In this document: one piece after another, positions 1-64,000 of the stretch
How the letters are laid out: each line of letters begins with the position of its first letter
Position numbering within the stretch: position 1 is the stretch's first letter
Virus record (IMG/VR): IMGVR_UViG_3300021399_000008
Coordinates: 52,329-116,328 of that record
Origin: a virus
Lineage: Duplodnaviria; Caudoviricetes
DNA: 64,000 bases
Direction: 5' to 3' (one strand)
Translations under genes and position numbers: made by a program
The notes under the pieces: model-generated
The model's database searches: none
The model's input: only the letters and a program-made list of their open reading frames with translations
What the model was told of the DNA's origin: nothing

Positions 1-273
1 CTGGCTGCGGATGCTTTAGAACTGATAAGAGAATACGAGAAGTACAGGTGGCAACCAGCAGAACAAAAGCCGAAAGAACCTGGGTGGTACTGGGTGTATG
101 CTCCTACTTATCAAGGTGGATCGTCAACCTCTCGTGAACACCACGACGGAATCATGTTCGCGAAATGGAGCGGTACAGCCTGGAGTATAGAACGTGGCTA
201 CTACAACAGACCTGGCTGTGTGGAAGCATGGATGTTTCTTCCTAAGTCGCCAGTGAAGGAGAATATTAGATGA
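1..273 (+). CDS. DUF551-like phage protein (5' truncated)
   Basis: Frame open from base 1 to TGA 271-273; WQPAEQKP...VEAWMFLP resembles DUF551; ATGA overlap with next gene. Confidence 0.55.
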   Translation: MAADALELIREYEKYRWQPAEQKPKEPGWYWVYAPTYQGGSSTSREHHDGIMFAKWSGTAWSIERGYYNRPGCVEAWMFLPKSPVKENIR

Positions 274-506
274 GCGAATGGATCAGCGTTAAGGACCAGA
301 TGCCATCAGATAATCAGATGGTAATCGGTTATACACCAGTTGATGGTCGTATGTTCGTAGGATTCTATAGAACATTCCACTATTCACACATAGACAAACC
401 TTTGGGTTATTGGTACATCGGGACGGCTATGCGATCCACAAAGCGTATGACAAAAAAAGTAACGCACTGGATGTCATTGCCTAGTTCACCAAAGGAGGAG
501 AACTAA
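270..506 (+). CDS. DUF551 family protein
   Basis: MSEWISVKDQMP...VTHWMSLP is the typical DUF551 pattern; AAGGAG RBS. Confidence 0.8.
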   Translation: MSEWISVKDQMPSDNQMVIGYTPVDGRMFVGFYRTFHYSHIDKPLGYWYIGTAMRSTKRMTKKVTHWMSLPSSPKEEN

Positions 507-510
507 GATA

Positions 511-966
511 ATGACCGATAAAGATCTTCTGAATGAGGATATGAAGAACAGGATCATAGAAGCTGCGCATAAAGCGATCAGCATGAGCCGTGAAGATTCA
601 GATTGTGTTGATCGCACAGAAGTAGAAACCGAGGTTCTTCTTGGATTGTTGAAGATAGTAAGTATGCAGGATGAGAACTCAGATGAATGGATCAGCGTTA
701 AGGACCATCTTCCTCCGAGCCAGAAACATGTTCTGGCTGAGACAGACAAGTATGAATGCGTAGCCTTCTACGCTGAAAGATTCTCTGTCTCAGTCGGATA
801 CTATACTGACGATGAGATTGATTGTGAATACAACGAAGACTTGGACGAATACTTTCTGGCCGAAGGATGGTACGAGGTTGTCCATAACTGGGAAGAATAT
901 TCAAGTATTACGATTGAAGACGAAGTGATTGGCTGGATGGATTTGCCACGAAGATCGAAGGAGTAA
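511..966 (+). CDS. DUF551-domain protein with N-terminal extension
   Basis: Internal EWISVKDHLP...VIGWMDLP; GGAGG RBS. Confidence 0.75.
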   Translation: MTDKDLLNEDMKNRIIEAAHKAISMSREDSDCVDRTEVETEVLLGLLKIVSMQDENSDEWISVKDHLPPSQKHVLAETDKYECVAFYAERFSVSVGYYTDDEIDCEYNEDLDEYFLAEGWYEVVHNWEEYSSITIEDEVIGWMDLPRRSKE

Positions 967-968
967 GT

Positions 969-1178
969 ATGATCTACTGGGATTACACGCTTAACTGGAA
1001 ATATATCGTCGACAAAATGGAAGAGAAGTTTGGACTTAAACCAGACTCTACAGAGAAGCTTTCTATGGGTGAGATTGAGAGGAAGATCGAAGAGATCTGG
1101 GTAGAATATGTAGATATTTTGGATAAGAAATACACAGAAGCTGAGATTGTAGATTCTCTGGACAAGGAGATAGTGTGA
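969..1178 (+). CDS. hypothetical protein
   Basis: AAGGAG RBS; tight packing with neighbours. Confidence 0.65.
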   Translation: MIYWDYTLNWKYIVDKMEEKFGLKPDSTEKLSMGEIERKIEEIWVEYVDILDKKYTEAEIVDSLDKEIV

Positions 1179-1468
1179 TGAATTCGCCATTGACCGCTGA
1201 AGAAGTAGACAAGGTAGCAAGACAGTACCTGTGGAAACGGCACTGGCTGGAGAGAAACACAGGCGAATAGTATATTATCTAGATGGACATGATTGCTTAT
1301 TCCAGCAGAGGTAAGAATCTGATCTATCGCTTTACAGATCCTGAGCTGAGTACCTTCAGTCAGGAATTTTTTATGTGTCTGTTTTCAGAATACGGAGAGA
1401 CATGGAGACTGTGGGATAACGAACCTACAGAAGAAGAAAGGAAAACTGCTGAGTGGAAGACAGCTTAA
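1178..1468 (+). CDS. hypothetical protein with two in-frame TAG (1268, 1280)
   Basis: ATG overlaps upstream TGA after an AAGGAG RBS; reads ERNTGE*YII*MDMIAY into the 1283-1468 ORF. Confidence 0.7.
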
Positions 1469-1698
1469 AGATGTGTCCGTTATGTGGCGGCAACGCGGCT
1501 ATAAGTTTCTGGCTGGAAGAAGATGTTTACAGCTACGCAGCCGGAAGAATTCGATGTTCTGAATGCTTCGTAACACTGCAACGTCGGTTGGAGATTCAGT
1601 TCAACACGGAGAAGAATCCAGGTGAAACCTTTATGGATCTTGAGAAGGAACTGAAAACAACTTGGAACAGTCGCATTATGGAGGTAGCAAATGTCTGA
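1453..1698 (+). CDS. Lar-like (restriction alleviation family) zinc-binding protein
   Basis: LKMCPLCGG...CSEC...WNSR pattern. Confidence 0.65.
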   Translation: MEDSLKMCPLCGGNAAISFWLEEDVYSYAAGRIRCSECFVTLQRRLEIQFNTEKNPGETFMDLEKELKTTWNSRIMEVANV

Positions 1699-1837
1699 AA
1701 GAACAGTAATCCCGCATCGGAATTATAAATACCTGTCCGACTACTGGTGTGAGTGCGGCTGGCATCTTGGAAAGAAAGGTTCAGTGAAATACTGCGCTGA
1801 CTGCGGAAGGAAGATCGATTGGAATGATTATCGTTAA
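1691..1837 (+). CDS. small zinc-ribbon protein
   Basis: GGAGG RBS; CECG...YCADCGRKIDW. Confidence 0.6.
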   Translation: MSERTVIPHRNYKYLSDYWCECGWHLGKKGSVKYCADCGRKIDWNDYR

Positions 1838-2030
1838 ACGAGCCAAAGAAGGCATGCGGTGTAACTCGTGTTGTTCGGAGACTGGTGTCTACAATATAAC
1901 GATGTTCCGATATACTGGCCAAGGCACGCAGATTTCGTTATGTGATGCTTGTATCGCAGACGTATACAAAGGGTATATTAAATGTAACAACGGCAACAAC
2001 GAGGTAAAAGAGCTTGAACGAGATAAATAA
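1824..2030 (+). CDS. hypothetical Cys-containing protein
   Basis: CNSC...LCDAC; overlaps both neighbours. Confidence 0.55.
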   Translation: MIIVKRAKEGMRCNSCCSETGVYNITMFRYTGQGTQISLCDACIADVYKGYIKCNNGNNEVKELERDK

Positions 2031-2313
2031 AGCAGACGAAAAGGATGAACTCGATGAACTCGATGAACTCATGACTGCTCTGGAGAATGCGGGTATTCTT
2101 TGCGGCTGGTCAAAGTTTATGGGTAGAACAGATGAGATAACGTGCAAAGACTGTCTTCTGAATCGTAACTGTCCTTGCGGATATTCAGCCGGGAACGCTG
2201 CTTGTCTGACTGTGAGGCAGCAACATCTGGACGAAACAATGATGGAGTTTGACGCTTACCATGACGAGATGGACGGTATAGCTGAACAGTGCGAAATGGA
2301 GTCTTCACAGTGA
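2014..2313 (+). CDS. hypothetical protein
   Basis: ORF track; CKDCLLNRNC motif resembles CRGCLFNCRC in 2644-3498. Confidence 0.55.
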   Translation: MNEINKADEKDELDELDELMTALENAGILCGWSKFMGRTDEITCKDCLLNRNCPCGYSAGNAACLTVRQQHLDETMMEFDAYHDEMDGIAEQCEMESSQ

Positions 2314-2639
2314 TTATAAAATATAAGCCAAACAAAATCACAGCGACTCTGCAAGCTGTTGTAGCCGGAGAGTTTCACGACGGTGCTACAGGAGAAACGG
2401 TTCGCCACTGTGTGGAGCAACAGTTAAGACATGCAGGGTTCGATGTTAATGTAAAACTAAAACATTACACCAGAGATCGCATTTCGATAGAAGAAACAAA
2501 GATTACAGCAGGTTTGCAGTTAAGAGTTACTGGAGAGTTTTACGATGACGAAGCATCAGAAGAAACACTTCGCTACTGTGTTGAACAGGATCTGGAAGAC
2601 GCTGGGTTCTACGCTTATGTAAACGTTATAAGGAATTAA
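2289..2639 (+). CDS. hypothetical protein with internal duplication (start possibly GTG 2310)
   Basis: Two copies of ITAxLQxxVxGEFxDxAxxETxRxCVEQxLxxAGF. Confidence 0.65.
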   Translation: MRNGVFTVIIKYKPNKITATLQAVVAGEFHDGATGETVRHCVEQQLRHAGFDVNVKLKHYTRDRISIEETKITAGLQLRVTGEFYDDEASEETLRYCVEQDLEDAGFYAYVNVIRN

Positions 2640-2643
2640 AAAC

Positions 2644-3498
2644 ATGGAAAAGCAGGAGAAGGTTTGGACAAAACCGGAAATCGTTGAACTGATACAAACC
2701 AATGATCGTGTATTATATAAAGCATTGAAAACGCTTTATAACGAACAAAGCGAATCTGAACAAGAAGATAGTGAGACTATCGAAAGTAATGGCTCTGGAT
2801 TCAATAAGATAGATGCTGAGTTTATGTCAGGCATCGTTAAGTTTCTAGACAAAAGAGGATTTCTAACAGATAAACAAAAAGAAGTTACTCGCAAGAAACT
2901 AGTTAAATATGCCGGGCAGCTTACAAGGTTGGCGAACCATCAACCAGCATATGAACCGCCGCAACCGAGAGTTCCAAAAGAAAAACCGAAAAAGAAACAG
3001 GTTGTAAACAAAGAAGTAAAATGCAGAGGTTGTCTGTTCAACTGTAGGTGTGCTTATGTTAATTCAGCTGGAAGTACAGGGTGCGTTTTAACTAGACAAC
3101 ACATGGATGGCGAAAGGGATTGGGTAATCGAAAAACATTTTCCTGATCTTGTTAAAACTGAGAGCGACAAAGCACCATGTCCGTTGTGCGGTGGTGTGCC
3201 GTCTGTTCAAGAACAAGAAATATATTTCGGTAGACCGGATCATAAATGGAGTTGCATACGGCATTATCTAAGGAATATCGTTTGCACAAAGTGCGGACTT
3301 CAGACAAGAAAGTTGTTATACAACACAGAATACGATGACTCGGATACTGTTTGTTCTCTGGGTCGTTACGCATCAGATTCTGAAGTATGGGAAGACTGGG
3401 ATAAGATAACCACAACATTTCGCATAGCGGAAGCTTTCGAATCTCTTTTAGATAAACAAGATGGGAGAACTGGCGATGATTGCGAACATACCGACTGA
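2644..3498 (+). CDS. multi-domain hypothetical protein with C-terminal Lar-like zinc finger
   Basis: N-terminal NGSGFNKIDAEF region; later PCPLCGG...CTKCG. Confidence 0.65.
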   Translation: MEKQEKVWTKPEIVELIQTNDRVLYKALKTLYNEQSESEQEDSETIESNGSGFNKIDAEFMSGIVKFLDKRGFLTDKQKEVTRKKLVKYAGQLTRLANHQPAYEPPQPRVPKEKPKKKQVVNKEVKCRGCLFNCRCAYVNSAGSTGCVLTRQHMDGERDWVIEKHFPDLVKTESDKAPCPLCGGVPSVQEQEIYFGRPDHKWSCIRHYLRNIVCTKCGLQTRKLLYNTEYDDSDTVCSLGRYASDSEVWEDWDKITTTFRIAEAFESLLDKQDGRTGDDCEHTD

Positions 3499-3652
3499 AG
3501 TAGTCCCTGTGTGGTATATAGAGAAGTGGGCGAAAAATAATTCTGAGGATGGATCTATTCTCAGCAACTGGATAAAACGGCTGCTGAAAGACTGGCAGGA
3601 GTCTAAGGATAATCTGAGTGGAGGACATAATGACAGGACAGGAACTGATTAA
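3461..3652 (+). CDS. hypothetical protein
   Basis: ORF track; fills the gap between neighbouring genes. Confidence 0.5.
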   Translation: MGELAMIANIPTEVVPVWYIEKWAKNNSEDGSILSNWIKRLLKDWQESKDNLSGGHNDRTGTD

Positions 3653-3878
3653 TTGGATCGTAGAACACAACGCTCAGGATATGCAGTGTGTGGTGCAGTA
3701 CCGTGACGACAGCAACGCTTACTTGGAGCCGTTGAGCAGGTGGAATGAAGGCAGCATATCCAAACCCCCGGTGCTCGCTTCATATAAGGCTTACGACGCA
3801 CCGTATGATAACGAGGTTGAAATCAAGTTCGAAATAGATAAACCGATCTGTTTCGATCCTCTCTGTTTTGTCCTTTGA
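3618..3878 (+). CDS. hypothetical protein, MTGxELIxWI family (start probably 3630)
   Basis: N-terminus shared with 3885-4121 and 9389-9571. Confidence 0.65.
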   Translation: MEDIMTGQELINWIVEHNAQDMQCVVQYRDDSNAYLEPLSRWNEGSISKPPVLASYKAYDAPYDNEVEIKFEIDKPICFDPLCFVL

Positions 3879-3884
3879 GAATAG

Positions 3885-4121
3885 GTGATGAAAATGACAG
3901 GACTTGAACTGATTAAATGGATCATAAAACACGACGCTGAGGATAAGGAAATCATTATTGAACACAGAGACAGCGGCGGTTCGTACCGCACAGCAGAACG
4001 ACTTGGCGAGTTCTCTGATCCTGCTTTTGTAATGTTTTCTGACGAAGGGTACGGAGTCATATCAAAGCTAGAATACGAGTACGATGTGAAAGACTTTAAG
4101 CCAAACGGCGTTGTACTTTAA
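3885..4121 (+). CDS. hypothetical protein, MTGxELIxWI family
   Basis: MTGLELIKWII; paralog of the upstream gene. Confidence 0.65.
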   Translation: MMKMTGLELIKWIIKHDAEDKEIIIEHRDSGGSYRTAERLGEFSDPAFVMFSDEGYGVISKLEYEYDVKDFKPNGVVL

Positions 4122-4136
4122 CTGGGAGACTGAATA

Positions 4137-5108
4137 ATGCTTAATGTTGTATATACACATACAGGAAAAATATTTGTAGACACAGAGAAACGACTGGAGT
4201 TTTTAACAGTAGGCGACTACGGGAAAGAGAATAATATAAAAGCAGATTTTCTTGGATTCACAAAGGAAATTAATGGCGTTGCAAATACAGCGGTTGACTT
4301 AAGGAAAAAGTGGGTTGCAACGATCAGCACCCAACATGGATGTCCTATGAAGTGTCGGTTCTGCGACTGTCCGAAGTTTGGATATTACGGAAACGTGACA
4401 CAGGATCTCCTTAAATACCAAATTGAAACAATCCTCCAGTCAGAAACATTGGACACTACAGATAGATTCAACGTTCATTACGCAAGAATGGGAGAGCCGA
4501 CATTTAACCAGAACGTTCTTAAATTTTCTGAAGATCAGTTAAGACAGGTGGTCGGCACTTATATCAGCGCAAAAACCATACATCCGGTTGTTTCCACGAT
4601 GCTTCCAAAATCAAACAAAAACTTAGCCGCATTTCTTTTCGACTGGTGTAATATCAAAAACAATATATACAAAGGAGAAGCAGGTCTTCAGCTTTCTATT
4701 AACTCTACTAATGATAAACAGCGGTCATGGCAGTTTAATGATATGTCTATGGATCTGCGTGACATTGCGGCTCTTGCTGAAAAACTTCCTGATCCAGTTG
4801 GGAGGAAATATACACTTAACTTTGCGGTGACAAAAGATACAATTCTTGATGCAGAGAAATTATCAGCACTGTTTGATACGAATAAGTTTATAGTAAAGAT
4901 TACGCCGATTCATCAGACAAACGCTGCGCTTACAAACAACTTTGATGTAACGACTTCCTATGCAGATTATGATGTATATCGGGATTTTGAACAGCCTCTG
5001 CTGGACTGCGGCTGGGATGTGATTGTATTCGTTCCTAGCGTGGAAGAAGATAGCGACAGAATTACCTGCGGTAACGCACTGATTTCCGACGCAAATAAAT
5101 CGGAGTAA
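4137..5108 (+). CDS. radical SAM enzyme, RlmN/Cfr-like RNA methyltransferase family
   Basis: ISTQHGCPMKCRFC (CxxxCxxC), MGEP motif, C-terminal ITCG matching the RlmN AACG cysteine. Confidence 0.8.
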   Translation: MLNVVYTHTGKIFVDTEKRLEFLTVGDYGKENNIKADFLGFTKEINGVANTAVDLRKKWVATISTQHGCPMKCRFCDCPKFGYYGNVTQDLLKYQIETILQSETLDTTDRFNVHYARMGEPTFNQNVLKFSEDQLRQVVGTYISAKTIHPVVSTMLPKSNKNLAAFLFDWCNIKNNIYKGEAGLQLSINSTNDKQRSWQFNDMSMDLRDIAALAEKLPDPVGRKYTLNFAVTKDTILDAEKLSALFDTNKFIVKITPIHQTNAALTNNFDVTTSYADYDVYRDFEQPLLDCGWDVIVFVPSVEEDSDRITCGNALISDANKSE

Positions 5109-5110
5109 AA

Positions 5111-5284
5111 ATGAAAATAACGATAGAAATTCCACCTGAATACGAGAGTGAATTTGAAAAAGACAAATTCGAAAATACGCTCCAACGAATGAAAGCCGAT
5201 GCACATTGTTTAGCAGGAAACTATGAGAAAGAAACTATAAACATGCTGATAGAAGCATTTAAGAACGCAAAGTCAGTGAGTTAA
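5111..5284 (+). CDS. small hypothetical protein (57 aa)
   Basis: MKITIEIP...; its TAA lies inside the repeat copy at 5281. Confidence 0.6.
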   Translation: MKITIEIPPEYESEFEKDKFENTLQRMKADAHCLAGNYEKETINMLIEAFKNAKSVS

Positions 5285-5297
5285 ATAGGAGTTTAAC

Positions 5298-5411
5298 ATG
5301 TATATATTTGTAATACTTGCCGTTTTTGATTCGGTGATTATATGTCGCGCGATTATCAATATCGAAATTGAGATTGAGAGAATCAGGAAATGTTTAGAAG
5401 ATCACAAATGA
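5298..5411 (+). CDS. small hydrophobic peptide (37 aa)
   Basis: RBS TAGGAG supplied by the repeat spacer. Confidence 0.45.
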   Translation: MYIFVILAVFDSVIICRAIINIEIEIERIRKCLEDHK

Positions 5412-5431
5412 CAAAAATTGGAGGATAAAAC

Positions 5432-5608
5432 ATGACGGTCAAAGATGCAATGGACACGATTAAAGCTGCGAAAGTATACTCCAAATTTCTGTGTCAACTG
5501 GCTGACAAAGAACAGGACGAGCATTTTAAAGACTACTTAGAAGAATCATCCGAATTGCTTGAAGAATATGTGGGTGTGCTTGAACAAATGAAGGTGCAGG
5601 GGACTTAA
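5432..5608 (+). CDS. small hypothetical protein
   Basis: GGAGG RBS; stop inside the repeat at 5605. Confidence 0.6.
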   Translation: MTVKDAMDTIKAAKVYSKFLCQLADKEQDEHFKDYLEESSELLEEYVGVLEQMKVQGT

Positions 5609-5621
5609 ATAGGAGTTTATA

Positions 5622-5771
5622 ATGATTGTTATAGGCAAACGTGCGTACGGCACGGATCGGTTCAGATGGTTTTATCACCCGTTGTTGCCGCAGAACGAAA
5701 AGGAATTCTTTCATTTCTTTGTCTGGTTCGGCAAGAATTGGTATATATGTTGGCATAAGAAAGGTAAATAA
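5622..5771 (+). CDS. small hypothetical protein (cassette)
   Basis: Bounded by repeats at 5605 and 5764. Confidence 0.55.
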   Translation: MIVIGKRAYGTDRFRWFYHPLLPQNEKEFFHFFVWFGKNWYICWHKKGK

Positions 5772-5798
5772 CCATTTGAAAAAGGTTGGGCTTAATCC

Positions 5799-5960
5799 AT
5801 GATTGAAAAGTTTCACATAGATGGCGGCGTCAACGATTATGCTACGATCCAAGAACCTGATAAGCACGAGGATGAACGCAAGCAGTTGATCAATGAAGGA
5901 TATCAACTTTGGAGCAGATATGTTAAAGACGGTAAGCAAGAAGAGCTGTGGGTTAAATAA
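5799..5960 (+). CDS. small hypothetical protein (cassette)
   Basis: Bounded by repeats at 5764 and 5953. Confidence 0.55.
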   Translation: MIEKFHIDGGVNDYATIQEPDKHEDERKQLINEGYQLWSRYVKDGKQEELWVK

Positions 5961-5983
5961 CCATTTAAGACTGGAGGAATAAA

Positions 5984-6193
5984 ATGTCTTTTGCAGATGC
6001 TGTTTTAGCTATGAAACAGGGAAAGAGAGTGCGTCTGCCGTGGTGGGGAGGATACTGGTACATCGCAAACAACACACTCAGAATACATTGTGCAGACGAT
6101 GACGACTTTAATGCATTTAGCAGAGAAAACACAGAACCGCTTTACACTTTGTCATTTATGACTGCAAACTGTTGGGAGTTAGTCCAGGATTAA
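5984..6193 (+). CDS. DUF2829/Tad2-like small protein (cassette)
   Basis: MSFADAVLAMKQGKRVRLPWW...ANCWELV. Confidence 0.6.
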   Translation: MSFADAVLAMKQGKRVRLPWWGGYWYIANNTLRIHCADDDDFNAFSRENTEPLYTLSFMTANCWELVQD

Positions 6194-6212
6194 ATAACCC
6201 GAGGTGGGATCA

Positions 6213-6353
6213 ATGCACAAATATATTCGTAGTATTCTTAGGTTTACCATTCGACACAAAAAGATCGATCAGATTTTCAGCAAATGGCAGTGGTTTAGGA
6301 TTCTGTGCTACGAGGAAGCGCAAGCGGTTATTGGAAATAGGCCGTGGATGTAA
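6213..6353 (+). CDS. small hypothetical protein (cassette)
   Basis: GAGGTG RBS; bounded by repeats at 6190 and 6355. Confidence 0.5.
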   Translation: MHKYIRSILRFTIRHKKIDQIFSKWQWFRILCYEEAQAVIGNRPWM

Positions 6354-6385
6354 TTTAAATAACACTGTTACAAGGAGAAAATGAA

Positions 6386-6616
6386 ATGTACGTCAGAGAT
6401 TTGAACGGCGGAAAACCAATTGTATTCAAAACTGTGGTTAGTTATTGTCCTCCAGATTGCGGAGGTGCGGACGAAGATGAAATTGATTATGAGGCGTTTT
6501 GCCCGGTTTGCGATCGTAGATTCGATGATTTAGATCACGACAAGTTTTGTAGAGAGTGTGGCACAAAATTGTACTGGCCTGCCAAATGGCCAATAATTAA
6601 GAAAATCGATAATTAA
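6386..6616 (+). CDS. zinc-ribbon protein (cassette)
   Basis: CPVC...FCRECGTKLYW. Confidence 0.65.
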   Translation: MYVRDLNGGKPIVFKTVVSYCPPDCGGADEDEIDYEAFCPVCDRRFDDLDHDKFCRECGTKLYWPAKWPIIKKIDN

Positions 6617-6629
6617 ATAACTCTTTAAT

Positions 6630-6730
6630 TTTCTGACATATGCCGGATGCCATAGGGCGGCGTAGTGGTGACTTTCGGTGGCTCGGTTCGACTCCGGGGC
6701 TGTCCGTGGTTTTAACTTATGTCAGTAAAC
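6630..6730 (+). ncRNA. putative structured, tRNA-like RNA occupying one cassette
   Basis: T-arm CTCGG-TTCGACT-CCGGG, acceptor-like stem, outer stem CTGACATA/TATGTCAG; no complete anticodon arm. Confidence 0.35.
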
Positions 6731-6755
6731 CGAACCTTAAATAGGAGCTTATAAT

Positions 6756-6926
6756 ATGAAAGCAATTATAACATTTAACGCCCATCTTGAAATTGATATT
6801 GATGACAAATCGCGGGATGAAATAGTTTCAGAGGACGTGCAAATCGTACAGATGAAACATCTGCTAATGGAAGAATGCGGTTGCGAGCACGTTGAAATAA
6901 GCGAGTATCATATGGAACTTAAATAA
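6756..6926 (+). CDS. small hypothetical protein (cassette)
   Basis: Bounded by repeats at 6737 and 6919. Confidence 0.6.
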   Translation: MKAIITFNAHLEIDIDDKSRDEIVSEDVQIVQMKHLLMEECGCEHVEISEYHMELK

Positions 6927-6957
6927 CCCATTAAATAAAGGTAGGCGGCGAAGCGAA

Positions 6958-7119
6958 ATGAAAATAAGAGTATGGGCGCATACGGATGTAGTCGGGAGTA
7001 TGACCGAAGACGTTATAGAAGTTGAAGACGGTTTAACTGAAGAACAAATTGACGAAGAGGCAAGAGATTATATTTTCAATTTTGTCGAATGGGGATGGGA
7101 AACAGAGCAAGATGATTAA
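6958..7119 (+). CDS. small acidic hypothetical protein
   Basis: MKIRVWAHT...FNFVEWGWE. Confidence 0.6.
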   Translation: MKIRVWAHTDVVGSMTEDVIEVEDGLTEEQIDEEARDYIFNFVEWGWETEQDD

Positions 7120-7156
7120 CAGAGACGAGATTAAAACTATAACGGAGTGATTGTGA

Positions 7157-7372
7157 ATGACATTCGCAGAAGCGTACCGTGAGATGCGTAACGGAAAGTG
7201 TATTGCCCACGAAGAATTTGACGGAGACTATTGGACATGGGAAAACAATACCGTGATGTTCAACAGCAATACTGGTCTTCGTTATCCTATACAGGGTGCG
7301 CCTGATATTGGCCGTGTCTTTGATTGTATCGTAGAAGATAAATGGAACGTAGTTTATCCTGAATTCGAATAA
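7157..7372 (+). CDS. DUF2829/Tad2-like small protein
   Basis: MTFAEAYREMRNGKCI...EDKWNVV; similar to 5984-6193. Confidence 0.5.
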   Translation: MTFAEAYREMRNGKCIAHEEFDGDYWTWENNTVMFNSNTGLRYPIQGAPDIGRVFDCIVEDKWNVVYPEFE

Positions 7373-7405
7373 GTCTGAGTAAAAGAGTAGAAGGAGATTA
7401 AGGTT

Positions 7406-7579
7406 ATGACGATTAATGAACTGGTTGAGATCCTTGGACGTTTCGATGGAATGACTGAAGTGTGTGTGACTGTTGACAGGAAGCATAAAGGTATTAAAGG
7501 TATCAGCAATATTAAGAAGCTGACGAATGAAGACGGTGTTGTAACTGAAGAGAACCAGGTACAGATTAAGCTGAGGTAA
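7406..7579 (+). CDS. small hypothetical protein
   Basis: AAGGAG RBS; MTINELVEILGRFD. Confidence 0.6.
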   Translation: MTINELVEILGRFDGMTEVCVTVDRKHKGIKGISNIKKLTNEDGVVTEENQVQIKLR

Positions 7580-7581
7580 AT

Positions 7582-7917
7582 ATGAGACCAGTAGATTGTG
7601 ACGCTTTGGTCACATTCCTGCGCAACATGGCAGGGTGCGATACATGTGACAATTACGATAGAATAAAATGCAGGGCCTGCCCGTGGGATGACGCGATTAC
7701 TGCTGTAGATGACTTCGGCGACAACCATCCTCTTGGCTTTGGACGCTGGAAGAAAGAACTCGGAGGCGCTAGTCCAGGTGGAACTCCTACTTATGTCTGC
7801 TGTTCCTGTGGTGGATCAGAGCATTTGTATGGAGCAGAATACCCAAAGAAGAGGCTGATCTGTAAACAGTGCGGATCGATTAACGTATACCCGTGGGAGA
7901 AAGTGGAGATAGAATAA
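7582..7917 (+). CDS. Cys-rich zinc-binding phage protein
   Basis: MRPVDCDAL...CSCG...CKQCG. Confidence 0.65.
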   Translation: MRPVDCDALVTFLRNMAGCDTCDNYDRIKCRACPWDDAITAVDDFGDNHPLGFGRWKKELGGASPGGTPTYVCCSCGGSEHLYGAEYPKKRLICKQCGSINVYPWEKVEIE

Positions 7918-8423
7918 TGGTTGTATATTCAGTTACGCTGACGAGTCCCAGTGGAACCCGTGCCGCAGACAGCGACGGAAACTACGCTGAGACTTTGTAC
8001 ACCACGAGAGAGATAGCGCAGAAGAAAGCTGATATCTTAAACACATTAGGCGATTACAACCTTTGGCGCTGGGGCGTCGAGGAAAAGAATATCAGGGACT
8101 CCGTAGAATCGCTCTGGTTCTACGGAGAATATTATCCTTATTCAGGTAAGCTGGAGATATATGAAGGCTGCGCGTACGAGGATATACCTGAGGTAAGAAG
8201 AGATTATCCTGATATTGTGTACGGAGAATTGGCTAAGAACCCGTCTTATATAGTGTATGAGTTCGTTATGCCGTACGATGAGTCATTGAGAACTTGGGAA
8301 GATGTAGCAGCCTGTGTCCGCAGCAGATATGAGCTGATCACGAAAGAGTTTAAGCGCACAAAAGGTGAACTCGGAGAAGTGATCTATACTGAGAAGAAAC
8401 GGAAGAAGAAAAAGGATGAGTAA
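7917..8423 (+). CDS. hypothetical protein
   Basis: TAATG overlap with the upstream gene. Confidence 0.65.
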   Translation: MVVYSVTLTSPSGTRAADSDGNYAETLYTTREIAQKKADILNTLGDYNLWRWGVEEKNIRDSVESLWFYGEYYPYSGKLEIYEGCAYEDIPEVRRDYPDIVYGELAKNPSYIVYEFVMPYDESLRTWEDVAACVRSRYELITKEFKRTKGELGEVIYTEKKRKKKKDE

Positions 8424-8631
8424 CTGGAGAGACAATCCGATTACCGAGAAGCAGGTTGAATATATAAGGCAGATGCAGCTGGACGCAGAGATGAATGGCG
8501 CGATACCTTTGCCTCCGTTCAGAGGAAGTACCAGAGGAGAAGCCAGTGATTACATCGACGCGAATAAAGGCAGGCAATACGAAGCCTTCGATTACTACGG
8601 CCATGGCGATAACTATGGAGACAGAGTATGA
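8416..8631 (+). CDS. hypothetical protein
   Basis: ITEKQVEYI...TRGEASDYI, a recurrent small phage motif. Confidence 0.65.
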   Translation: MSNWRDNPITEKQVEYIRQMQLDAEMNGAIPLPPFRGSTRGEASDYIDANKGRQYEAFDYYGHGDNYGDRV

Positions 8632-8951
8632 GTAACTATAAATATATATGGGACGAGCTGAAGGAAACAATCCATGAACTGCATGAAGCAAACACAGACA
8701 AGCCTGATGTCGAGAACGTGACACGGTTTCTTGAGAACTTGATGAATGTCAAGGAGAAGAAGAATACCGATATCAGGGACTGTGCAGCTATGTGGTGCGA
8801 CGATATCAGTTTCTGCGGAGAAGAGTGTGATTGGCTCGACTGCCCCAGGAACAGTAAGAACATTCGAGATAAGACAGTACCGCACTCTTATATCGTTGGA
8901 ACACCTGACGATTGTCCGAAGAAACTGGAAGGAGCAGTATCAGCTGTATGA
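8628..8951 (+). CDS. hypothetical protein
   Basis: ATGA overlaps at both ends. Confidence 0.65.
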   Translation: MSNYKYIWDELKETIHELHEANTDKPDVENVTRFLENLMNVKEKKNTDIRDCAAMWCDDISFCGEECDWLDCPRNSKNIRDKTVPHSYIVGTPDDCPKKLEGAVSAV

Positions 8952-9247
8952 GCAAACAGAGCAAACAGAACAAACAGACTGAATACCACGTCGGAGCTTC
9001 GGATATCAGCGGGCTTGTCTATATAGGCAGAGCTACAAAAGAAGACGGAGTTTTCTGGTGGAAGGATAAAAGCGAAGGAACCAGTGAAGCTATTAACGCT
9101 GTGATGGGCCATATGCTGCACAAGATAAAACCAGGAGAGAATTCGACAGCTTATATGAATACAACTCGTGACGGCAGGTATCTGAGGTTGACACTGGAAG
9201 TAACTGATAAGAAACCTGCGTGGCTGGAGGAAGAGGATGACCTGTAA
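8948..9247 (+). CDS. hypothetical protein
   Basis: AAGGAG RBS; ATGA overlap. Confidence 0.6.
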   Translation: MSKQSKQNKQTEYHVGASDISGLVYIGRATKEDGVFWWKDKSEGTSEAINAVMGHMLHKIKPGENSTAYMNTTRDGRYLRLTLEVTDKKPAWLEEEDDL

Positions 9248-9392
9248 TCGAGACTGTGCGCACTGCTGTTACTCTCAGCTGATTAAACAGAGTGGATACT
9301 GTTCGAGTCCTGGATAGACCTGTAATGGAAACTGTTCCAGCTGCCAGCACTATGTTGTACTGAGATGGAAATGGAGATGCGGAAGAGTATGA
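9237..9392 (+). CDS. Cys-rich peptide with in-frame TAG (9315)
   Basis: MTCNRDCAHC...PG*TCNGNCSSC internal repeat; TGA overlaps the next ATG. Confidence 0.6.
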
Positions 9393-9571
9393 CAGGACGA
9401 GAGTTTATTAAATGGATTCTGGATAATCAGGTAGAGGATTGTCCTATCGAGATTGTATATAGAACTCCTGATGGAAAATTCTTCCCTGAGACTGATAAGT
9501 ATTTTGTTCTGGATATCGATGAGAAAGGGAAGGATGAGTTCGGCTGGAACTACAGGAGGATACTGTTGTGA
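9389..9571 (+). CDS. hypothetical protein, MTGxELIxWI family
   Basis: MTGREFIKWIL. Confidence 0.65.
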   Translation: MTGREFIKWILDNQVEDCPIEIVYRTPDGKFFPETDKYFVLDIDEKGKDEFGWNYRRILL

Positions 9572-9771
9572 CGTTTGTGAACTTTAACTTCAAAGGATAC
9601 GTAGATCCGTGGCTTGTGAATGTCAGCCTGGTTACTGACATTATGTATGACAAAAGTAACAACCAAACGATTATCTACTTCCTGTCAGAACCGGGGAGAC
9701 GGACTGTTGAAGGAAACGTAGTCGACCATATTATAGAGAAGATGAAGAAAGCTGGAGTAAACGTAGTATGA
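9568..9771 (+). CDS. hypothetical protein (tandem paralog 1)
   Basis: DPWLVNVSLVTDI; GTGA overlap. Confidence 0.65.
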   Translation: MTFVNFNFKGYVDPWLVNVSLVTDIMYDKSNNQTIIYFLSEPGRRTVEGNVVDHIIEKMKKAGVNVV

Positions 9772-9959
9772 AGTTTATAAGAATAGACCTGCATAACGAT
9801 CCAGATCCGTGGTATGTGAACATGGATAAAGTAACAGATTTTTACTACAACAGCGGGACAAAGAAAACGTATGTGACTATTGTAGGAGAGGAAAACGAGA
9901 GAGTATTCGATGGAAACATCACCACTCAGCTTCTGAATCCTTCACTTTTATGGAGCTGA
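9768..9959 (+). CDS. hypothetical protein (tandem paralog 2)
   Basis: DPWYVNMDKVTDF. Confidence 0.65.
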   Translation: MKFIRIDLHNDPDPWYVNMDKVTDFYYNSGTKKTYVTIVGEENERVFDGNITTQLLNPSLLWS

Positions 9960-9971
9960 GAGATTTGATAT

Positions 9972-10022
9972 TTGACATAACGGCTGGCAGTAGGATATGA
10001 TCTTACTGTCAGCTGTTCTTTT
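9972..10022 (+). promoter_or_regulatory. sigma-A-like integrase promoter overlapping an intrinsic terminator
   Basis: TTGACA 9972, 18-bp spacer, TATGAT 9996; the -10 spans the loop of hairpin 9979-10017, which is followed by CTTTT. Confidence 0.55.
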
Positions 10023-10033
10023 CGGAGGGTAAG

Positions 10034-11305
10034 ATGAGTATAGATATAGAAAGTATTAAATAGATCGTACATGAAACTCTGAAAGAATCGCTGGCTATGT
10101 ACCTTGAAAACTCAATGTTTCCAGGTTTCCTCAGACCAGAGAAAGAAGAGGAAACCATGGGTGATTTCAGATCATTCGTAAATATAGGAACAAGAGAGAA
10201 GCCTGTGATGAAGAGGTTAGCCGCGAAGAGCCAGCAGGAACTGAACGACAGGATCGTAAAGGCTTACGTAGATTCAGGAAGAATATGGGAGTTTTTGGAG
10301 TTAAAATCGGACTCTGAGAATAAACCCAGGGAAACATTCGGGCAGTATGTTGAACGCTGGATTTCGCTCTATAAAGTCAATAAAATACGTGGAAACACAC
10401 TGAAGGATTATAAGACAATACTGACAGGATATCTTATACCGGAGTTCGGGAACAGAGAGTTCGCCTCTATAACGACAGATGACTTCCAGAAGTTCCTGAA
10501 TAAGAACAAACATTTGTCGATGAAGTACCTGACGAACATAAAGATTCTGTTTGGATCTATAGCTAAGGATGCTGTTGAGGACGGAGTTATAGATAAAGAT
10601 CCTACTGCGAGCAGGAAACTGTTTATACCTTCGACGAAGAAGAAGGAACGTAAACCTTTAAAGAAGGAAGAGTATCTGGAAATTCTCGAAGAAGTTAAGA
10701 AGCTGAAAGGAAGATTGTATCTTTTGATTGTTCTGCTTATGTTAAGTGGGCTGAGAAGAGGAGAAGTCCTGGGGCTGAAATGGGAAGACTTCTGCTGGGA
10801 TGAAGGATACTTCGTAGTTCAAAGGAACGTGACCTTCTCGAAAGGAATATCTGAAGTAGGCGAGACTAAGACTGAGTCTGGAAAGAGGAAGGTTCCTATA
10901 TTAAAAGAACTCAGAACTTTTCTTGAGCCTTATAAGAAGGAATCTGGTTTTATTATCGAAGCTAAAGGAAGAGATCAGCAGCCAATCTGCAAGTCGACCT
11001 TCGACAGAGACTGGTACCAGCTGAATAAACTGATTAACCTGCACGGAGCTACACCTCATATCTTCAGGCACACATTCCTGACATTACTGGCTGCGTCTGG
11101 GGTAGACATTAAGACTCTGCAGACGATAGCCGGACACAGTAATGCTGAGGTAACAATGAGAGTGTACGTACATCCTGTTGACTCAAATATAGTAAAGGCA
11201 GGAGCAATGTTCAGTAAGTCAGTCTTTGATAATGTTGACTGGACTAAGTACGAAGAGATTACGGAGAAGTCTGAGATCGAAGAAGAAGTAGATAACGTAA
11301 GTTAA
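10034..11305 (+). CDS. int: tyrosine integrase (long form has TAG at codon 10; alternative start 10157)
   Basis: SGLRRGEVLGLKW, KTESGKR, HIFRHTF, GHS...VYVH; adjacent attP. Confidence 0.95.
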
Positions 11306-11345
11306 CGTGGTGTCAGTATACATAGGGTATACAGGATTCGAAATA

Positions 11346-11387
11346 TTCATACCCGGAGTGTCATTGGTTCGAGTCCAATCGGAGCCA
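11346..11387 (+). mobile_element. attP core: 3' half of a tRNA-Met(CAT)
   Basis: TTCATAC anticodon loop, then ATTGG-TTCGAGT-CCAAT T-arm and CGGAGCCA; no 5' half; directly downstream of int. Confidence 0.85.
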
Positions 11388-11397
11388 TTCTAAGCGT

Positions 11398-11431
11398 TAT
11401 CTCGATTCTTCACGAGTCGAGATATTTTTTT
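11398..11431 (+). terminator. intrinsic terminator that would end the reconstituted tRNA
   Basis: TATCTCGATTC/GAGTCGAGATA stem followed by a T run. Confidence 0.75.
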
Positions 11432-11450
11432 ATCCGATGCATAATTCGAT

Positions 11451-11541
11451 TTACGTCAGTCTTAACGTCAGCCTGAAATACGACTTGGTTTATTCCACTA
11501 AGATAGTCAGCCTGTCTGAGCTGTCAGATTCTACGTCAGCC
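11451..11541 (+). repeat. putative integrase arm-type sites (ACGTCAG repeats)
   Basis: TTACGTCAGT 11451, TAACGTCAGC 11463, CTACGTCAGC 11531; related TAACGT copies near 11293-11308. Confidence 0.55.
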
Positions 11542-11666
11542 AACAGAAGAAAATAAATTTTTATTCAGCCGTTATTCACATAAGGAAACCTGGAAGCAGA
11601 GTTTATTCTTAACTTTAGCTGTTGTGCAGCGACTGTTAACGTTAGGAATAAGTGCGTTATAAATTA

Positions 11667-11693
11667 CCCCTGATGACCGAAAGTCGTCAGGGG
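11667..11693 (-). terminator. terminator at the end of the late operon
   Basis: CCCCTGATGAC/GTCGTCAGGGG hairpin just past the last - strand gene. Confidence 0.65.
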
Positions 11694-11703
11694 ATTATTC
11701 TTC

Positions 11704-11931
11704 TTACAGTCCAAATTTATTCACATCGTCAAAAGAAATAAGTTTATATTTCTTCGTAAGAACCTCGTTCTTACATACAGGGCACTGAGCTGCCCAATAT
11801 CTCTGAAAGTGTGAGAACTTTCTTTTCCCTCGTTTCACTCTGAGATCCCAGATAAAGTTTGTACCGCACTGTGGACAATGAAACGTAACCACTCTGTAGA
11901 ATCGTGGTTTACTGGGTTTTATATGGTTCAA
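11704..11931 (-). CDS. basic zinc-ribbon protein
   Basis: CPQCG...CPVC. Confidence 0.65.
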   Translation of the reverse strand: MNHIKPSKPRFYRVVTFHCPQCGTNFIWDLRVKRGKRKFSHFQRYWAAQCPVCKNEVLTKKYKLISFDDVNKFGL

Positions 11932-11952
11932 CGGTATCGCCTAATCCTTTTC

Positions 11953-12441
11953 TTATAAATGTTTGTCCTTATAGTAATCACGCATTGACTTTACTGAAAT
12001 CCTGATATCATGTTCAGGATCTGTATAGAATTTTGCTCTGGCTTCTGACCACGGAGATTCTGATTGGACACTAGCTGCGAGCCACGTAGTTCCTTTGTCT
12101 CCGTATTTCAGGATAACAGTGGATATAACGGCCCTGCCTTTAACTGGAATCTTCTCAGAATCTCCGATCATATCTGCAGCTGTGAGATTCGCCCTGTCTC
12201 TGTAGAACTCATGGAGTTCACGGCAGAAAGGTCCGATCCTCCAGGCTTCAATAGCTTCGTGGAACAGCTTCTTCCTGAAGGTTGTGTAGTACCAAGCTTG
12301 TGAATAATATACCTAGAGCTGGAGCTTCATAGGGGATATTGGCCCTGTAAGCTCGACGATGTATTTCGCGACATCAAATACTGTGACCGTATCACTATCG
12401 ATACTGATTAAATTTTTTATTCGCTTTTCTTTGTTAGCCAT
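11953..12441 (-). CDS. Panacea (DUF4065/SocA/GepA) domain protein with in-frame TAG (12313-12315)
   Basis: VFDVAKYI...ISPMKLQL*VYYSQAW...LFHEAIEAWRIGP...ESPWSEAR. Confidence 0.85.
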
Positions 12442-12442
12442 G

Positions 12443-12784
12443 TCAGCCGTTAATCTCCTCAGCTTCTTCTTCGGGATCTTTAATACCGCTCTTAATCATA
12501 TCAATGTTAAGGTTGTACCAGGCAGCTTTAATAGCATCCAGAACTGTCTGGCTCTCAATATCAAATCCTTCAGCCGAAAGCCTGTCGAGTACAGCCTTCA
12601 GTTTCTCGTCTCCGTTATGTCTGCCGTACTCAGCTTCGACTGCGGCTACAAGTACCTTTACGGAGGATAGTAAATCATTCTTGTCAAGAAAGGGACGGAT
12701 ATACCGCTTCCAGACAAAAGCTAAACATAAGCCAAAAGCGCTGATTAAAATACACACGATCAAAGTTCTGATTCCTGCATCCAT
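12443..12784 (-). CDS. holin (LL-H-like)
   Basis: N-terminal TM segment, then VAAVEAEYG...GDEKLKAV; lysis cluster. Confidence 0.7.
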   Translation of the reverse strand: MDAGIRTLIVCILISAFGLCLAFVWKRYIRPFLDKNDLLSSVKVLVAAVEAEYGRHNGDEKLKAVLDRLSAEGFDIESQTVLDAIKAAWYNLNIDMIKSGIKDPEEEAEEING

Positions 12785-12807
12785 TCGGGGATCACTCCTT
12801 ATCTGTC

Positions 12808-13113
12808 TTATCCATTTTCTGTTTCTTCAAATTGTTCAGTGTGATAGTTCGAGTAACTGAAGTTCTGGTCATCAATAGAGGTTCGTATCTTCTGTACGTT
12901 CTCGACTCCGGCCTTCCCGTAGTAACAGCCTACGGCTATCCCGGCGAAGGTTGTGGTAGCTTGAACAATATTTACGATAGCGTCCGTCTGAAAAGAAGCG
13001 AGAGGTGCATACGTGATCAGAAGAAGAGAGAGCGTAATAATTGTGAACAGCGCAACTATGGAAACCCACGCGAACTGTTTCGAGGTTTCCATCTTCTTAG
13101 ACTTCGCTGTCAT
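12808..13113 (-). CDS. two-TM membrane protein, holin-like
   Basis: METSK...two TM segments...YYGKAGVEN. Confidence 0.6.
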   Translation of the reverse strand: MTAKSKKMETSKQFAWVSIVALFTIITLSLLLITYAPLASFQTDAIVNIVQATTTFAGIAVGCYYGKAGVENVQKIRTSIDDQNFSYSNYHTEQFEETENG

Positions 13114-13599
13114 TTAGTTCGCCTCAACCGGAGCAGATTGAATCTTCGCTATAAAATCTTCCGGGATATGGTTATGCATACCATTCTCAGTATAGATTTT
13201 GTACATCCGCTCTAAACTGGTCAGTTCATTGTATGAGATTGCGTTACGTCGAACGCCGTAGTGCATGTAAGCCCACGTTAACTTTTCGTTAATCAGGGAA
13301 CATGTCTGACTGTCGAGGCTTTTAACCTGTTCTTTTATCTCATCAATACTGCCCATAATCTGGCGCATGTCTTCTTTCCGATCTTCGTCTCTGCGCTACT
13401 GTTCTTCTCTGATCTTCTTTATTTCTTCCATCACATCAGCCGGGAACTTCTTAGCCTCTTCGATATCGAGATGATGCTGGTGGATACGACGTCCAATAAC
13501 TTTAATATTTTTCCAGAAAGCAACAATAAGACCTACTCCGGCTGCGACAGCTGCGAAAGCACCCCAGCCGGAAGATATAAAACTCATAAAATCAGACAT
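13114..13599 (-). CDS. membrane-anchored lysis-region protein with in-frame TAG (13396-13398)
   Basis: ORFs 13396-13608 and 13114-13368 are one frame joined through EEQ*RRDE; N-terminal TM; YKIYTENGMH tail. Confidence 0.7.
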
Positions 13600-13631
13600 A
13601 AAGACCACTCCAATTAAGTGGTACTTCTGGT

Positions 13632-14534
13632 TTATCCAGAAATACCTGCGTTTTTTAAGGCATTTACCAGGGATCTGGCGGCCTCGATGTCTAACTCGAT
13701 TCGTACTGTACTCGAGGAATTCGGCTGATTTTCTCCAGTAATTTCTGTAGATCCGGGAGTTATCTGAGCTTCGACTAAGAACTCGGATTTAATATAGCCG
13801 TTAATCGGTCTTCCTCTGTACGTTAATTCGACTTTAGACCAGGTATCGTTTACCTGTTCAGCCGAAACAATAGTACCGACAGGAAGCTGGATAATCCTGT
13901 CGGAGTCTGTAGAAGGACGTTTACGAACGTTAACGCTCTTTCCGTCCTGAGAAGTAATCTTAGCAGTATACATCGCATCGCCACCTGTCGTTATAGGAAT
14001 TTCAATAGTTACTGTGTTCTCGTAGTTTACGTCCTTCAGCTCTCCCCAGTGTGTCCAGCCTGTAATTTTCGACTGAACTACACCTGTCTTGGAACCCTGA
14101 GCTTCGATTACTTTACCTTCTCCGATATAGAGACCGATATGATAATACCGTTTCTTAGGATCTGGGTCGTATTTAAAGACAGCTGTTCCAGGTAGGAGAG
14201 TCTTACCGTCAGTACGGTAACCATTCCGCTACTCACCCTTAGCTGAGAGAACGTTCTTAGACCAGATAGAGTTTGAGCCATGGTAGATTGTTTTACCGTG
14301 GCGTTTATAAGCCCAGACGAAGAGTCCGCTGCAGTCAGAGACTTTATGGCCGATCCACTTCTGCCCATACTGAATAGACAGGTTGTAGTCAGAGTCTCCG
14401 CTGTGTCTCTTAACCTAGTCATCGTAGCTGGCACGAGTCCAATTCTGGCCTGAGGTTCCGAGGATATAGCCGAACTCCTGTTCGAGAGCTTCTTTAAAGT
14501 CTTTAATCAGATCAGTGTACAGGATCTTTCCCAT
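13632..14534 (-). CDS. endolysin, NlpC/P60-like peptidase plus SH3b, with two in-frame TAG (14415, 14229)
   Basis: GYILG...WIGHKVSDCSGLF...YHGSNSIW...HIGLYIGEGKVIEAQG runs in frame into the SH3b domain (VNVRKRPS...GYIKSEFL). Confidence 0.88.
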
Positions 14535-14549
14535 CGCACTCACCTGACC

Positions 14550-14759
14550 TTAGGCAATAATAGATAATGTTACGTAGCCGTTATCGTCTTCGATAAACAG
14601 AGCTACGTTGTCGAGTCTGTCGCCAACAGTTTTCGCGTTAGCGACCTGGCCGTCTTTCGTAAGACTTCTGTCGATTACGAGAGAACTGGATTCAACGATC
14701 TTCTTCTCGACGATGTTTTTACAGATGGCATATGTGGGTATATCTAAAATTCTGTTCAT
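14550..14759 (-). CDS. small hypothetical protein
   Basis: IDRSLTKDGQVANAKTVGDRL tail-fibre-like repeat motif. Confidence 0.6.
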   Translation of the reverse strand: MNRILDIPTYAICKNIVEKKIVESSSLVIDRSLTKDGQVANAKTVGDRLDNVALFIEDDNGYVTLSIIA

Positions 14760-14782
14760 GCTGCACCCACCTTTACATTAAG

Positions 14783-14971
14783 TTAAATTACAACCCATTT
14801 ACGTTCTGCTGACAGTCTCCAGATAATAGAGAGGTCAGGAGTTGTACAGATAGATCCCGGAGCTAAGTGGAGCTTCTCTGCATCCACAGCCGAGATCGGT
14901 TCATTCTCCCCGAGGATTATTTCAACCTGAGGAGCAGTATTCGGAATGTCGTTTACACGGGTGATTACCAT
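14783..14971 (-). CDS. small hypothetical protein
   Basis: GAGGTG RBS; LAPGSIC...WV pattern. Confidence 0.6.
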   Translation of the reverse strand: MVITRVNDIPNTAPQVEIILGENEPISAVDAEKLHLAPGSICTTPDLSIIWRLSAERKWVVI

Positions 14972-14991
14972 AATAGGTCACCTCTTTAATT

Positions 14992-15597
14992 TTAATAAAG
15001 ATCGTCTTTGAGTTTGTTTCGTAAATCTCTGCAGCGTTTCTTTTCGTCTTCAGATAAAACTGTCGAGCTGTCCATAATTATCAGTAAAGCCTGCCACATG
15101 TACGAGAAAGCCACTATGTAAAATGTCGGATCGTAAGTATAGGCTTTTGCCTCTCTATATTTCTCAACTATAAGCCCAAGCTGTTCTTCGTAGTAGTCTT
15201 TAGTGATGTCACTGGTTTTTAGTTTTAATAATTCGCACTTTGCCTGTAGTTCAGGTAAAAATGTCCAGAAGCCTGACCCACTAGTACCGCTTATTTCAGT
15301 CATTATAATTATCGGTTTCCATACACAGGAGTTATCATTCGCCCAATCTTCCGCTTCCTGCTCGTTCAACAGATCGACATGCTGCTCATAGTACTCTTTG
15401 AACCCAGAACCAAGAGAACATAGCTCGCTAAATAATTCACGTAAACGTTTGAGTATCTTTTTCCTGAAGTCCGAAGGAGATACACCTTCTTTATTGATAC
15501 CTATAGCGTAAGTTGTATTAAAGAACTCTTCTGCGTCGTTGTTGTAGTTGACGATTTCGTTCCACCGTTTATTGAATTCCTCTTGTGATACGTACAT
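14992..15597 (-). CDS. hypothetical protein (possible moron)
   Basis: GAGGTG RBS; divergent from the RM genes. Confidence 0.65.
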   Translation of the reverse strand: MYVSQEEFNKRWNEIVNYNNDAEEFFNTTYAIGINKEGVSPSDFRKKILKRLRELFSELCSLGSGFKEYYEQHVDLLNEQEAEDWANDNSCVWKPIIIMTEISGTSGSGFWTFLPELQAKCELLKLKTSDITKDYYEEQLGLIVEKYREAKAYTYDPTFYIVAFSYMWQALLIIMDSSTVLSEDEKKRCRDLRNKLKDDLY

Positions 15598-15616
15598 GTT
15601 AATCACCTCTGGTTTG

Positions 15617-15646
15617 TTGACTCAGAAAAATCAGACGTTGTATAAT
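15617..15646 (+). promoter_or_regulatory. sigma-A-like promoter of the RM operon
   Basis: TTGACT, 18-bp spacer, TATAAT. Confidence 0.6.
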
Positions 15647-15681
15647 AATCTTCTATTGAGCGGAAGAAGGTAGGTAATACT

Positions 15682-16839
15682 ATGGAGCGGATAAATTCTC
15701 TCGAATTATTCTGCGGTACTGGAGGATTAGCGCTGGGTTTACAACAGGCAGGGTTCGACCATAAAGCTCTGATCGAATGGGATAAAGACTCCTGCGAGAA
15801 TATAAACGCGAATATTAGAGAAGGGTATGAACAAATAAAAGACTGGAATGTAATCCAGTCAGATGTCCGGGCTATAGATTTCGAAAAGCAGTTCGAAAGA
15901 ATTACTCTTGTGTCTGGTGGTCCTCCATGTCAACCTTTCTCGTTAGGAGGGAAACACCTGGCATATAATGATAAGCGGGATATGTTTCCTCAGGCTGTTC
16001 GAGCCGTAAGAGAACTGAAGCCGAAAGCTTTTATCTTTGAGAACGTAAAGGGTCTGCTGCGCCAATCCTTCAGCGAATACTTTAACTATATTATCCTTCA
16101 GCTCAAGTATCCTGAGATTGTTCCTGAAAGCGGAATGGACTGGAGAGAACACGCTGAACTGCTAAAGAAATACAGTGAAGAGAAAACTGATGGGTTAACC
16201 TACTCAGTCCAGTATAAACTTGTTAACGCTGCAGATTACGGAGTTCCACAACAAAGACATCGTGTCGTAATTGTAGGATTTAGAAGCGATCTTAATGTTG
16301 ACTGGAGTTTTCCAGAACCAACACATTCAAAGGAAGCTCTCGAATATTCGAAGTGGATAACTGGAGAATATTGGGATCGACATGGACTTCAGAAACCAGA
16401 AGCACCTAAATCAACAGAGAAAATTACAATTCAAGCACTTACAAAGAAACCGTGGAGAACTGTTCGAGATGCGTTAGCAGGTTTACCTCAACCTTCTGAA
16501 ACCAATACAGCAGTACCGAACCATGAATTTCGAGGAGGAGCAAAACAATATCCTGGCCATTCAGGAAGTGTGTTGGACGAGCCATCAAAGACAATTAAAG
16601 CCGGAGCTCATGGTGTCCCTGGCGGGGAAAACATGATTGTTCTGGATGATGGTTCGCAAAGGTATTACACAATTAGAGAGAGCGCAAGAATTCAAACGTT
16701 TCCTGACAACTATATCTTTCACGGTTCATGGACTGAGAGTATGCGACAAATAGGAAACGCTGTACCTGTACTTCTCGCAAAAACAATAGGAGAGTCTGTG
16801 TATAAGCAGTTGGAGAAGGTGGTTGATCGTGAGCAGTAA
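15682..16839 (+). CDS. DNA (cytosine-5) methyltransferase
   Basis: FCGTGG, GGPPCQPFS, ENVKG, QQRHR, RQIGNAVP. Confidence 0.95.
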   Translation: MERINSLELFCGTGGLALGLQQAGFDHKALIEWDKDSCENINANIREGYEQIKDWNVIQSDVRAIDFEKQFERITLVSGGPPCQPFSLGGKHLAYNDKRDMFPQAVRAVRELKPKAFIFENVKGLLRQSFSEYFNYIILQLKYPEIVPESGMDWREHAELLKKYSEEKTDGLTYSVQYKLVNAADYGVPQQRHRVVIVGFRSDLNVDWSFPEPTHSKEALEYSKWITGEYWDRHGLQKPEAPKSTEKITIQALTKKPWRTVRDALAGLPQPSETNTAVPNHEFRGGAKQYPGHSGSVLDEPSKTIKAGAHGVPGGENMIVLDDGSQRYYTIRESARIQTFPDNYIFHGSWTESMRQIGNAVPVLLAKTIGESVYKQLEKVVDREQ

Positions 16840-17461
16840 TACGCTGAAAATCATAAAGCCGTTTAATCCTTTAGATAAAACAAATCTCGGCGAAAGCGTA
16901 GCAGAGGCTGCGATGAAGTCACCTGTTCAAAAACTGCCGCCAGAACCTTTTATTGGAGCAGGCGTCTATATTATCTACTACGTCGGAGATAACCCTATAT
17001 ATAAGCAAATCACTGAGAAAAACAGGAACGGAAAGTTCTCGTGTCCGATTTACGTAGGCAAAGCTGTTCCAGCCGGAGCCAGAAAAGGTGGTCAAACAAT
17101 AGACGTATACACAGGAACTGCTTTATATAAGAGACTGACAGAGCATAGTGAATCAATAACAGCCGCTCAGAATTTGAAGCTTCAAGATTTTTACTGCCGC
17201 TTTCTTGTAGTGGATGATATATGGATTCCTTTGGCTGAGACATTGCTGATCGAGAAGTTTAATCCAGTATGGAATAAGGTTCTTGACGGATTTGGAAACC
17301 ACGATCCTGGCAAAGGAAGATATGAAGGAAAGATGCCGTACTGGGATTGTGTTCATCCGGGGAGAGAATGGGCAGCTAGATTGCAGCCATGCAGATACGG
17401 TAAAGCAGAACTGGAAGAGAAGGTATTAGCTTACTTAAACGAACAGGACCTGATGTTATAA
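16829..17461 (+). CDS. Eco29kI-family GIY-YIG restriction endonuclease
   Basis: GAGVYIIYY...IYVGKAVP...DFYCRF...DGFGNHDPGKGR; overlaps the MTase gene. Confidence 0.9.
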   Translation: MSSNTLKIIKPFNPLDKTNLGESVAEAAMKSPVQKLPPEPFIGAGVYIIYYVGDNPIYKQITEKNRNGKFSCPIYVGKAVPAGARKGGQTIDVYTGTALYKRLTEHSESITAAQNLKLQDFYCRFLVVDDIWIPLAETLLIEKFNPVWNKVLDGFGNHDPGKGRYEGKMPYWDCVHPGREWAARLQPCRYGKAELEEKVLAYLNEQDLML

Positions 17462-17525
17462 TCGTACCTGCGACTCGCTTCGGATAAATCCTCGCTCGTC
17501 GTAGGTTGTGAAGGAGGTGGTTCCA

Positions 17526-17603
17526 ATGAACTACTTAGATTTGAAAAGGAACTATACGATGAAAAGGAAGTTTGTGAAAAGGTACGGATTGAATAGGAAC
17601 TGA
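17526..17603 (+). CDS. 25-aa basic peptide within a TGAAAAGGAA repeat tract
   Basis: Strong AAGGAGGTG RBS; TGnTATAAT at 17454-17462. Confidence 0.4.
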   Translation: MNYLDLKRNYTMKRKFVKRYGLNRN

Positions 17604-17700
17604 AAATGTATTTAGAATCGGAAAACGAGAGTTAAAGAGCAGGAATGGTTGAAAAGGAAATAGGTTTAGTCATGTTTGATGCTAAACCGGAATGAAAAGG

Positions 17701-17743
17701 AATATCCCCTAAGCGGCAAAAGTCGCTTAGGGGATATTTTTTT
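17701..17743. terminator. terminator between convergent units
   Basis: AATATCCCCTAAGCG/CGCTTAGGGGATATT followed by a T run. Confidence 0.8.
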
Positions 17744-18026
17744 AGCTGATTTCTCTGAAGTAATAATGAACGGTAATTGTTCCATCACCGTTTTCAAGGA
17801 TTTGAGTCGAACCAAGTTCCATATTATAAAACTCATAAATATCGCGGTCAGTATCAACTTCACGAATACGAACAAAAGATTTATCAGCATCGCGAATTGT
17901 CTGAAAATCAGGGAACATTTCAGTATAATTACTGTAAACCACCGTTACGTCTGGGTTAGGGATGATACAGGTGTTAATATCAATGCGTGTCATGTCGTTA
18001 AACCAAATATAAAGTTTCTTTTCCAT
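17742..18026 (-). CDS. hypothetical tail-associated protein
   Basis: AAAGGA RBS; follows the receptor-binding candidates. Confidence 0.65.
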   Translation of the reverse strand: MEKKLYIWFNDMTRIDINTCIIPNPDVTVVYSNYTEMFPDFQTIRDADKSFVRIREVDTDRDIYEFYNMELGSTQILENGDGTITVHYYFREIS

Positions 18027-18059
18027 ACTGAAATCCTTTCTTGATAACGATAAAAGTAA

Positions 18060-19253
18060 TTAAGTGCAGAAACACAGCATAACACAGCGAGTTTCTTCAC
18101 AGGCTCTGGTTTTACCTGCGTTTCCTTCGATAGTATAATAGTAACGACTATTGTTTACGATGCCAGTTCTAGTCCACCATTCTTCTCCTGAGCTAGAGCT
18201 TGTCCATGGGTGTTTTTTTGGGAAGCCGTTTTCTTTGGAATAGTTTGAAAAAAATTCATCGTATACACATCCGCTTGTTTCCTTATGCTGAATACCAGTA
18301 GAATATCCAGTTTCTAAGTTTGAAGGAATAAAAAATCTGTCTGCGCTATATTTCGTTTCGCTATTATAAAACCAAGATTTATTAACTGTTTTTATAGCAT
18401 TTTTTAAAGCGCTATCTTGTAGTGTGTTATACATTGATTCCAGTTGTTGCCTTATATCAGATGTTTCCCATCCTTGACAATCTGTACCATATTTCATTGT
18501 TTCAGGTAAAACAAAAAATGAGCCCCATGTTATGTGCGCCTTCCCAGATCCATCTGCTAGATCATCTTTATCAATTCCGATAATACTGCATTCGATAAGT
18601 TCGCCATCAAAATCAAAAGTTTTTATATCTCCAATGGAATATTTTTCCAAATAAGAACCGTCATTTTCTGCAGCAAGTATGGTTTGTATATCGTCAGTTA
18701 TATTGCCGTAATTATTGTCTGTGTATGGATATTCGGATAAAGGCTTTAGCTTTGTCGTATTGAATCCAGTAGAGGTTTTATATGTCTCAAGTAAACTACT
18801 AGGAACAAAAACAAAACCGAATTGACCTTCGGTCATCATAGTTCCTTTAAAGAAATTACCATTTAAAGATGATAGTGATTCATTGCTAAAAACTACAGCT
18901 CTTATCGGATTTCTACTAAACACATTCCACGAATTATTTGAACTTGATTTGAAAACATTAGGAAATATTGCACTCTTTATGTTGCAATTTTGAAAACAAT
19001 AACTTTCACACGATGATAATTTAGGAAGATCCTCAGCGTCGATTGCCGTCAAACCGCTATATGCTATTCCGTATTGACCTATGGTTTCAACGTTCGGAAG
19101 ACGAATTTTTTTTAGGTTTTTCTTATGAGATAAACCGCTTGAAGCTGGAATAGTTTTCAATCCAGATTCAGTAAATTCTGTCAAAGTGTCTGATATTAAA
19201 GCGTCTAACGTACCTTGGATTCCTAAAATATCTGTAGTATTTGTATACTCCAT
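18060..19253 (-). CDS. BspA-type LRR plus DUF6273-like protein (receptor-binding candidate)
   Basis: LKKIRLPNVETIGQY repeats; WWTRT...VMLCFCT C-terminus; GGAGG RBS. Confidence 0.7.
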   Translation of the reverse strand: MEYTNTTDILGIQGTLDALISDTLTEFTESGLKTIPASSGLSHKKNLKKIRLPNVETIGQYGIAYSGLTAIDAEDLPKLSSCESYCFQNCNIKSAIFPNVFKSSSNNSWNVFSRNPIRAVVFSNESLSSLNGNFFKGTMMTEGQFGFVFVPSSLLETYKTSTGFNTTKLKPLSEYPYTDNNYGNITDDIQTILAAENDGSYLEKYSIGDIKTFDFDGELIECSIIGIDKDDLADGSGKAHITWGSFFVLPETMKYGTDCQGWETSDIRQQLESMYNTLQDSALKNAIKTVNKSWFYNSETKYSADRFFIPSNLETGYSTGIQHKETSGCVYDEFFSNYSKENGFPKKHPWTSSSSGEEWWTRTGIVNNSRYYYTIEGNAGKTRACEETRCVMLCFCT

Positions 19254-19270
19254 AAAATAACCTCCACCTT

Positions 19271-22200
19271 TCATAAACAAAAACCAACAATAACATCACA
19301 ATTATTTGTTAATGCGGTTCTGTTAGCGTACGCGGTAGCGGTCGACGTGTTCGGAACTGTTAACCCATAATTAGATTCTGCAGATTCTGCATTAATGCTG
19401 GTTCTCTACCAGAAGGATGGTACACTGCTCCCCGATGTGGTATATTTTATTCGAAGTACAACGTTACTTATTTGATCATATACTGCGCCGCTGTTTTCTA
19501 TCTGATACCATGCGCTAGCAGATTTTCTAAGTCCTAATTCTCTGCTTGAAAAAAGCCATATATCTTCGTCTGAAGTAATATCGGTTCCTGTTGGATCTTT
19601 TGTTACTTTTTTAACAGTTTTTATATTGGATTGTATGATAGTTGGAAGTTTGCTTTTAAAACTTTTGATTACGCTGCGAAGCTCAAGCTCTGAATATGGA
19701 ACAGCTTCGTCAACACTGTGTGCCCTATGTGAAAAAACGGTTGTCCGAAAAGCCCATGTTGTTTTTGCAGTAGAAGCATCATTATCAGATAATATATCTT
19801 TGTCAACACCGATTAACATTGTTTGATATCGTTGTCCGTCGGCTTCTATTGTTTTTATGGATCCTATCGGGTATTTATCTACGTTTCCAGAATTTATATT
19901 ACTTATTATAGTATCCCAATCGTCTGAAATGTCTTCAAAATAGCCTAAAGGATAACTATCGAGCGGCGCAATCATATACTTACCCCACGTAATATGGCTT
20001 CTATATAAATCTAACAACTCGGGACGTACGTAAATCGCTCCAAGTTTCTTTTCTATGAAAGTGCCGGAAATCGCGTTTACATCGTTTATTTCAGCAACAG
20101 TTGATGAATGGATTACTAAATGTTTTATAGGCTTGTTCCTCAGCTGAGCGTTGAGATTATCGGTGTTAAACTGAAGATTGTCTAATTGTGTAAACTCAAC
20201 CGTTTTTAAGTTTGAGCACGAGTTAAGCCCATTGGGGCCAATATAAGTAAAAGGACCGGAGATTTTTGTTAATTGTCCTTGACCAATCAACCCTGAATCA
20301 GCTATAGTGGAATTATTTATTGTTTCATATATTTCCAGTTTTCCCCGAATATATTTAGTCACATCGTTGCTTGCATCTGCGTATTGAGCTACACAAACTA
20401 GATTACCGACAATATTAATAGGCTCTGGTGACCATCCTGTGAACAAATAGTCATCGGTATTTCCAGTGCTGTTGTTTGTGGGTGTTGTTTCGGTATAATT
20501 CGCACTGCCGCCATACGGAACATTATTCACAGTCTGAAGCGTATTATTATCCCAGTTCTTAAACGTCACAGTAAACGTTCTGAGTTGACTCGTAAACACA
20601 GGATATAAGTCACGATCTTCAGTAACATTCTTCAATGCATCAGGATCCATTACTCCATCTACATACCGCGCCCAACCATTTGCAAATGTGAATGTATGGC
20701 TTGCGCTCTGCGGTTTGGTTGGTGTAGATCCAGTATAAGTGACAGCTGCTCCATTAGCGGAAGTTTTTGTCTGAAGCACGCTGGTTCCATCGTAATTATA
20801 GAAACGAACCGTGCAATTAATTGTGTTGTAATCTATCGTGATATCAGGATATTTATCTTTGATTTGCTTCGTAACTGCACCGCTTACAGTGTCGATATGG
20901 ATCGTTCCATAAACCTGAGCTGTGTCTACGTTAAGCCCCTGTTCGTTGCGACCGTGTAAACTGTCAAGTTTTGCTTTTATCGCAAGCAGTTCAGTCTCAT
21001 CTGCTACTGTCCAATCGAAACCAATTAAACGAAGATTACTGCCTTCAGTTAATCCGTTCACCAGAGTTTTTGTATCGATAATATTACCAATATTCTCCAG
21101 CGTAACGGTTGTCAGATTCTCTTCGGAAGCTAACACGAAGTCTGTAATATTCGGCTGATTAATAATCTCAAGGTTTGTGATCGTTCCAGGCAGATGCAGT
21201 GTTTTAATTATGCCGCCGTTAGGAAGCTTTACGCCTTTAATTGCAGTGCCATCGAAGTAAATATGTTCGATATTCTTACAACCAGATAAATCAGGAGGGG
21301 TTGTAAGCTTATCGCCATAGTTCGAACAGTTACGTACGTCTAATGTCTTCAGCAGCGTGTTATTACCAAGCGTCAGGTTCTCCAGGTTCGGGTTATTATA
21401 GTTCGGATCTGCGTCTCCAAGCTTAAGACTCTGAAGTTTTGTAGCATAGGAGAAGTTCGCGTAACCTACCAGCAGCGGAGAAAGATCGCCTACACTCGCC
21501 AGCTGAGAAGACGAGTAGATATAAACTTCGGTATCGTTCATCCTGTCGAGAGGACATGGAATTGTAACCGAAGTATTTCTTGGAGTCTTTCTGGATACCT
21601 GCTCAACGTCCTGAGTACCAGAATCCTTCGAGCCGTACTTAATTGAAACATAGATATCAGCATACGGAGTTACTGTTATATCCGCTTTGTTGTAGGCACG
21701 AAGAGTAATAATATCAGACAGCGCATTACCTGCGAGATATTTACTGTCAGTGAACTTAAGTCTGTTATAGAGCCACCACTTACGCTGTTCGGTTTTACTG
21801 CCAAGAGCCATCTCGAGATAGCTGCCGTCACATTCGTCGATCAACGGAGCGATGTATTTATAATAAGCGTCTTCGTTAAAGATCGTCTCAGGCCATTTGG
21901 ATTGATGGTCTTCGAACATCTTTTCAATAGCCTCGTAGCTAAACGCATCGTTAGCTCTCAGGTCTTTGTACATTCTCTTGATCTGAAGACCGAAAGCCTT
22001 TCGTACGTTTCTCCACTATACGCTTTCACGACCGTTGTAAACGTCCTTTTTGCCGTTATTATAAGTATCCTCGTCTTCGAGGTCGTAAGAGAAAGTCAGG
22101 TGACCTTCGTTGTTACATGTCTGTTACTTTGCTGACCTGTTCATACAGGCGGGAACGGTTCTTCTTTAAGTGGTCTGGTTACCTCTGACCGTTCCTCTCG

Positions 22201-23003
22201 CGTTTCTTTTATAGGTGATTATAGCGCAAGTTCAGACTGTTGCACCCCGGGTTTATCCGGGCCATTTCGCTCAGTCGTTGTTGGCAACGTGTGGAAAGAA
22301 TTCAACAATAAAACCACTGCATGTTTCCGCAAGAATGAGATCTGCCTTTGAGCGTTCTCACGATATTGCAGTGGTTTAATCCGGTTTGTCTTTCTGCTTC
22401 ACCGATTGAATCATAGTAGTTTACTTGACCTTCTTTATCTACGGAACATATCCTCATAGAAGTTGACGCGCAACATTCATTCGTTTTAGCTGCCCGTTTC
22501 GTTCTTGTTCCATAGTTATGATTGTAGTCATTTGTACACCACTCAAGATTTGAGACATAATTGTTTGTCTTGATCTCGTCTTTGTGATTCACTTGCGGTA
22601 AACTATCAGGATTCGGAATGAAAGCATCCGCAACTAATCTATGCACAGCGAACCATTTACTTTCGCAATGTCCGCTATAAAGTAAAACGGAAAGGTAACC
22701 TTTGGCTGTCAGATGGCCAGTGGTTATCTTTCCGATGTTTTTATTTTGTGCGTAACTTTTTAATCTTCCGCAGTTGCTGATTTCATATCTGCCTTCATAA
22801 CCTTTTATAGGTTTCCAAATTTCGTCCAATATTTAATCACCTCTCAAATTAATCTTTCACACGTTTTCCAAGGCGTTGTCCGTCACCATCGGAGTTTCGC
22901 CGTATATCAGAAATGGTTTTTACTTGGCACTAACCTCAATGCCAAGGGCCGTATCAAAGTCATACGGCTAGAACACAACTTTTTTCTTCATGCTTCGACT
23001 CAA
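19271..23003 (-). CDS. large tail/adhesion protein (969 aa spliced; exons 23003-22939 and 22115-19271; TAG at 22968, 22016, 19406)
   Basis: Spliced junction [14 protein letters not shown]; LRRs, InlB-B-like repeats; C-terminal FW*RT...VIVGFCL ending in TGA. Confidence 0.8.
22116..22938 (-). mobile_element. group I intron (823 nt) carrying a homing endonuclease
   Basis: P1 CTTGGCAT/GTGCCAAG with U-G at the splice site; P7 elements CAACGACT and CAACAGTCTGAACT; terminal G; removal restores the frame. Confidence 0.9.
22302..22829 (-). CDS. NUMOD4-HNH homing endonuclease
   Basis: [41 protein letters not shown]. Confidence 0.93.
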
Positions 23004-23021
23004 GCCGCACCACCCTTTCTA

Positions 23022-26021
23022 TTATGGATTTTCTTCGGAGTTAGGTTCTTCTGTGCTGTCGTCACTGCTTGGTTCGACAATAGGACTGCCCATAAAGGAC
23101 GGGAACATATTCTTGGCTCGGCTATCAACCATCAGGAAAATCTCAGTGAAGAGATAGTAGTAGATAGCGGAGTCCAGTTCCATGTAATCAGGAGCTTCGT
23201 CTCTGAACTTCGCGATACGATATTCGGCTGTGTCGTTATTGAAAGTTTTCGTAACAGTAACAGTGATTCCTTCGGCAGGTTCTTCGAGCCAGGAGTACGT
23301 TACAGGAGAAGCCAGCGGTTCATTCGTAGCAGTATCAGGATCAGTAGACACAATCCAGGCAGCGAATTCGGCAAGCTGAGTAGGATCAGTATACGGAGGA
23401 TCTGTATCGGGATAACGAGCTTCGAAGTCGGTAAGCCAATTTGTACCGCTGTAATCCGCAGTTTTGAAATGGACAAGATCCGTACCGTTGTTTCTAACTT
23501 CCCAGGATTCGTCCCCGGAAACGAAACCAAACACGTCAGAAGTACTCTTGTCGTTGTTCCAATTGTATTTACCGATAAAGGTAACTGTCTTAGTGTTCGG
23601 GTTACGGTGGAAAATAACGATAGGTATACCGTCAATACCCTGACGGACGTTGCCGTTCTTTTCCTGGGCTGGTGTTTCGTAGGGACATGTGTCATTATAA
23701 AGTCTGGCGAGTTCTACGTTGTTCGCGCCTTCAGAAGAAGCGACGTCAGCTTTATAACAGAAAGTCTTTACAGGAATAGAGTTGTCGCGAATCTTCCACT
23801 TGGAAACAGTCTCGCCGAAACGGTTCAAGAAGCCGCCATTATACTTAACCTTATAGTTCTTTCTCTTATATCCCGCAGAAGAAGTACCCTGAACGTCCAT
23901 CTCTGCTCCGGTGAAAGTAAAGCAAGCATCAGGATCAGTCGGATCAACATATTCTCCGCTAACATTCTTCTTTTTGTCGCCTTTAAACTGAGGAAGCTGC
24001 GGCGTCTCAAAGATAAGGTATGGGAGATCTCTCGGAAGCTTATCGATAACAATTCGCTTATCTTCCATAACATTGTTTCTGTTAAAGCGGTCAAGCATCA
24101 GACCTGTATCCTGAGTATCCGCAATCCAGTTCTTAACGATATCGTCGCTGGAGAGAGCTGTATCGTACACTCTGATATTATAGATATCCAAAGTGCACTT
24201 ACCATTACCAAGGGAAATATCTACAGCTGAAGGCTGAGAGAAGTCGTCGTTGTCCGGATACTGAATAACTGCAGACAGAATACCGTTAATATAACAATAC
24301 AGTAAACGGTTCTTGCTTCTCGGCTCGACAACAAACGCAAGACGAATATGTTCATCTTCCTTAAACGGTACGTAGATAGAAGACTGCTGAGAAGTCAGAG
24401 TAGCGCTCTGAGGAGTAGCAGTAAATCCACGTCCGTTCGAAAGACAAGACATAACAATAGAGTCGTAGTCTGAAACGGAACTTGTAGCAAACTCAAATTC
24501 AATTGTCTTACCAGCAGTACGGAAGTCTTTCCCGAAGATTTTATAAGGAATAGTTACTCTTGCTTCGTTTGAAATACGAAGGACAGAATAGCCATCGTCG
24601 TCCGTTACCCAACCGTTAGACACGTAATCAAACCCGGTGAGCGCGCACTCTATATCGTTATAGTTCCATTCAGCCTTATTTGCGTCGACGTTACTCCTGC
24701 CTGAACTGGTAAGATACAGAGCCAGGTTCTCAGTCTCAGGCTGGATATCGATCTCAGCAGGAGTTACTTCAACCTGCAGTGTTCTTGTCGTACCTTTACA
24801 CGCAAACTCGTACGTATACGTTCCTACAGAGTCCATACGAGGATTGTAGTCATAGATTCTGCGTTCAACCGTAGGCTCAGCGACAACCGTTCCGTTTCTG
24901 GAAATCGTAACTGTCGTAGACATAGACGCAGGATCATATACTGAATACAGAATATGGATCGTGGTGTACTGAGGAACAGAAGGGGTCTCGAGCTGGCAGG
25001 TAATAACAGGAGTAGGATTCTGCGCGTCGACACAGATGATCTCGAAGTACAACTCATTCGAGCGAACAGTCTGGCCGTTAATCAAAGCATCAAAGTACAT
25101 TCTGAGAGTATGCATGCCATGACTCTGCTTCGGAATTGTAATAGCCATGTCTCGGTCAGAAATCGTTGTAGTAAACGTCTCGATCTCAGTTCCGTCGAGA
25201 ATAAAATGCATCGTCTTCATAACGCTGCCGATAGGTCTGTACGGAACATCGATAGCGCCGAAGTAAGGAGTCGAAGTATCGAACGTACTCTTCAGTTCGA
25301 GTGCTACAACGATAACGGTACAGCGGAGAGAACGTTCACTGCCGTAAATATCCGTTACGGTAATAACAACCTTATTCGTACCCAGGTCAAGGTGAGGTGC
25401 AAGGTCGATTGTATTATCTCCCTGTGGCACATTAAACACAGACTTGATCGTGTTGTTCACCATAATCCTCAGAGAACCAGGACCAGTAGAGATCTCGTTT
25501 TCCAAAGACGACCACGTGAACGACATCGGGCAGGATGCGCTCTGTGGAACTGTAGTAGTCAACCAGTCAGTTGTATTGCGGATCGTGATCGTGGCATTAC
25601 TTGTGTCGCCGCCGCCTCCACCGCCGCCGCCTCCACCGGAGAACGGTCCAAGAGGTCCGGCTACAACAACACCATTACTTGTAAGGTAGAGATATCCATT
25701 CTCAGTAAAAGCGCCGTCAACCTTTGAGTCAACAACGTCTTCAAGAATAGCTTTTGTTTCGTTATCCACGAATCCAGTTACAGGACCGACGATTATTTTT
25801 CCGTTAGCTGTAGCGTAAAGCTCACCGTTCTCCATGTAGATCGAGTCGACTTTATTAGCTCTCAGTCTTCTAACGTCGTCCTGCAGTGTATTCGAAGCAC
25901 CTGTCAGAACACTGATATCGGTTCTGGCTTTAGCGTCCTGCACCTCGAACTCATACTCTTTCTAAGTATAGTCCTGCGCATCCTTCGCTTTTATTTTGAG
26001 ATGATGTAAGGGTTCAGCCAT
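23022..26021 (-). CDS. large tail protein (999 aa; LamG-like plus CotH-kinase-like N-half); TAG at 25962
   Basis: IYNIRVYDTALS; VQGTSSAGYKRKNYK; KADVASSEGANN; DSRAKNMF. Confidence 0.75.
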
Positions 26022-26034
26022 TTACTCACATCCT

Positions 26035-26631
26035 TTATTCACCGTCGTCAGAGCCGCTTTCTAAACGACTCAATCTCTCGCGGAGTTCGGCTATCGCTCT
26101 CTCCTGTGCGAGGTTAGTATTATGTTCTATCTCCAGAGAATACTGGTCAGGCTGAGGTCCAGCTTCTAAAGCTGAAACTCTCTGCTCCAGATCCTCTATT
26201 CTGGATAGATTCGTATTAAAGTTATCCAGCTCCGCATTAAACGCGTCCATAATCGTACTGTATTCCTCGAGCTGTGTGTCAGTATAGATCGAAGTGGAAG
26301 GCTTAGGTCTCTTCGTTACGTCGACAGTAATCTCGTAGGCTGTATAGCTGGCCTCAGATTCTGTCTTATACACGTAGCACATAACAGGCCGTCCAACCAT
26401 CAGCAGCGAATCTGGGATCTGAAACTGGATATATCCAGTTCCTGTCGTAGGACTTGATCCTATTGTAGTCGCCATCCCGACACAGGCTGACTGAATAGTG
26501 TACGAACCAGATTCAATATTCGTAATCTTAATCTTTATCCCGGTATCCCACTGGTAGACTCCAGAGATCATAAGCTCTGTAGTCGTAGATCCATCGATCT
26601 CGTGGACAGTATTCGTGTTCGCCAAATTCAA
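26035..26631 (-). CDS. BppU-like baseplate protein
   Basis: VYQWDTG...IPDSLL...KRPKP followed by coiled coil. Confidence 0.6.
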   Translation of the reverse strand: MNLANTNTVHEIDGSTTTELMISGVYQWDTGIKIKITNIESGSYTIQSACVGMATTIGSSPTTGTGYIQFQIPDSLLMVGRPVMCYVYKTESEASYTAYEITVDVTKRPKPSTSIYTDTQLEEYSTIMDAFNAELDNFNTNLSRIEDLEQRVSALEAGPQPDQYSLEIEHNTNLAQERAIAELRERLSRLESGSDDGE

Positions 26632-26640
26632 TCACCTGCC

Positions 26641-27228
26641 TTAATACGCGAAGAGGGTACTGCTTATTGTGACAGTACCTTTCTTGTCGCTTTCTACGTA
26701 GATCTTCGATTCTTCTATCGCGTCATGAAGTTCTTTCTTCGTCGCAAGCAGTTGGATCTGTTCCTGCATATCAGCGACGTCTTCCTTCGCCTGGTCGATA
26801 TCGTCCATAGCGGCATTCAGCTTATCCAGTTCGACGTTAAACGCAGCAGCAAGAGAGTTGTAGGAGGAAGTCTCTTCTTCTGTATAATAAGTCGTAGTAG
26901 GCTGAGCTCTGGGGATTACAGGAATCTTTATCGTATACACCGTATAGCCTGAACTGCCTACGGATTTGTAGAGATAGCAGAAGATTGGCTTGCCTAAGGA
27001 AAGTAAAGCGTCAGGAATCTTCAGAAGAAGAACGTTTCCTGACTGAAGTGAGCCTCCAACATTCAGTGACGTGTTCACATCTGCGCAGGAGAAGTGGCCC
27101 TGCTAAACTGAATTCGGAGCGTTAAACACTCTGAGAGTAATACCATGGTCCCACTGATAGAGCGGTGAAGATGTAATGGTATAGATATCGTTTCCAAACC
27201 TCACAGAGAGTGTGTTATTTTTTACCAT
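26641..27228 (-). CDS. BppU-like baseplate protein; TAG at 27103
   Basis: LYQWDHG lies upstream of the TAG and matches paralog 26035-26631. Confidence 0.65.
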
Positions 27229-27244
27229 CCTTTCTCACCTCTCT

Positions 27245-30200
27245 TTATGTCCAAATTAAAATACAGATATAGTTTATGAGCATACCCGGATCTTCTCGAA
27301 CCGTAAGCGTTAACACGTTATTGTTCTCCCAGTACGGAAACACAAACACAGAGTTGTTGTTCGGTATCACATACACTCTGGCTAAATCATATCCGAAAGC
27401 TGGAGGAGAAATTGTCACCTCTGAAGACGTGCCAGAGAACTCCGTTAATCTTATCTGCATAATCTTGTCTCCTGGAAGTTTTATACCGCTGGCGAACAGA
27501 TCCTCGAACAGACCAGTCGCGATAGTCGGAAGAAGTTCAGACAAATAGTTAGGCGAAAGCTTACTCAAGCGCAGAGTACCGTCAGCGATTCTTTCTCCAG
27601 ACATTTCACCATAGTTAATTTCTCTGGCGTTAAAGCCATTACCGCTTCCGAATTCGCGCCATATCCAGTTGCCAGATAGGTCCTTGGAGTTTGCGATCCT
27701 GAAGACCCCGCTGTTCATAGACATAGCGGACATCCCGTCGGGAGAAGACCAGACGTCGTTTCCTTTTCCGTCTGTGAACTTTGTAGATGTGCCGTTTGTA
27801 ATCCCGGTCATAGATGAATCGATACTGCCGCCGATATCAGACGCGCTAATCTGGCCGTTGTTGTTTATTGTCTTAGACCTGTCGTAGATCGAGAGCTTTC
27901 CTTTAGCCTCAGAAGCTACCTCGGCTATATGAGCCATTACGTCTTTGAACTCATGCTGATTCAGAAGAGAAAGGTTTGTGTTGATCTCGATGTTTGACCG
28001 CCACGGATTGTCGTAGCAGATAGAACTCTTATCGATATATGCCCACAGATTCAGGGAGATCTCAGGGTCAATAAGATGAGCTGCGTATTCAGTAGTGATT
28101 CTCGGCCAGTCCTGTTTATCTGAAAGCTGAGAAGCGTAATACAGCATATCTCTGTTTGAGCCATAAGGATCTATATACTGGATCTGGTACGAAGCCTCAG
28201 GTTTCGAGATCTTCTGGATCGCGTACAGAGCATCAGCGTAGAGTTTGTCCTCGTCGCCGTCTACATAGTTTGTCTTCGAGAGGTAGCCTTCTCTGTACAG
28301 CTCACCCAGTGCCACTTTCATGTTTGTTTCAAGAGAGTCGTACTTATCCTGAGCAGTCTTCATAGCCTGGTACTTTCCGATATAAGCCCTGTCTGATGTA
28401 TAGCGGAACTTGTTCATCATAGGAATCAGACCGTGTACTTCACTCGGCTTCACATGGAAACTGTTAATCAGATAAGCGAGCTCGTTCTCGATAACAACTG
28501 CGTTCTCGTAATGGTACGGAACTAAAGATTTGTGATTATACACAACGTCATCGAGTTTGGCGTAGAGTCTGAAATAGAAAGCTCCTTCTGGAGTTGTGAA
28601 CCCACCTGGATCGTAGTTGTCTATTCGGATCTGAACTCTTGATCTTCCGTAGAACGCAACACGACCTACACGGCTCCACGGCACTGACCACCTGTACTGT
28701 GTGTTTGACAGACATCTTATATAGTTCGACACGCCCCATGTACTATCTGTTGTCGAAGTGACTACGCCGTTTATATCCATCTGGTAATATTGTTTAAATC
28801 CCATATCGGCGCAGTCTGTAATCGTAGAAGCTACATACTGGGGTCCAGAGACAACAGAGCTTTTTACGTAGCTTTTAATCTCAAGAGTTGTCTGAACATC
28901 TCCGTTATACTGAGTTACGTATCTCTTTGTTGTATTCAGAACAAGTCTTCCGTTATTCGCGTAAAGATTCTCCGCAGTAGAGAATACATGAAGGTTTCCG
29001 TCTCCGATATCCATAGCGAATCTGGAAGGGAGAAACACATTAGAGTTCGAGGTGTCTTTATATTTTCCGAGGTTATCCAGATCGCTCAAATGGCAGTCAT
29101 AGTTCTCATAAACACCCGTGTAATAAAGGTCACGCTTATTGCAGCCTTCAATTACGATACCCATATTGTCGGCTATACGAGCCTCTTCAGTTTTCTGGTA
29201 TTCGTACTTTTTCCAGACGTCGCCGCCAGTTCCAGATGTATACTGGACTCTGGCCACTGTCCCATCGTATTCTCTGTAATGGTATTCATACTGAAGGTTC
29301 TGAGTCTGAATCTCTTCGTTAAATACCCAGACCTGATCTGTGTTTTTATATTCCTGAACAACGAATACAGGATACCATCTCGTGTCTCCGATTGTTTTGT
29401 TACAGAAGTACAGCTGCCCGTAGTTCTCAGGGCTGAACACATAACACCAGGCGTAACCATTAATCGAACTGATTGAAGGTCTCTTACTCGGACTGTCAAC
29501 GAAATATACTGGGTGCTTCGTAGTTACAAACGTAGTGACTTCGTCCAGAGTCATTACGGCTGACTCGTCAGAAGATTCAAATGAGCCGATATACCCGTTT
29601 ACGTTATTTGTTTTAAACAGGTAACCTACGAGGTTTGTGTTCGTATCTGACCGTTTATCTGAACCGAAGTAATAGTCAGAGGACTTCAGCCAGAGAGTAA
29701 TTACTTTCGGGTTTTCTATATCGTCGACTTCCTTAATGTAGGTTTTATGCCACAGGAAGTCTTTTGATGAATTAAACATATTCGAGCCGCCGTACTTTGT
29801 CCGTTCAGTAGCCCAGGCACCGCCGCCATATTCTCTCTTATCGATATAGTAGCTGGTAGTAACGTCCCCTTCAAGAGATAGTTCGAGACTCATATCGAAC
29901 AGGTAGAGAACGGAAGCTTCCGGGTTTATAGCGTCTCCGTTAGCGAACAGAGCAGTAGCTGGCTTCCACCTGAATCTCTTCTCAGGCTTTACGTTAAACT
30001 CAGTCGTATATGCTACGTTCTCATATCCAGCTGTATCGAGCGTAATCTTCACATAAGATCCACTTGTATTTACTGTGAAAGGCTGGAGCTTAACGTAGTC
30101 TACAGATCCAACAAGTTCCGATACCTTCGTTAATTCCTGAGTAAAGGCCAGAGACTTCTCCTGAATTTCCTCAAGGAGTTTCGGTCCCTGTCTCTGAAAG

Positions 30201-31591
30201 TTCGCGATAGCCTGAATTGCGTCGTCAGTTAATAACCCTACCTCGTCGTAATAGTTAAAGTCCATTACGAATGAGAACCAGTTCCGTACATCTGTATTGG
30301 AGATATAGGTAACTGTAGGATAGCTGAGGTTAGGAGCTGACGGTTCGTCATAGACACGGTAGGCCATATCGACTTCATAGTTATAGTCGGGGTTCAGAGG
30401 ATCTGTTCCAGGGTCCGAAAGATCAGGGTCTTCAGGAACGAGTTCGCCGTCGTCTTCGCTGACGAGATCATCGTCACCGCCAGAAGAACTGGAAGAACCT
30501 GAAGAGCTAGAAGAACCAGACGAGCCGGAGGAAGAACTTCCGCTCGAACCAGAACCTTCTACGTACAGAACCGTATCGTCGTAGACATACATCATAGACG
30601 CAGGATCCAGTTGAGAGAAGGTAAACGTGTGCTGACTCGTAATCTGACCAAGAGGAGCTTCAGTCGGTTTAAAGTACTTCGTAACGACAATACCCTGTGC
30701 GTTCGTATACTGGAACCTGATCTCAGTTTCTGGGGCTACTGAGCTGTTAATCCTGAACTTCAGTTCCTTATGGGTACATTCGTCGATTCCGCAGTATCCG
30801 TTCGTCTTATCGCCGTAAGCTCCATAGGCATACAGCTTTGTTCTAAGATTCTCTGTGTTCAGAGTGCGGGTAATATTCTTTACATTATTTCCATAGTGGA
30901 GTTCGATTACACCTTTAGCCGTCGTAACGTCTGGAACAGTTCCGTCCTTCGGTTCAGAGAAAGGATTCATCGGGACAATATCTACCGTCTTCGAATCTCC
31001 TCTGAAGATAGGTTTCGCATCAAACAACTCACACATCTTAGAAATCAAAGAGAAGGCCCCGGTCTTCTCAGAGGCTACGAGTGAACGGTACTTAACAGTT
31101 ACACCGTCGTCCTCATAGAACTTCGAGACAACACCTTTCGTCCAGCCAGTACCTTCGAGGATCACGTCCAGGAAAGTATCTGGGGTTCCGACGTTATTGC
31201 CTTCGTCGTCTGAGAATACAAGACCGAGGTTCTTATACTTCAGCTGCTGCGAAACATGTCCGCATATAGCTGTCACTGTTCTGGATTTGTTTGAGTGCGT
31301 AATCTTAGGTTCAGAGATTATGTACCATTCAGTCTCGTCTTCGTTAATCAGTCTGACTTTATAGTCAGCCTTCATAAACTGAAGACGAGGATTCTCTTCC
31401 TTACCGTTCTCTGTCTCGATAACTGTCGGGAGAGTAAATGACTATTCTCGCCAGCCGTTACGGGAAGTAGACTCAGTAATACCAGAAGCCTGACCTGAGA
31501 CATCGCTGTTTGAATCATAAAGGTTACAGATCTTATTGCCGGAGTAGTCGAATATATCGATGATACATAATCGTTTATAATTTATCGCCAT
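27245..31591 (-). CDS. tail spike / Tal-like baseplate hub protein (1448 aa); TAG at 31442
   Basis: Follows Dit; RNGWRE*SFTLP, YGNNVKNITRTLNTENLRTKLYAYG, WIWREFGSGNGFNA. Confidence 0.75.
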
Positions 31592-31602
31592 AAAATCGCC
31601 TC

Positions 31603-32700
31603 TTAATAGAATGTGGGTTTGTACACAAAATTTAATCTGGTTATGCTCATCTTTGTAACAGGACGGATCGAGAGTTCATTCATTCTGAAGATAACGGCCA
31701 TACCTTTAAGATCAGCTGATAGGGAAGTGCCTACCGTGATCTTATTTGTATTTGTGTTAACTGCGGTAATCTTATATCTCGTTCCTCCTGACTGTGCGCA
31801 GATATACTGACCAATCATATCTTCTGAGAGTATCTGGTTATTTACAGATAAGTTATTAGAGTTTTTCGCGCCATTTACGAAGACATTTCGGTAACAGGGA
31901 AATGCCGGGGAGAGCTGGATAAAGCCGAAATCGTGGTATAAAAACCCATAAGTTACTGTAGAACCGTTAGTAACGAACGTCTTACCGTTAAGTCCGTCGC
32001 ACACAATCCACTTTCCGACATTCGTAGTATTCGACTTCGTCCCGCCGATAAACTTCATCTGCTGGCCAGTAGTAAGGTTGTCTATAATAACTCCTGTTCC
32101 AAAGTCTCCTGCGATCTCAACAGCTACATCTGCCCTGGCTGAGCCTGGGTTAAAGAGCTGGAAGGTTTTCTCGGCAGTAACAGGAGAGGAGCTTGTAGCG
32201 AAAGAAGTAGGAAGGTTCCACGAACTTCCTGCCATCATGGCTGAGTTCAGATAGATATCCTTACTGTCAGGATCTGTCGCTTCGATATACATTTTGTCAC
32301 ACCGTGCGAAAGGGTAGTAACAGCGGACTGTCATACTCTAGAGACCGTTCTGAGGATTAGGCAGCATCTGAATAGTAGGAGGAGTAATCACTGTTGCCAT
32401 ATAGTAGTTCCACGGTCTGCGTGAGAAAATAAGTTTCGCTGTTTTACCCGGAGCAAATATCTGGTGGAGTCGGGCCATAAAGCCGTCCTTCACGTTCTGT
32501 CTTTCGAATACACAACGGAGATTGAAATCCTTCGGCTGAAAGGTAAAGCCGTAGTAGTAGCCGCCTTCGTGTCCGTCAAACTTCTGCTCGTGCATAATCG
32601 CCTGAGCAGGACCCCAGACATAGACGTCAGCGTTCTCAGGCACATATGTTAATCCAAGAGAGGCGATATCAATCCCGTCAAAAGTAAAGCCGCCTTTCAT
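31603..32700 (-). CDS. distal tail protein (Dit); TAG at 32338
   Basis: MKGGFTFDGID...KLIFSRRPWNYYMA...NGL*SMTVRCYYPFA; follows the TMP. Confidence 0.8.
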
Positions 32701-32715
32701 ACAATCACCTCTGAC

Positions 32716-32757
32716 AAAAGAATACCCCTGTACTCCTTGTTGAGTGGAGTACAGGGG
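32716..32757 (-). terminator. terminator after the tape measure gene
   Basis: CCCCTGTACTCC/GGAGTACAGGGG. Confidence 0.65.
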
Positions 32758-32767
32758 GAGTGTCTGT

Positions 32768-35700
32768 TTAAATGTTAGAGACACTGAGACCATATCTGGA
32801 GATCTCTTTCACAAGAGCGTTACCGACGTTCCTGGCTACGGTTTCGTAGTCGTCGTCAGTGTTAATCTCTGCTTCATTTATCTCAATATGGATGTCTCCG
32901 ATTGTGACATTCGATTCCGAACCTAAACCAGATATAGCTGCGTTCGTAAGAAGTCTGGGGAGGCTGATGTACTTAGCCATCTCCATCATCTTCGCGAGGT
33001 CTGCGTCCATATCTGTACTGTTCAGGGTCGAAAGAAGATCCCGTGTTTTCGCGATCCTGTCAGCGAAGTAGTCGACTCTGGCTGTGCCGGGAGCATCGAT
33101 AAAGTCGTCGAGAGATTTCGTAGCGTAAGCGTCGAGAATCATCTCGGGATCAGCAGGAGTACCGTCGACACGGATAGCACCCATCCGACTTCTGACCATT
33201 TCGGTAGAAGGGATGTAACCACCTTTAGCCATAGCAGTGTGAGTTACGGAAGCAGGACCCATATAGCCAGTCTTCTGGATAACTCTCTGATTGGCATACA
33301 TCTCGTAGAGTCTGTCGTACCATTCAGAGTCTATGATGTGAACGTCATTATTGTTCGCATACAGACGACGTTTCCTCAGTTTAGCCTCGTTATATTCAAC
33401 TGGACCGTAAACAGCCTGATTCGTTTTGTTATCCCAGAGGTAGTAATACATCTTAGAAGGAGCCGTCTGAGTCTTCGGATTAGGATAAGTTCTCCTCGTC
33501 TGAGTTTGAGTCTTAGGTTTCTGTTCATCCTCGCCAGGCCCAGGTCCGTTGTATGGGATATAATTATCTTCAACAGGCTGATCGTATGTCGTATCGTCGC
33601 CATTACCAGTGCTGTACGTTCCATAGTTACCGCTGTTGTCATCGTAGTGCGTATAAGACGCATCATCCTTCTGACCTTTCAGCCAGCGGTCATACATCTG
33701 GGACCACTCATACTCGTACATCTGTTTCTGATATTCAGAAGCATTCTTGTACGTATCAGTGTTCCTCATGTAGTTCATGAACGTATCGTTACTGGTAAGG
33801 ATACTGGCAACCTCTGTCCAGTACGTATCTGTGATACCCTTCATCTGTTTGTAGGTATCTTCCCAGCTGCGAAGCATCTGGTGTTGCGAATCCTCAAGAC
33901 TCGTAATGTATTCATCGACGTTATTCTTGAGCCACTCAAACAGTTCTTCCTGAGACAGAGCCATAACCTCGTTTACTTCTTCCGCGAAGTTCTGCTCGTT
34001 TGAAAGCATCTCCTGCATATACTCGTCGCCATAAGTAATACGATCTTCATATCCCTGGATCTGGTCTTCAAGAGAAGCCTTCTGAGCAGCTGCCTGTTCG
34101 TCCGCGATATCCCACGCGATTTCCTTTTCGAGAGCCGCGATCTTTTCACGGAGAGCTGCCGCATCTTTGGTACGGGTAGAGTCCATAGAGATAGAGGCAT
34201 ACTGCCGCTGAAGTTCTGCGAGTTCTTCGTACTTATTGGCTTCATCCTCTGCGTTCTTTCTGCGCTGGAGTCGCTCATCGATAAGCTTTGACTCATCGGC
34301 TAAAGCCTGCTTCTTCTTATCGAGGTCGCGTTTAATCAGATCCCACTCGTTCTGGTAGCGTTTCTTTATCGCTTCGAGAACGGTCTTCTCCATTTGAACG
34401 GTAGCATCAGCCATATCCCGTTCTTTCTGTTTCTGGGCTCTGATCTCTTGGTCAACAAGATTCTCAAGGTCAACACGAAGCTTAATAATAGCCTGTCTGT
34501 TTTCCTTGATTTTCCTGTTATTCGCAGCGATAGCGTTATTCGCAGATTCGATAGCTTCTTCATAATTAAGGATTGTTTGATAGAGATTGAACCAGTCATC
34601 TGTACCCTGCTGAGTTACAGCCAGCTGAGCTCTGAGCTGATAAATCATTCCTTCAAGAGAAGCTTTCGTTCTCTCCTGGGCCTGGTTCTCCAGTTCAAGC
34701 ATACGGTTATAGTTCGTAATCTCTTCCTGAGTTTCATAGTACTGTTCCTGACTCTGGATCATCTTGATCTCGTGGTCAAGAAGTTCCTTCTGTCTCTTTA
34801 TAGATTCAAGAAGTTTCTGAGCGGCTGTCTTTTCCTTCTTCTGAGAAGTAGGTTTATTGTAAGTATACTGCTGGTTCTTCTTACCGCCGCCGAGCTGACT
34901 CTTGGATTTGTATATAGAAGTTGTCTGTTGGTTATTATTCTTTTTGTTTTTCTCAGTAACAAGTTGCGTCTTAATGTTTCCGTTCTTGTCCGTAGAGATA
35001 TCCAGTACAAGACTGCCGACAACTCCTTCGTTTTCTGCCAGCTTATCGAGAATTTTCTGCTTGTATTGATCGCAGAATTCCTGAAGGTCAGTAAGGTCGA
35101 TTGTTCCGTCTGCGTTAACGTGCGCTTGGATCCATTCAGCAAGTTCAAGAGGTTTGTCTTTAAAGACATTCATTAGTGCCTCTTCGAACATCAGCCTTGT
35201 AACTTCAGCGTACATTGCATATTTTTCCTGAGCATTCGCCATAGCGGCATCAATAATCTCTTCCAATCCAGCAGCATCTGCGGCTTTAATTCTCTCAATA
35301 TCAACATTACTGAACTGAGAGATAGCTCCGAAGATCTCGTCGGCATGAGCCATCTTCGAAACTTGGGCTCCGCTCTTGCCTCTCACGTCATCCATAGCAA
35401 TAATGAGATCTTTGATACGGGTCATATCGTCTCCCATATCCTCAATTGCTTTGTTTACTTCCGTTTCAGAACCGTGCAGATTTGTAAACACGCTCACAAT
35501 GGAATCAGCCATAGCGTTTCCTTGGACTTCTGCGCTAGCCCAGTCAGATATCATTTCCTGATAGAGTTCCTTTTGTTTATCAGCTGTGAATTCAGTCTCT
35601 CCTGCGAAGTCGCCCATCAGGCTGCTCATAGCTTTGAAAGAACCGTTGAGCTTTGTGATCATAGCATTCATAGCCGGATCAGACATAGCCTTCTGGAATC

Positions 35701-38700
35701 GTTCAGCGTTGTCAGCATCATCTGGATTGAAGATACCCTGACTGAGCTGAGACATAATATCAGACCCGAAGATAGAGTTCATCGTATCTACGCCTCTGCC
35801 AAGCATAAAGTTTTCTCCGCTGATGCTGGACGCAGCTGCCGCAGCGAGATCGTCATTGTTCACATACTGAGATCCCTTAGAGAGAGCTTCAAGAATAGCG
35901 GAAACCATAGAGTCGCTACCTGCTAAACTCTGCACTCCTTCCTATGTCATGCCTTTTTCCTGAAGGAGTCCCATAGCATCGTTGTAAGTTCCTGTACTCT
36001 TGAATGCCTCAATAAGGTCGAACATCGAAGTAAGAGTTGTATCTCTGTTTGCTTGATTCGTGATATAGTCATTAGCAACCTGATCTGCAAGCGAAACGGG
36101 AGTGTACGTGGAAACACCAGCTTCATCGTAGATCGCGTACCTTCTGCGATTCTGATCTAATACACCAGCTTCTCCCTCGGATCCGGCTTCAAGCCTTGGA
36201 GGCGGGATCATATCACCGTTATAGTCAACATTGTGCCTTACACCAAAACTATAGTCGCCAGTTCCAGCTAAACTCGTAGCCATAAGACCTAGAGTGGGAT
36301 CGTTAATCAATCCAGATGTAACCATCTCCTGGATCATCTCAGGAGTGATAATCAGTTTCCCATTGCTCGCATACTGGCTGGCAATCCTGTTATAAAGAGT
36401 AGGATCGGTTTCAAGATCGGCAAGGAACCGCTCACGCATTGTAGCGCCGCCGTAGTTGAGGAATGAATCATCTGCTGATTGATTAAGCAGGTTCAGAAGG
36501 TATCCAATTCCTTCGGCGTCCATCTTCCTGATTTGGTCTACATCGACATTAGATTTAGACGCAAGGAAGTCGGCTTCTGCTTTAGTTAACTCTTCGCCAC
36601 TCTTACCTTCGGCTGAATGTGTGATGTCGCGAATCTTCTCGACATTAGCCATCTCGGTCATGTAATCGCCGAGAGCTGTAATAGCTTCAGCCGCAGAACC
36701 AGAGAGTCCTTTGAGCGTCTCGGAAACTTTATCTATAGACTCGTTGAATTCGTTAGCTCCTTTAACACCGTCGAGAATGAAAGCATTAGCGAGCTTCTTG
36801 ACTTCATCTGTAGAAAGATTGAGACCTTTGCGTACCTTTTCGAGGATGGGTTCAAGTTCAGGGAAAGCTTTCTTTAAAGCTTCGAGCTGACCAGCCCCGC
36901 CTTCTTCAAGATTGAATGCGTTCAGACTAGACTGTCTGTTCTGTTTCCCGAACAAAGAGTTATCGACATTTCCTGTTATCATCTGGCTGAGCCAATTGTT
37001 CCCGAATATCTTAGAAAGCCAAACGTTGTAATCGTTGTTCCCGTACTGGTTCGTTCCAAGAACGGCTGAGTTAAAAGCTTTAACCAGTTCGTCGACAGTC
37101 ACGCTCTTATCTCCGTTGCTGGCAGCAGCAAGGAGATTGGAGAACCCTGTATTCTCTTCCAGGAACTTAGTAGCTAACTCGTTGTTGCTGAAGTATTTTT
37201 GGAAGTACTCAACAATAGCGTCAGTTGTTTTGAGCATTCCGCTATTCATGACGCCGAACATACCTTGCGTCATTTTTGTTGTCCTGTTGGTCTCATCCAT
37301 TGCCTGTTCTCTTGATGTGAATACGTTATCAAGAAGTGATTTACCTTCTCCGAGCGTAATGTCGCCTTCGAGCTTGATAGTGTCTGGCTTGATTACGATA
37401 TTACCGTTTTCCAAAGCAGTCACGAAAGAGAAATTCCCAGAGTAACCGCGAGCTTGTGCTTCGGCAATTATATTCTGCAGATACTGGTTTCCTGTTGCGC
37501 CGGCAAATTGGCTGGCTTGATCAAAAGACATAGTCCCAGTCTTTGCGAAGTTAAGCGAAGTAAGAGTATCCCAGTTCATCAATGAACTCAGATCGGCAAT
37601 AGTCATCGTATCTTTTTTAATAGCTTGCTTTATTGAAACTTTAAGACTTTCGGCTATTACCTTGCCTACGTTACTATTAGCTCCAGAAGAAGCCTCGTCC
37701 GCGATTCCTGTGAATATCAGTTCAATAACATCAGCGCCGAGTTCTTTAATCTGAGCTTCTTTCATTCCAGTGATTTCTTCGATAAGAGCAAGCCCGTCTG
37801 AATCAAGAGCAGAACCAGAACGCCCACGGTTACGAGTGACTATCGAGTTCATATCGGCGTACTTCTGAATATTTCCAAAGACTTCACCCATAGCTGAGAG
37901 CTTAGCCTTTGTTGAACTGGAAGTTAGATTCGAAATCGACTCAACAACTTCTTGAATGTGCTGATTGTATTTGTCAACCGATGTTATACCTTCGGAAATA
38001 AAAGCTTGAGCTAAGGCTAACTGCTGTTCTTTTGTGACGGTTTCACCAGCAGAAAGAGTGTTGAGTACTTCGGTTAACCCTGAATATTTACTTTCAAGCT
38101 GCCCTATAAAATCAAGTATACCCTGATCTTCTGTAGTGCCAAGATAGAAACGTCCTGTATAAGTGCCGCTAAGCATCTCGCTTAACCAGTCCTGGCCAAG
38201 TAACTCGTCCATCATCCTGGAATATTGCTCATGGCTAAATGAGTTACGCCCTGTGGCTGCATCATTCAGTTGACGTCTAAAATCGTCAAAGCTGAAGAAG
38301 GAACTGCCACTCTGCAGAGAATACCACATGTTGAGAAGCGTAGGATTTTGAGAGAGAATAGAAGGTAAATTATCCACAACTTCTCCGTATTCGCTTGTTA
38401 ACCCAGAATTGAAAGAATTGATGTCTGAATAATGTTTAGCTATATTATAGAATTCAAACAACGTGTCAGTAAAAAGAGGGCTTTCAGCGGACTTATTTAA
38501 AACAAGACCTTCTACGGTTTTGCTTGGGTCGTAATACACCTGCTGATTATTTTTATTTTTTATATCGTAAGCAGAGATCCCATTCGTTCTTGCGTAGTTT
38601 AAAGCAGCTTCCTGCGTTTCAAAACCCATCCCGCCAACGTTAAACGCATACGCTGAAGCATCGGCCTGTCCTTGCAGCATAGCAGCACGAGTAGCCGGAT

Positions 38701-41700
38701 CCGCATACCTTAATTGAAGAGCGAAAGTACGCGGCGTATTATACATCTAGTCTGGCAAGTTATCGTAAGATACGCCTTCTCTAAAATGCCCGTTCTCGTC
38801 CCAGATAGCATTTCTTGTGAGGTTTGTCAGTGCGCTGGTTACTACGTCTTTATCTCCAGGAGTGTATGTCGCAACAACGCCTACAGCTTCCTGTATAAGT
38901 TCATCGACAAAGTTTTTCTCAAGAGTAGCCCAGTTATCCTGAAGCTTACTTCTGTGCGTACCCGACACAAAATCAGTTCCAAATGAATCCAATAAGTAAC
39001 CAAACAGGTTACCTATAGCATCATCGGAATTTGCTCCACGGAAAGACTTAAGCCCGTTGTCTAAATCGTCGATAAACATTTCAGCCATCGATTTGTCGCC
39101 TGACACATACGGGGACATGTTCAGTCCAGAAGGCGCTAATTGCAACACTTCATTTAAAGAAGTCTTAACTTGGGATATATAAGATTCTCTATCTGGAGAG
39201 CCTTCGAGGAAGTTTTTGTTTTTAAAGTTAAGCAGAATGTTGCCTAACTTTTTCGCGTCTTCCAAATTGTACCCAACAGAACCTTCAGGAATTAAACCTA
39301 ATGAAGAGTTAAGTATTCCGAATTGAGGGCCATAGTACGATTCGTTTGCTGCATTCTTAAATACTTCTACGCTCGAGTATGTGCGGGACTTCTTTAAATC
39401 ATTTAGTTTGTGACTATACTCCATCCCGAAGTTACTCATAGCCCACTCGTCGGCAAGAGCTAATGCTGTGTCACTTGTAGCCTTATCGAAATCACCTGCT
39501 GATTTCTTTGCTTCGGAAACAATCTTTCGCCATCTCTCAAGAGTGTTTGTTGTAGTGTCGAGATTCTTGTTGAGTGACGGGAGAGCCGTAGTTAAATCTT
39601 TGATATTTTGTTCAAGCTCTTTAGTTTCCTTGGCTGATAACTTGGAACTACCAGAGAAGTCCTTGTATTTATTGGCTAAAACATCAGATTCTTTCAGGTA
39701 CTTTCGAATGGTATCAGATTGCTGATTCCTATTATTTACGTAGGTGTTCAGCTCAGAGATCTTAGTACTAGACTCCGCAGCTCTAGATGAAGATGAGCCA
39801 GACGGGATAGCGCTTCCAAGTAATCCAGCTCCAGCAACAACAGCGCCACCAGCAAGAAGGCCAAGCAAAGTACTAAGAGGACTAGATACGCTATGAACTA
39901 CAGCCATAGCAACGCCGAGAGCAACGACAGCAGTGGTTATTGCTCCGATTGTTCCAATAGCTTTACCACCAAGAGTAAGTACGTTTTTCAAACCGTTCAG
40001 AATAGTTGTTCCTATTTCAATTACGCCAGTTAATACACCATCGTCTTCAAGAGCCAACACAAAACTGTCAAACGTAGATCTGAGTTCCTTCAGCCTTGCG
40101 TTAATTGACTCGATCATAATCTCATACTTGCTCTGCGTGATACCAGAACTGTTCCCAGATAAGCCGAGGTATTTAGCAAATGTCTCTCCGTTATCTTCCG
40201 ACAATCCTTCCATAAGCGTATTAAACATGTTAGCGCTTCTGGTTTGTGCAAGATTAGAAGTAACAGCTGCCTTCTGGACATCAGTCATCGAATTCCACTT
40301 CTGAGCTACTTCAAGAAGGATTTCGCTGGCAGATTTAAACTCGTCCATACCCGCGCCTTTACGCATCTCAATACCAGCAATCTTCAGAGCTTTTTCTACG
40401 TTATTCAGCGTAGTCGTTTCTCCGTTAATCTCCTTAGAGTAACCACTCATGGTAACATTTCTCATTCGGGAGAAGATAGTATTAAGAGCTGTACCGACCT
40501 GCTGACCACTGAGCTGTGTCATAGAGGTCATGACAGTAATCATTGAGTTGAGCTCGTTGTAAGACACGCCAGCAACTTTAGCTGAAGCCGCACACTTCTG
40601 CATAGCTTTCGAGATTTCCTCTGCTGTTGTAGCAGCGGAGTCGCCGAGCGCTACGAGTGCGTCCATAGCCTCTTCAGCGCTTCCGACAAGATTATTCCTT
40701 AAGGCAGTTGTAATAATCTTAGTTGCTGTTGTAGTCTTAATCTGAGCAACAGTTGCGAATTTAACTATAGCATCAGTCTGAGAATCGACTTCAGCGTCAG
40801 AAAGACCTTGACGATAAAGCGCCGAAGTAACATCAGCCACCTCTGATGTAGAAGCTCTAAGGTTAATTGCTTTATTAACCACACCAGTACGAATACTCTG
40901 CATCTCTGCATTTGTTTTCATGGTGATTGCCTGGATCTCAGTCATCGAAGCGTTGTATTCCATCACAAAGCGTTTCGCTTCGTTAATAGCTTGTTGAAAT
41001 AAACGTCTTCCGAACTGCTGAGTTAAACGGCTAACTCCAGCAATAACAGTATTAAGACCAGCGGAAAGTTCAGCATGTGTACCAGTAAGCTTATCAATAG
41101 CTGCTTCATTTTCTTCTATTGCTTTTGTGTATTTCTTGATATCGATCTGAGCTTGCTCGTATCGCTCATCTGTCGCTGAAATACCTTGGAGTCCGATAAC
41201 CTTCTCATTAAGACCTGCGTTTATCTGCTCCAGTTGTTTAGCCTGGGCTTCGTATCGATCAAGCGATTGTCCGTATAAACCAGTACGGCCAGCTGTTTTG
41301 CCGAATCCTAATTTGCGAAGATCGGCATATTTCTCAAGCTCAGAATCTACTTGCCTGTCGTGCTCAGTGCTGAGTAATTTCGCATATTGCTCCGAATCTA
41401 GTTTATCTATAGCGGATTTCTTCGTAGTATACTCGTCTTTCGAAATGCCGCCTGCTTTGTATAACTTCTCAAGATCTTCGTACTGTTTGTTAACGCTGTC
41501 TTTGAAGTTCTTAATAGCCTGTCCGTACTTATGTAACGGGACGTCTGTGCCGTTCTGTTTCGCAAATAGATCAGAGGTTGTTTCATCGAGAGATTCTGCA
41601 TACTCTTTATAGAACTGCTCCCTCTTCTCTTTCATTTCCTTTTCTTTTTCGACGGCTTTCAGGTAAGCAGCTTGGTCTGACGAGCTCTCCCACTCTTCTT

Positions 41701-44700
41701 TTCCATTGATCTTTGCGCCGTTCTTCTTGCTAAAGTATTCAAAACTTAACCCAGCCTGCTGTACTGAATTGGTTACAGCCTCAAGCAGAGAACTTCTATT
41801 TCTGGCATTAACATTTCCTAGAACATTATTATCAAGGAAGTTCGAGGCAGCTATAAAGTCGCCGCTGATAGCATGGTTAAGAGCTTGTTTGTTTGCGAGT
41901 TTCGCGTTAAGGTATTGAGTTTCAAGATCTTTGTAATCCTTTTCGCTAACCTGCTCCTTAAGCCCTTTATAGTTTGTTTTAAACTGTTCCAGCTCGTAAT
42001 CGTAATGAGAGAACCTGCTGATTTTCTTAGCTTCATCGTCTAAGTTCTTATTTTGTTCCTTATTCATTCGCTCGATGAACGAATAGGATTCCTCCATCGC
42101 TCTGTTATATCTATCCTGAATTACGTGAACAGGAAGCCCATCGTAAGAACCAGGACCAGATGAACCAGAAGGAGGATTGTCATCATCATACCTTTTGTTC
42201 TTCCTTTTTTGTTTACGGCTGGATCCTTTATTTTTGCGCTTACCTGTCTGCGGAGGAGGTGTAGATTCTGCAGGAGTTTCTTCTTCCTCATCATCGTTTA
42301 GTCCTTCGACGCCCTCGTATTTAGCGGTCTCTTTTGCGAGAGCCGCACGAACAGAACTGTAGTCTACGGCTTTGCCTTCTTTAATCTGCTCAGTTACGAC
42401 GTTCAGAATCTTCGCTACTTCGTTGTAGTACGCAAGAGCTTTTGCGCCCTGTTCAGCAGTATATGCCTGAGTATCAATCTTAATACCACCATCAGGGTTC
42501 TTCAGATTAAAGTTGAGATAACCAGTAGTAGATGTTTTGGAAGTTCCGTCTTCGTTAAGTCCTTCTCCTCCAAGAAGAACCGTTCGTAATGTTTTCCCGA
42601 ACGAACCTTCGTAAGTGCCCTTATTAGAACGGTCATTCAGAGCTGCGTATAAGATTGCCTGAAGTGGGTTGTGCGCACCGTTTGACTTATAGTCGAGACG
42701 CATAATCTGCCCGTCTTTATTTTGGAGAACTACGTCAGTAGCTGCAGTGGCCTGATCTACGTCGGACGGGAGATCCCAAGCATTCTTATGTCTTTGTTCG
42801 GTAGCTATAACCTTGTAATCCTGAAGCATCCCCATAGACTCAATAAGACGCTCACGGCCAGTCTTAATCAAGTCATCTCTACTACTGTTAAATAATTCCG
42901 GGTGATCTTTTCTCGCCTGAGAGATAAGCTCATCGAACTTAGCCAGACCTGCATCTACAGCTGCCTGTTTCGCTGAATCAGATCCGGCTTCGTTTTTATT
43001 CTGGCTTTCTATCCGTTTATTACCCCATGCTTCCATAGCGTTGTGCATGATGGTTCCGAATTCAGATTCGGTCGTCTTCTCATCGGCGGGTAAAATGCCT
43101 TGGAGCTGAGCTACAAACTTGTTCGGATCACGAATGAAGTTTCCGAGATCTGTAATAGAAAATTTGGTTGTTGTAGCTCTTTTGTTAATGCTGGTATTTG
43201 GATCGTTCTTTATACCTAAAGCTTTACGACGCTCCTCCATTTCATAGAGTCGCTGTCTCTCTGCCTGGTATTCAGGGTTAGCCTCATCTGTGGACCATGC
43301 GGTTGAATGGTATCCATGGTCAAGAATATATTGACCATTCTCGCTGAGTCCTAAATTAGCTTCGGTTAAACCACGCTTCTTCAGAATCGCTAAACTTTCG
43401 GAATACTTTCTCCACTTTGACAACTCGTCAGTGTTATCGGAGTCTGACATCTCGTCGTTATATCTCGACATAAGAGCTTCGAGTTCTGCGACGTCTTCGT
43501 TCGATACGTAGGCAGCTCTACCAGTGTAAAGCTGTTCCATGATGCCGTACCACTTCTGGAGATACTGAGCCTGAGCGGAGTTATTACCTTTACCAAGTTG
43601 ATTCTGAAGAGCTCCAAAGAAAGCTTCGAGGTTTGTGTAGTTTCCTTTTCCTTGCGAACGTTCGGCGTTAGCTGTGAGAATAGACATCATGCCGTTCGTG
43701 TCGTAGATCGTAGGCATAGCACGACCTTCAGCCAGAAGAGTAGCATAATCATAGTCATTATTCTGTACAGCTCCGGTCATCTTTGAAAGAACAGGAGCAA
43801 ACGACTTACCGATTTCTCTTGTCCACGCTTGGTCAAACTGAGAGATTTCAGCGAGATGTTCTTCCTTAATACTGGAAGCCGCATTATACGATTCGCTGTT
43901 TCTGATAGCCATCTCTGCAGCTCGCATAATCTCTTCTTTGTTCTTCTTATTGACGTTGACAATACTTGCGTCTTGCGTGTTCGTTTGAGCCATAACATTT
44001 GTAGCTATTGCGGCTCTGTCGTAGAAAGACTGAACAACATCGTCTCCGACGCTTTTGTATTCATCCGCTTCTGTTTTTACATCTTCGGCTGATTTATCAA
44101 TAGCGCCTTTTTCCTTCTCCATTTTCTTTCTTGCGCTCGATAAAGCTTCAGACCAGAGTTCGTTCATATCGACAACTGCTCTCATAGTTTCGCCAACCAT
44201 AAGAGTCATGAAGTCGCCGTCGAAGTCAGCTGTACCAGACTGATAAACAGAACCTCTGGAGAAATATGATACGTTAGGATCGGCACCAAACTCTTCTAAT
44301 AGCTTGCCCCAGTCCTCTGCTCTTGAGATTCTGGCTTTATAATTTTCTTCTGATTCACCGTTCTGACGTTCAACCCTGAGAACGTTAAGAAGCTCTGTGA
44401 TTTCACCAAGGTTAGAAGGAGTTCTGCCTCCGGCAATATTCTGAGCTTTGATGTTTGTCGCGATCTCGGAGTCTTTCAGAATCGTAGAAAGTCCGAAGCT
44501 GTTAATCTGAGACTTCAGAACATCCTGAGCGTAAGGAAGAAGCATGTTGCCGGGAGACATAGCCGCAAGAGCTAACGTTGTCTGCCCCGGCATGTAGATA
44601 GCACCAGTTGACAGTTTATCGGTAAATGCCTTTCTTGTTGCTTCGATTCTTGCCTGAGCTTCCTGAGACGAAAGCATGTCGTAGTTGCCGTTGCGGATTG

Positions 44701-47176
44701 CTTTATCTAATTCTGAATCTGTATTGAAGACGTGCTTGATCTGACCTGGCACGGTTTCAAGATCTGTGAGATATTTATCAGCAGCAATCTATCTGAGTCT
44801 GTTAAACTCAGGACTGGCTTCCAAATGTCTTGAAAGCTGAGCAGGAATAAAGTCTTTGTCAATATTCCAGTTAGCGGAACTGCGCATAACAGTTGTGCCA
44901 ACTCTTTTATTTAGTTCGTAAATCAGGTCTTCTGCTTCCTGGTAACTGAATTTCCTGCCGTCGTTATGTTTGAAGATCACATCCTGATTCTTTAATGTGC
45001 TTGAATCAGTAATGCCACCATATTGTTCATCCATAACGTCGACGAACTTTTCACGAAATTCGGCAAGCTGTTCCGCGTTTTTTAATGCTTTTTCTAATGC
45101 GTCTTTATTTGACAGCTAAGGCATCCACTTCGCTACATCGGCTTCATTTGCCATAACTGTAGGCATGTAGAAATGGTGTTTGCCTTCGCTGTCCAGTGTT
45201 GTAGCACCAGACGCCTTTAGAAATCTTCTATAATCAAGAGGGAGCAGTGTTCCTTTTATTGATGGCATACGAGCTTGTACATCTGCAGTGAGATACTTAG
45301 TATCAAAAATATTCATTCCGTCGGCTCTGTCTTTCGTCGGAGTGCCTTTCCACTTGTAATACGCCTCCAGATTTACAAGAGCCGTGCGAGGAACATCAAA
45401 TCCGTATTCACTCTAATCCTCGCCAGTAGACCAACCTTTACTATCGTAGTTGAGTCCTTTTTTTCGATTTACATATTTTTCACTTTTGAGTGTGTTGCTA
45501 CTAAAAGATGTAAAAGGATCGTAGCCAACTTTATCCACGGCTGCTTTGCGCATATTTCTTTCAATGAAATACACTTCACCGTTTGCGTTTTTACCGCCGT
45601 ATACATAATCATGTCCATACTGAGAAAACCCATTATTAATAAGATCGACAGCCTGCTGCCACCGTTCCTTATTAATCATACGCTTCCCGTTATCCCACAG
45701 GAATGTTTCTTTCCCATTCTTCATGCCTTTCTCGAAAATGTCTTCAAGATCAAGAGCGATGACGGCTGGTGTTCCATCTTTTGTGCCATATGTATTATGG
45801 CCAGACATTCCAAGAAGACGGGTGTTTCTACTTTCAGAGACATCAATAAACCCGTGCTTCGTCGGGATAATTCTCTTGCCGTTCGCATCGAGTTCCTTCT
45901 GATCGAGAGGAATCGACACTCCGTTTTTAAGTTCAGTAATTGTATATTTCGGAGCCTGATACCGTTCCATCATAGGATCGATAATAACTCTTTGAGATCT
46001 GGTGTACTGAGCTCTGTTGGCGTCGCTGATCGTCTTCTGAACTCCAAGATACGGATTCAGATACTGATATTTACCAAGCGCACCCATTGCCTCATAGCCC
46101 TGCTCAACTCGTCTGGATGTTTTATTCGCAAGACTTTTCTGGACTTCAATGTCTTTTGAATTAAGATCTTTCCTGAATCTTGGCGCACCTTGAAGAGCTA
46201 CTCCGAATTCTTTGAAGACATACCCGGCAATCTCATCCATCTGATCCTGAGTAAACTGTTCGAGAGCACGGAGGTTACCCTCACTCATAAAACCTGCACC
46301 AGAACGGACAATGCCTTTTCTGAGAAGGTTGTTGTGAGCGGCCATCTTAACGAGTTCAGCAGTAAGCTCTTTAGATACTAAACCGTTATTTCCTAAAGAA
46401 GCTCTGGTTGTACCACTTAAGTCGAACTTTAAATTCTTAAAAACATCAGGAAGTCTTTCTCTGAATGTATTGTAGTTTCTTGCGTTTCCGATAGTGATGG
46501 CGCCGTAAGAATGAGCAGCCGCCGATCTCATATAATCCTGACGCATCGACTTGTCCAGCATATTAGATACCATAAAGTCGATCAGTCTGTCGGATTGTTT
46601 CTGAGTACCAAAACCAGAAAGAACGGAAGCAGCCTGTGTGTACTGCTTGTTCTGCTGGAGCATCTTACGAATACCAGCATCTGTTAAACCGGAACCGTGA
46701 GCACCCTGCATCATGTGGCCAGTAAGATTACCGACAACATTTCCTAAGCTGGCTATCTGCTTATATGTAGTTACGAGATCTCCACCTGCAGCATTAAGCT
46801 CTTTATAAAGATCGATACCTTTACGTAAGTCCTGAAGATCAGCTGAAGCGAGACCAACGGAACGAAATATCGTATTAGCCTGATCCTATCCAAGATTCTT
46901 ACTGGTAATCTGTCCAATCTCTTTCACTGAACTTGTAAGACCAGTAATTGTCCTGGACATCATTGTCTGCATCTGGACAGGGAGTGAAGCGAAGTCTGTA
47001 TATAAACCTTTCACCTCTTCGCGAAGTTTGCCAACAGAACTGTTAAGATTAGACATTGTATCTTCGCTGAGAGTTTTAGATGTGTATTCCGACTGGGTAT
47101 CAATGAAATCCTTAAACGTTTTTTGAGCTTCATTTGTTTGTAGATCAAGCTCCATACTGACTTTTGCGTCTGCCAT
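32768..47176 (-). CDS. 4802-aa tape measure protein fused to a two-barrel RNA polymerase-like domain and a PD-(D/E)xK domain; six in-frame TAG
   Basis: Seven track ORFs share one frame separated only by TAG (46886, 45413, 45116, 44789, 38747, 35942); TMP core near 40100-41000; position between tail chaperones and Dit. Confidence 0.88.
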
Positions 47177-47222
47177 TAGATAACCCCCAATAAATCAAAA
47201 TTGAAAACAAAAGTCGAAAGAA

Positions 47223-47270
47223 TGCGGAGGTACGGAATTGAACCGTTAATCCTGCCTGATCAGTCCCCAC
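47223..47270 (-). ncRNA. tRNA-like mini-element (acceptor stem plus T-arm)
   Basis: GTGGGG...ACGG-TTCAATT-CCGT-ACCTCCGCA; middle too short for D and anticodon arms. Confidence 0.35.
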
Positions 47271-47278
47271 ATATAAAA

Positions 47279-47307
47279 TAAAGAGCTGTAAGACCTACAG
47301 CTCTTTA
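47279..47307 (-). terminator. intrinsic terminator
   Basis: TAAAGAGCTGTA/TACAGCTCTTTA followed by TTTT on -. Confidence 0.7.
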
Positions 47308-47316
47308 GGGAAGTTA

Positions 47317-47775
47317 TCAGATTTTTCTATCTCTCTCCGCGAAGGAATAGTCCCTGGCCTGATACTGTGCCAGTTTTTCTTTATTGTCCATAACGACTTC
47401 ACGAACCGCGATATCCTTCTCGCGCTGCTTAACTTCCTCGTTAAGCTTCATATACTCGAGAAGGTTCTTCATCAGTTCGTTCGTCTGTTTTTCTTCCTCA
47501 GGCTTAATCGTTTCGTTAACAACTGTATTAATCCATGATAACAGGGGAGTGAGCTGGTCATTCTTCGCATTACGCATCTCAACCTCAAGCTTCAGGATCT
47601 CGTACAGTTCGTCCTGAGGATCTGACTCATTACCGAGATACAGTCTCTGTTCCCGAAGGAACTGTCTGTATCTGGGCTGAAGGTAGGAAACACCACTGTA
47701 CTCATCTGTCTCAACCACTGCATCTATCGCAGCGTTTACGACTTCGTAGTAATTGGGCTTAACAACTTCGGACAT
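47317..47775 (-). CDS. hypothetical coiled-coil protein
   Basis: ORF track; AAGGAG RBS. Confidence 0.7.
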   Translation of the reverse strand: MSEVVKPNYYEVVNAAIDAVVETDEYSGVSYLQPRYRQFLREQRLYLGNESDPQDELYEILKLEVEMRNAKNDQLTPLLSWINTVVNETIKPEEEKQTNELMKNLLEYMKLNEEVKQREKDIAVREVVMDNKEKLAQYQARDYSFAERDRKI

Positions 47776-47780
47776 CTGGA

Positions 47781-48077
47781 TTATTCTCCTTCCTCAGGAT
47801 TATATACTCCAGTTACACGACCACCTTCAGGAGTACCTGGTCCCATCTCAATAGGACGGTTGGATACGGAAGCAGCTTCAAGTTCCTTATACTTCTCAAG
47901 GAAAGGATTCTCAAGAGCAATAATCGCAAGCTGTTTCGCGGCATCCAGGAATCTATTATAAGAAGCCAGAGCATCGACACCTTTCCTCTGGGCATTCCTG
48001 TATTCGTGAACCATTGTGTAGTAGTAATCGGCAGCAACCTTGTAAGCAGTTTTATTTCCCTTATTATATCCACTCAT
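47781..48077 (-). CDS. hypothetical protein
   Basis: GAGGAG RBS; operon packing. Confidence 0.7.
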   Translation of the reverse strand: MSGYNKGNKTAYKVAADYYYTMVHEYRNAQRKGVDALASYNRFLDAAKQLAIIALENPFLEKYKELEAASVSNRPIEMGPGTPEGGRVTGVYNPEEGE

Positions 48078-48078
48078 A

Positions 48079-48483
48079 TTAAGACTCCTCTTTCTTATCT
48101 TTTTTCGTTAAGGACACAGCGTCCTTAAGCCAACCCATAGACGCTACCGTACTGGCAGAAGCTTCGGGTATCTTAACTGCACCAGAATTAATCGCGTTAA
48201 AGATCGCGTTCCCTCCACGTTTCTTTCCAGTAGAGAACGGGTTCACACTCTCGATTACTTCTGTTATTGACTTACCAGCTTTCTCATCAAACAGCGTCCG
48301 TCCCAGCAGATTAGACTGACTTTCGAAGCTGACGCGTTTCCGCAGGACGTGCAGGACTTGATTGAAAAAGTTCACAGACATATTGTTTATCTGTTTCTCG
48401 TCGACGATTCCAAGATAGACGGCAACAATAGCGACCGCGTCTTCTAACGTTATTGGTTCGTCCTCTTGGCCTCCCGGTTTTTT
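48079..48483 (-). CDS. tail assembly chaperone, frameshifted (GT-like) portion
   Basis: The -1 frame from A AAA AAC (48483-48477) is open into ORF 48079-48381. Confidence 0.75.
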   Translation of the reverse strand, partial: KKPGGQEDEPITLEDAVAIVAVYLGIVDEKQINNMSVNFFNQVLHVLRKRVSFESQSNLLGRTLFDEKAGKSITEVIESVNPFSTGKKRGGNAIFNAINSGAVKIPEASASTVASMGWLKDAVSLTKKDKKEES

Positions 48484-48956
48484 GCGGCTTCCTCTTTCTC
48501 TTCGATCTTGTTTATACGGCGGTAGATCTCGAGGATCTTCTCGATATCCGCTGCAGTCATGTAGTCGAAGTTATCACGGACGAACTGTTCGTCGTCGAAT
48601 ACTGCGACCAGGAAGTCGAAGATAATCTGTAAGCCGTCTCGCTTCGGATCGTATACTCCCTGCTGAATCACAAAGAGTGTATCTATCGGGACATTCTCCA
48701 GAAGTCCTCTGGCTGAAGTCCAACCGATCCTGTAGTATTCAAACCGGGTCTCTTTTATTTCTCTGTCGATACCGTTTATCGTAATGATATTCTCGAGCTT
48801 ATGATCTACTGGCTGTCGATCACTTTTCTCAGAACCATTAAGGTCGGCCTTCTCGGCTTCACTCTTATTTAAGTCTGCTTCCTCGATAGCCGAAGCTTTC
48901 TACCCGTTGTCTTCAGATACTTCAGGCTACGAGTTCTTTACAGCCTTTCTGGGCAT
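48450..48956 (-). CDS. tail assembly chaperone (G-like); TAG at 48927 and 48900
   Basis: GAGGTG RBS at ATG 48956; follows the major tail gene; slippery site near the end. Confidence 0.75.
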
Positions 48957-49094
48957 AGTAATCACCTCTAGGATCTCTTCAGTTAATCATGTAATACAAT
49001 CGTAATATTTTAACGAATAAATTAATAAGTAGCTGAGGCAGGAACCCACAGCTACTTACACGGTTTTCTGTGCCGATCACCGTAAACGTCTTAT

Positions 49095-49129
49095 AAAAAA
49101 AGGGACTGCTGTTTATTGCAGCAGTCCCT
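49095..49129 (-). terminator. terminator after the major tail gene
   Basis: AGGGACTGCTG/CAGCAGTCCCT plus a T run on -. Confidence 0.8.
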
Positions 49130-49189
49130 GAGTCTCCCGGTTAAGCTGCAGTAACAGGTCTATTAAGCAGGAAACTAATCTGAGTTTAA

Positions 49190-50008
49190 TTACGGGTTAG
49201 GGGTTTCGCCGCCTTCAGCGGGAGCAGCCGCACCCTGACCATAGGCAGCACGGAAGGTTTCCTTGGTCATATAGAACATCTCATAAGCAGCGTCATCCAG
49301 ACGGCCAGGATCCTCGCAGGATACGGTGAAGTCAAAGGTGGACGGGCTCTTATAAGAACCGGACATAGTAGGCACCTGGGTAATACGGCCATTGAACATG
49401 TGCACAACCAGGTAATGGGTAATGCCAGCGTCGGTGCAGTTCTTGCCGTCGTTGTAGACGGGGAACACAGCGTACACTTCGCCCACAGCACTTGCGCTGT
49501 TGTCGATCAGGACAGTAGGCACGTTCGTTACTTCGGTCTCGTAGGAGACACGGACAGCGCCAGTCACGGTCGCGTCGAAGGTCTACTCCTTGCCGCTCAC
49601 AGTGTACACACCGTCAGAGGCAGTCTCGCCAGCGGTCATATTAGGAATGAACACAGTGCCGTCCAGAGGAGTGGAAGGCAGGGTGATCTTGTGGGTGGTC
49701 GCGTCGGGAGTAGCTTCGGTGTAGGCGATGATGGTCTTCTTGGCAGCGTTCTCGAAGTTCTGAGCGTTAGCCATAGCCCACAGCTCAGAGTCAAACTGAC
49801 CCACGGTGATGTTCATATTCATCGTGGACTGACCAGGGATCGTACACACAGCATACTTGGACCAGCCAGCGTTAACGGAGATAGAGCCGAAATCGATATC
49901 GCTGGTGAAGTTCGTCAGCTTATCAAACACGTACTTCTTGCCGTCGCACCTCTTAAAGAATAAAAGAGGGACGTCGACGATATATCCACGTAAAGCCTGA
50001 ATATACAT
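49190..50008 (-). CDS. major tail tube protein; TAG at 49583
   Basis: Two ORFs joined by SGKE*TFDA; GC3-rich codons; position and terminator. Confidence 0.8.
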
Positions 50009-50103
50009 AGAGTCACTTCTTTCTGTAAAGTTCGTTTATACTAACAACCCTATGTCCTCCTACAAACAACGAGCTGTTAATATCTGCGCACCCGAAATTT
50101 CTG

Positions 50104-50592
50104 TTAATAGACTTTATTAAACCAGAAACTTATCGTATATCTCGAGTAACCGACAGTTCGGGTAGCACTGTCCTTCTCGCCAGCAATTGTGAACTTGTAG
50201 CCATCTATATGCCCCCACTGGTCGACATCGATCTTTGTGAGGAGAATGTTCAGTCTGTTGGCGATCAGAGTGGTTCGGTTGTCGAGTGTGTCATTTGTCG
50301 CAGTATGCATATCATCATACTTGACATAGATGTCGAAGTTGAGGAGATGCTGTACGACATTCGGAACACCTGTGGTATTCTTCTGCTGAAAGCCGTAGAT
50401 AACTCTGACTTTCTGATCCGTGAGAAGCTCGCTCGTAGATCCAGTCTGAATAAAGTACTGTTCCACGAACTTATTGATCTTCACATTAGAAGGAATCAGC
50501 ATCAGAGTTTTCAGCTGCTCATCTTTAAAGATTCTCTGACGCAGAATCTTCTTCCATGTTTCAGCCCATGATTCAATTAATGTTTCGGCCAT
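50104..50592 (-). CDS. tail terminator/completion protein
   Basis: LNFDIYV...IANRLNILL; upstream of the major tail gene. Confidence 0.6.
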   Translation of the reverse strand: MAETLIESWAETWKKILRQRIFKDEQLKTLMLIPSNVKINKFVEQYFIQTGSTSELLTDQKVRVIYGFQQKNTTGVPNVVQHLLNFDIYVKYDDMHTATNDTLDNRTTLIANRLNILLTKIDVDQWGHIDGYKFTIAGEKDSATRTVGYSRYTISFWFNKVY

Positions 50593-50606
50593 ATATACCT
50601 CTCACG

Positions 50607-50942
50607 TTAAACAGGTCTGTAGGAAGTCTTTGCCTTCGCGTCGTTGAAGTAGAACTGGAACAACGTGTATGTGAACTCCTCTACTTTTGAGAAATCAAAA
50701 TCAATCCCGCCTTTAAGGTCTGGATCGAGTCTGATCTGTACGTCTATATCACTAAGCTGCTTCTCATGGTGACTGTCGCCAGTAGCCATTCTGAATAACA
50801 TAAACTCGTAGGCCATGTTGTCCATAAGGTCTGCGGCGTAGTCTTCCAGCTTCTTCTGTACGGCTGGATAAGCAGCTTTCATAATAGCTGATTCGAGCTG
50901 AGTGTCTGAGATATGAGTGTTGTTAGTCATAGTGCAGACCAC
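50607..50942 (-). CDS. neck-region hypothetical protein
   Basis: Gene order. Confidence 0.6.
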   Translation of the reverse strand: MVCTMTNNTHISDTQLESAIMKAAYPAVQKKLEDYAADLMDNMAYEFMLFRMATGDSHHEKQLSDIDVQIRLDPDLKGGIDFDFSKVEEFTYTLFQFYFNDAKAKTSYRPV

Positions 50943-51654
50943 CAGCTTCTTTGTTACACTGGAATCTGAGAGTACCGAAGTCCTCAGTCTGAGATGTACC
51001 AGTGCGGTCTATGTCGACGATCAGGTATCGGTCTGTGTCCCACATAAACGTATCGTTAATATGAACCTTATCCGTCTGATCATTCATCTGGACAGTAAGG
51101 ATCGTGAGAGCTTTCGGAGAAACACCTGGAGTTCCCTGAGTTTCCGTATACTCCGGTCGACCGTCATAACGATAGATGTTGCAGGGGATAGAACCAGTAA
51201 TAGCCTTATACCCAGGGCCGCTGATTCTGTAACCGTCGTCGTCTACTTCCTCGTCTACGAATCTCTCGAAGACGAATTCAGAGTTACATACGAGAGCTCT
51301 GGACGGAGCGTTATTGCTTTCCAGCGATACGTGCCAGTCCAGAAGGTAAACCTGCCCGTTGTTCGAGGCAACGATCATGTCGCCTTTACGGATACCGCTC
51401 TCTACGTCTGCTCTGAAGTTCAGGTTATGGTCCATGTTAATATATCGACTCTTCGTGGAGTCAGGATATAATTCGCCACGGATAATTACAGGCTCGTAGT
51501 CTTCGGCTGTTCTGTCGAACCAGTCCTTTACAAGTTCAAAGTCCATAACCTGATTCGGTAAATCTCCGTCAAGAAAGTTTCTGAAATCATCTGCCAGAGT
51601 AGGTGGAAGATAGAACCTTGTCTTCGACGGGGCTGAAAGGTAAGGTCTAGCCAT
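50923..51654 (-). CDS. putative head-closure/head-tail joining protein
   Basis: IRKGDMI and HINDTFMWD beta-barrel repeats; gene order. Confidence 0.6.
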   Translation of the reverse strand: MARPYLSAPSKTRFYLPPTLADDFRNFLDGDLPNQVMDFELVKDWFDRTAEDYEPVIIRGELYPDSTKSRYINMDHNLNFRADVESGIRKGDMIVASNNGQVYLLDWHVSLESNNAPSRALVCNSEFVFERFVDEEVDDDGYRISGPGYKAITGSIPCNIYRYDGRPEYTETQGTPGVSPKALTILTVQMNDQTDKVHINDTFMWDTDRYLIVDIDRTGTSQTEDFGTLRFQCNKEAGGLHYD

Positions 51655-51675
51655 CTCTATCTTCTACCTCCTTTC

Positions 51676-51990
51676 TTAACTGTCCCCTAACTTCGCTACA
51701 GGGACACCTTTATACAGAAGAACTTCAGGGAGTCGGACGATACTGTTTCCGAAGTTCAGGATCTCCCGTCTGAGTCTGAGGAACTTTTCAATTGAATCAT
51801 CGGACCATTCGTCGATAGGAGCGCCGTGGTTCATCTCAGTGAACTATGCCTCAATATCGCTGATCTAGTACATAAGATCTCTGCCTGTAGTTCTCGTATA
51901 TTCTTCGAACCCGGTACGTTTATTTACGGGCTCGTTTGTCTTTCGGTTTATATAATTTATCTCAACTTCAAAGTCCTTTAATCCGCTCAT
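51676..51990 (-). CDS. hypothetical protein with two in-frame TAG (51865, 51844)
   Basis: AAGGTG RBS; DLMY*ISDIEA*FTEM; fills an otherwise empty gap. Confidence 0.75.
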
Positions 51991-52017
51991 ATAATCACCT
52001 TTATTAACCGTTCTTAC

Positions 52018-52620
52018 TTAGAAGTCGTAGTGTAAGGAGTGACGGTACATTCTTTTCCAGAGCTTCCGTCTCTCCAGTTCTAATTTATCTATCGTCTCAC
52101 CAATATACTTGTAAGGCTTGTCAGCGTTCGCGATGGTTATAGCATTCGTACTGTAGCTGACAATGTTGTTAACGTCTTCCTGAGCCAGTCTGAAAAATTC
52201 GATCTGAGCACAGAGAATAACGTACCTTCTCTCGTCGAGTTTAAGGTCCAGTCGGACGAACATTTCGTCGGAGCTCCCGGACTCACCATCATCGGCTGGG
52301 CCCACCTCTCCGTCCGCTGGATCTGTTCCTGTCTCGCTATCGCTGAGGCCAGGATCATCACTGCTGGAATTATTGGAATCGTCTCCTTCTTCGGTCGTGT
52401 CGTCAGGTTCGGTAACCTCAGGACCGTATTCGATCAGAGACTCAATATCGACATCGTACTGGCACACATTGATCAGTAACTGTTCGATACCGTCCAGTAC
52501 CATTTCTGTATACTGCTGATCCGTAGGTTCTATCGGCACACGCTGCCATGCGACTTTCTTCTTAAGCTTATCCACCAGCTTAGTCACTGAAGTGCGCTTG
52601 TCGTATGAAATCTTCGCCAT
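52018..52620 (-). CDS. putative head-tail adaptor
   Basis: Gene order; helical with an acidic insertion. Confidence 0.55.
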   Translation of the reverse strand: MAKISYDKRTSVTKLVDKLKKKVAWQRVPIEPTDQQYTEMVLDGIEQLLINVCQYDVDIESLIEYGPEVTEPDDTTEEGDDSNNSSSDDPGLSDSETGTDPADGEVGPADDGESGSSDEMFVRLDLKLDERRYVILCAQIEFFRLAQEDVNNIVSYSTNAITIANADKPYKYIGETIDKLELERRKLWKRMYRHSLHYDF

Positions 52621-52636
52621 GACAACGCCTCCTGTT

Positions 52637-53101
52637 TTATTCGATGTTAAAATTCTTTTCGGGCATCTTAGCCTTCAGGATCTTCAGCTTGCTGACAGGA
52701 AGATCCATGTCAACGGCCAGAGTGTAGATCGCGTGAAGTTCAGCTTCGTCGTCAATCTTGCTCAGCCAGGACTCGAGCTTCTTCAGGTTGCCCTTCAGAT
52801 TCGCATAGATCTCGTCCTCTGTAAGATGCTTGGCTTCCTCGGGAACTTCCTGCATACCAAGTTCTGAGATAGAAACCTTCTTGCCGCTTTCGGCGTCATA
52901 AATTTCGAGCATACCCTTCGCGAACTTCTTACAGTTGAACTTCGCACGTGACTCATCATACAGGATGTCATTCATACTCATAATGATCATCCCGCCATCA
53001 GCAGGAATATTAAAACCAGTACCGTCTGCCTTACGGACACCGATACCGTACTTGCATACGTTCACAACACGGAACATACTGGAGCCGCTATACATAAACA
53101 T
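52637..53101 (-). CDS. hypothetical protein downstream of capsid
   Basis: AAGGAG RBS. Confidence 0.7.
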   Translation of the reverse strand: MFMYSGSSMFRVVNVCKYGIGVRKADGTGFNIPADGGMIIMSMNDILYDESRAKFNCKKFAKGMLEIYDAESGKKVSISELGMQEVPEEAKHLTEDEIYANLKGNLKKLESWLSKIDDEAELHAIYTLAVDMDLPVSKLKILKAKMPEKNFNIE

Positions 53102-53121
53102 TCCTCTCCTTGTCTGTAATC

Positions 53122-53159
53122 AAAAACAGGAGAGGCTACCCATAAGAGCAGCCTCTCCT
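53122..53159 (-). terminator. terminator after the major capsid gene
   Basis: AGGAGAGGCT/AGCCTCTCCT plus a T run on -. Confidence 0.75.
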
Positions 53160-53254
53160 TATTAATACACCGGATTAGTAGTAGTGCCTGACGGCGCTAC
53201 GGTTGTGTAGTGGAAATCTGGCGTAAGCCCCGACCGGGTAAGACGCGAAGCGGC

Positions 53255-54238
53255 TTAGCCGATCATGTAGGCACCGATGTTCGGGATCTCGGTAGACACG
53301 AAAGCCACACCGCACTTCTCCCAGATCAGGGTTTCGAAGACCAGGTCATCGATGTTCTGAGAGGTCATGGTCTGGACGTTACCTTCGGTCACGAACTTCA
53401 GGTTCTTGGATTCGGCAGTCAGTCCACCGGGAACCAGATACAGCCAGTTCTTCTTCAGAATGGGAGTGGTGGTTCCGCTCTGGATAGCGTTAGCCAGCTT
53501 CAGAACAGGAGTGCCCTTGTACTTACCGATATAGCCGGAATCATTGTACTCGGTCTTCATAGCGTCAGAAGCATCCAGAGTCAGGGACAGCTGAGACACA
53601 GCAGAGCGGTCGCCCAGGATGTTCACGGGACCCAGGGTCTCGAAGTAATCCAGCTGAGCGTCGAGGGTATCGCCAACGATACCAGTACCAGTGCCATAGA
53701 AGGGGCTGGCGAACTGAGCGATAGCGCCATGCAGAACCTTTTCGATCTGCTGGAGCTTCAGGAGAGCATGGTTCCGGTTAGCTTCCTTAACCAGATCGGC
53801 CATGTTGATACGGTTCATCAGGAGATCCATAACCCTGATAGCAGGACGGGAAGCGATACGCTCGGTATCCACCAGAACCTGCTTATCGGCCACAAAGGAA
53901 CGATGGACGGTTTCGCCATCAGTATAGATCTTCGTGTGGATACCACCAGTGCGGGTGCTGAAAGCAGCCTTCTCGCCCCAGCCGATAGATTTAAAATCAC
54001 AGATATCATTCAGGAAATCCTACTGATTGTTCTGCTGATTCAGTTCGTTCATGGCGAAACGGATCGTCTGCGCAATCTGCTTGGCGGCATGTCCGTCATA
54101 GCCATCGTAGTTCTCGGCGAGCTCATGGGTGATGTCGTTGACTTCCTGCAGAACGTTGGAATCGATCCGCTCACCACGAGCCTGAGCCGCAATAACCTTT
54201 ACATACTTGGAATCACTATTCACTTTGATATCAGTCAT
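53255..54238 (-). CDS. major capsid protein (327 aa); TAG at 54020
   Basis: ORFs joined by NNQ*DFLNDI; GYIGKYKGTPVLKL; high-expression codon style; terminator. Confidence 0.85.
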
Positions 54239-54258
54239 CGTCTCTCACCTCGTCTTAA

Positions 54259-54684
54259 TTAGCCGACCTTACCTTCGGCAGTCACGCCATACACAGTACC
54301 CACGGCAGGGCTTTCAGGACCACAGTTGGTCAGGAACACTTCGCCAGCCTGCAGGGGATGAGCCAGAGCCTTCTCACCAGCAGGAACTTCATGGTCGCGA
54401 GTGTCGTAAGCCTGACTGTCGTCAACCTTCGTCTCGTTGTGCACGAAGTAGTACAGCTTGTCCACGGCCTGAACTTCATAGCTCATACCGGGCATATTGT
54501 CATAAATCGTCTTAGCTTCAGCGGCTACAATCTTAGCGTCGGAAGAAGCGGCAGGCAGCTTCCATGTAGGAACGCCGTCCACGATTTCCTTCACGACGAT
54601 CATGCCATCCTTCTAGGGAGCGTTAGTTCCGTTGACGGCACCGTCATAAATATAGCCGAGATGTTTTTCCATATATCCAGCCAT
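54259..54684 (-). CDS. capsid decoration/minor head protein; TAG at 54613
   Basis: GGAGG RBS; MAGYM...AP*KDGMIV; GEVFLT...VGTVYGV. Confidence 0.7.
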
Positions 54685-54716
54685 AACTTATTTCCCTCCA
54701 AATAAAAAAGTCTCTC

Positions 54717-56039
54717 TTACAGGAGCGTCCGGGTCTTTACAACAGGCTCGGATTCCAGAAGAGAATAACGGGACGAACCAGATTCGACCATCGGATTTAC
54801 TTCGTCCAGCTTCCCACCAAGAACTTCGGAAACAACCTTGGCAGGATCGTTGTTTGCTTCGGCCATCTTCTTAACGGCCTCAGAAAGAGAAGCGAGCATT
54901 TCGCGCATACCGGAAATCTGCTCAGCCAGTTCGCGGATCTCGCGGACTTCAGCAGTTTCCTTCTTCTCTTCTTCTTCGACTTCAGCCTTTACTTCTTCTG
55001 TCTCTTCGGCTTCTGCCTTAACCTCTTCAGGTTCGGCTTCAGCTGTCTCGACAGCAGCAGGGGTTGACTCTTCGGTAGTGCTCACCTCAATACGGTGAGA
55101 TACACTTTCATACGTCGACACACCAGTATCGGTGTCGTACGTATCCACAGTATCATATGTTTCCGTACTACGGGTCACATAGACTTCTGCGTTTTCTTTC
55201 TTAGGTTCGGCTACCTCAGAAGTTTCGGATTCAGTTTCGACTTCGGCCTTTACTTCTTCCTCAGATTCCGGGGCTTCTTCCTTTACTTTTTCGTCGACTT
55301 CGGCCTCAGCCTTTACTTCTTCTTCCTTCTCGGAAGTAGACTCTTCGGCTTCGATTACTTCGGCGAGTTCGGATTCAGCCTTTACTTCTTCCACGGATTC
55401 AGCTTCTGCGATAGTCTGTTTATCCTTGGGCATAGTATCTGCCTCCTTATCTAAACGACTATAGCTGTTAATCTCCGCTACTAATTTCTGGGCAGCGGCA
55501 TCTTCACAGGCAGGGAAGGATACGACGCACATACCATCCATAAAGTTGTCGTCGCTTCGGTCAATCACTATAGTGCCGTCTTCCTTCTGTGCAAGATCGC
55601 CAGCTGTCACCTCGAAGCTGAAGTTGAGATTATTGTTAACAAAGAGTTCCGACATCGCTGCGCATGTCTTGGGAAGTCTTGTCTTCGGGACACGGGCTGT
55701 ACCGAGTAAAGCGGTATGGCCGTTATCCAGAACATCCTTCCTGAAAGAAACATACGATCCGATAATCGGAGCCGTGCAGATCCCAGCTTCAGGGTCATAG
55801 CAGTGACCAAGCTCATCATAATTTCCCTGCTCTAAATTTGTAATATCTGCACAAAGAGGCAGGGCCAGGTACTTGTCCTGATTTTCACAGATCTCGTCAA
55901 GGAAAGCTTCTGTACACTCGACACCGTTTAAGTTCGGGATATCGCTTGTGAACATCACCATCTCAACGCTGAGGAAAATCTTGGAACTCTGTAAACCGGA
56001 GGCAGATGCCATAAACCGATATTTGTTCTTACGGTCCAC
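54717..56039 (-). CDS. prohead protease / scaffold protein
   Basis: NLNG...FSFEV...VVSFPAC domain plus long acidic tail; AAGGAG RBS before GTG 56039. Confidence 0.75.
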   Translation of the reverse strand: MDRKNKYRFMASASGLQSSKIFLSVEMVMFTSDIPNLNGVECTEAFLDEICENQDKYLALPLCADITNLEQGNYDELGHCYDPEAGICTAPIIGSYVSFRKDVLDNGHTALLGTARVPKTRLPKTCAAMSELFVNNNLNFSFEVTAGDLAQKEDGTIVIDRSDDNFMDGMCVVSFPACEDAAAQKLVAEINSYSRLDKEADTMPKDKQTIAEAESVEEVKAESELAEVIEAEESTSEKEEEVKAEAEVDEKVKEEAPESEEEVKAEVETESETSEVAEPKKENAEVYVTRSTETYDTVDTYDTDTGVSTYESVSHRIEVSTTEESTPAAVETAEAEPEEVKAEAEETEEVKAEVEEEEKKETAEVREIRELAEQISGMREMLASLSEAVKKMAEANNDPAKVVSEVLGGKLDEVNPMVESGSSRYSLLESEPVVKTRTLL

Positions 56040-56297
56040 AGGCAATTTCTCCTTACGTAGCGTTCGGCGAATATATGGTAGGAGGACATACACCGCCTAT
56101 GCGCAGATATATATTAATAGGGGAGACCCCTAGAAATATCTAAAAGAACTACGCCCTGAAACCAGAGCGTAGCCGTTAACTGTTATTGTCGCTGTAAGTC
56201 GCGAAACACTATATGCTGGTTAGACTGTCCGTCAGTTTGATCAAGTTCGAATTATCCTGTTCGCCAGTGTTCGGATTATTTACGGGCCAGCTCCCGT

Positions 56298-57926
56298 TTA
56301 TGAGATCGAAGTATCTGAAGGCATCGATCCATCTTCATTCGACGGCTTCGGCTGTTTACCTCTGATCGCATTCTCAGGATCAGAGTTCCGTTCGTCGTCG
56401 TCCATCTCAGGTCTTCCAGGGCCATTACCTTCGCCGTCTCCGCTGTCGCTATCAGCTGAAGGGGAAACGATCTGAGAAGGAGTTGTAGCTCTCGGAGTAA
56501 GAATCTCGTCGATACCTTCGTTCAGTTCACGTTCGCGTTTCTTTGTTTCTACATCCATATCGAATCCGTTAAGTCGGGTCATCGACTCAGTAGAAACGAC
56601 ACCCTTCTGCCAGAGTTCCTTAGCTGTCTCACGGAGAGCTTTCTTCCCGGCGACATCCAGAGGAACGAAGTGGAAGAGGGGAACCTCGCTGATGTTATAA
56701 GAGCGCTCTTTAGAGAGCTCCTCTTTAATCAGGAGGTTAATCTTTGACATTGCTTCTTCTATCTCGCGGCGCATCATATCGATACGGGCTGTGACAGTCT
56801 GAACAGATACCTGGGCTGAGGCAAAGGTAGATCCATCTTCTGACTGACCTGTGACAAGAATACCGCTGACACCGCCAGCTGAGAGAATATCATTATTTAC
56901 GTCCCTGTACTTATCATACTGGTAGAGGTCGTCGACATCAATCTTTATAGCCTGAGGCTTCGCGAAGATCGAGCTGACAACGAGAGGGAACCCGGACATA
57001 CCTTTCGCGAAAAGGTCTCTGAGTTCGCCATATTCTTCGGCTGAGGATTCAAAGTCCATACCTTTCTTCTCGTCGCCGTATCCTACCCAGACAAAAGAGT
57101 GGATAGCCAGATTCAGCATAGCCTTCTCGTACCGACCAATAAGATCCTTCTTCGCGAGGGACTCAAGGGCTGAGAGAATAAAAGGATAGGCGTACCGCTG
57201 GTATGTAGGTTTCGGACCCTGTATTACTATCGTGTACTTCGGGTTCAGCTGTACATACTGGTCGCACCTGTTCAGCCCTTCGACTACTTCAGGCGGGAAA
57301 CCTTTAAAGTAGGTTTCGAGTTCGTTGTCCTTAATCCAGTTCTCTTTAACGTTATAGGCTTTCTGCCGCCACTCTGAGTAGATACCGGAACAGTCGAAGT
57401 CGACGATAGGAGTACCGCCGAAAGAAACGTTTCCGATAGAGCACTTCTGGATAGGAAGAGAAACAGGGACGCCGTTCATGAAGTAAATGAAGCAGTTATT
57501 ATAGGTAGCCTACTCAGCTGCCCAGGACTGAAGACGTTCTCTGAGTCGGATCTTCTTATAGTATTCCTCGTAGAAGTCTTTCGTCTTTACGTTCCCGGCT
57601 TCAAGGAACCAATCGTCTGTAAGGTACGGCTGATAGATATGATAGACGATACCGTGAACAATCGGGTCTGCGTCTTTATAGTAGTCAGCGAGTTCGAAGA
57701 ACTTCTTTATATTCGCTTCCTTATTCGCGAGAAGAAGCTTATAGTCGTACCCTTTTATATAGCCAGTAATAGGGGCACTGTAGATGTTCCCTGTATTCGA
57801 GTAGGGTTCAAGGATCTGAGCCTCCTGCTAAGAAGAAGCTCCGACGATTCTCTTTGTTGGACTCGGGCTGACAGAGGAGCCAGGCCGCTGGCCTAAGACT
57901 CTGCGAATATTGTCGAATACACCCAT
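56298..57926 (-). CDS. portal protein (542 aa); TAG at 57828 and 57510
   Basis: Follows terminase; DPIVHG; DILSAGGVSG; GRPEMDD tail. Confidence 0.85.
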
Positions 57927-57947
57927 CGGCCTACACTCTCCTTTTTC

Positions 57948-59606
57948 TTATAGACGACCGACAGCTCCGAGAGATCTTTTCCCGGAACGCTGTTTGCGCC
58001 TCTTGTTTTCTAGTTCGAGTTCTGAGATATAGTCATTACCCATCGCTAAGGCTGAATAGCGGTCCTTATGTTGTCCGACTTTCTTTACGTCATAGAGGAC
58101 GTTAGAGCCAGCTCCAGGTTTCGCTACGATATTCGACATCTCAACCTGAAGGGCATCGGTGTTATAGAAGACGGCTAACTGCTGACGGGCTAAGTCTCTG
58201 GATTCCTTATTAGCTTCGTCGATCTTCTGTTTTATTTCAGAGGAAGGTTTCGGAAGCTCAAGAGTCTTCTGTTCCAGAGCGACACGAAGGTTATTATAGA
58301 TTCTCTGGTTCAGGGCATTTACGGCTCTGAAAGGATGGAGAATCTGGACGGCATGAGGATTATAGTTCGGCTTATCGTCGACGACCCACGGAGGATATTC
58401 CTTCCCGGTCGTAAGGTCTGTAAACTCTGAGTCGAGGAACTTATCGAAAGCGTCGCCTATACCCCTGGCGTCGTAGATTATCTTTTCGGTATTCGGGAAA
58501 CGGAGATAGAGTTTACGGATAAACGTAGCTAACTCATCGAGCCCGTTACCGTTAAAGGCTGCGATATACACAAGCTTACGGTGGAAGGAGCCATCGTTCC
58601 TTTCGGTAAACTTCAGGACAACAGCTACGGCATTATCGGAACCTTTCGCCTGAGAGGTAGCTATATCCAGACAGATAACGTATCTGGAGGTAGAGTTCTT
58701 AGGCTGAGTAAGTTCGATAGTGTCGAGGGTTCGGCAATCCGAAACCATCGAGTAAGGGAAGGCTGAGTCAGAAGTACCACCTACGAAGATCGAGCCGAAG
58801 TTCATGTCCCAGATAATAGAGGGCATCGTTTTCCGCTGTTCCTCAAAGTAGGACTTCGTGTTTATTCCTTCCTCTATAGCCGCTAAGTAGTCGAGGGCAC
58901 AGGCGAACTTACGGGTATCGCCGTTAGCCTGAGCATTCAGAGTCTCCATAAACTTCTCATAATACGGGTTACTCTTCTCACAGCCGGAGGAGATCATGAG
59001 GATTTTGGACATCGGTTCATTATAGGTATTGTGCCGAGCTAAAGGTCTGACCCAGTTCGTCATAGGAAGCGCGAGATCCTGGAACTTCTGAAGGTCAACG
59101 TGTAAGGCTTCGTCGACGATCAGGAAGTTTGTACGCTGGCCGACACCCTGATCGATATTACCGGACCAGGCATAGGAACCGTTCTTCCATGTAGCGCAGG
59201 TAAAGTCAGCTGAGACAGAGATAAGGTCACGGGTATTCTCGCGCATAAGTTCCGAAGTTATACCGATATCGTTCTGGGCTATGTCCTTCTAGTTACGGAG
59301 GACAAGTGTAGCGTATCTGGTATTTTCTGAACAGATAAAGATCTTAGACCCAGGATAGAGAACGGCACATACGTGGACGAGAAGGGCTGTAATAAAAGTC
59401 TTCCCATAGCCTCGAGACCAGACGACAGTAGAGAAGTCTGAGTTCCCGATAGCTCTGACGGCTACAGCCTGAGAAGGGAAGAGCTTTACTGTCGGGATCG
59501 TATCCCTGATAAAGATATCCCAATGAGTCCTGTAGTAGGCGATAAGCTATCCGAGGTTCTCATGGATACTGTCGATATTAATACGCTTCAGTACAGTTTC
59601 GGCCAT
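57948..59606 (-). CDS. terL: terminase large subunit (552 aa); TAG at 59547 and 59289
   Basis: Walker A SRGYGKT lies between the two TAGs; Walker B FLIVDEA; LDIA and HKDRYSA nuclease motifs. Confidence 0.92.
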
Positions 59607-59617
59607 ACGGATCCTCC

Positions 59618-60529
59618 TTAACTGTCGGAGCCGATAGCCGCGACGATGTGGTTATAGCGCTGAAGGATACGATCTATATCGTCCTCAGGGAAGACAACTC
59701 CGTTCGGGACGTTATAGTCCGAGAGTTCTAGGGAGAGGACAGCCTGAGCCCACGAACCTTCCTCTTTCTTCGAGTCGTCTTTCGCTCTCTTACAGGCTGC
59801 AAGGTTCGTAGACTTCATCATCATATCGTACGTAGAGAGAGCGTCCTTAACGACCTGGAAGTCACACTTCCCAGCCCGGTAGAGATCCTGAGCGTTCGCG
59901 GCAATAAGAGACTGTACGGCGAGCTTACGGATCTGGTCCTCTAAGGCTGCGTCGTTCAGGTTATCGATATTCAGGTCCCGGCAATACTTCTCAAGGTACT
60001 CGAGTTCATGGGCTGAGTAGTGGCCGTTATAGACTGAGTTGTAGTACTTCTTATCCGGGTCCTTCTCTTCGATTACATAGCCGAGGACTTTAGCCTCAGG
60101 ATAAGGAATGTGCCGACCGTCCTTATCTTCATGGGGTTCGTATTTATAGTTACTGACCTAGAAGTTAGGGATGTGCTGGCAAGTAACACGATCGAGAAGA
60201 ATCTTCTTTCTGTCCTGACCGGAGTGTTTATACGTGTCGTTCTGGAGACACTTCTTTTCGGCTACGGCACGGGCACTGTCCCAGATCGTTTCGGACCAGG
60301 CTCTGTTGTTTTCCCAGAAGTACTCACGAACCTGGTCTTTCGTAGCGAGGTGGCTGACACAGTCACGGCACCACAGGTCTTTCCCGAGGTTAGACTCGAA
60401 GCCGATGTTATCGTAGAAGTCTGTACTCTCGTTCCGTGGCTTGCCACAACGGGAACAGTTTTTTGTACGCTACTCGTTCGCTTTAATCTTTCGGGGTTTC
60501 TGGGGGATAACGTTTTTTAATTCAGCCAC
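59618..60529 (-). CDS. zinc-finger protein upstream of terL (possible small terminase); TAG at 60470 and 60158
   Basis: CSRCG...DFY...WCRDC; one frame from GTG 60529 to TAA. Confidence 0.7.
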
Positions 60530-60533
60530 AGGA

Positions 60534-60782
60534 TCACTCTCCTGTTTCTGAATCAGAGTAAAAGACAGCCAGGGCTTTAAAGAGCTCTGGTGTTTTTTTG
60601 TACTTGTACTGCTTTATATGGTAGTAGGGAGTCCTGCGGATATAGGTGTAGTTAATCCCGAGGGAGCTGAGATATTCAACTTCTTTACGGCGTTCGGTCA
60701 TATATTCAGAGTCGAAGGCTTTATTCGGGATCTTCTTAGGAGCAGGAGAGGAGGAGGTCTGGTTAATCACGGTACTGATCAC
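60534..60782 (-). CDS. small DUF5659-like protein
   Basis: YKYKKTPELFKAL pattern; first gene of the late operon. Confidence 0.55.
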   Translation of the reverse strand: MISTVINQTSSSPAPKKIPNKAFDSEYMTERRKEVEYLSSLGINYTYIRRTPYYHIKQYKYKKTPELFKALAVFYSDSETGE

Positions 60783-61027
60783 TTCCTATTTTTATAAGAG
60801 ACAAATAGTTCGCCCGGTAAGGCGAGGATATCAGACGCATCCGATGTCCTCAAGCTACGTCCGCAGACAATAGCTTTATCTCATTGTAGTAGTTATCGAA
60901 TGTGATACGAAATAGAAGTGTGGAAGAGTGGGGAACAGATATATGAGATTTCTCGCAGGGGAAATCGTGTCCGGCGTAAATTCGCGTTGGATTCCAAAAC
61001 TACCCATAATTGAAGGAGGTTCTCGTT

Positions 61028-61309
61028 ATGATGAATCATTATTGGAAGATCATTGTCGCTCTTAGCACCATTGCCCGTAAGTACTTCGAAGTTGTCAACA
61101 TTATCCAGTACGAGGAGGACGAGTTCCTTCTCAACCTCGTTGACTCTGACGAGGAGGGCAACCTCTATCCTGATCTTGGGGTGGTTGATATTCTGTACAA
61201 CCATCTCAGCAAAAAGTTCCCTAGCATGGGAGAGTATTCTATCGAAAGACAGTGGATACCCGGAGAAAACTACAAAGACGTTGTTGGTATCCGGGTTATT
61301 GTGAAGTAA
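61028..61309 (+). CDS. hypothetical protein
   Basis: AAGGAGGT RBS. Confidence 0.65.
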   Translation: MMNHYWKIIVALSTIARKYFEVVNIIQYEEDEFLLNLVDSDEEGNLYPDLGVVDILYNHLSKKFPSMGEYSIERQWIPGENYKDVVGIRVIVK

Positions 61310-61386
61310 GAATCGACATCCTGGAGATCCACGTGGTCTCCAGTAGTGGGTTCTTACCCAAATACAAAAAAATGGAGGAAACCAAT

Positions 61387-61584
61387 ATGTCTAACTTCTG
61401 TCTCAAGCATTTCGTAGCAATCGTGATAATGTTCTTCGTAAGCTTCTTGCTTACGTTGAGCATTTACGAAGCAGGACGTTCTTCTGGAAAGGAGGACGTC
61501 CTTTTTAATTCTCGTATATGGGTGGAGGATAACTCCATCCTCATCGAGTATGACGGGGAAGTATACGAACACCTCGTCGACTAA
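61387..61584 (+). CDS. small membrane protein
   Basis: GGAGG RBS; N-terminal TM segment. Confidence 0.6.
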   Translation: MSNFCLKHFVAIVIMFFVSFLLTLSIYEAGRSSGKEDVLFNSRIWVEDNSILIEYDGEVYEHLVD

Positions 61585-61851
61585 CAAAAAAGCAGCCTTC
61601 TCCGGCTGCTCAGAGTCTATGTATTACATAGGTTCTGAAGAGTCGGAGGAAGAAACTAAAACTTTTTTCTAAAAAAAGTGGCGGTTTCTGCCTTTAAAAA
61701 GTGTATAGGGTGAAGACCTTTATACGCTGACTCACCGCATCTACCCGGGTAAAGGTAGTGTGCCGGGATCGTAACCCGGACAGTAGACGCTCATCTACTG
61801 TTAACTGTTTACTACTCGACAACACAATATCTATTTAAGGAGGACCTAATC

Positions 61852-64000
61852 ATGTTGAACCGTATCAAGGCGTATCTCGTTTCTGTCATCTCTGTAGCCG
61901 CTTCTATGGGCTACATCACACTCGACACCACTCACGAAAACGACGACCACTCTCGTTGGGTCACCGACCCCGACGAGCGCCTTCTCAACAAGATCAACGA
62001 TGAACTGGCCGAAGCGGCCAAGTGGAGCTACACCCCTGTGGAACCAGACGACAAGTCGATCTGGAATTCGACAAACTATAACTACAAGGCACTGTCCGTG
62101 CAGGACCTGTACCAGAGTATCCCTGAGCTGGTTCAGGCTGACGAGCTGGCTAAGCAGAAGCAGGAAAGGGATATTCCTGATTATATCCGCAAGCAGCTGA
62201 CCGAAGAAATTGAAAACCTGGTTAAGATTGCTATAAGCAAAATTGAGGACATGGCCGCGAACCATGTCCCCTTCAAAGTGAACCGCGACGCATGTGTTGT
62301 CAACAACCTTCGCGGATCGATAATGTCTCGATTAGTCGGGGTAGAACCCGGCAAAGAGACAAAGTTGATTATAACGGTTGAGCATAACGCTGTCAACCGT
62401 TGTAAAGGACTCACGTTCAATAAGAAGCTCCGCAAGCGTTTCGCAGACGCTGCGATTAAGGTTCTTGTTGAATATGGCGTCACCGTATCTGACAAAAATG
62501 AAAAGAACGAAGTAGTAGAACACCATTACGCGTTCAACACTGCCACAGCATCTCAGCTGAAGGAAGGAAAATGCTATATGATCCATTCCGGACGCTGGGC
62601 CGCTCTCCGTAAATACTTCAACCTGAACGTCAAAGAGCGGGTAAACAATGTGCTTGGTGCAAACTATCTGAAGTGGTATGCGCCACTTTGGACTCCTTCT
62701 GCTCCGGTGCTTGACCAGTTTGGTCATGGATTCTCGCTCTCTAATGTTATTGTTTTCTCTGACATTACGATGAAGAAGGTTGCCAAATACGGCATCCAGT
62801 TCGACGAGAACTGGAAAGCTGCACTGAAGAATTTTGTTGAGATCTGCCAGACAATTGCTGACGGTGGTGCTTACGCCATCGTCGAGAATTTCCCGGAGTT
62901 TCAGCTCCGTGCTGGCGCTCCATGGATTGATACAATGAAGGCGATGTTGGGCAACGGCTGGAAAGCTTTCTGGCATGTGGTCGAACAGTACCATCTCAAT
63001 CTTGAGGACACAATCCCTGTTCCCACAATCGATGGGAAATTCCTGAAAGTAAAAGACCTGATCGGAAAGGTTGTCACATTTGAGTCTACGTGGAAGTGTA
63101 AGAAGGTACAGGATTGCACTTTCGCAGAAGGTGCCGAACTCCTTGAAAAGATGAGCGAGGACTTCCCGCACATCAATGAGTTGTTTGCAGTCAGGTTCGC
63201 AAACGAATCCGACGATGATGAAGAAGTGGAGGCTGAAGAAGACGGTTTCAGGAATATGAGCCGTCAGAGCATCCAGCAGATGATCACCGCAAAAGACGAG
63301 GTGATCAAAGTTTGGCTGGATAAATCATTCAAATACACCTCTAAATGGACGAAAGCCGCAAGAGTGGCAGCTGAGTATAGAAAAGACAATGTTGTCGCGG
63401 ATATTTTCAAATGGTATCCGCAGACAGCAAATGCGACACAATGTGTGTATAGGTCTGAGGTTAACTACATCAGAAACTTCCACAAGATTGCCTCCGGTAA
63501 AGTCCGTGTTAAAGGTCTGTACCCTTACATTTTGATTGATGCTGTTGCGATTTTCGAATTACTTCTCGTTGGTAAGAAGCCTGAAGAGGTCATGGGTTCA
63601 ATCCCGGCAAATTGCATCAGCTGCAGCGGTCTGAAAGACGGACAGAGGGCATTCGTCAACCGTTATCCCTCCAATCATCTTGTTGGCGATAATGTTGTCA
63701 ACTTTGCACTCGACATCTATGCAGACAGTGCGATCTGCTGGCTGTCCATCCACGACTTCCTGTTGATCAGGATGGATGGCGACACTGATGGCGATGAGAT
63801 TCTGATTACGACAGATATGTTCGTTATTAACTTCTTCGACGATGTGAAGAAGTACGTGAACCTGCCTGTGATTGATTTTGATCACGGGTCTGCGAAAGAC
63901 GTGTCTGTAGAACTTGTTGCCGAAAGCATTGAGGCAGCAATCTACAATGGACAGGCTTACTACCTGGTGGGCCGCTACAGCAATCTGGCCACGAAGATCC
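61852..64000 (+). CDS. YonO-like single-subunit two-barrel RNA polymerase (3' truncated)
   Basis: AAGGAGG RBS; 716 open codons; ATASQLK, IADG, FQLR, NRYPSN (63658), DGDTDGD (63775-63795). Confidence 0.8.
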   Translation, partial: MLNRIKAYLVSVISVAASMGYITLDTTHENDDHSRWVTDPDERLLNKINDELAEAAKWSYTPVEPDDKSIWNSTNYNYKALSVQDLYQSIPELVQADELAKQKQERDIPDYIRKQLTEEIENLVKIAISKIEDMAANHVPFKVNRDACVVNNLRGSIMSRLVGVEPGKETKLIITVEHNAVNRCKGLTFNKKLRKRFADAAIKVLVEYGVTVSDKNEKNEVVEHHYAFNTATASQLKEGKCYMIHSGRWAALRKYFNLNVKERVNNVLGANYLKWYAPLWTPSAPVLDQFGHGFSLSNVIVFSDITMKKVAKYGIQFDENWKAALKNFVEICQTIADGGAYAIVENFPEFQLRAGAPWIDTMKAMLGNGWKAFWHVVEQYHLNLEDTIPVPTIDGKFLKVKDLIGKVVTFESTWKCKKVQDCTFAEGAELLEKMSEDFPHINELFAVRFANESDDDEEVEAEEDGFRNMSRQSIQQMITAKDEVIKVWLDKSFKYTSKWTKAARVAAEYRKDNVVADIFKWYPQTANATQCVYRSEVNYIRNFHKIASGKVRVKGLYPYILIDAVAIFELLLVGKKPEEVMGSIPANCISCSGLKDGQRAFVNRYPSNHLVGDNVVNFALDIYADSAICWLSIHDFLLIRMDGDTDGDEILITTDMFVINFFDDVKKYVNLPVIDFDHGSAKDVSVELVAESIEAAIYNGQAYYLVGRYSNLATKI

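Follow-up and report, generated by a model that had tools for sequence, protein, structure and literature searches.

The analysed DNA, called the window in the following, is a stretch of 64,000 nucleotides and represents the late half of a complete phage genome of 116,328 bp, which belongs to an SPbeta-like siphophage from gut or rumen. When TAG is read as a sense codon, ORF fragments of the window merge into full-length genes, and from the ORFs listed in this way we counted 30 credible in-frame TAGs in 18 genes. Nearly all of them (28 of 30) are located in structural, tail, lysis and Panacea genes on the minus strand at 11.9–60.5 kb, and the genes described in the next two paragraphs all lie on this strand. 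The remaining two belong to a putative 97-aa ORF on the plus strand (1175..1468; TAGs at 1268, aa32, and 1280, aa36), which was placed by its ORF structure and showed no family match in Pfam or PHROG and no homologs. A preliminary description of this DNA had counted 34 TAGs in 20 genes; the codons are in frame where it had placed them, but its count was too high, mainly due to doubtful N-terminal extensions. PHROG and Pfam matches cross TAGs in the genes for the terminase large subunit (TerL), portal, capsid-like protein (phrog_4088), virion protein, Dit, NlpC/P60 endolysin and Panacea-domain protein, and homology is found on both flanks of in-frame TAGs in conserved essential genes, as in recoded phages of the type described by Borges et al. 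The TAGs are in frame and are read through. In the integrase a TAG at aa10 is doubtful, as the Pfam match begins at aa101 and an ORF starts with ATG at 10097, and doubtful is also the TAG in the N-terminal extension of the ORF at 17649-18044.

Upstream of TerL a 303-aa gene (phrog_3314, 59618..60529), whose PHROG match spans aa21-297, carries TAGs at 60472 (aa20), where the homolog column is variable, and at 60160 (aa124), where it reads M37 F6 L3 I3 and the nearest relative L015 has CTC (Leu). TerL itself (57948..59606, 552 aa) matches phrog_2 and aligns by tblastn to the TerL of c-st, phiCD211 and SPbeta across aa12-540; its TAGs are at 59549 (aa20) and 59291 (aa106), the latter in a column of L43 I14 F1 with TTA in L015. 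The portal protein (56298..57926, 542 aa) has more than 300 full-length homologs with approximately 50% identity and contains TAGs at 57830 (aa33; a variable D/E column) and 57512 (aa139; Y38 L17 I9 F5, CTT in L015). A 141-aa head-module gene (54259..54684) follows with one TAG at 54615 (aa24; V35 I11 L4 M1), and then the 327-aa capsid-like protein (53255..54238; phrog_4088 over aa44-324 with an E-value of 3.8e-31, the YonB family in relatives) with one at 54022 (aa73; L46 T2 M1). Two TAGs, 51867 (aa42; L14 I12 V9) and 51846 (aa49; A27 V5 L2), are found in a 104-aa gene (51676..51990) and one, 49585 (aa142; I22 V8 L6), in a 272-aa virion structural protein (49190..50008) matched by phrog_2729 over aa17-245. 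The weakest of the counted sites are 48929 (aa13) and 48902 (aa22) in a 171-aa gene with a tail-chaperone/adaptor-like C-terminus (48450..48965), as they lie in an N-terminal stretch that is absent from most homologs (27-34 gaps of ~35); both are kept in the assembly L002.

The giant, tape-measure-like tail gene (32768..47176, 4,802 aa) contains six TAGs, at 46888, 45415, 45118, 44791, 38749 and 35944. In standard-code relatives it corresponds to single unbroken ORFs of 4,637-6,779 aa that are collinear with it (BLAST across aa 26-4802), and recoded relatives reach this size only with TAG as sense; most of its columns are too poorly aligned to tell the residue, with F3 I2 L1 at aa588. The distal tail protein (Dit-like with a Sipho_tail domain, PF05709 and phrog_202; 31603..32793, 396 aa) has a column of V10 I8 from 18 homologs at its TAG at 32340 (aa152), which is therefore internal and no gene boundary. 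A 1,448-aa tail protein (27245..31591) shows L14 I3 F1 at the TAG at 31444 (aa50), and in a 195-aa tail-module gene (26641..27228) the phrog_16164 match (aa9-130) crosses the TAG at 27105 (aa42), with too few homologs for a column. For the 999-aa tail fibre-like protein (phrog_14959, 23022..26021), which has no homolog column, the TAG at 25964 (aa20) was placed by ORF structure: with readthrough the ATG start lies 13 nt after the upstream gene, without it a gap of 91 nt results. A second tail fibre-like protein (19271..21973, 900 aa) has its TAG at 19408 (aa856) in a C-terminal motif of the WWLRS type. Among its 4,591 relatives from an exhaustive phmmer search several stay aligned as far as aa899-900 and up to their own C-terminal ends, and the column, which is outside the likelihood described below, is L15 T5 M1 W1. 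In the lysis region the endolysin (NlpC/P60 and SH3, PF00877 and PF08239; 13632..14543, 303 aa) with 120 homologs gives L48 Y41 A4 at 14417 (aa43) and L92 M20 I5 F2 at 14231 (aa105). In the 164-aa gene beside it (phrog_4105/1009, 13114..13608) the phrog_1009 match (aa12-107) crosses the TAG at 13398 (aa71), where the two homologs both have R. The Panacea-domain (SocA-like antitoxin) protein (11953..12441, 162 aa; PF13274, 31 bits) includes one TAG within the match, at 12315 (aa43), where all nine independent homologs have Leu in the motif KLQKL-VYYSQAW.

Sequencing errors are excluded for the 13 TAGs at 48-60.5 kb, since all of them recur in independent assemblies with ~95% DNA identity (L001-L004 and L002, IMG/VR records with three sample ids). 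The claim that genes end with TAA or TGA holds in the window, where the TAGs resembling gene ends (45413, 38747, 35942, 32338 and 19406) proved to be internal, and in the phage genome TAG is almost never a gene end. Two early genes beyond the window may be exceptions, as in each of them a TAG is followed by TAA or TGA after 4-10 codons and could be the real end. TAGs are also not confined to the window: a few early genes elsewhere in the genome contain them, such as the ORF at genome 31776-32333 with three, and the density ratio is a rough estimate.

For the identity of the inserted residue we used a Codetta-style likelihood based on hmmbuild emission profiles, from which the clade of the phage was excluded, over 18 TAG columns each having at least 5 homologs. 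Leu was ranked on top, followed by Val (-9.2 log units), Ile (-9.3), Ala (-19.9), Met (-24.5), Lys (-32.3), Tyr (-35.6) and Gln (-36.5), with a posterior of 0.9998 for Leu. Applied to the 61 sense codons, this method assigned 56 correctly. When 18 sites of any non-Leu residue were resampled, the observed advantage of Leu was reached in at most 0.4% of the draws (Ile ~0.0006; Val 0.004 for the L-V measure; Met and Gln 0/2000 each). The TAG sites are within the range of true Leu sites (log likelihood -34.8 vs -30.4 +/- 4.1), even if their columns are somewhat less rich in Leu than the average Leu codon of the phage (mean Leu fraction 0.23 vs 0.41, 15 family columns) and their L-I gap corresponds to the 8th percentile of true-Leu draws. 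Several sites in variable segments carry no information on the residue, and the strongest single columns are endolysin aa105, Panacea aa43, capsid-like aa73, TerL aa106 and aa50 of the 1,448-aa tail protein. In L015, the closest relative with sense codons at some of the TAG sites (its portal fragment is 82% identical), Leu codons (CTT, TTA and CTC) are present at three of the five sites where it has a sense codon. The homolog columns thus support leucine as the meaning of TAG in this phage. This agrees with the preliminary description, which had proposed leucine rather than glutamine and had pointed to such a column analysis as the way to check it; the columns favour Leu and reject all other residues including Gln and Tyr. 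Also the family motifs it had listed proved right in all six cases that could be tested: an aliphatic site in LVLRN(TAG)KDI of TerL (aa106), and Leu in NNQ(TAG)DFL of the capsid-like protein, RNGWRE(TAG)SF of the 1,448-aa tail protein, FW(TAG)RT in the WWLRS motif of the 900-aa fibre (15/22), KGE(TAG)RNG of the endolysin (aa105) and the KLQKL motif of the Panacea protein.

A possible adaptor is encoded by the phage itself. Approximately 13 kb before the window, in a block of early/middle genes, ARAGORN and the Rfam model RF00005 (50.9 bits) identify a tRNA(CUA) of 77 nt (genome 39313-39389), which lies 92 nt downstream of a paralogous 75-nt tRNA-Leu(UAA). MFE folding of the isolated tRNA(CUA) did not return a cloverleaf, which is given by the covariance model and ARAGORN. 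A suppressor tRNA with this anticodon, A73 and a long variable arm had been predicted; the discriminator A73 is indeed present after a 7-bp acceptor stem, but the variable region is only 7 nt long and no class II arm exists. The body is of the Leu type and not of the Gln type, with G1, A73 and a Leu-type D-arm (GCG-AAAUUGGCAUA-CGC, in length and register as the E. coli GCG-GAAUUGGUAGA-CGC), and with numbering by analogy it carries A15/U48, G18G19, A20a and a 3-bp D stem with a 13:22 mismatch, U being the last base of the variable region. Its closest matches are all tRNA-Leu: that of Vibrio phage Thalassa (81%), its own tRNA-Leu(UAA) (79%), the tRNA-Leu(UAG) of a relative (77%) and, over the first 26 nt, E. 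coli tRNA-Leu (92%; 5,412 genomes). Judged from these features the tRNA(CUA) is a Leu-type body and no canonical class II tRNA-Leu. The 7-nt variable region and the neighbouring tRNA-Leu(UAA) also speak against the proposed origin by a simple one-step change from CAA to CUA. The label 'Pyl' is given by ARAGORN to any CUA tRNA. Pyrrolysine decoding involves a tRNA of the pylT type, the genes pylS and pylBCD, and UAG in genes of the methylamine methyltransferase type; here the closest bodies are tRNA-Leu, Lys-like columns are absent (Lys -32.3) and the TAGs are located in phage structural genes.

E. coli LeuRS depends mainly on A73, A15-U48, G18G19 and A20a and requires neither the anticodon nor the long arm (PMC9976931); the dispensability of the long arm is documented for the E. 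coli and Aquifex enzymes, and the host here would be of Clostridia type. With a probability of about 0.88 we thus regard TAG as being reassigned to leucine via the Leu-type tRNA(CUA) of the phage, with the host LeuRS as the presumed charging enzyme. The tRNA would have kept the features used by bacterial LeuRS and lost the long variable arm, and as LeuRS ignores the anticodon, the host enzyme should be able to charge it with leucine. The charged tRNA would then compete with the host RF1 at UAG. The ~30 TAGs belong to genes for particle, tail and lysis, and most of them are close to the 5' end of the gene. As TerL, portal, capsid-like protein, the 4,802-aa tail protein, Dit, fibres and endolysin all contain TAGs, they would be made in full length only if the suppressor is present. 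An efficient suppression is presumed here, and the codon might serve as a timing lock.

That the short-arm tRNA is mischarged, or charged by several synthetases, and inserts a hydrophobic residue other than Leu (Ile, Val or Met) or an ambiguous mixture is an improbable reading, even if several columns are dominated by Ile and Val (49585, I22 V8; 54615, V35 I11; 32340, V10 I8) or by Met (60160, M37) and the TAG columns contain a smaller fraction of Leu than average Leu codons do. Relatives that have canonical Leu suppressors show this mix of L, I and V at their TAGs too, Leu is almost invariant in the strongest single columns, and Val and Ile (9.2-9.3 log units) as well as Met (24.5) perform worse with resampling P <= 0.004 each. 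Furthermore, the tRNA combines A73 and the Leu D-loop set and has none of the anticodon determinants needed by IleRS, ValRS and MetRS. Slightly less probable still is that TAG remains mostly a stop which is partly suppressed and works as a regulated attenuator, the inserted residue being of little weight. Such a role would fit the strong 5' bias of the TAGs within genes (median relative position 0.22; KS test against a uniform distribution, P = 7e-5), their presence in several variable N-terminal segments and the phage itself, in which no release-factor gene that could shift the balance was found. Against it stand the essential, stoichiometric virion proteins with one to six TAGs each (capsid-like protein, portal and the 4,802-aa tail protein with six), since with low-efficiency readthrough almost no full-length giant protein would be made. 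The placement of TAGs at conserved Leu positions implies selection on the inserted residue, and TAG is almost never a gene end.

The ordinary code 15 with TAG as Gln, which is used by recoded gut phages such as the crAss-like and Lak phages, we consider highly improbable. It is the sole TAG meaning reported for phages in the literature searched, and public gene callers translated this phage accordingly, with Q at every TAG in the catalogued proteins P0121 and P0241. Gln however is 36.5 log units below Leu, never reached the observed advantage in 2000 resamplings and is absent or rare in every informative column, and the tRNA with its G1, A73 and D-arm is of the Leu and not of the Gln type.

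The leucine reading extends to relatives. G006 and G011 possess canonical long-arm tRNA(CUA) genes with A73 and their TAG columns give Leu (gaps of at least 29 and 13 log units, respectively), as do those of G007 and G009. One clade of the family reads TAG as Ser with Ser-type suppressors and is monophyletic (G005, G010, G003, L018, L020, L029, L011 and L012), and in the portal tree the Leu lineages (the clade of this phage, G006/G007, G008 and G011/G009) are scattered among standard-code relatives. Every suppressor found is a tRNA(CUA) on a matching body, either of the Leu type with A73 or of the Ser type with G73 and a long arm, and three genomes have it near a phage tRNA with the same amino acid specificity (directly beside it in this phage and G005, ~1 kb away in G006). 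A short variable arm also occurs in a tRNA-Leu of the standard-code G020 (77 nt, UAA) and of the TAG-recoded G006 (74 nt, CAA), and the suppressor of this phage is the most reduced form, a class-I-like tRNA-Leu. It is rather likely that TAG is a free codon which this one family of SPbeta-like siphophages with giant tail proteins has captured more than once, and not always for the same amino acid. That both LeuRS and SerRS ignore the anticodon would explain why the meanings Leu and Ser arise in addition to Gln.

The same codon has the same meaning in the NCBI codes 16 and 22 of chlorophycean and Scenedesmus mitochondria. These codes are fixed and belong to organelles that have a genome and a translation system of their own, whereas here a virus would impose the meaning by a single added tRNA on a host that presumably uses TAG as a stop. 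Leucine-inserting amber suppressors are also known from E. coli as supP-type tRNA-Leu with a CUA anticodon, both laboratory and natural. As predicted for this phage, leucine identity survives the change to CUA, since A73 and the D/T-loop corner are what LeuRS recognises. In E. coli even truncated tRNA-Leu that lack the long arm are still leucylated (Larkin 2002, Asahara 1993/1998, summarised in PMC9976931). In contrast to a weak mutation suppressor, the phage gene is naturally fixed and would serve ~30 or more essential codons, its activity with the host LeuRS being predicted. Short tRNA-Leu genes (75-77 nt) are found in the Vibrio phages Thalassa, River4 and Pylo (tRNA-Leu(UAG)) and in Mycobacterium phage I3; they share the class-I-like architecture and the Leu-type D-arm (81% full-length identity) but have sense Leu anticodons, whereas the tRNA(CUA) reads a stop codon. 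Gut phages with a recoded stop codon and their own suppressor tRNA use code 15 (Borges et al., preprint 10.1101/2021.08.26.457843), as does phAss-1 (PMC10607447), and the recoding of TAG to Gln has been proven by metaproteomics (PMC9523058). This phage resembles them in its in-frame TAGs in TerL, portal, tape-measure, tail and lysis genes, in having its own tRNA(CUA) and no own synthetase and in the rarity of TAG as a stop. A late-gene bias, which may exist here, would be compatible with a translational switch. It differs from them in the residue, in the minimal tRNA-Leu body of its suppressor without a long arm and in the lineage, SPbeta-like siphophages with probable Clostridia hosts.

No report of TAG as Leu in phages was found in the literature searched, in agreement with the preliminary description, to which this meaning was not known from phages. 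The captured meaning of a stop codon appears to be unfixed even inside one phage family and seems to depend on which tRNA bodies can undergo a change of anticodon, in this case the substrates of LeuRS and SerRS. A naturally occurring amber suppressor with a minimal tRNA-Leu body is also of interest for genetic-code engineering, and the question arises whether 5'-proximal amber codons act as a translational lock on virion and lysis genes. Phage recoding is annotated by default as TAG = Gln, code 15 (Prodigal-gv/geNomad-style pipelines, MGnify, IMG/VR). If TAG means Leu, and Ser in the sister clade, the catalogued sequences are wrong at conserved core positions, which would affect structure prediction, metaproteomic searches and lysin synthesis. 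Besides the mistranslated proteins of this phage, there is the portal of a relative (P0013), for which it is recorded that translation works only if TAG is read as Q.

Under the standard bacterial code (table 11) the late genes of this phage are broken up, and reading TAG as sense turns them into full-length, mutually abutting ORFs, with profile matches crossing the TAGs in TerL, portal, phrog_4088, phrog_2729, Dit, the endolysin and the Panacea protein. The preliminary description had counted 34 in-frame TAGs in 20 genes; their presence in frame was confirmed but the count was not, as we find 30 to be credible in 18 genes, and some of the 34 probably lie upstream of the true start (e.g. integrase aa10). 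All 13 TAGs between 48 and 60.5 kb of the window are kept in independent assemblies differing by about 5% in DNA, which rules out sequencing error and pseudogenes. A search for TAG-to-sense substitutions in these approximately 95% identical assemblies found none, so that the residue itself is not indicated by this comparison.

The single tape-measure-like tail ORF (window 32768–47176, minus strand) comprises 2,001 aa under table 11 versus 4,802 aa with TAG as sense, and the tail ORF of the recoded relatives G005, G006 and G007 lengthens in the same way. Among twenty long records of relatives used for comparison, those with the standard code have one uninterrupted tail ORF of 4,637–6,779 aa (3,348–4,085 aa in two incomplete stretches), and the 4,802 aa ORF aligns collinearly with these giant ORFs. 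To our knowledge the giant tail ORFs (4,802 aa here, up to 6,779 aa in relatives) are among the longest phage genes. Further TAGs resembling gene boundaries also turned out to be internal, as comparisons of Dit and the fibre showed: the TAG at 32340 is aligned with Val or Ile in 18 Dit homologs, and the one at 19408 is part of a WWLRS-type motif with homology extending to the C-termini of the homologs. Thus, the earlier statement that genes end at TAA or TGA holds.

The 116,328 bp contig, of which the window is bases 52,329–116,328, is a complete phage genome with direct terminal repeats of about 128 bp. Its TerL is 25–31% identical to those of Clostridium phage c-st, phiCD211-like phages and SPbeta, and the head proteins match SPbeta families such as YonB. 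Profile matches place the packaging, head and tail genes between about 60.5 and 19 kb of the window, on the minus strand; the window also holds an integrase, a Panacea-domain gene and an NlpC/P60 endolysin. At the DNA level a blastn search with 7.6 kb against 50,697 GenBank phages gave no match, and scanning JGI metagenome contigs with TerL yielded three loci only. With the portal as query we obtained more than 300 homologs with identities of about 50%, and a scan of IMG/VR using their alignment identified 80 loci; longer records of relatives were extended over the tail module and the main recoded genomes were taken whole. A portal scan of species genomes found two MAG contigs, from Acutalibacteraceae and Alloprevotella, a weak hint at the host.

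In order to identify the amino acid we built codon-aware alignments for 51 gene families. Most relatives (58 records, 172,652 aligned codons) have no in-frame TAG and therefore provide clean reference columns. Following the logic of Codetta, hmmbuild emission probabilities were calculated with the focal clade left out and added up for each codon across its columns; for the sense codons of this phage the call was right in 56 of 61 cases. From the 15 family columns, TAG was assigned to Leu (Val −3.0, Ile −4.2). Three strong sites came from two database searches, namely endolysin aa105 (L92/M20), endolysin aa43 (L48/Y41) and Panacea aa43 (Leu in 9 of 9), and the ranking in log units over all 18 sites was Leu 0, Val −9.2, Ile −9.3, Ala −19.9, Met −24.5, Tyr −35.6 and Gln −36.5 with a posterior of 0.9998 for Leu, supporting the initial proposal of leucine instead of glutamine at the TAG sites of the phage itself. 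As raw likelihoods favour common residues (ATG, for example, was miscalled as Leu), we resampled 18 sites of each true residue, and for every alternative residue the observed advantage of Leu was reached in at most 0.4% of the draws. The TAG sites fall within the distribution of genuine Leu sites, on its lower side (log likelihood −34.8 versus −30.4 ± 4.1; the gap between Leu and Ile at the 8th percentile), and about one third of the TAGs of this phage are found in segments that vary or cannot be aligned. Fibre aa856 is an additional site with a column of L15/T5/M1/W1, and L015, the nearest relative with sense codons at some of these positions, uses CTT, TTA and CTC at three of five comparable TAG sites. 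From these alignments we infer that TAG encodes leucine in this phage.

The relatives are an independent control for this predicted meaning. In the related genomes G006 and G011 the TAG columns are overwhelmingly Leu, many of them invariant (L75, L72, L71, L65, L56, L51, L47), with likelihood gaps of at least 29 and at least 13 log units, respectively, and both carry a tRNA(CUA) with a long arm and A73 (84 nt in G006, 92 nt in G011). G007 and G009 show the same pattern, and the 172 pooled TAG columns of the Leu-type genomes contain 53% Leu, 11% Ile and 6% Val. In a portal tree of 74 loci the Leu lineages (the clade of the window, L030/G007, G008 and G011/G009) are scattered among standard-code relatives, which suggests that TAG as Leu was captured or lost several times independently, the number of origins being provisional for a quick-search, unrooted (midpoint-rooted) tree with long branches. 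Even in the standard-code relatives G013–G027 TAG is rare as a stop (0–4 of 27–37 long ORFs), and this rarity may ease codon capture in the family. A recoding of TGA in relatives was hinted at by a crude gain in ORF length and rejected as an artefact, with no in-frame TGA in the codon-aware alignments.

Within this phage family a sister clade (G005, G010, G003, L018, L020, L029, L011 and L012), forming one branch of the portal tree with 99% support, has its TAGs at conserved Ser columns (S64, S51, S49, S48, S45). The likelihood favours a reading of TAG as serine here, with Ala at −7.3 and every alternative rejected in the resampling. Most members encode a tRNA(CUA) of 84–88 nt with a long arm and G73, i.e. 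a Ser-type body; it is located directly 3' of the portal gene in L011 (4727–4813), L012 (4642–4727), L018 (7811–7898), L020 (2350–2433) and L029 (1461–1544) and adjoins tRNA-Ser(UGA) in G005 (91017–91103), and none was found in G003 and G010. One TAG in G005 and G010 is located at an invariant Gln column (Q47). In the small contig L089 (IMGVR_UViG_3300029305_005955) a TAG falls on an invariant Tyr column (Y75, portal aa148), and in the fragment L014 one falls on a column of Y29/S10/F8; neither fragment yielded a tRNA(CUA), and their three and six sites, respectively, are too few for calling a third meaning of TAG.

The genome has three tRNAs according to ARAGORN, none of which lies in the window: tRNA(UAA) at genome positions 39146–39220 (Rfam 60.8 bits), tRNA(CUA) at 39313–39389 on the plus strand of the early/middle block (Rfam 50.9 bits) and tRNA(UAU) at 44407–44481. 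The preliminary description had suggested looking for a tRNA-CUA with a long variable arm and A73, and both the gene and A73 are present; the long arm is replaced by a variable region of 7 nt ending in U. This tRNA of 77 nt has a G1·U72 and a C2–G71 pair, a D stem of 3 bp with an A13·A22 mismatch, a D loop AAAUUGGCAUA whose length and register are those of E. coli tRNA-Leu, and A36-A37-A38, and CCA is not encoded. Leucine identity in E. coli is determined by A73, A15–U48, G18G19 and A20a (PMC9976931). Compared with about 110 tRNAs from the family and GenBank phages, the phage tRNA(CUA) is closest to tRNA-Leu genes (81% identity to that of Thalassa, 79% to the neighbouring tRNA(UAA) and 77% to Leu(UAG) of G006), and its 5' 26 nt match tRNA-Leu in E. 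coli genomes at 92%. Sense-anticodon tRNA-Leu genes with a short arm are present in the standard-code G020 (19448–19524, 77 nt) and in the TAG-recoded G006 (51537–51610, 74 nt), so that the family regularly uses this reduced form. T5-like Vibrio phages also possess tRNA-Leu of 74–77 nt with sense anticodons and without a long variable arm (L184:301–377, Vibrio phage Thalassa), and class-I-like tRNA-Leu seems to recur among phages. MFE folding of tRNA(UAA) and tRNA(CUA) did not yield cloverleaves, and an Rfam search around the tRNAs at a relaxed threshold found no ribozyme or other RNA. Scanning IMG/VR for a Leu-type D-arm with a CUA loop gave 41 matches, none of them the short-type suppressor of this phage; five are real tRNA(CUA) genes from other samples (L187, L193, L195, L199, L215), all canonical long-arm Leu-type with A73.

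We propose that the host LeuRS would charge the phage tRNA(CUA) with leucine and that UAG would then be decoded as Leu in competition with RF1; no gene with an RF-1 domain was found in the phage genome. The TAGs are strongly biased towards the 5' end of genes (median relative position 0.22; KS versus uniform P = 7e-5), the first one lying within the first 75 codons in 14 of the 18 TAG-bearing genes (window 11953–60529). G006, G007 and G011, which are of the Leu type, share this bias, and the Ser-type G005 does not. The bias fits a translational gate with early abort, in which 5'-proximal TAGs would stop the translation of virion and lysis proteins early as long as the suppressor is missing, and a gate of this sort has been proposed for phages reading TAG as Gln, i.e. 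code 15 (10.1101/2021.08.26.457843). Two early genes (genome 28018–31407 and 17188–17604, outside the window) have a TAG 4–10 codons ahead of an in-frame TAA or TGA; they may be the only ones functionally ending at TAG, and suppression would append a short tail.

This phage works like the known recoded phages but does not share the TAG = Gln that defines code 15. NCBI tables 16 and 22, which are codes of algal mitochondria, assign TAG to leucine. In the literature searched we found no report of TAG as Leu or Ser in phages. Public protein catalogues contain the endolysin (13632–14543) and the Panacea protein (11953–12441) of this phage with Q at every TAG (database entries P0121 and P0241), and the portal of L012 from the Ser clade (P0013) is flagged in the public record as translatable only if TAG is read as Q. 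Gene callers set to code 15 would therefore be mistranslating this family.

Follow-up and report, generated by a model that had tools for sequence, protein, structure and literature searches.

In a temperate phage, 116 kb in length, of Clostridia from the gut or rumen, the late operon raises the question of why in-frame TAG codons should be so few and lie mostly near the starts of its genes. An earlier note on the same DNA had described the TAGs as sparse and 5'-biased and had read them as a translational lock on virion and lysis genes, a switch rather than an ordinary Leu codon. The window analyzed here is a stretch of 64,000 nucleotides of the phage genome, and its features are collected in Table 1. 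Each of the 35 late ORFs terminates with TAA or TGA, and 28 in-frame TAGs are spread over 17 of them, counting the 4802-codon ORF as one gene; the other 18 ORFs, with a putative holin among them, contain none. The codon positions that the note had named in the terminase, the portal and the 1448-aa and 999-aa tail proteins were all correct, and the TAG-free stretch of 2001 codons that it had described was located at 38747-44752 within the giant ORF. Its count of 15 genes out of 20 with a first TAG within the first 50 codons did not survive a recount, which gave 11 of the 17 TAG-bearing late genes.

Table 1. Features discussed in the text (window coordinates unless marked; coordinates of TAG codons in brackets).
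Feature	Position	Strand	TAG codons and remarks
Late (virion and lysis) operon	11953..60529	-	35 ORFs, 14,881 codons
Head-module protein, 303 aa, phrog_3314	59618..60529	-	20 (60470-60472), 124 (60158-60160)
Large terminase (TerL), 552 aa	57948..59606	-	20 (59547-59549), 106 (59289-59291)
Portal protein, 542 aa	56298..57926	-	33 (57828-57830), 139 (57510-57512)
Head-module protein, 141 aa	54259..54684	-	24 (54613-54615)
Probable major head protein, 327 aa	53255..54238	-	73 (54020-54022)
104-aa protein	51676..51990	-	42 (51865-51867), 49 (51844-51846)
Virion structural protein, 272 aa, phrog_2729	49190..50008	-	142 (49583-49585)
171-aa protein, weak tail-chaperone match	48450..48965	-	13 (48927-48929), 22 (48900-48902)
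Giant single ORF, 4802 codons, tape-measure-like	32768..47176	-	97, 588, 687, 796, 2810 (38747-38749), 3745 (35942-35944)
Distal tail protein (Dit-like), 396 aa	31603..32793	-	152 (32338-32340); column V/I/L
Tail protein, 1448 aa, YomG_N and prophage-tail domains	27245..31591	-	50 only (31442-31444)
195-aa protein	26641..27228	-	42 (27103-27105)
Tail-fibre-like protein, 999 aa, phrog_14959	23022..26021	-	20 only (25962-25964)
900-aa protein	19271..21973	-	856 (19406-19408)
C5 DNA methylase and Eco29kI-type restriction endonuclease	15682..17461	+	None; within late region, opposite strand; methylase 15682-16839, endonuclease 16823-17461
Endolysin, NlpC/P60 and SH3, 303 aa	13632..14543	-	43 (14415-14417), 105 (14229-14231)
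164-aa protein	13114..13608	-	71 (13396-13398)
Putative holin, weak PHROG match	12443..12784	-	None
SocA/Panacea-domain protein, 162 aa	11953..12441	-	43 (12313-12315)
Tyrosine integrase	10097..11305	+	None from ATG 10097
tRNA(CUA), 77 nt	genome 39313-39389, outside window		ARAGORN and Rfam

The TAGs were found inside conserved genes (terminase, portal, head, tail) which are intact in standard-code relatives and align with them end to end, and the TAG columns match Leu or aliphatic residues in homologues, not Gln. Column 106 of TerL is L or I in 119 of 119 homologues, column 73 of the head protein is occupied by Leu in all 50 relatives, and column 24 of the 141-aa head-module protein is V, I or L in 54 relatives. 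The TAG of the 1448-aa tail protein lies inside a conserved N-terminal domain at a column with 18 L, four I and one F. Many TAGs occupy variable columns that are not Leu, and codon 2810 of the giant ORF is ACC in strain L122. A Gln meaning (code 15) was about 8 nats worse in the alignments and was rejected on this score, on the Leu or aliphatic character of the columns and on the likeness of the tRNA to tRNA(UAA). The alignments by themselves do not discriminate Leu from Ile, Val or Met; the Leu assignment rests on the build of the tRNA and from the need of the Ile, Val and Met synthetases for their own anticodons. The genome contains one suppressor gene, tRNA(CUA), which has 77% identity to the neighbouring phage tRNA(UAA), A73, a 3-bp D stem and a short variable arm, and which looks like a paralogue of that adjoining tRNA. 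No release factor or class-I synthetase gene was found when sought in the phage genome. TAG is, on this sequence evidence, a sense codon for Leu read by the phage's own tRNA(CUA). In NCBI codes 16 and 22, of chlorophycean and Scenedesmus mitochondria, TAG is likewise Leu; those codes share the meaning but are organelle-wide, have no conditional decoding and are unrelated to phages.

The 5' bias proved stronger than the note had stated, with codons 2-50 holding 13 of the 28 TAGs against 3.3 expected and codons 2-150 holding 21 against 9 expected. Mean relative position in the gene was 0.27 for TAG versus 0.49, and the skew gave p<=5e-5 under each of four null models (all codons, Leu codons, within-gene permutation of Leu codons, and stratification by conservation), so that the view of TAG as something other than an ordinary Leu codon was upheld. 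TAG density was 0.76, 0.27, 0.04 and 0.08% in codons 2-50, 51-150, 151-300 and beyond 300, a 25-fold gradient along genes. The first TAG lies at or before codon 152 in 16 of the 17 TAG-bearing late genes, none of which would be translatable beyond that codon without the suppressor, in line with the short peptides that the note had predicted. Seven TAGs lie beyond codon 150, five of them in the giant ORF, and codon 856 of the 900-aa protein, in a low-GC stretch, is the only other clearly 3' TAG. Genes with none, one or two TAGs in their first 150 codons number 20, nine and six, a Poisson-like distribution, and the three genes that open the operon carry two TAGs apiece. Given the first TAG of a gene, second and later TAGs were themselves 5'-skewed (p=0.002 in this phage, p=0.0002 in its relatives). 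The base 3' of TAG (A11 C8 G7 T2) was not significantly biased toward contexts in which termination is weak.

Such a skew might come from ORFs over-extended upstream of their true starts, or from chance in unconstrained N-termini. Over-extension is real elsewhere: in relative G002 the TerL ORF acquires two TAGs upstream that are spurious, and several early genes of the studied phage have in-frame TAGs upstream. In the late operon, however, alignments with standard-code relatives continue through the TAG columns, Pfam or PHROG matches span the TAGs, and the recoded starts are preceded by Shine-Dalgarno motifs in tightly spaced genes. In all 16 stretches between a start and the first TAG, codon usage showed in-frame coding (summed LLR >320 nats), and seven contigs obtained from other samples, nearly identical in sequence, had the same TAGs. 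The excess reaches to about codon 150 and remained both after conservation stratification and with codons 1-50 left out. The homology across the TAGs, the Shine-Dalgarno motifs and the in-frame codon usage exclude a start-site artefact, and we regard an artefactual origin of the skew as scarcely credible.

The same skew recurs in independently recoded relatives, which comprise two lineages of Leu type and one of Ser type and which stand apart from the studied phage in a TerL tree. Among Leu-type relatives 24 of 40 TAG sites fall at or before codon 150 where 12.7 were expected, and among Ser-type relatives 16 of 24 where 8.7 were expected. These sites differ from those of the studied phage and are not shared with it. 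Counterparts of the giant ORF in relatives are ORFs of more than 4200 codons, and the giant tape-measure ORFs of the relatives carry 18-22 TAGs, evenly spread. The skew was also sought in phAss-1 (OQ749652, 'Caudoviricetes code 15 clade'; genome about 136 kb), an unrelated, TAG-dense phage which like the studied one encodes suppressor tRNAs and has TAG within the genes for terminase, portal and tape measure, but in which TAG is Gln, the suppressor genes number three and the in-frame TAGs 277. No 5' skew was present in phAss-1 (mean relative position 0.46-0.52).

One way to account for 5' TAGs would be a translational ramp: codons that are rare would in general be preferred within the first 30-50 positions of a gene, where they space the ribosomes, and TAG would simply be one of them, decoded very slowly. 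Mild enrichment was seen for some rare codons, with 23% of CCC and 20% of CGG in the first 50 codons where 12% was expected. TAG, at 46%, was an extreme outlier of all codons, CCC being the next, and its excess extends far past the ramp; no TAG-like skew was found in any other codon, rare Leu codons included. The rare Leu codon CTA had only 15% of its occurrences in the first 50 codons, TTG was not among the codons most enriched 5', and rare codons in general were therefore not enriched to a similar degree. phAss-1, too, has no TAG ramp, and we consider this explanation very improbable.

Outside the late transcript, the restriction-modification pair and a gene with a weak radical-SAM match (4137-5108) were free of TAG, as the note had reported. 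ORF 61852-63999, which it had called a non-virion RNA polymerase, is indeed TAG-free, but the identification gained no support: no Pfam match was found and the only PHROG match is a family of unknown function. The integrase has no TAG from ATG 10097; an upstream ATG at 10034, with a Shine-Dalgarno motif, would bring a TAG at codon 10. Most early genes are without TAG and four seem to terminate in it. Beyond the window, at least two + strand genes of the replication module have homology-supported 5' TAGs, and TAG is thus concentrated in the virion and lysis genes, as the note had it, but not strictly confined to them. Relatives were found in MAGs of Lachnospiraceae, Acutalibacteraceae and other Clostridia. 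A host that itself reads TAG as Leu, which the note had named as fatal to its proposal, is unlikely given these relatives, the phage-borne suppressor and the early genes that mostly avoid TAG or apparently end in it.

Where no suppressor is present, early ambers give null phenotypes; the nearer a nonsense codon lies to the promoter, the stronger its polarity, which is Rho-dependent. A polarity gradient of nonsense mutations was reportedly described by Newton et al. in 1965. Those classical ambers were laboratory mutations, whereas those of the studied phage occur naturally, have become fixed and come with a suppressor that the phage itself encodes. It is conceivable that the 5' TAGs were positively selected as a lock, by which any late mRNA transcribed during lysogeny or soon after infection would give only short harmless peptides and the lytic programme would need tRNA(CUA); the TAGs might in addition cause polarity on downstream genes. 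The phage is temperate, with a tyrosine integrase; this gene is without TAG, as are the restriction-modification genes and the majority of early genes, and early TAGs are found in key lytic genes (terminase, portal, head protein, tape measure, endolysin) and doubly in the three opening genes of the operon. The many TAGs at variable columns resemble amber mutations at tolerant sites, and a lock has already been proposed for recoded prophages (10.1101/2021.08.26.457843). Against this, about half of the late ORFs, the putative holin included, carry no TAG, the Poisson-like presence of TAG per gene gives no sign of targeting, and the skew of later TAGs given the first is not predicted by a single lock. 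Two replication-module genes share the 5' TAGs, the late mRNA is neither C-rich nor G-poor and so gives no particular support for Rho loading, and no promoter was evident beside tRNA(CUA), in a scan that was uninformative. We regard an adaptive lock as rather unlikely.

The explanation to which we incline, with restrained confidence, is selection that removes premature stops according to their position, suppression being incomplete or conditional, with the gating of late genes as a consequence that is perhaps itself adaptive. The sole reader of TAG would be the product of the single tRNA(CUA) gene, competing with host release factor 1. We infer that TAG would not be read before the tRNA is made and would probably be read incompletely afterwards, each TAG being a potential premature stop. 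TAGs would be purged where failed read-through wastes a long translation or frees a long, possibly assembly-poisoning fragment, and would survive roughly in the first 150 codons. The result would be a translational gate, with about two thirds of late-operon codons downstream of an early TAG; without the tRNA, the terminase, portal, head protein, tape measure, tail proteins and endolysin would yield only peptides of 12-151 residues. Selection acting on every TAG is favoured because later TAGs are 5'-skewed as well and the counts per gene are Poisson-like, and the contrast of one suppressor gene and no release factor here with three suppressors and no skew in phAss-1 supports it. This selection would need the waste or the toxicity of fragments to outweigh the loss of yield, which is equal for a TAG at any position. 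The evenly spread TAGs in the relatives' giant ORFs imply that the cost is small there, or that the explanation is incomplete.

The phage belongs with the stop-codon-recoded phages that have their own suppressor tRNA (Ivanova 2014; Borges 2021/2022). The lock idea is not new, Borges et al. (10.1101/2021.08.26.457843; later Nat Microbiol) having proposed a lysis-lysogeny lock for the TAG-recoded temperate phages Garnet and Topaz, in a paper that makes no mention of Leu, Ser or within-gene position. Garnet and Topaz, which have a standard-code host as the studied phage probably does, resemble it in phage tRNA(CUA), TAG in structural and lysis genes and TAG-avoiding integrase. In them, however, TAG aligns with Gln and occurs in most genes, whereas here it is Leu, is used sparingly, 28 times over some 14,900 late codons, and is placed in the first 150 or so codons. 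The crAss-like and Lak phages, whose code 15 is validated by metaproteomics (PMC9523058), likewise have a block of late genes in an alternative code and a phage suppressor tRNA, but use Gln and have Bacteroidota hosts; no positional skew is reported for them in the papers searched, nor was 5' confinement of recoded TAG found there for any system.

Recoding of stop codons is well known in phages and has been put forward as a timer of late genes, but prior direct sequence evidence that a recoded codon still acts as a stop is thin. A replicated positional skew is such evidence, showing that selection deals with each TAG as though it might end translation, and suggests that TAG is still a risky, conditional stop and not an ordinary codon. 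Within-gene position of recoded codons is a simple statistic that scales to thousands of recoded phage genomes, and could separate leaky or conditional from complete recoding and test the lock hypothesis. There is also a warning for annotation, since translation with code 15 puts Gln where the studied phage and its relatives use Leu or Ser, and sparse 5' ambers cut short standard-code gene calls. In the public protein set the terminase of the studied phage is present as a 432-aa fragment.

Only tentatively do we suggest that confinement to the first 150 or so codons marks an early, leaky stage of a change in the genetic code. A newly captured anticodon-independent suppressor, of Leu or Ser type, would let ambers fix only where failure is cheap, and an all-or-none, tRNA-dependent gate on late genes would arise that is later open to selection. 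With better suppression ambers would come to be distributed along genes, the state seen in phAss-1 and in the relatives' giant ORFs. If this is true, the path of a code change would be directly visible within a single phage family, through no fewer than three independent events, two toward Leu and one toward Ser.

TAG was sparse in the curated late-operon set of 35 ORFs (14,881 codons), accounting for 28 of the 1,142 Leu-type codons (2.5%), and was concentrated near gene starts. Codons 2-50 held 13 TAGs against 3.3 expected and codons 2-150 held 21 against 9, TAG density fell from 0.76% (codons 2-50) to 0.27% (51-150), 0.04% (151-300) and 0.08% beyond, and the mean relative position was 0.27 vs 0.49. 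Whether the null was drawn from random codons, from random Leu codons or by permuting Leu codons within genes, the skew gave p<=5e-5; TAG was an outlier among all codons for 5' position, and the rare Leu codon CTA showed no such skew, so TAG positions differ from those of other Leu codons. Every TAG codon position named in the earlier note was correct, but its figure of 15 of 20 genes with a first TAG at or before codon 50 became 11 of 17 on recounting; the first TAG lay at or before codon 152 in 16 of the 17 TAG-bearing late genes.

ORF calls can indeed be extended too far 5' across TAGs, as seen for the recoded relative G002 and for some early genes of the studied phage, but this does not account for the pattern. 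Standard-code relatives align straight across the TAG columns, domain matches span TAGs (YomG_N 37-108, SocA 40-131, NlpC/P60 67-161), and the recoded starts carry Shine-Dalgarno motifs and lie 1-30 nt from the stop of the previous gene. The segments between start and first TAG had in-frame codon usage in 16/16 cases, with a summed LLR above 320 nats. Fifteen genes had good sets of homologues, and in a permutation stratified by column conservation across them 9/15 TAGs were still found at codon <=50 (2.0 expected) and 14/15 at codon <=150 (5.7 expected), indicating that looser N-termini are not the cause. The TAGs were identical across seven near-identical contigs from other samples; the only difference was in the giant ORF, where strain L122 has ACC at codon 2810. 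Splitting this 4802-codon ORF at TAG 2810 and TAG 3745 was rejected because its 4802 codons contain neither TAA nor TGA, the ORFs of relatives exceed 4200 codons and L122 has ACC at 2810.

Conserved proteins regained full length when TAG was read through. The recoded terminase matched PHROG families over residues 16-534, where the standard-code ORF begins only at codon 121, and its TAG106 column contained Leu 96 and Ile 23 (119 homologues, about 50% identity). Across related loci, 80 from the terminase neighbourhood and 26 from that of the tail gene, relatives had Leu 50/50 at head protein codon 73, L18/I4/F1 at tail protein codon 50, V43/I7/L3 at codon 24 of a 141-aa protein and V12/I9/L1 at Dit codon 152. 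In a likelihood comparison Leu came first, Ile, Val and Met trailed it narrowly, and Gln fell short by about 8 nats. Since the Ile, Val and Met synthetases recognise the anticodon and LeuRS does not, only Leu of these four is mechanistically possible with a CUA anticodon. The tRNA(CUA) shares 77% identity with the neighbouring tRNA(UAA) and has A73 and a 3-bp D stem. Neither promoter nor terminator was found beside the tRNAs by scanning, an Rfam search near the suppressor found no theta or HDV-like ribozyme, and the phage genome lacked genes for a release factor or a class-I aminoacyl-tRNA synthetase.

The virus record is 116,328 bp long, and the window spans its positions 52329-116328. The record's ends overlap by 127 bp, indicating a circular assembly; IMG/VR classes it as 100% complete with direct terminal repeats. 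There are no tRNA genes within the window; all three in the genome are upstream of it. The late genes form a single operon encoding the large terminase, portal, a probable head protein, the 4802-codon tape-measure-like ORF, Dit-like and YomG-like tail proteins, an NlpC/P60+SH3 endolysin and a weak holin match, and its final gene, for a SocA/Panacea (antitoxin-like) domain protein, has TAG at codon 43. Inside the late region the opposite strand encodes a C5 methylase together with an Eco29kI-type endonuclease. The tyrosine integrase indicates that the phage is temperate. Its gene has two possible starts: ATG 10034 follows a good Shine-Dalgarno motif and would put a TAG at codon 10, while ATG 10097 has neither motif nor TAG, and the choice decides whether the integrase itself needs the suppressor. 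A low-GC stretch (0.355) within the tail module has the appearance of a host-range cassette acquired by recent exchange. The label 'non-virion RNAP' in the earlier note received no confirmation from Pfam or PHROG searches. Relatives were found in MAGs of Lachnospiraceae, Acutalibacteraceae and other Clostridia, and the strong Shine-Dalgarno motifs would fit Clostridia-type hosts.

Coordinates of features in the studied phage and its recoded relatives
Feature	Location	Strand	Remark
Late operon	window 11953-60529	-	
SocA/Panacea domain protein	window 11953-12441	-	
Tyrosine integrase	window 10097-11305	+	10034-11305 from the upstream ATG
Low-GC stretch	window 17700-22900	-	
BspA-type LRR protein	window 18060-19280	-	in low-GC stretch
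900-aa fibre-like protein		-	in low-GC stretch; only clearly 3' TAG (codon 856)
HNH endonuclease	window 22302-22829	-	in low-GC stretch
Giant tape-measure-like ORF	window 32768-47176	-	4802 codons
Region labelled 'non-virion RNAP'	window 61852-63999		
tRNA(UAA)	genome 39146-39220		
tRNA(CUA)	genome 39313-39389		
tRNA(UAU)	genome 44407-44481		
Metallophosphoesterase or RemA-like protein genes	genome 25927-27153 and 31776-32333 (L153:928-2154 and L153:6777-7334)	+	
DNA polymerase III alpha	genome 28018-31407 (L153:3019-6408)		
G001 tRNA(CUA)	L089:538-621		
G001 tRNA-like gene	L085:1575-1648		
G001 giant ORF	3948-16622		
G002 tRNA(CUA)	L086:2443-2531	-	
G002 giant ORF	about 100300 through record end to 12675		appears to cross record ends

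The standard code is used by most relatives, but several have recoded TAG, at entirely different sites that in no case coincide with those of the studied phage. TAG columns were almost pure Leu (e.g. 63/63 and 67/67) in the relative G001 (loci L020/L024) and in loci L063 and L071, and the G001 tRNA(CUA), an 84-nt, long-armed class II tRNA, was nearest to the tRNA-Leu(UAA) of G001. This group reads TAG as Leu with a tRNA(CUA) distinct from that of the studied phage. Among the approximately 15 G001 tRNAs, ARAGORN also reported one tRNA-like gene whose 'anticodon' is abnormal in having two bases. In L013, L027 and L025/L079 (from G002, a 107-kb complete record) TAG columns favoured Ser (e.g. S47/A7, S50/P13, S54/D5), and the 89-nt class II tRNA(CUA) of G002 had 78% identity to the adjoining tRNA-Ser(UGA). 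From these columns and this tRNA, a sister lineage (G002/L025/L125, L013, L027, L079) appears to read TAG as serine, which would give TAG two amino-acid meanings inside one phage family. In a quick terminase tree the Ser group formed one clade and L063 with L024 another, L071 fell elsewhere and the studied phage was on its own long branch; the separation of L071 from L063/L024 suggests repeated independent recoding events.

With TAG positions anchored on homology, the 5' skew was present in all recoded relatives (mean relative position 0.15-0.41 vs about 0.5) and recurs at non-shared sites. Pooled unique sites at codon <=150 numbered 24/40 in the Leu-type relatives (12.7 expected, p=2.5e-4) and 16/24 in the Ser-type relatives (8.7 expected, p=2e-3). 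The recurrence has two limits. First, the family conserves giant tape-measure-like ORFs, 4,200 to >4,800 codons long, in which TAGs are evenly spread, unlike in other late genes; those of G001 and G002 contain 18 and 22 TAGs respectively. Second, the skew was absent from the 277 TAGs of phAss-1 (OQ749652), an unrelated phage with TAG=Gln and three suppressor genes; the phAss-1 ORFs were called anew with codon-usage scoring because the deposited annotation looked fragmentary.

The positional skew makes sense only if TAG sometimes acts as a stop, and two readings fit it: a lock on lytic genes, and selection against premature stops. Under the lock model of Borges et al. (10.1101/2021.08.26.457843), selection would favour early TAGs as a means of keeping lytic genes silent before the tRNA appears. 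Second and later TAGs remained 5'-skewed given the first (p=0.002 in the studied phage, p=0.0002 in relatives), the number of TAGs per late gene in the first 150 codons was Poisson-like (20, 9 and 6 genes with 0, 1 and 2) and half of the late ORFs, among them the putative holin, have no TAG. For these three reasons the evidence tilts toward selection against premature stops as the explanation for where TAGs lie. A lone tRNA(CUA), accompanied by no phage release factor or synthetase, would compete with host RF1; failed read-through late in a gene would waste translation and free long fragments which may poison assembly, and TAGs would therefore persist only near gene starts. A translational gate on the late genes is nevertheless real by construction, with about 10,000 of the 14,881 late codons behind a TAG, and the phage may make use of it. 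The absence of TAG from the integrase (from 10097) and the restriction-modification genes is consistent with a code partition. The base following TAG (A11 C8 G7 T2) did not differ significantly from that following other Leu codons. Late mRNA was neither C-rich nor G-poor, with rut-like windows making up only 5.5%, and Rho polarity was neither supported nor excluded.

TAG use extends past virion and lysis genes. Two neighbours of the DNA polymerase III alpha gene, outside the window, have 5' TAGs within regions aligned to relatives or Pfam domains, at codon 51 in the metallophosphoesterase gene and codons 6, 15 and 56 in the RemA-like protein gene. The polymerase gene is one of only four early genes ending in TAG and has a TAA four codons further, which would limit damage once the suppressor is active.

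This type of system and the lock hypothesis are already published. In the papers that could be searched, no mention was found of phages reading TAG as Leu or Ser, or of any bias in where recoded codons sit within genes, so that neither these meanings nor the 5' confinement is described there. The distribution of TAG shows that selection treats this codon differently according to the amount of protein made ahead of it.

Follow-up and report, generated by a model that had tools for sequence, protein, structure and literature searches.

In the 64,000-nucleotide window analysed here, we found a tape measure protein that probably carries a virion RNA polymerase as a fused domain, the first enzyme of a proposed three-enzyme relay. 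The uncultured phage is a siphovirus related to Bacillus phage SPbeta, probably temperate and with gut Bacillota as hosts. Packaging, injection and polymerase activity are proposed by analogy with Thermus phage P23-45. Synthesis of the fused protein would come late, when TAG codons can be read through with the phage CUA tRNA, and the product would be built into the tail tube. Upon infection it would be ejected, its tape-measure core would anchor in the membrane and the polymerase would refold on the cytoplasmic side. The injected enzyme would then transcribe the first-entering DNA, including the gene of a stand-alone polymerase (R2) beside the terminase; R2 would transcribe the early genes and a YonO orthologue the late genes.

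With TAG taken as sense, the tape measure gene is a single open reading frame. Under translation table 11 it breaks up into fragments of 96, 433, 81, 2001, 934 and 1055 amino acids, with in-frame TAGs at codons 97, 588, 687, 796, 2810 and 3745. This bears out the sequence-only reading, which had described a 4802-residue read-through protein in a recoded phage: counting TAG as sense raises coding density from 0.76 to 0.84 (the gain is 0.001–0.033 in six relatives), and the genome encodes a CUA-anticodon tRNA (C1:39313–39389). Judged from aligned homologues, TAG probably stands for leucine and not glutamine. The residues opposite TAG sites are mostly L, V, I, F, M and Y, unlike in code-15 phages, where TAG is Gln; that assignment found no support here, the mean BLOSUM score for Q being −1.25 at TAG sites versus +1.9 at CAG. 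Both stand-alone polymerase genes lack TAG, but the tape-measure rate would predict about 2.5, and the absence has no statistical significance. An assembly artefact was ruled out by identical TAG positions in strains L001 and L016 and by standard-code relatives that carry the fusion unbroken. A 16.9-kb contig from a separate study covers the gene, but with a few small indels. Since the contigs from RNA runs that span most of the gene may be DNA, they give no evidence of expression. The fusion is also plain without any read-through, which that sequence-only reading had missed: most of the 14 family members are unbroken fusions in standard-code phages, where they reach 3,300–7,300 amino acids and contain no TAG.

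Table 1. Features of the window (nucleotide positions) and, where applicable, residues of the tape measure protein
Feature	Position	Strand	Evidence or remark
Tape measure protein gene, 4802 codons, six in-frame TAG	32768..47176	−	Between tail chaperone and Dit/Tal genes
N-terminal lead region, residues 1–~519	45620..47176	−	Homologous across the family
Single-chain two-barrel RNA polymerase domain, residues ~520–1310 (boundaries approximate)	43247..45619	−	Motif conservation, homologue folds, profile match to stand-alone paralogues
First-barrel motifs: DG (619–620), R636..K641	45239..45328	−	G620, R636 and K641 invariant in 14/14
RxP motif (R918, P920) within GRTPSN	44411..44428	−	Invariant in 14/14
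Catalytic aspartate triad D984, D986, D988 within ADFDGD	44213..44230	−	Invariant in 14/14
PD-(D/E)XK (RecB/Cas4-like) nuclease domain, residues 1339–1524	42605..43162	−	Pfam PF12705, E 1.6e-5, above cut-off; motifs visible
Tape-measure core PhageMin_Tail (PF10145), residues 2102–2309	40250..40873	−	Pfam E 1.1e-29; PHROG tape-measure matches
Hydrophobic helices, residues 2409–2458	39803..39952	−	Hydropathy scan; sole predicted membrane segment of the protein
Stand-alone two-barrel polymerase R2, 1042 aa	61852..64000, across circular junction to C1:1107	+	Divergent from terminase operon
Head and tail operon upstream of tape measure gene	47317..60529	−	Putative terminase small subunit, large terminase, portal, major capsid, putative tube, tail chaperone; small subunit and tube assigned from position and homologues
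Dit-like and YomG/Tal-like tail-tip genes, downstream, siphovirus type	27245..32793	−	
Tyrosine integrase, in-frame TAG near start	10034..11305	+	phrog_1, E 1e-68

From N to C terminus, the protein comprises a lead region, the two-barrel polymerase, a nuclease, the tape-measure core and membrane helices (Table 1). Polymerase and core are read in one frame, at the tape-measure position of the tail operon, and the core follows the polymerase as had been proposed. The helices lie at the same position in all 12 full-length family members. The nuclease domain, an addition to the sequence-only reading, is missing from allele L002. The phage had also been called temperate. The integrase and the relatives found as proviruses support this, and the phage is probably temperate.

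Four motifs place the N-terminal domain among two-barrel polymerases. RADGM (45314–45328), VQARMP (45239–45280), GRTPSN and ADFDGD occur in the order and at the places claimed by the sequence-only reading, which was equally correct about the parallel motifs ADG, FQLR, RYPSN and DTDGD in the second polymerase at 61852. All 14 aligned family members (20–43% identity) share nine invariant residues in the catalytic motifs, so the motifs are beyond chance; DxDGD, whose conservation that reading had named as a test, proved invariant in the homologues. The two-barrel signature [RK]xPx{20,100}DxDxD, used as a filter in PMC10770324, occurs as R918-x-P920 ... D984-x-D986-x-D988. Pfam did not recognise the polymerase domain (best, a sub-threshold RdRP match for one homologue, E 0.045), and PDB sequence searches with single proteins and profiles returned no match. 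No match was found either by a first homologue search at near length, among cultured or annotated phage records for the tape-fused domain (SPbeta included), or with a narrow pattern in a one-genome-per-species collection.

AlphaFold models were analysed for two homologues of the window's read-through protein, L007 and P0004 (a 46%-identical allele). The L007 model (pLDDT 85.6, pTM 0.79; Foldseek E 5e-8) matched RDR2 with a Z score of 17.1 over 444 amino acids (rmsd 3.7), followed by gp62 (15.3), QDE-1 (13.6) and P23-45 gp96 (10.0); the next match scored 7.8. The P0004 model, in which the part of the lead region covered is partly of low confidence, matched QDE-1 with Z 14.8. The top five matches of both models were all two-barrel polymerases, over at most 444 aligned residues. 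In these homologues the double-psi beta-barrel fold, the other test named beforehand, was recovered far above background. The best matches, QDE-1 and RDR2 (Z 13–17), are RNA-silencing polymerases, which differ in being eukaryotic and RNA-templated or dual-template, at 11–14% identity.

The genome holds three YonO-family two-barrel polymerases, namely the tail-fused domain, R2 and a YonO orthologue (C1:17731–20556; 33% identity over 720 amino acids, E 2e-101), one more than the sequence-only reading had noted; four relatives likewise hold three. A stand-alone enzyme divergent from the terminase operon is found in G000–G004. R2 and the fused domain share the colinear core motifs of the SPbeta YonO family and are more distant paralogues than the orthologue. 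The fused domain matched the R2 family in profile comparison (97.6%, E 3e-12, 492 columns) and the R2 family matched YonO (100%), whereas the direct match of the fused domain to the YonO alignment was weak (39.5%, E 3e-4). Identities between the polymerase families are 10–15%, and a tree from these would be unreliable. Genes for YonB, YomU and YomG-like structural proteins also occur in the clade. A virion-packaged polymerase starts transcription in N4 and in crAss-like phi14:2, as proposed here, and in N4 transcription is relayed through successive polymerases. The N4 enzymes are T7-like, however, and its late genes use the host RNA polymerase, while phi14:2 gp66 is not tape-fused and gave a weak structural match (Z 5.7). 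YonO itself differs in being a free enzyme of ~100 kDa, which transcribes late genes and is strictly DNA-dependent (PMC5467207). In the literature we found no paper on this lineage and none on a phage encoding three single-chain polymerases of the two-barrel type; in the table of the Chaban survey, the rows for non-jumbo phages with YonO-type enzymes list pairs.

The precedent invoked by the sequence-only reading, a tape-fused virion polymerase in P23-45, is real: gp96 is active and full-length in virions, and its group comprises the Thermus phages P23-45, P74-26, G20c and TSP4 (PDB 8H2M/8H2N; PMC10770324). In both systems a giant siphovirus tape measure of ~5,000 aa carries, in its N-terminal part, a single-chain two-barrel polymerase with a DFDGD triad, and a stand-alone polymerase gene diverges from the terminase operon; the homologue models match gp96 with Z 10–10.7. 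As to the flat, clamp-less architecture of the gp96 family, the L007 model shows an ordered helical connector joining its barrels, and gp62 and RDR2 score above gp96. However, there is no significant sequence similarity: tblastn and blastp gave no match, an HMM search gave E 1.3, and the profile probability was 13%, around the triad only and with gp96 as a single sequence. The phage analysed here has a nuclease domain where a metallopeptidase was reported, and three polymerases instead of two. It also has an integrase and TAG recoding, and its host is probably a member of the gut Bacillota. Since the fused domain is closest to YonO-family enzymes and not to gp96, sequence comparison suggests that the fusion arose independently.

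An active, virion-borne polymerase might still be cleaved off the tape measure as the virion assembles or the tail ejects its contents, or might mainly pull DNA in or prime replication while the nuclease trims DNA ends. Siphovirus tape measures are often processed, and here a charged low-complexity linker (residues ~1626–1680) separates the polymerase and nuclease cargo from the core. The confident L007 model also folds continuously between the barrels, whereas the connector of gp96 is disordered. Yet the P23-45 domain stays in full-size gp96 (PMC10770324) and the tail module yielded no identifiable protease gene, and we regard cleavage or these other functions as unlikely.

Alternatively, the domain could be a captured polymerase with weak or no catalysis, retained as filler to lengthen the tail or bind DNA. 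Divergence between lineages is very high (20–25% identity), and near-identical phages carry swapped, diverged alleles of the fused enzyme and likewise of the terminase-side enzyme (natural allele pairs are 43% and 35% identical). A few homologous loci are broken in their assemblies (L004/L020, L010, P0008), and the post-triad motif D..K.G, kept by most homologues, is degenerate in this allele, although active gp96 lacks it as well. Against this, the invariant positions cluster at catalytic residues, the domain is kept across all lineages found, and 600 core codons show no amino-acid change versus strain L001 (pS 0.018; few events), which makes a filler role improbable in our view. We give very little credence to an injected effector that, with the nuclease, targets host nucleic acids (by RNA-templated or untemplated synthesis, or as counter-defence) instead of transcribing phage genes: the RNA-silencing polymerases lead the structural matches and cargo swapping between near-identical phages suggests an arms race, but the nearest sequence relatives are the YonO-family enzymes, the family of a strictly DNA-dependent polymerase (PMC5467207), and RdRPs may lead by default, since no YonO structure was among the structural matches.

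For the injected transcriptase, we tentatively extend the proposal to a joint reading that we hold to be somewhat short of probable as a whole. In the SPbeta-like temperate gut clade, three paralogous YonO-family polymerases (tail-injected, early and late) would drive the entire lytic programme; the tail fusion would be independent of gp96, and the injected and early enzymes would be exchanged as matched allele cassettes among phages that are otherwise nearly identical; and in this lineage TAG codons, decoded as leucine by the phage tRNA, would keep the injected enzyme locked. Experimental proof of a polymerase–tape measure fusion comes from the Thermus Oshimaviruses only, and this lineage suggests a second origin, from a YonO ancestor, across gut phages and hidden under the annotation 'minor tail protein'. 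Storage of a large enzyme in the tail tube and its ejection would become testable at mesophilic temperature, as would the divergence of promoter specificity after polymerase duplication, for which natural allele pairs exist. How a temperate phage that carries a virion polymerase decides between lysis and lysogeny is a further question.

A 22-nucleotide motif occurs in nine copies on one strand of the early region (C1:2701–9891; 0.15 expected). No copy lies upstream of the R2 gene, and we therefore identified no virion-polymerase promoter; the motif of G000 is absent from G001–G005. The repeated motifs of G002–G004 were not counted as virion-polymerase promoters, since they occur on both strands (in G002 throughout the genome) and one adjoins the terminase gene. 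They may be late promoters.

The circular phage record comprises 116,328 bp with a terminal overlap of 127 bp, and the window is its final 64 kb. As the sequence-only reading had claimed, the tape-measure gene at 32768-47176(-) forms a single frame of 4802 codons when TAG is read as sense; under table 11 it falls into six pieces. Four TAGs lie upstream of the catalytic triad and therefore unsuppressed translation would end at codon 97. Reading TAG raised the coding density of the genome from 0.76 to 0.84 and changed it little in six relatives. The phage encodes a tRNA with a CUA anticodon, which is more similar to the adjoining tRNA-Leu(UAA) than to tRNA-Gln. At TAG-aligned positions, standard-code homologues mostly carry L, V, I, F, M or Y (small sample), and Gln scored -1.25 at TAG sites versus +1.9 at CAG codons. 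From these comparisons, Leu is our best guess for TAG and Gln is unlikely. Since TAG aligns with aliphatic residues, the phage may use a TAG=Leu code rather than code 15.

All four polymerase motifs of the earlier reading (RADGM, a VQARMP-type motif, GRTPSN and ADFDGD) were found where it had placed them. Sequence searches yielded 13 distinct homologues of the fused domain (20-43% identity). In the resulting 14-row alignment G620, R636, K641, R918, P920 and the DxDGD residues D984, D986, G987 and D988 are invariant, and the domain carries the signature by which Chaban et al. filtered two-barrel polymerases (PMC10770324). Most homologues are unbroken tape-measure fusions of 3,300-7,300 aa without TAG, and the fusion therefore holds whichever genetic code is assumed. 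Structure models were computed for two homologues rather than for the window's own protein. The model of a 46%-identical allele (P0004, pLDDT 60) matched QDE-1 (Z 14.8), RDR2 (13.2), P74 gp62 (11.7) and gp96, the tape-measure-fused virion polymerase of Thermus phage P23-45 (10.7), above a background of helical bundles (Z 8.4). For the standard-code homologue L007 (pLDDT 85.6, pTM 0.79) the best match was RDR2 (Z 17.1, rmsd 3.7, 444 aligned residues), followed by gp62 (15.3), QDE-1 (13.6) and gp96 (10.0); the next match scored 7.8, and many double-psi barrels were among the lower ones. The fused domain almost certainly adopts the two-barrel fold. Its 600-codon core shows zero amino-acid changes relative to a close strain (pS 0.018, few events). 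As a caveat, a D..K.G motif after the triad, kept by most homologues, is degenerate here, although the active gp96 lacks it too. The domain is very probably an active polymerase.

The gene belongs to a non-contractile tail operon, where the tail chaperone gene lies on one side of it and the Dit/Tal genes on the other. It encodes the domains listed in the table, with ~2,300 more residues C-terminal to the hydrophobic helices. The PD-(D/E)XK nuclease is an addition to the earlier description, and by eye its motifs seem intact. It was detectable in about half of the tested homologues (clear in L009, E 4e-14; faint in three others; slightly below cut-off in L086, E 3e-4) and is missing from the allele on contig L002, indicating accessory cargo. 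Family members G008 and G002 have open frames of up to 7,271 and 5,494 codons with extra cargo. In L004/L020, L010 and L003 the fused gene has frame breaks, by assembly error or natural split; the L004 break falls within the nuclease, where the near-identical L014 is intact.

Features of the phage genome (window positions; C1, positions on the full circular record; res, residues of the tape-measure protein)
Feature	Location	Remarks
Lead region	res 1-~519	
Polymerase 1, fused domain	res ~520-1310	within gene 32768-47176
PD-(D/E)XK nuclease	res 1339-1524	Pfam E 1.6e-5, above cut-off
Charged low-complexity linker	res ~1626-1680	
Tape-measure core	res 2102-2309	E 1e-29
Hydrophobic helices	res 2409-2458	
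Second hypervariable block	res ~2400-2900	window about 38500-40000
Polymerase 2, R2	starts 61852	stand-alone, 1042 aa, wraps record junction
Polymerase 3, YonO orthologue	C1:17731-20556	941 aa
ThiF/E1-like gene and reverse transcriptase	C1:11496-16235	L030
CUA-anticodon tRNA	C1:39313-39389	~95 nt after tRNA-Leu(UAA)
22-nt motif	C1:2701-9891	nine copies, all + strand
~85-nt element	~61630-61730	T/A runs and hairpin
13-nt motif with complementary arm	C1:22181, 22497, 22984, 23343	intergenic
Panacea (SocA-like) antitoxin gene	11953-12441(-)	in-frame TAG
C5 cytosine methyltransferase	15682-16839(+)	

A whole-genome scan revealed exactly three long frames with DxDGD, polymerases 1-3 of the table. 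The third shares 33% identity (E 2e-101) with SPbeta YonO, which was shown to transcribe late genes (PMC5467207). Equivalents of all three polymerases occur in each of the relatives G001-G004 (the YonO gene of G002 is split within its record), where R2 lies 0.7-2.5 kb from the terminase genes in divergent orientation. The layout of P23-45 is alike, its pre-early region with gp64 being divergent from the terminase operon. The YonO orthologue has Cys-rich, zinc-finger-like motifs at its C-terminus, and the ThiF/E1-like and reverse transcriptase genes immediately upstream keep their position in G001-G004 (40-50% identity).

In profile comparisons, the fused domain matched the R2 family (97.6%, E 3e-12, 492 columns) and only weakly YonO (39.5%), while R2 matched YonO at 100%. 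Similarity to gp96 (13%) extended barely beyond the triad, gp96 being a single sequence and thus a less sensitive test. We infer from these profiles that the fusion derived from a YonO-family paralogue, separately from Thermus, which would parallel the duplication proposed for gp96 and gp64. Our literature search on tape-fused polymerases found the P23-45 paper alone, and no report of three two-barrel enzymes in one phage.

In P23-45, virions contain full-length gp96, and the enzyme is active and binds a 9-kb pre-early region (PMC10770324). By analogy, the fused domain probably serves as a virion polymerase, gp96-like in its working yet outside the gp96 sequence family. The protein would be synthesised late, stored inside the tail tube, ejected and then anchored in the membrane; it would transcribe the first-entering DNA, R2 included, and be followed in relay by R2 and then YonO.

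Just downstream of R2 we found a 22-nt motif (consensus CGCTCCGCTTAGATTATGAAGA) in nine copies versus 0.15 expected from shuffles, four of them in tandem at ~75-nt spacing. Retained in contigs L051-L053, it resembles a phage-polymerase promoter and is a candidate for one. Since no copy lies upstream of R2, it is not attributable to the virion enzyme. L052 and L053 preserve the ~85-nt element upstream of R2 almost unchanged, despite a replaced R2 and adjoining ~100 nt; it is a candidate for a promoter or a packaging site. The four 13-nt motif copies probably represent degenerate T-arms of tRNAs or small structured RNAs. G002 (nine strong copies), G003 (seven) and G004 (six) each have their own 25-30-nt repeats, which lie on both strands; one copy adjoins the terminase gene, and the repeats are candidate YonO late promoters.

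Two of the polymerase genes show allele swapping. Contig L002 shares 97% identity with our phage across the head genes and 94% where the tape-measure gene ends (3'), versus 43% protein identity across residues 1-1320. Likewise, L052 has flanks of 92-95% identity around an R2 that is only 35% identical, and L051 and L053 also carry such an R2. L002 and L051 stem from the same sample, which hints that alternative tape-measure and R2 alleles co-travel. The second hypervariable block has 27-58% identity to L002 and is flanked by blocks of 85-100%.

The claim of a temperate phage gained support from an integrase and from relatives embedded in host DNA. The runs in which the sequence occurs come from gut metagenomes (bovine or sheep, if labelled), and the host is probably a member of the Bacillota because the genes are SPbeta-like. 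Proviral relatives (L088-L092, L011, L012) have UvrD helicase, Panacea and MqsA-like genes inserted directly upstream of the tape-measure gene, and their tail-tip genes soon give way to host ABC-transporter genes.
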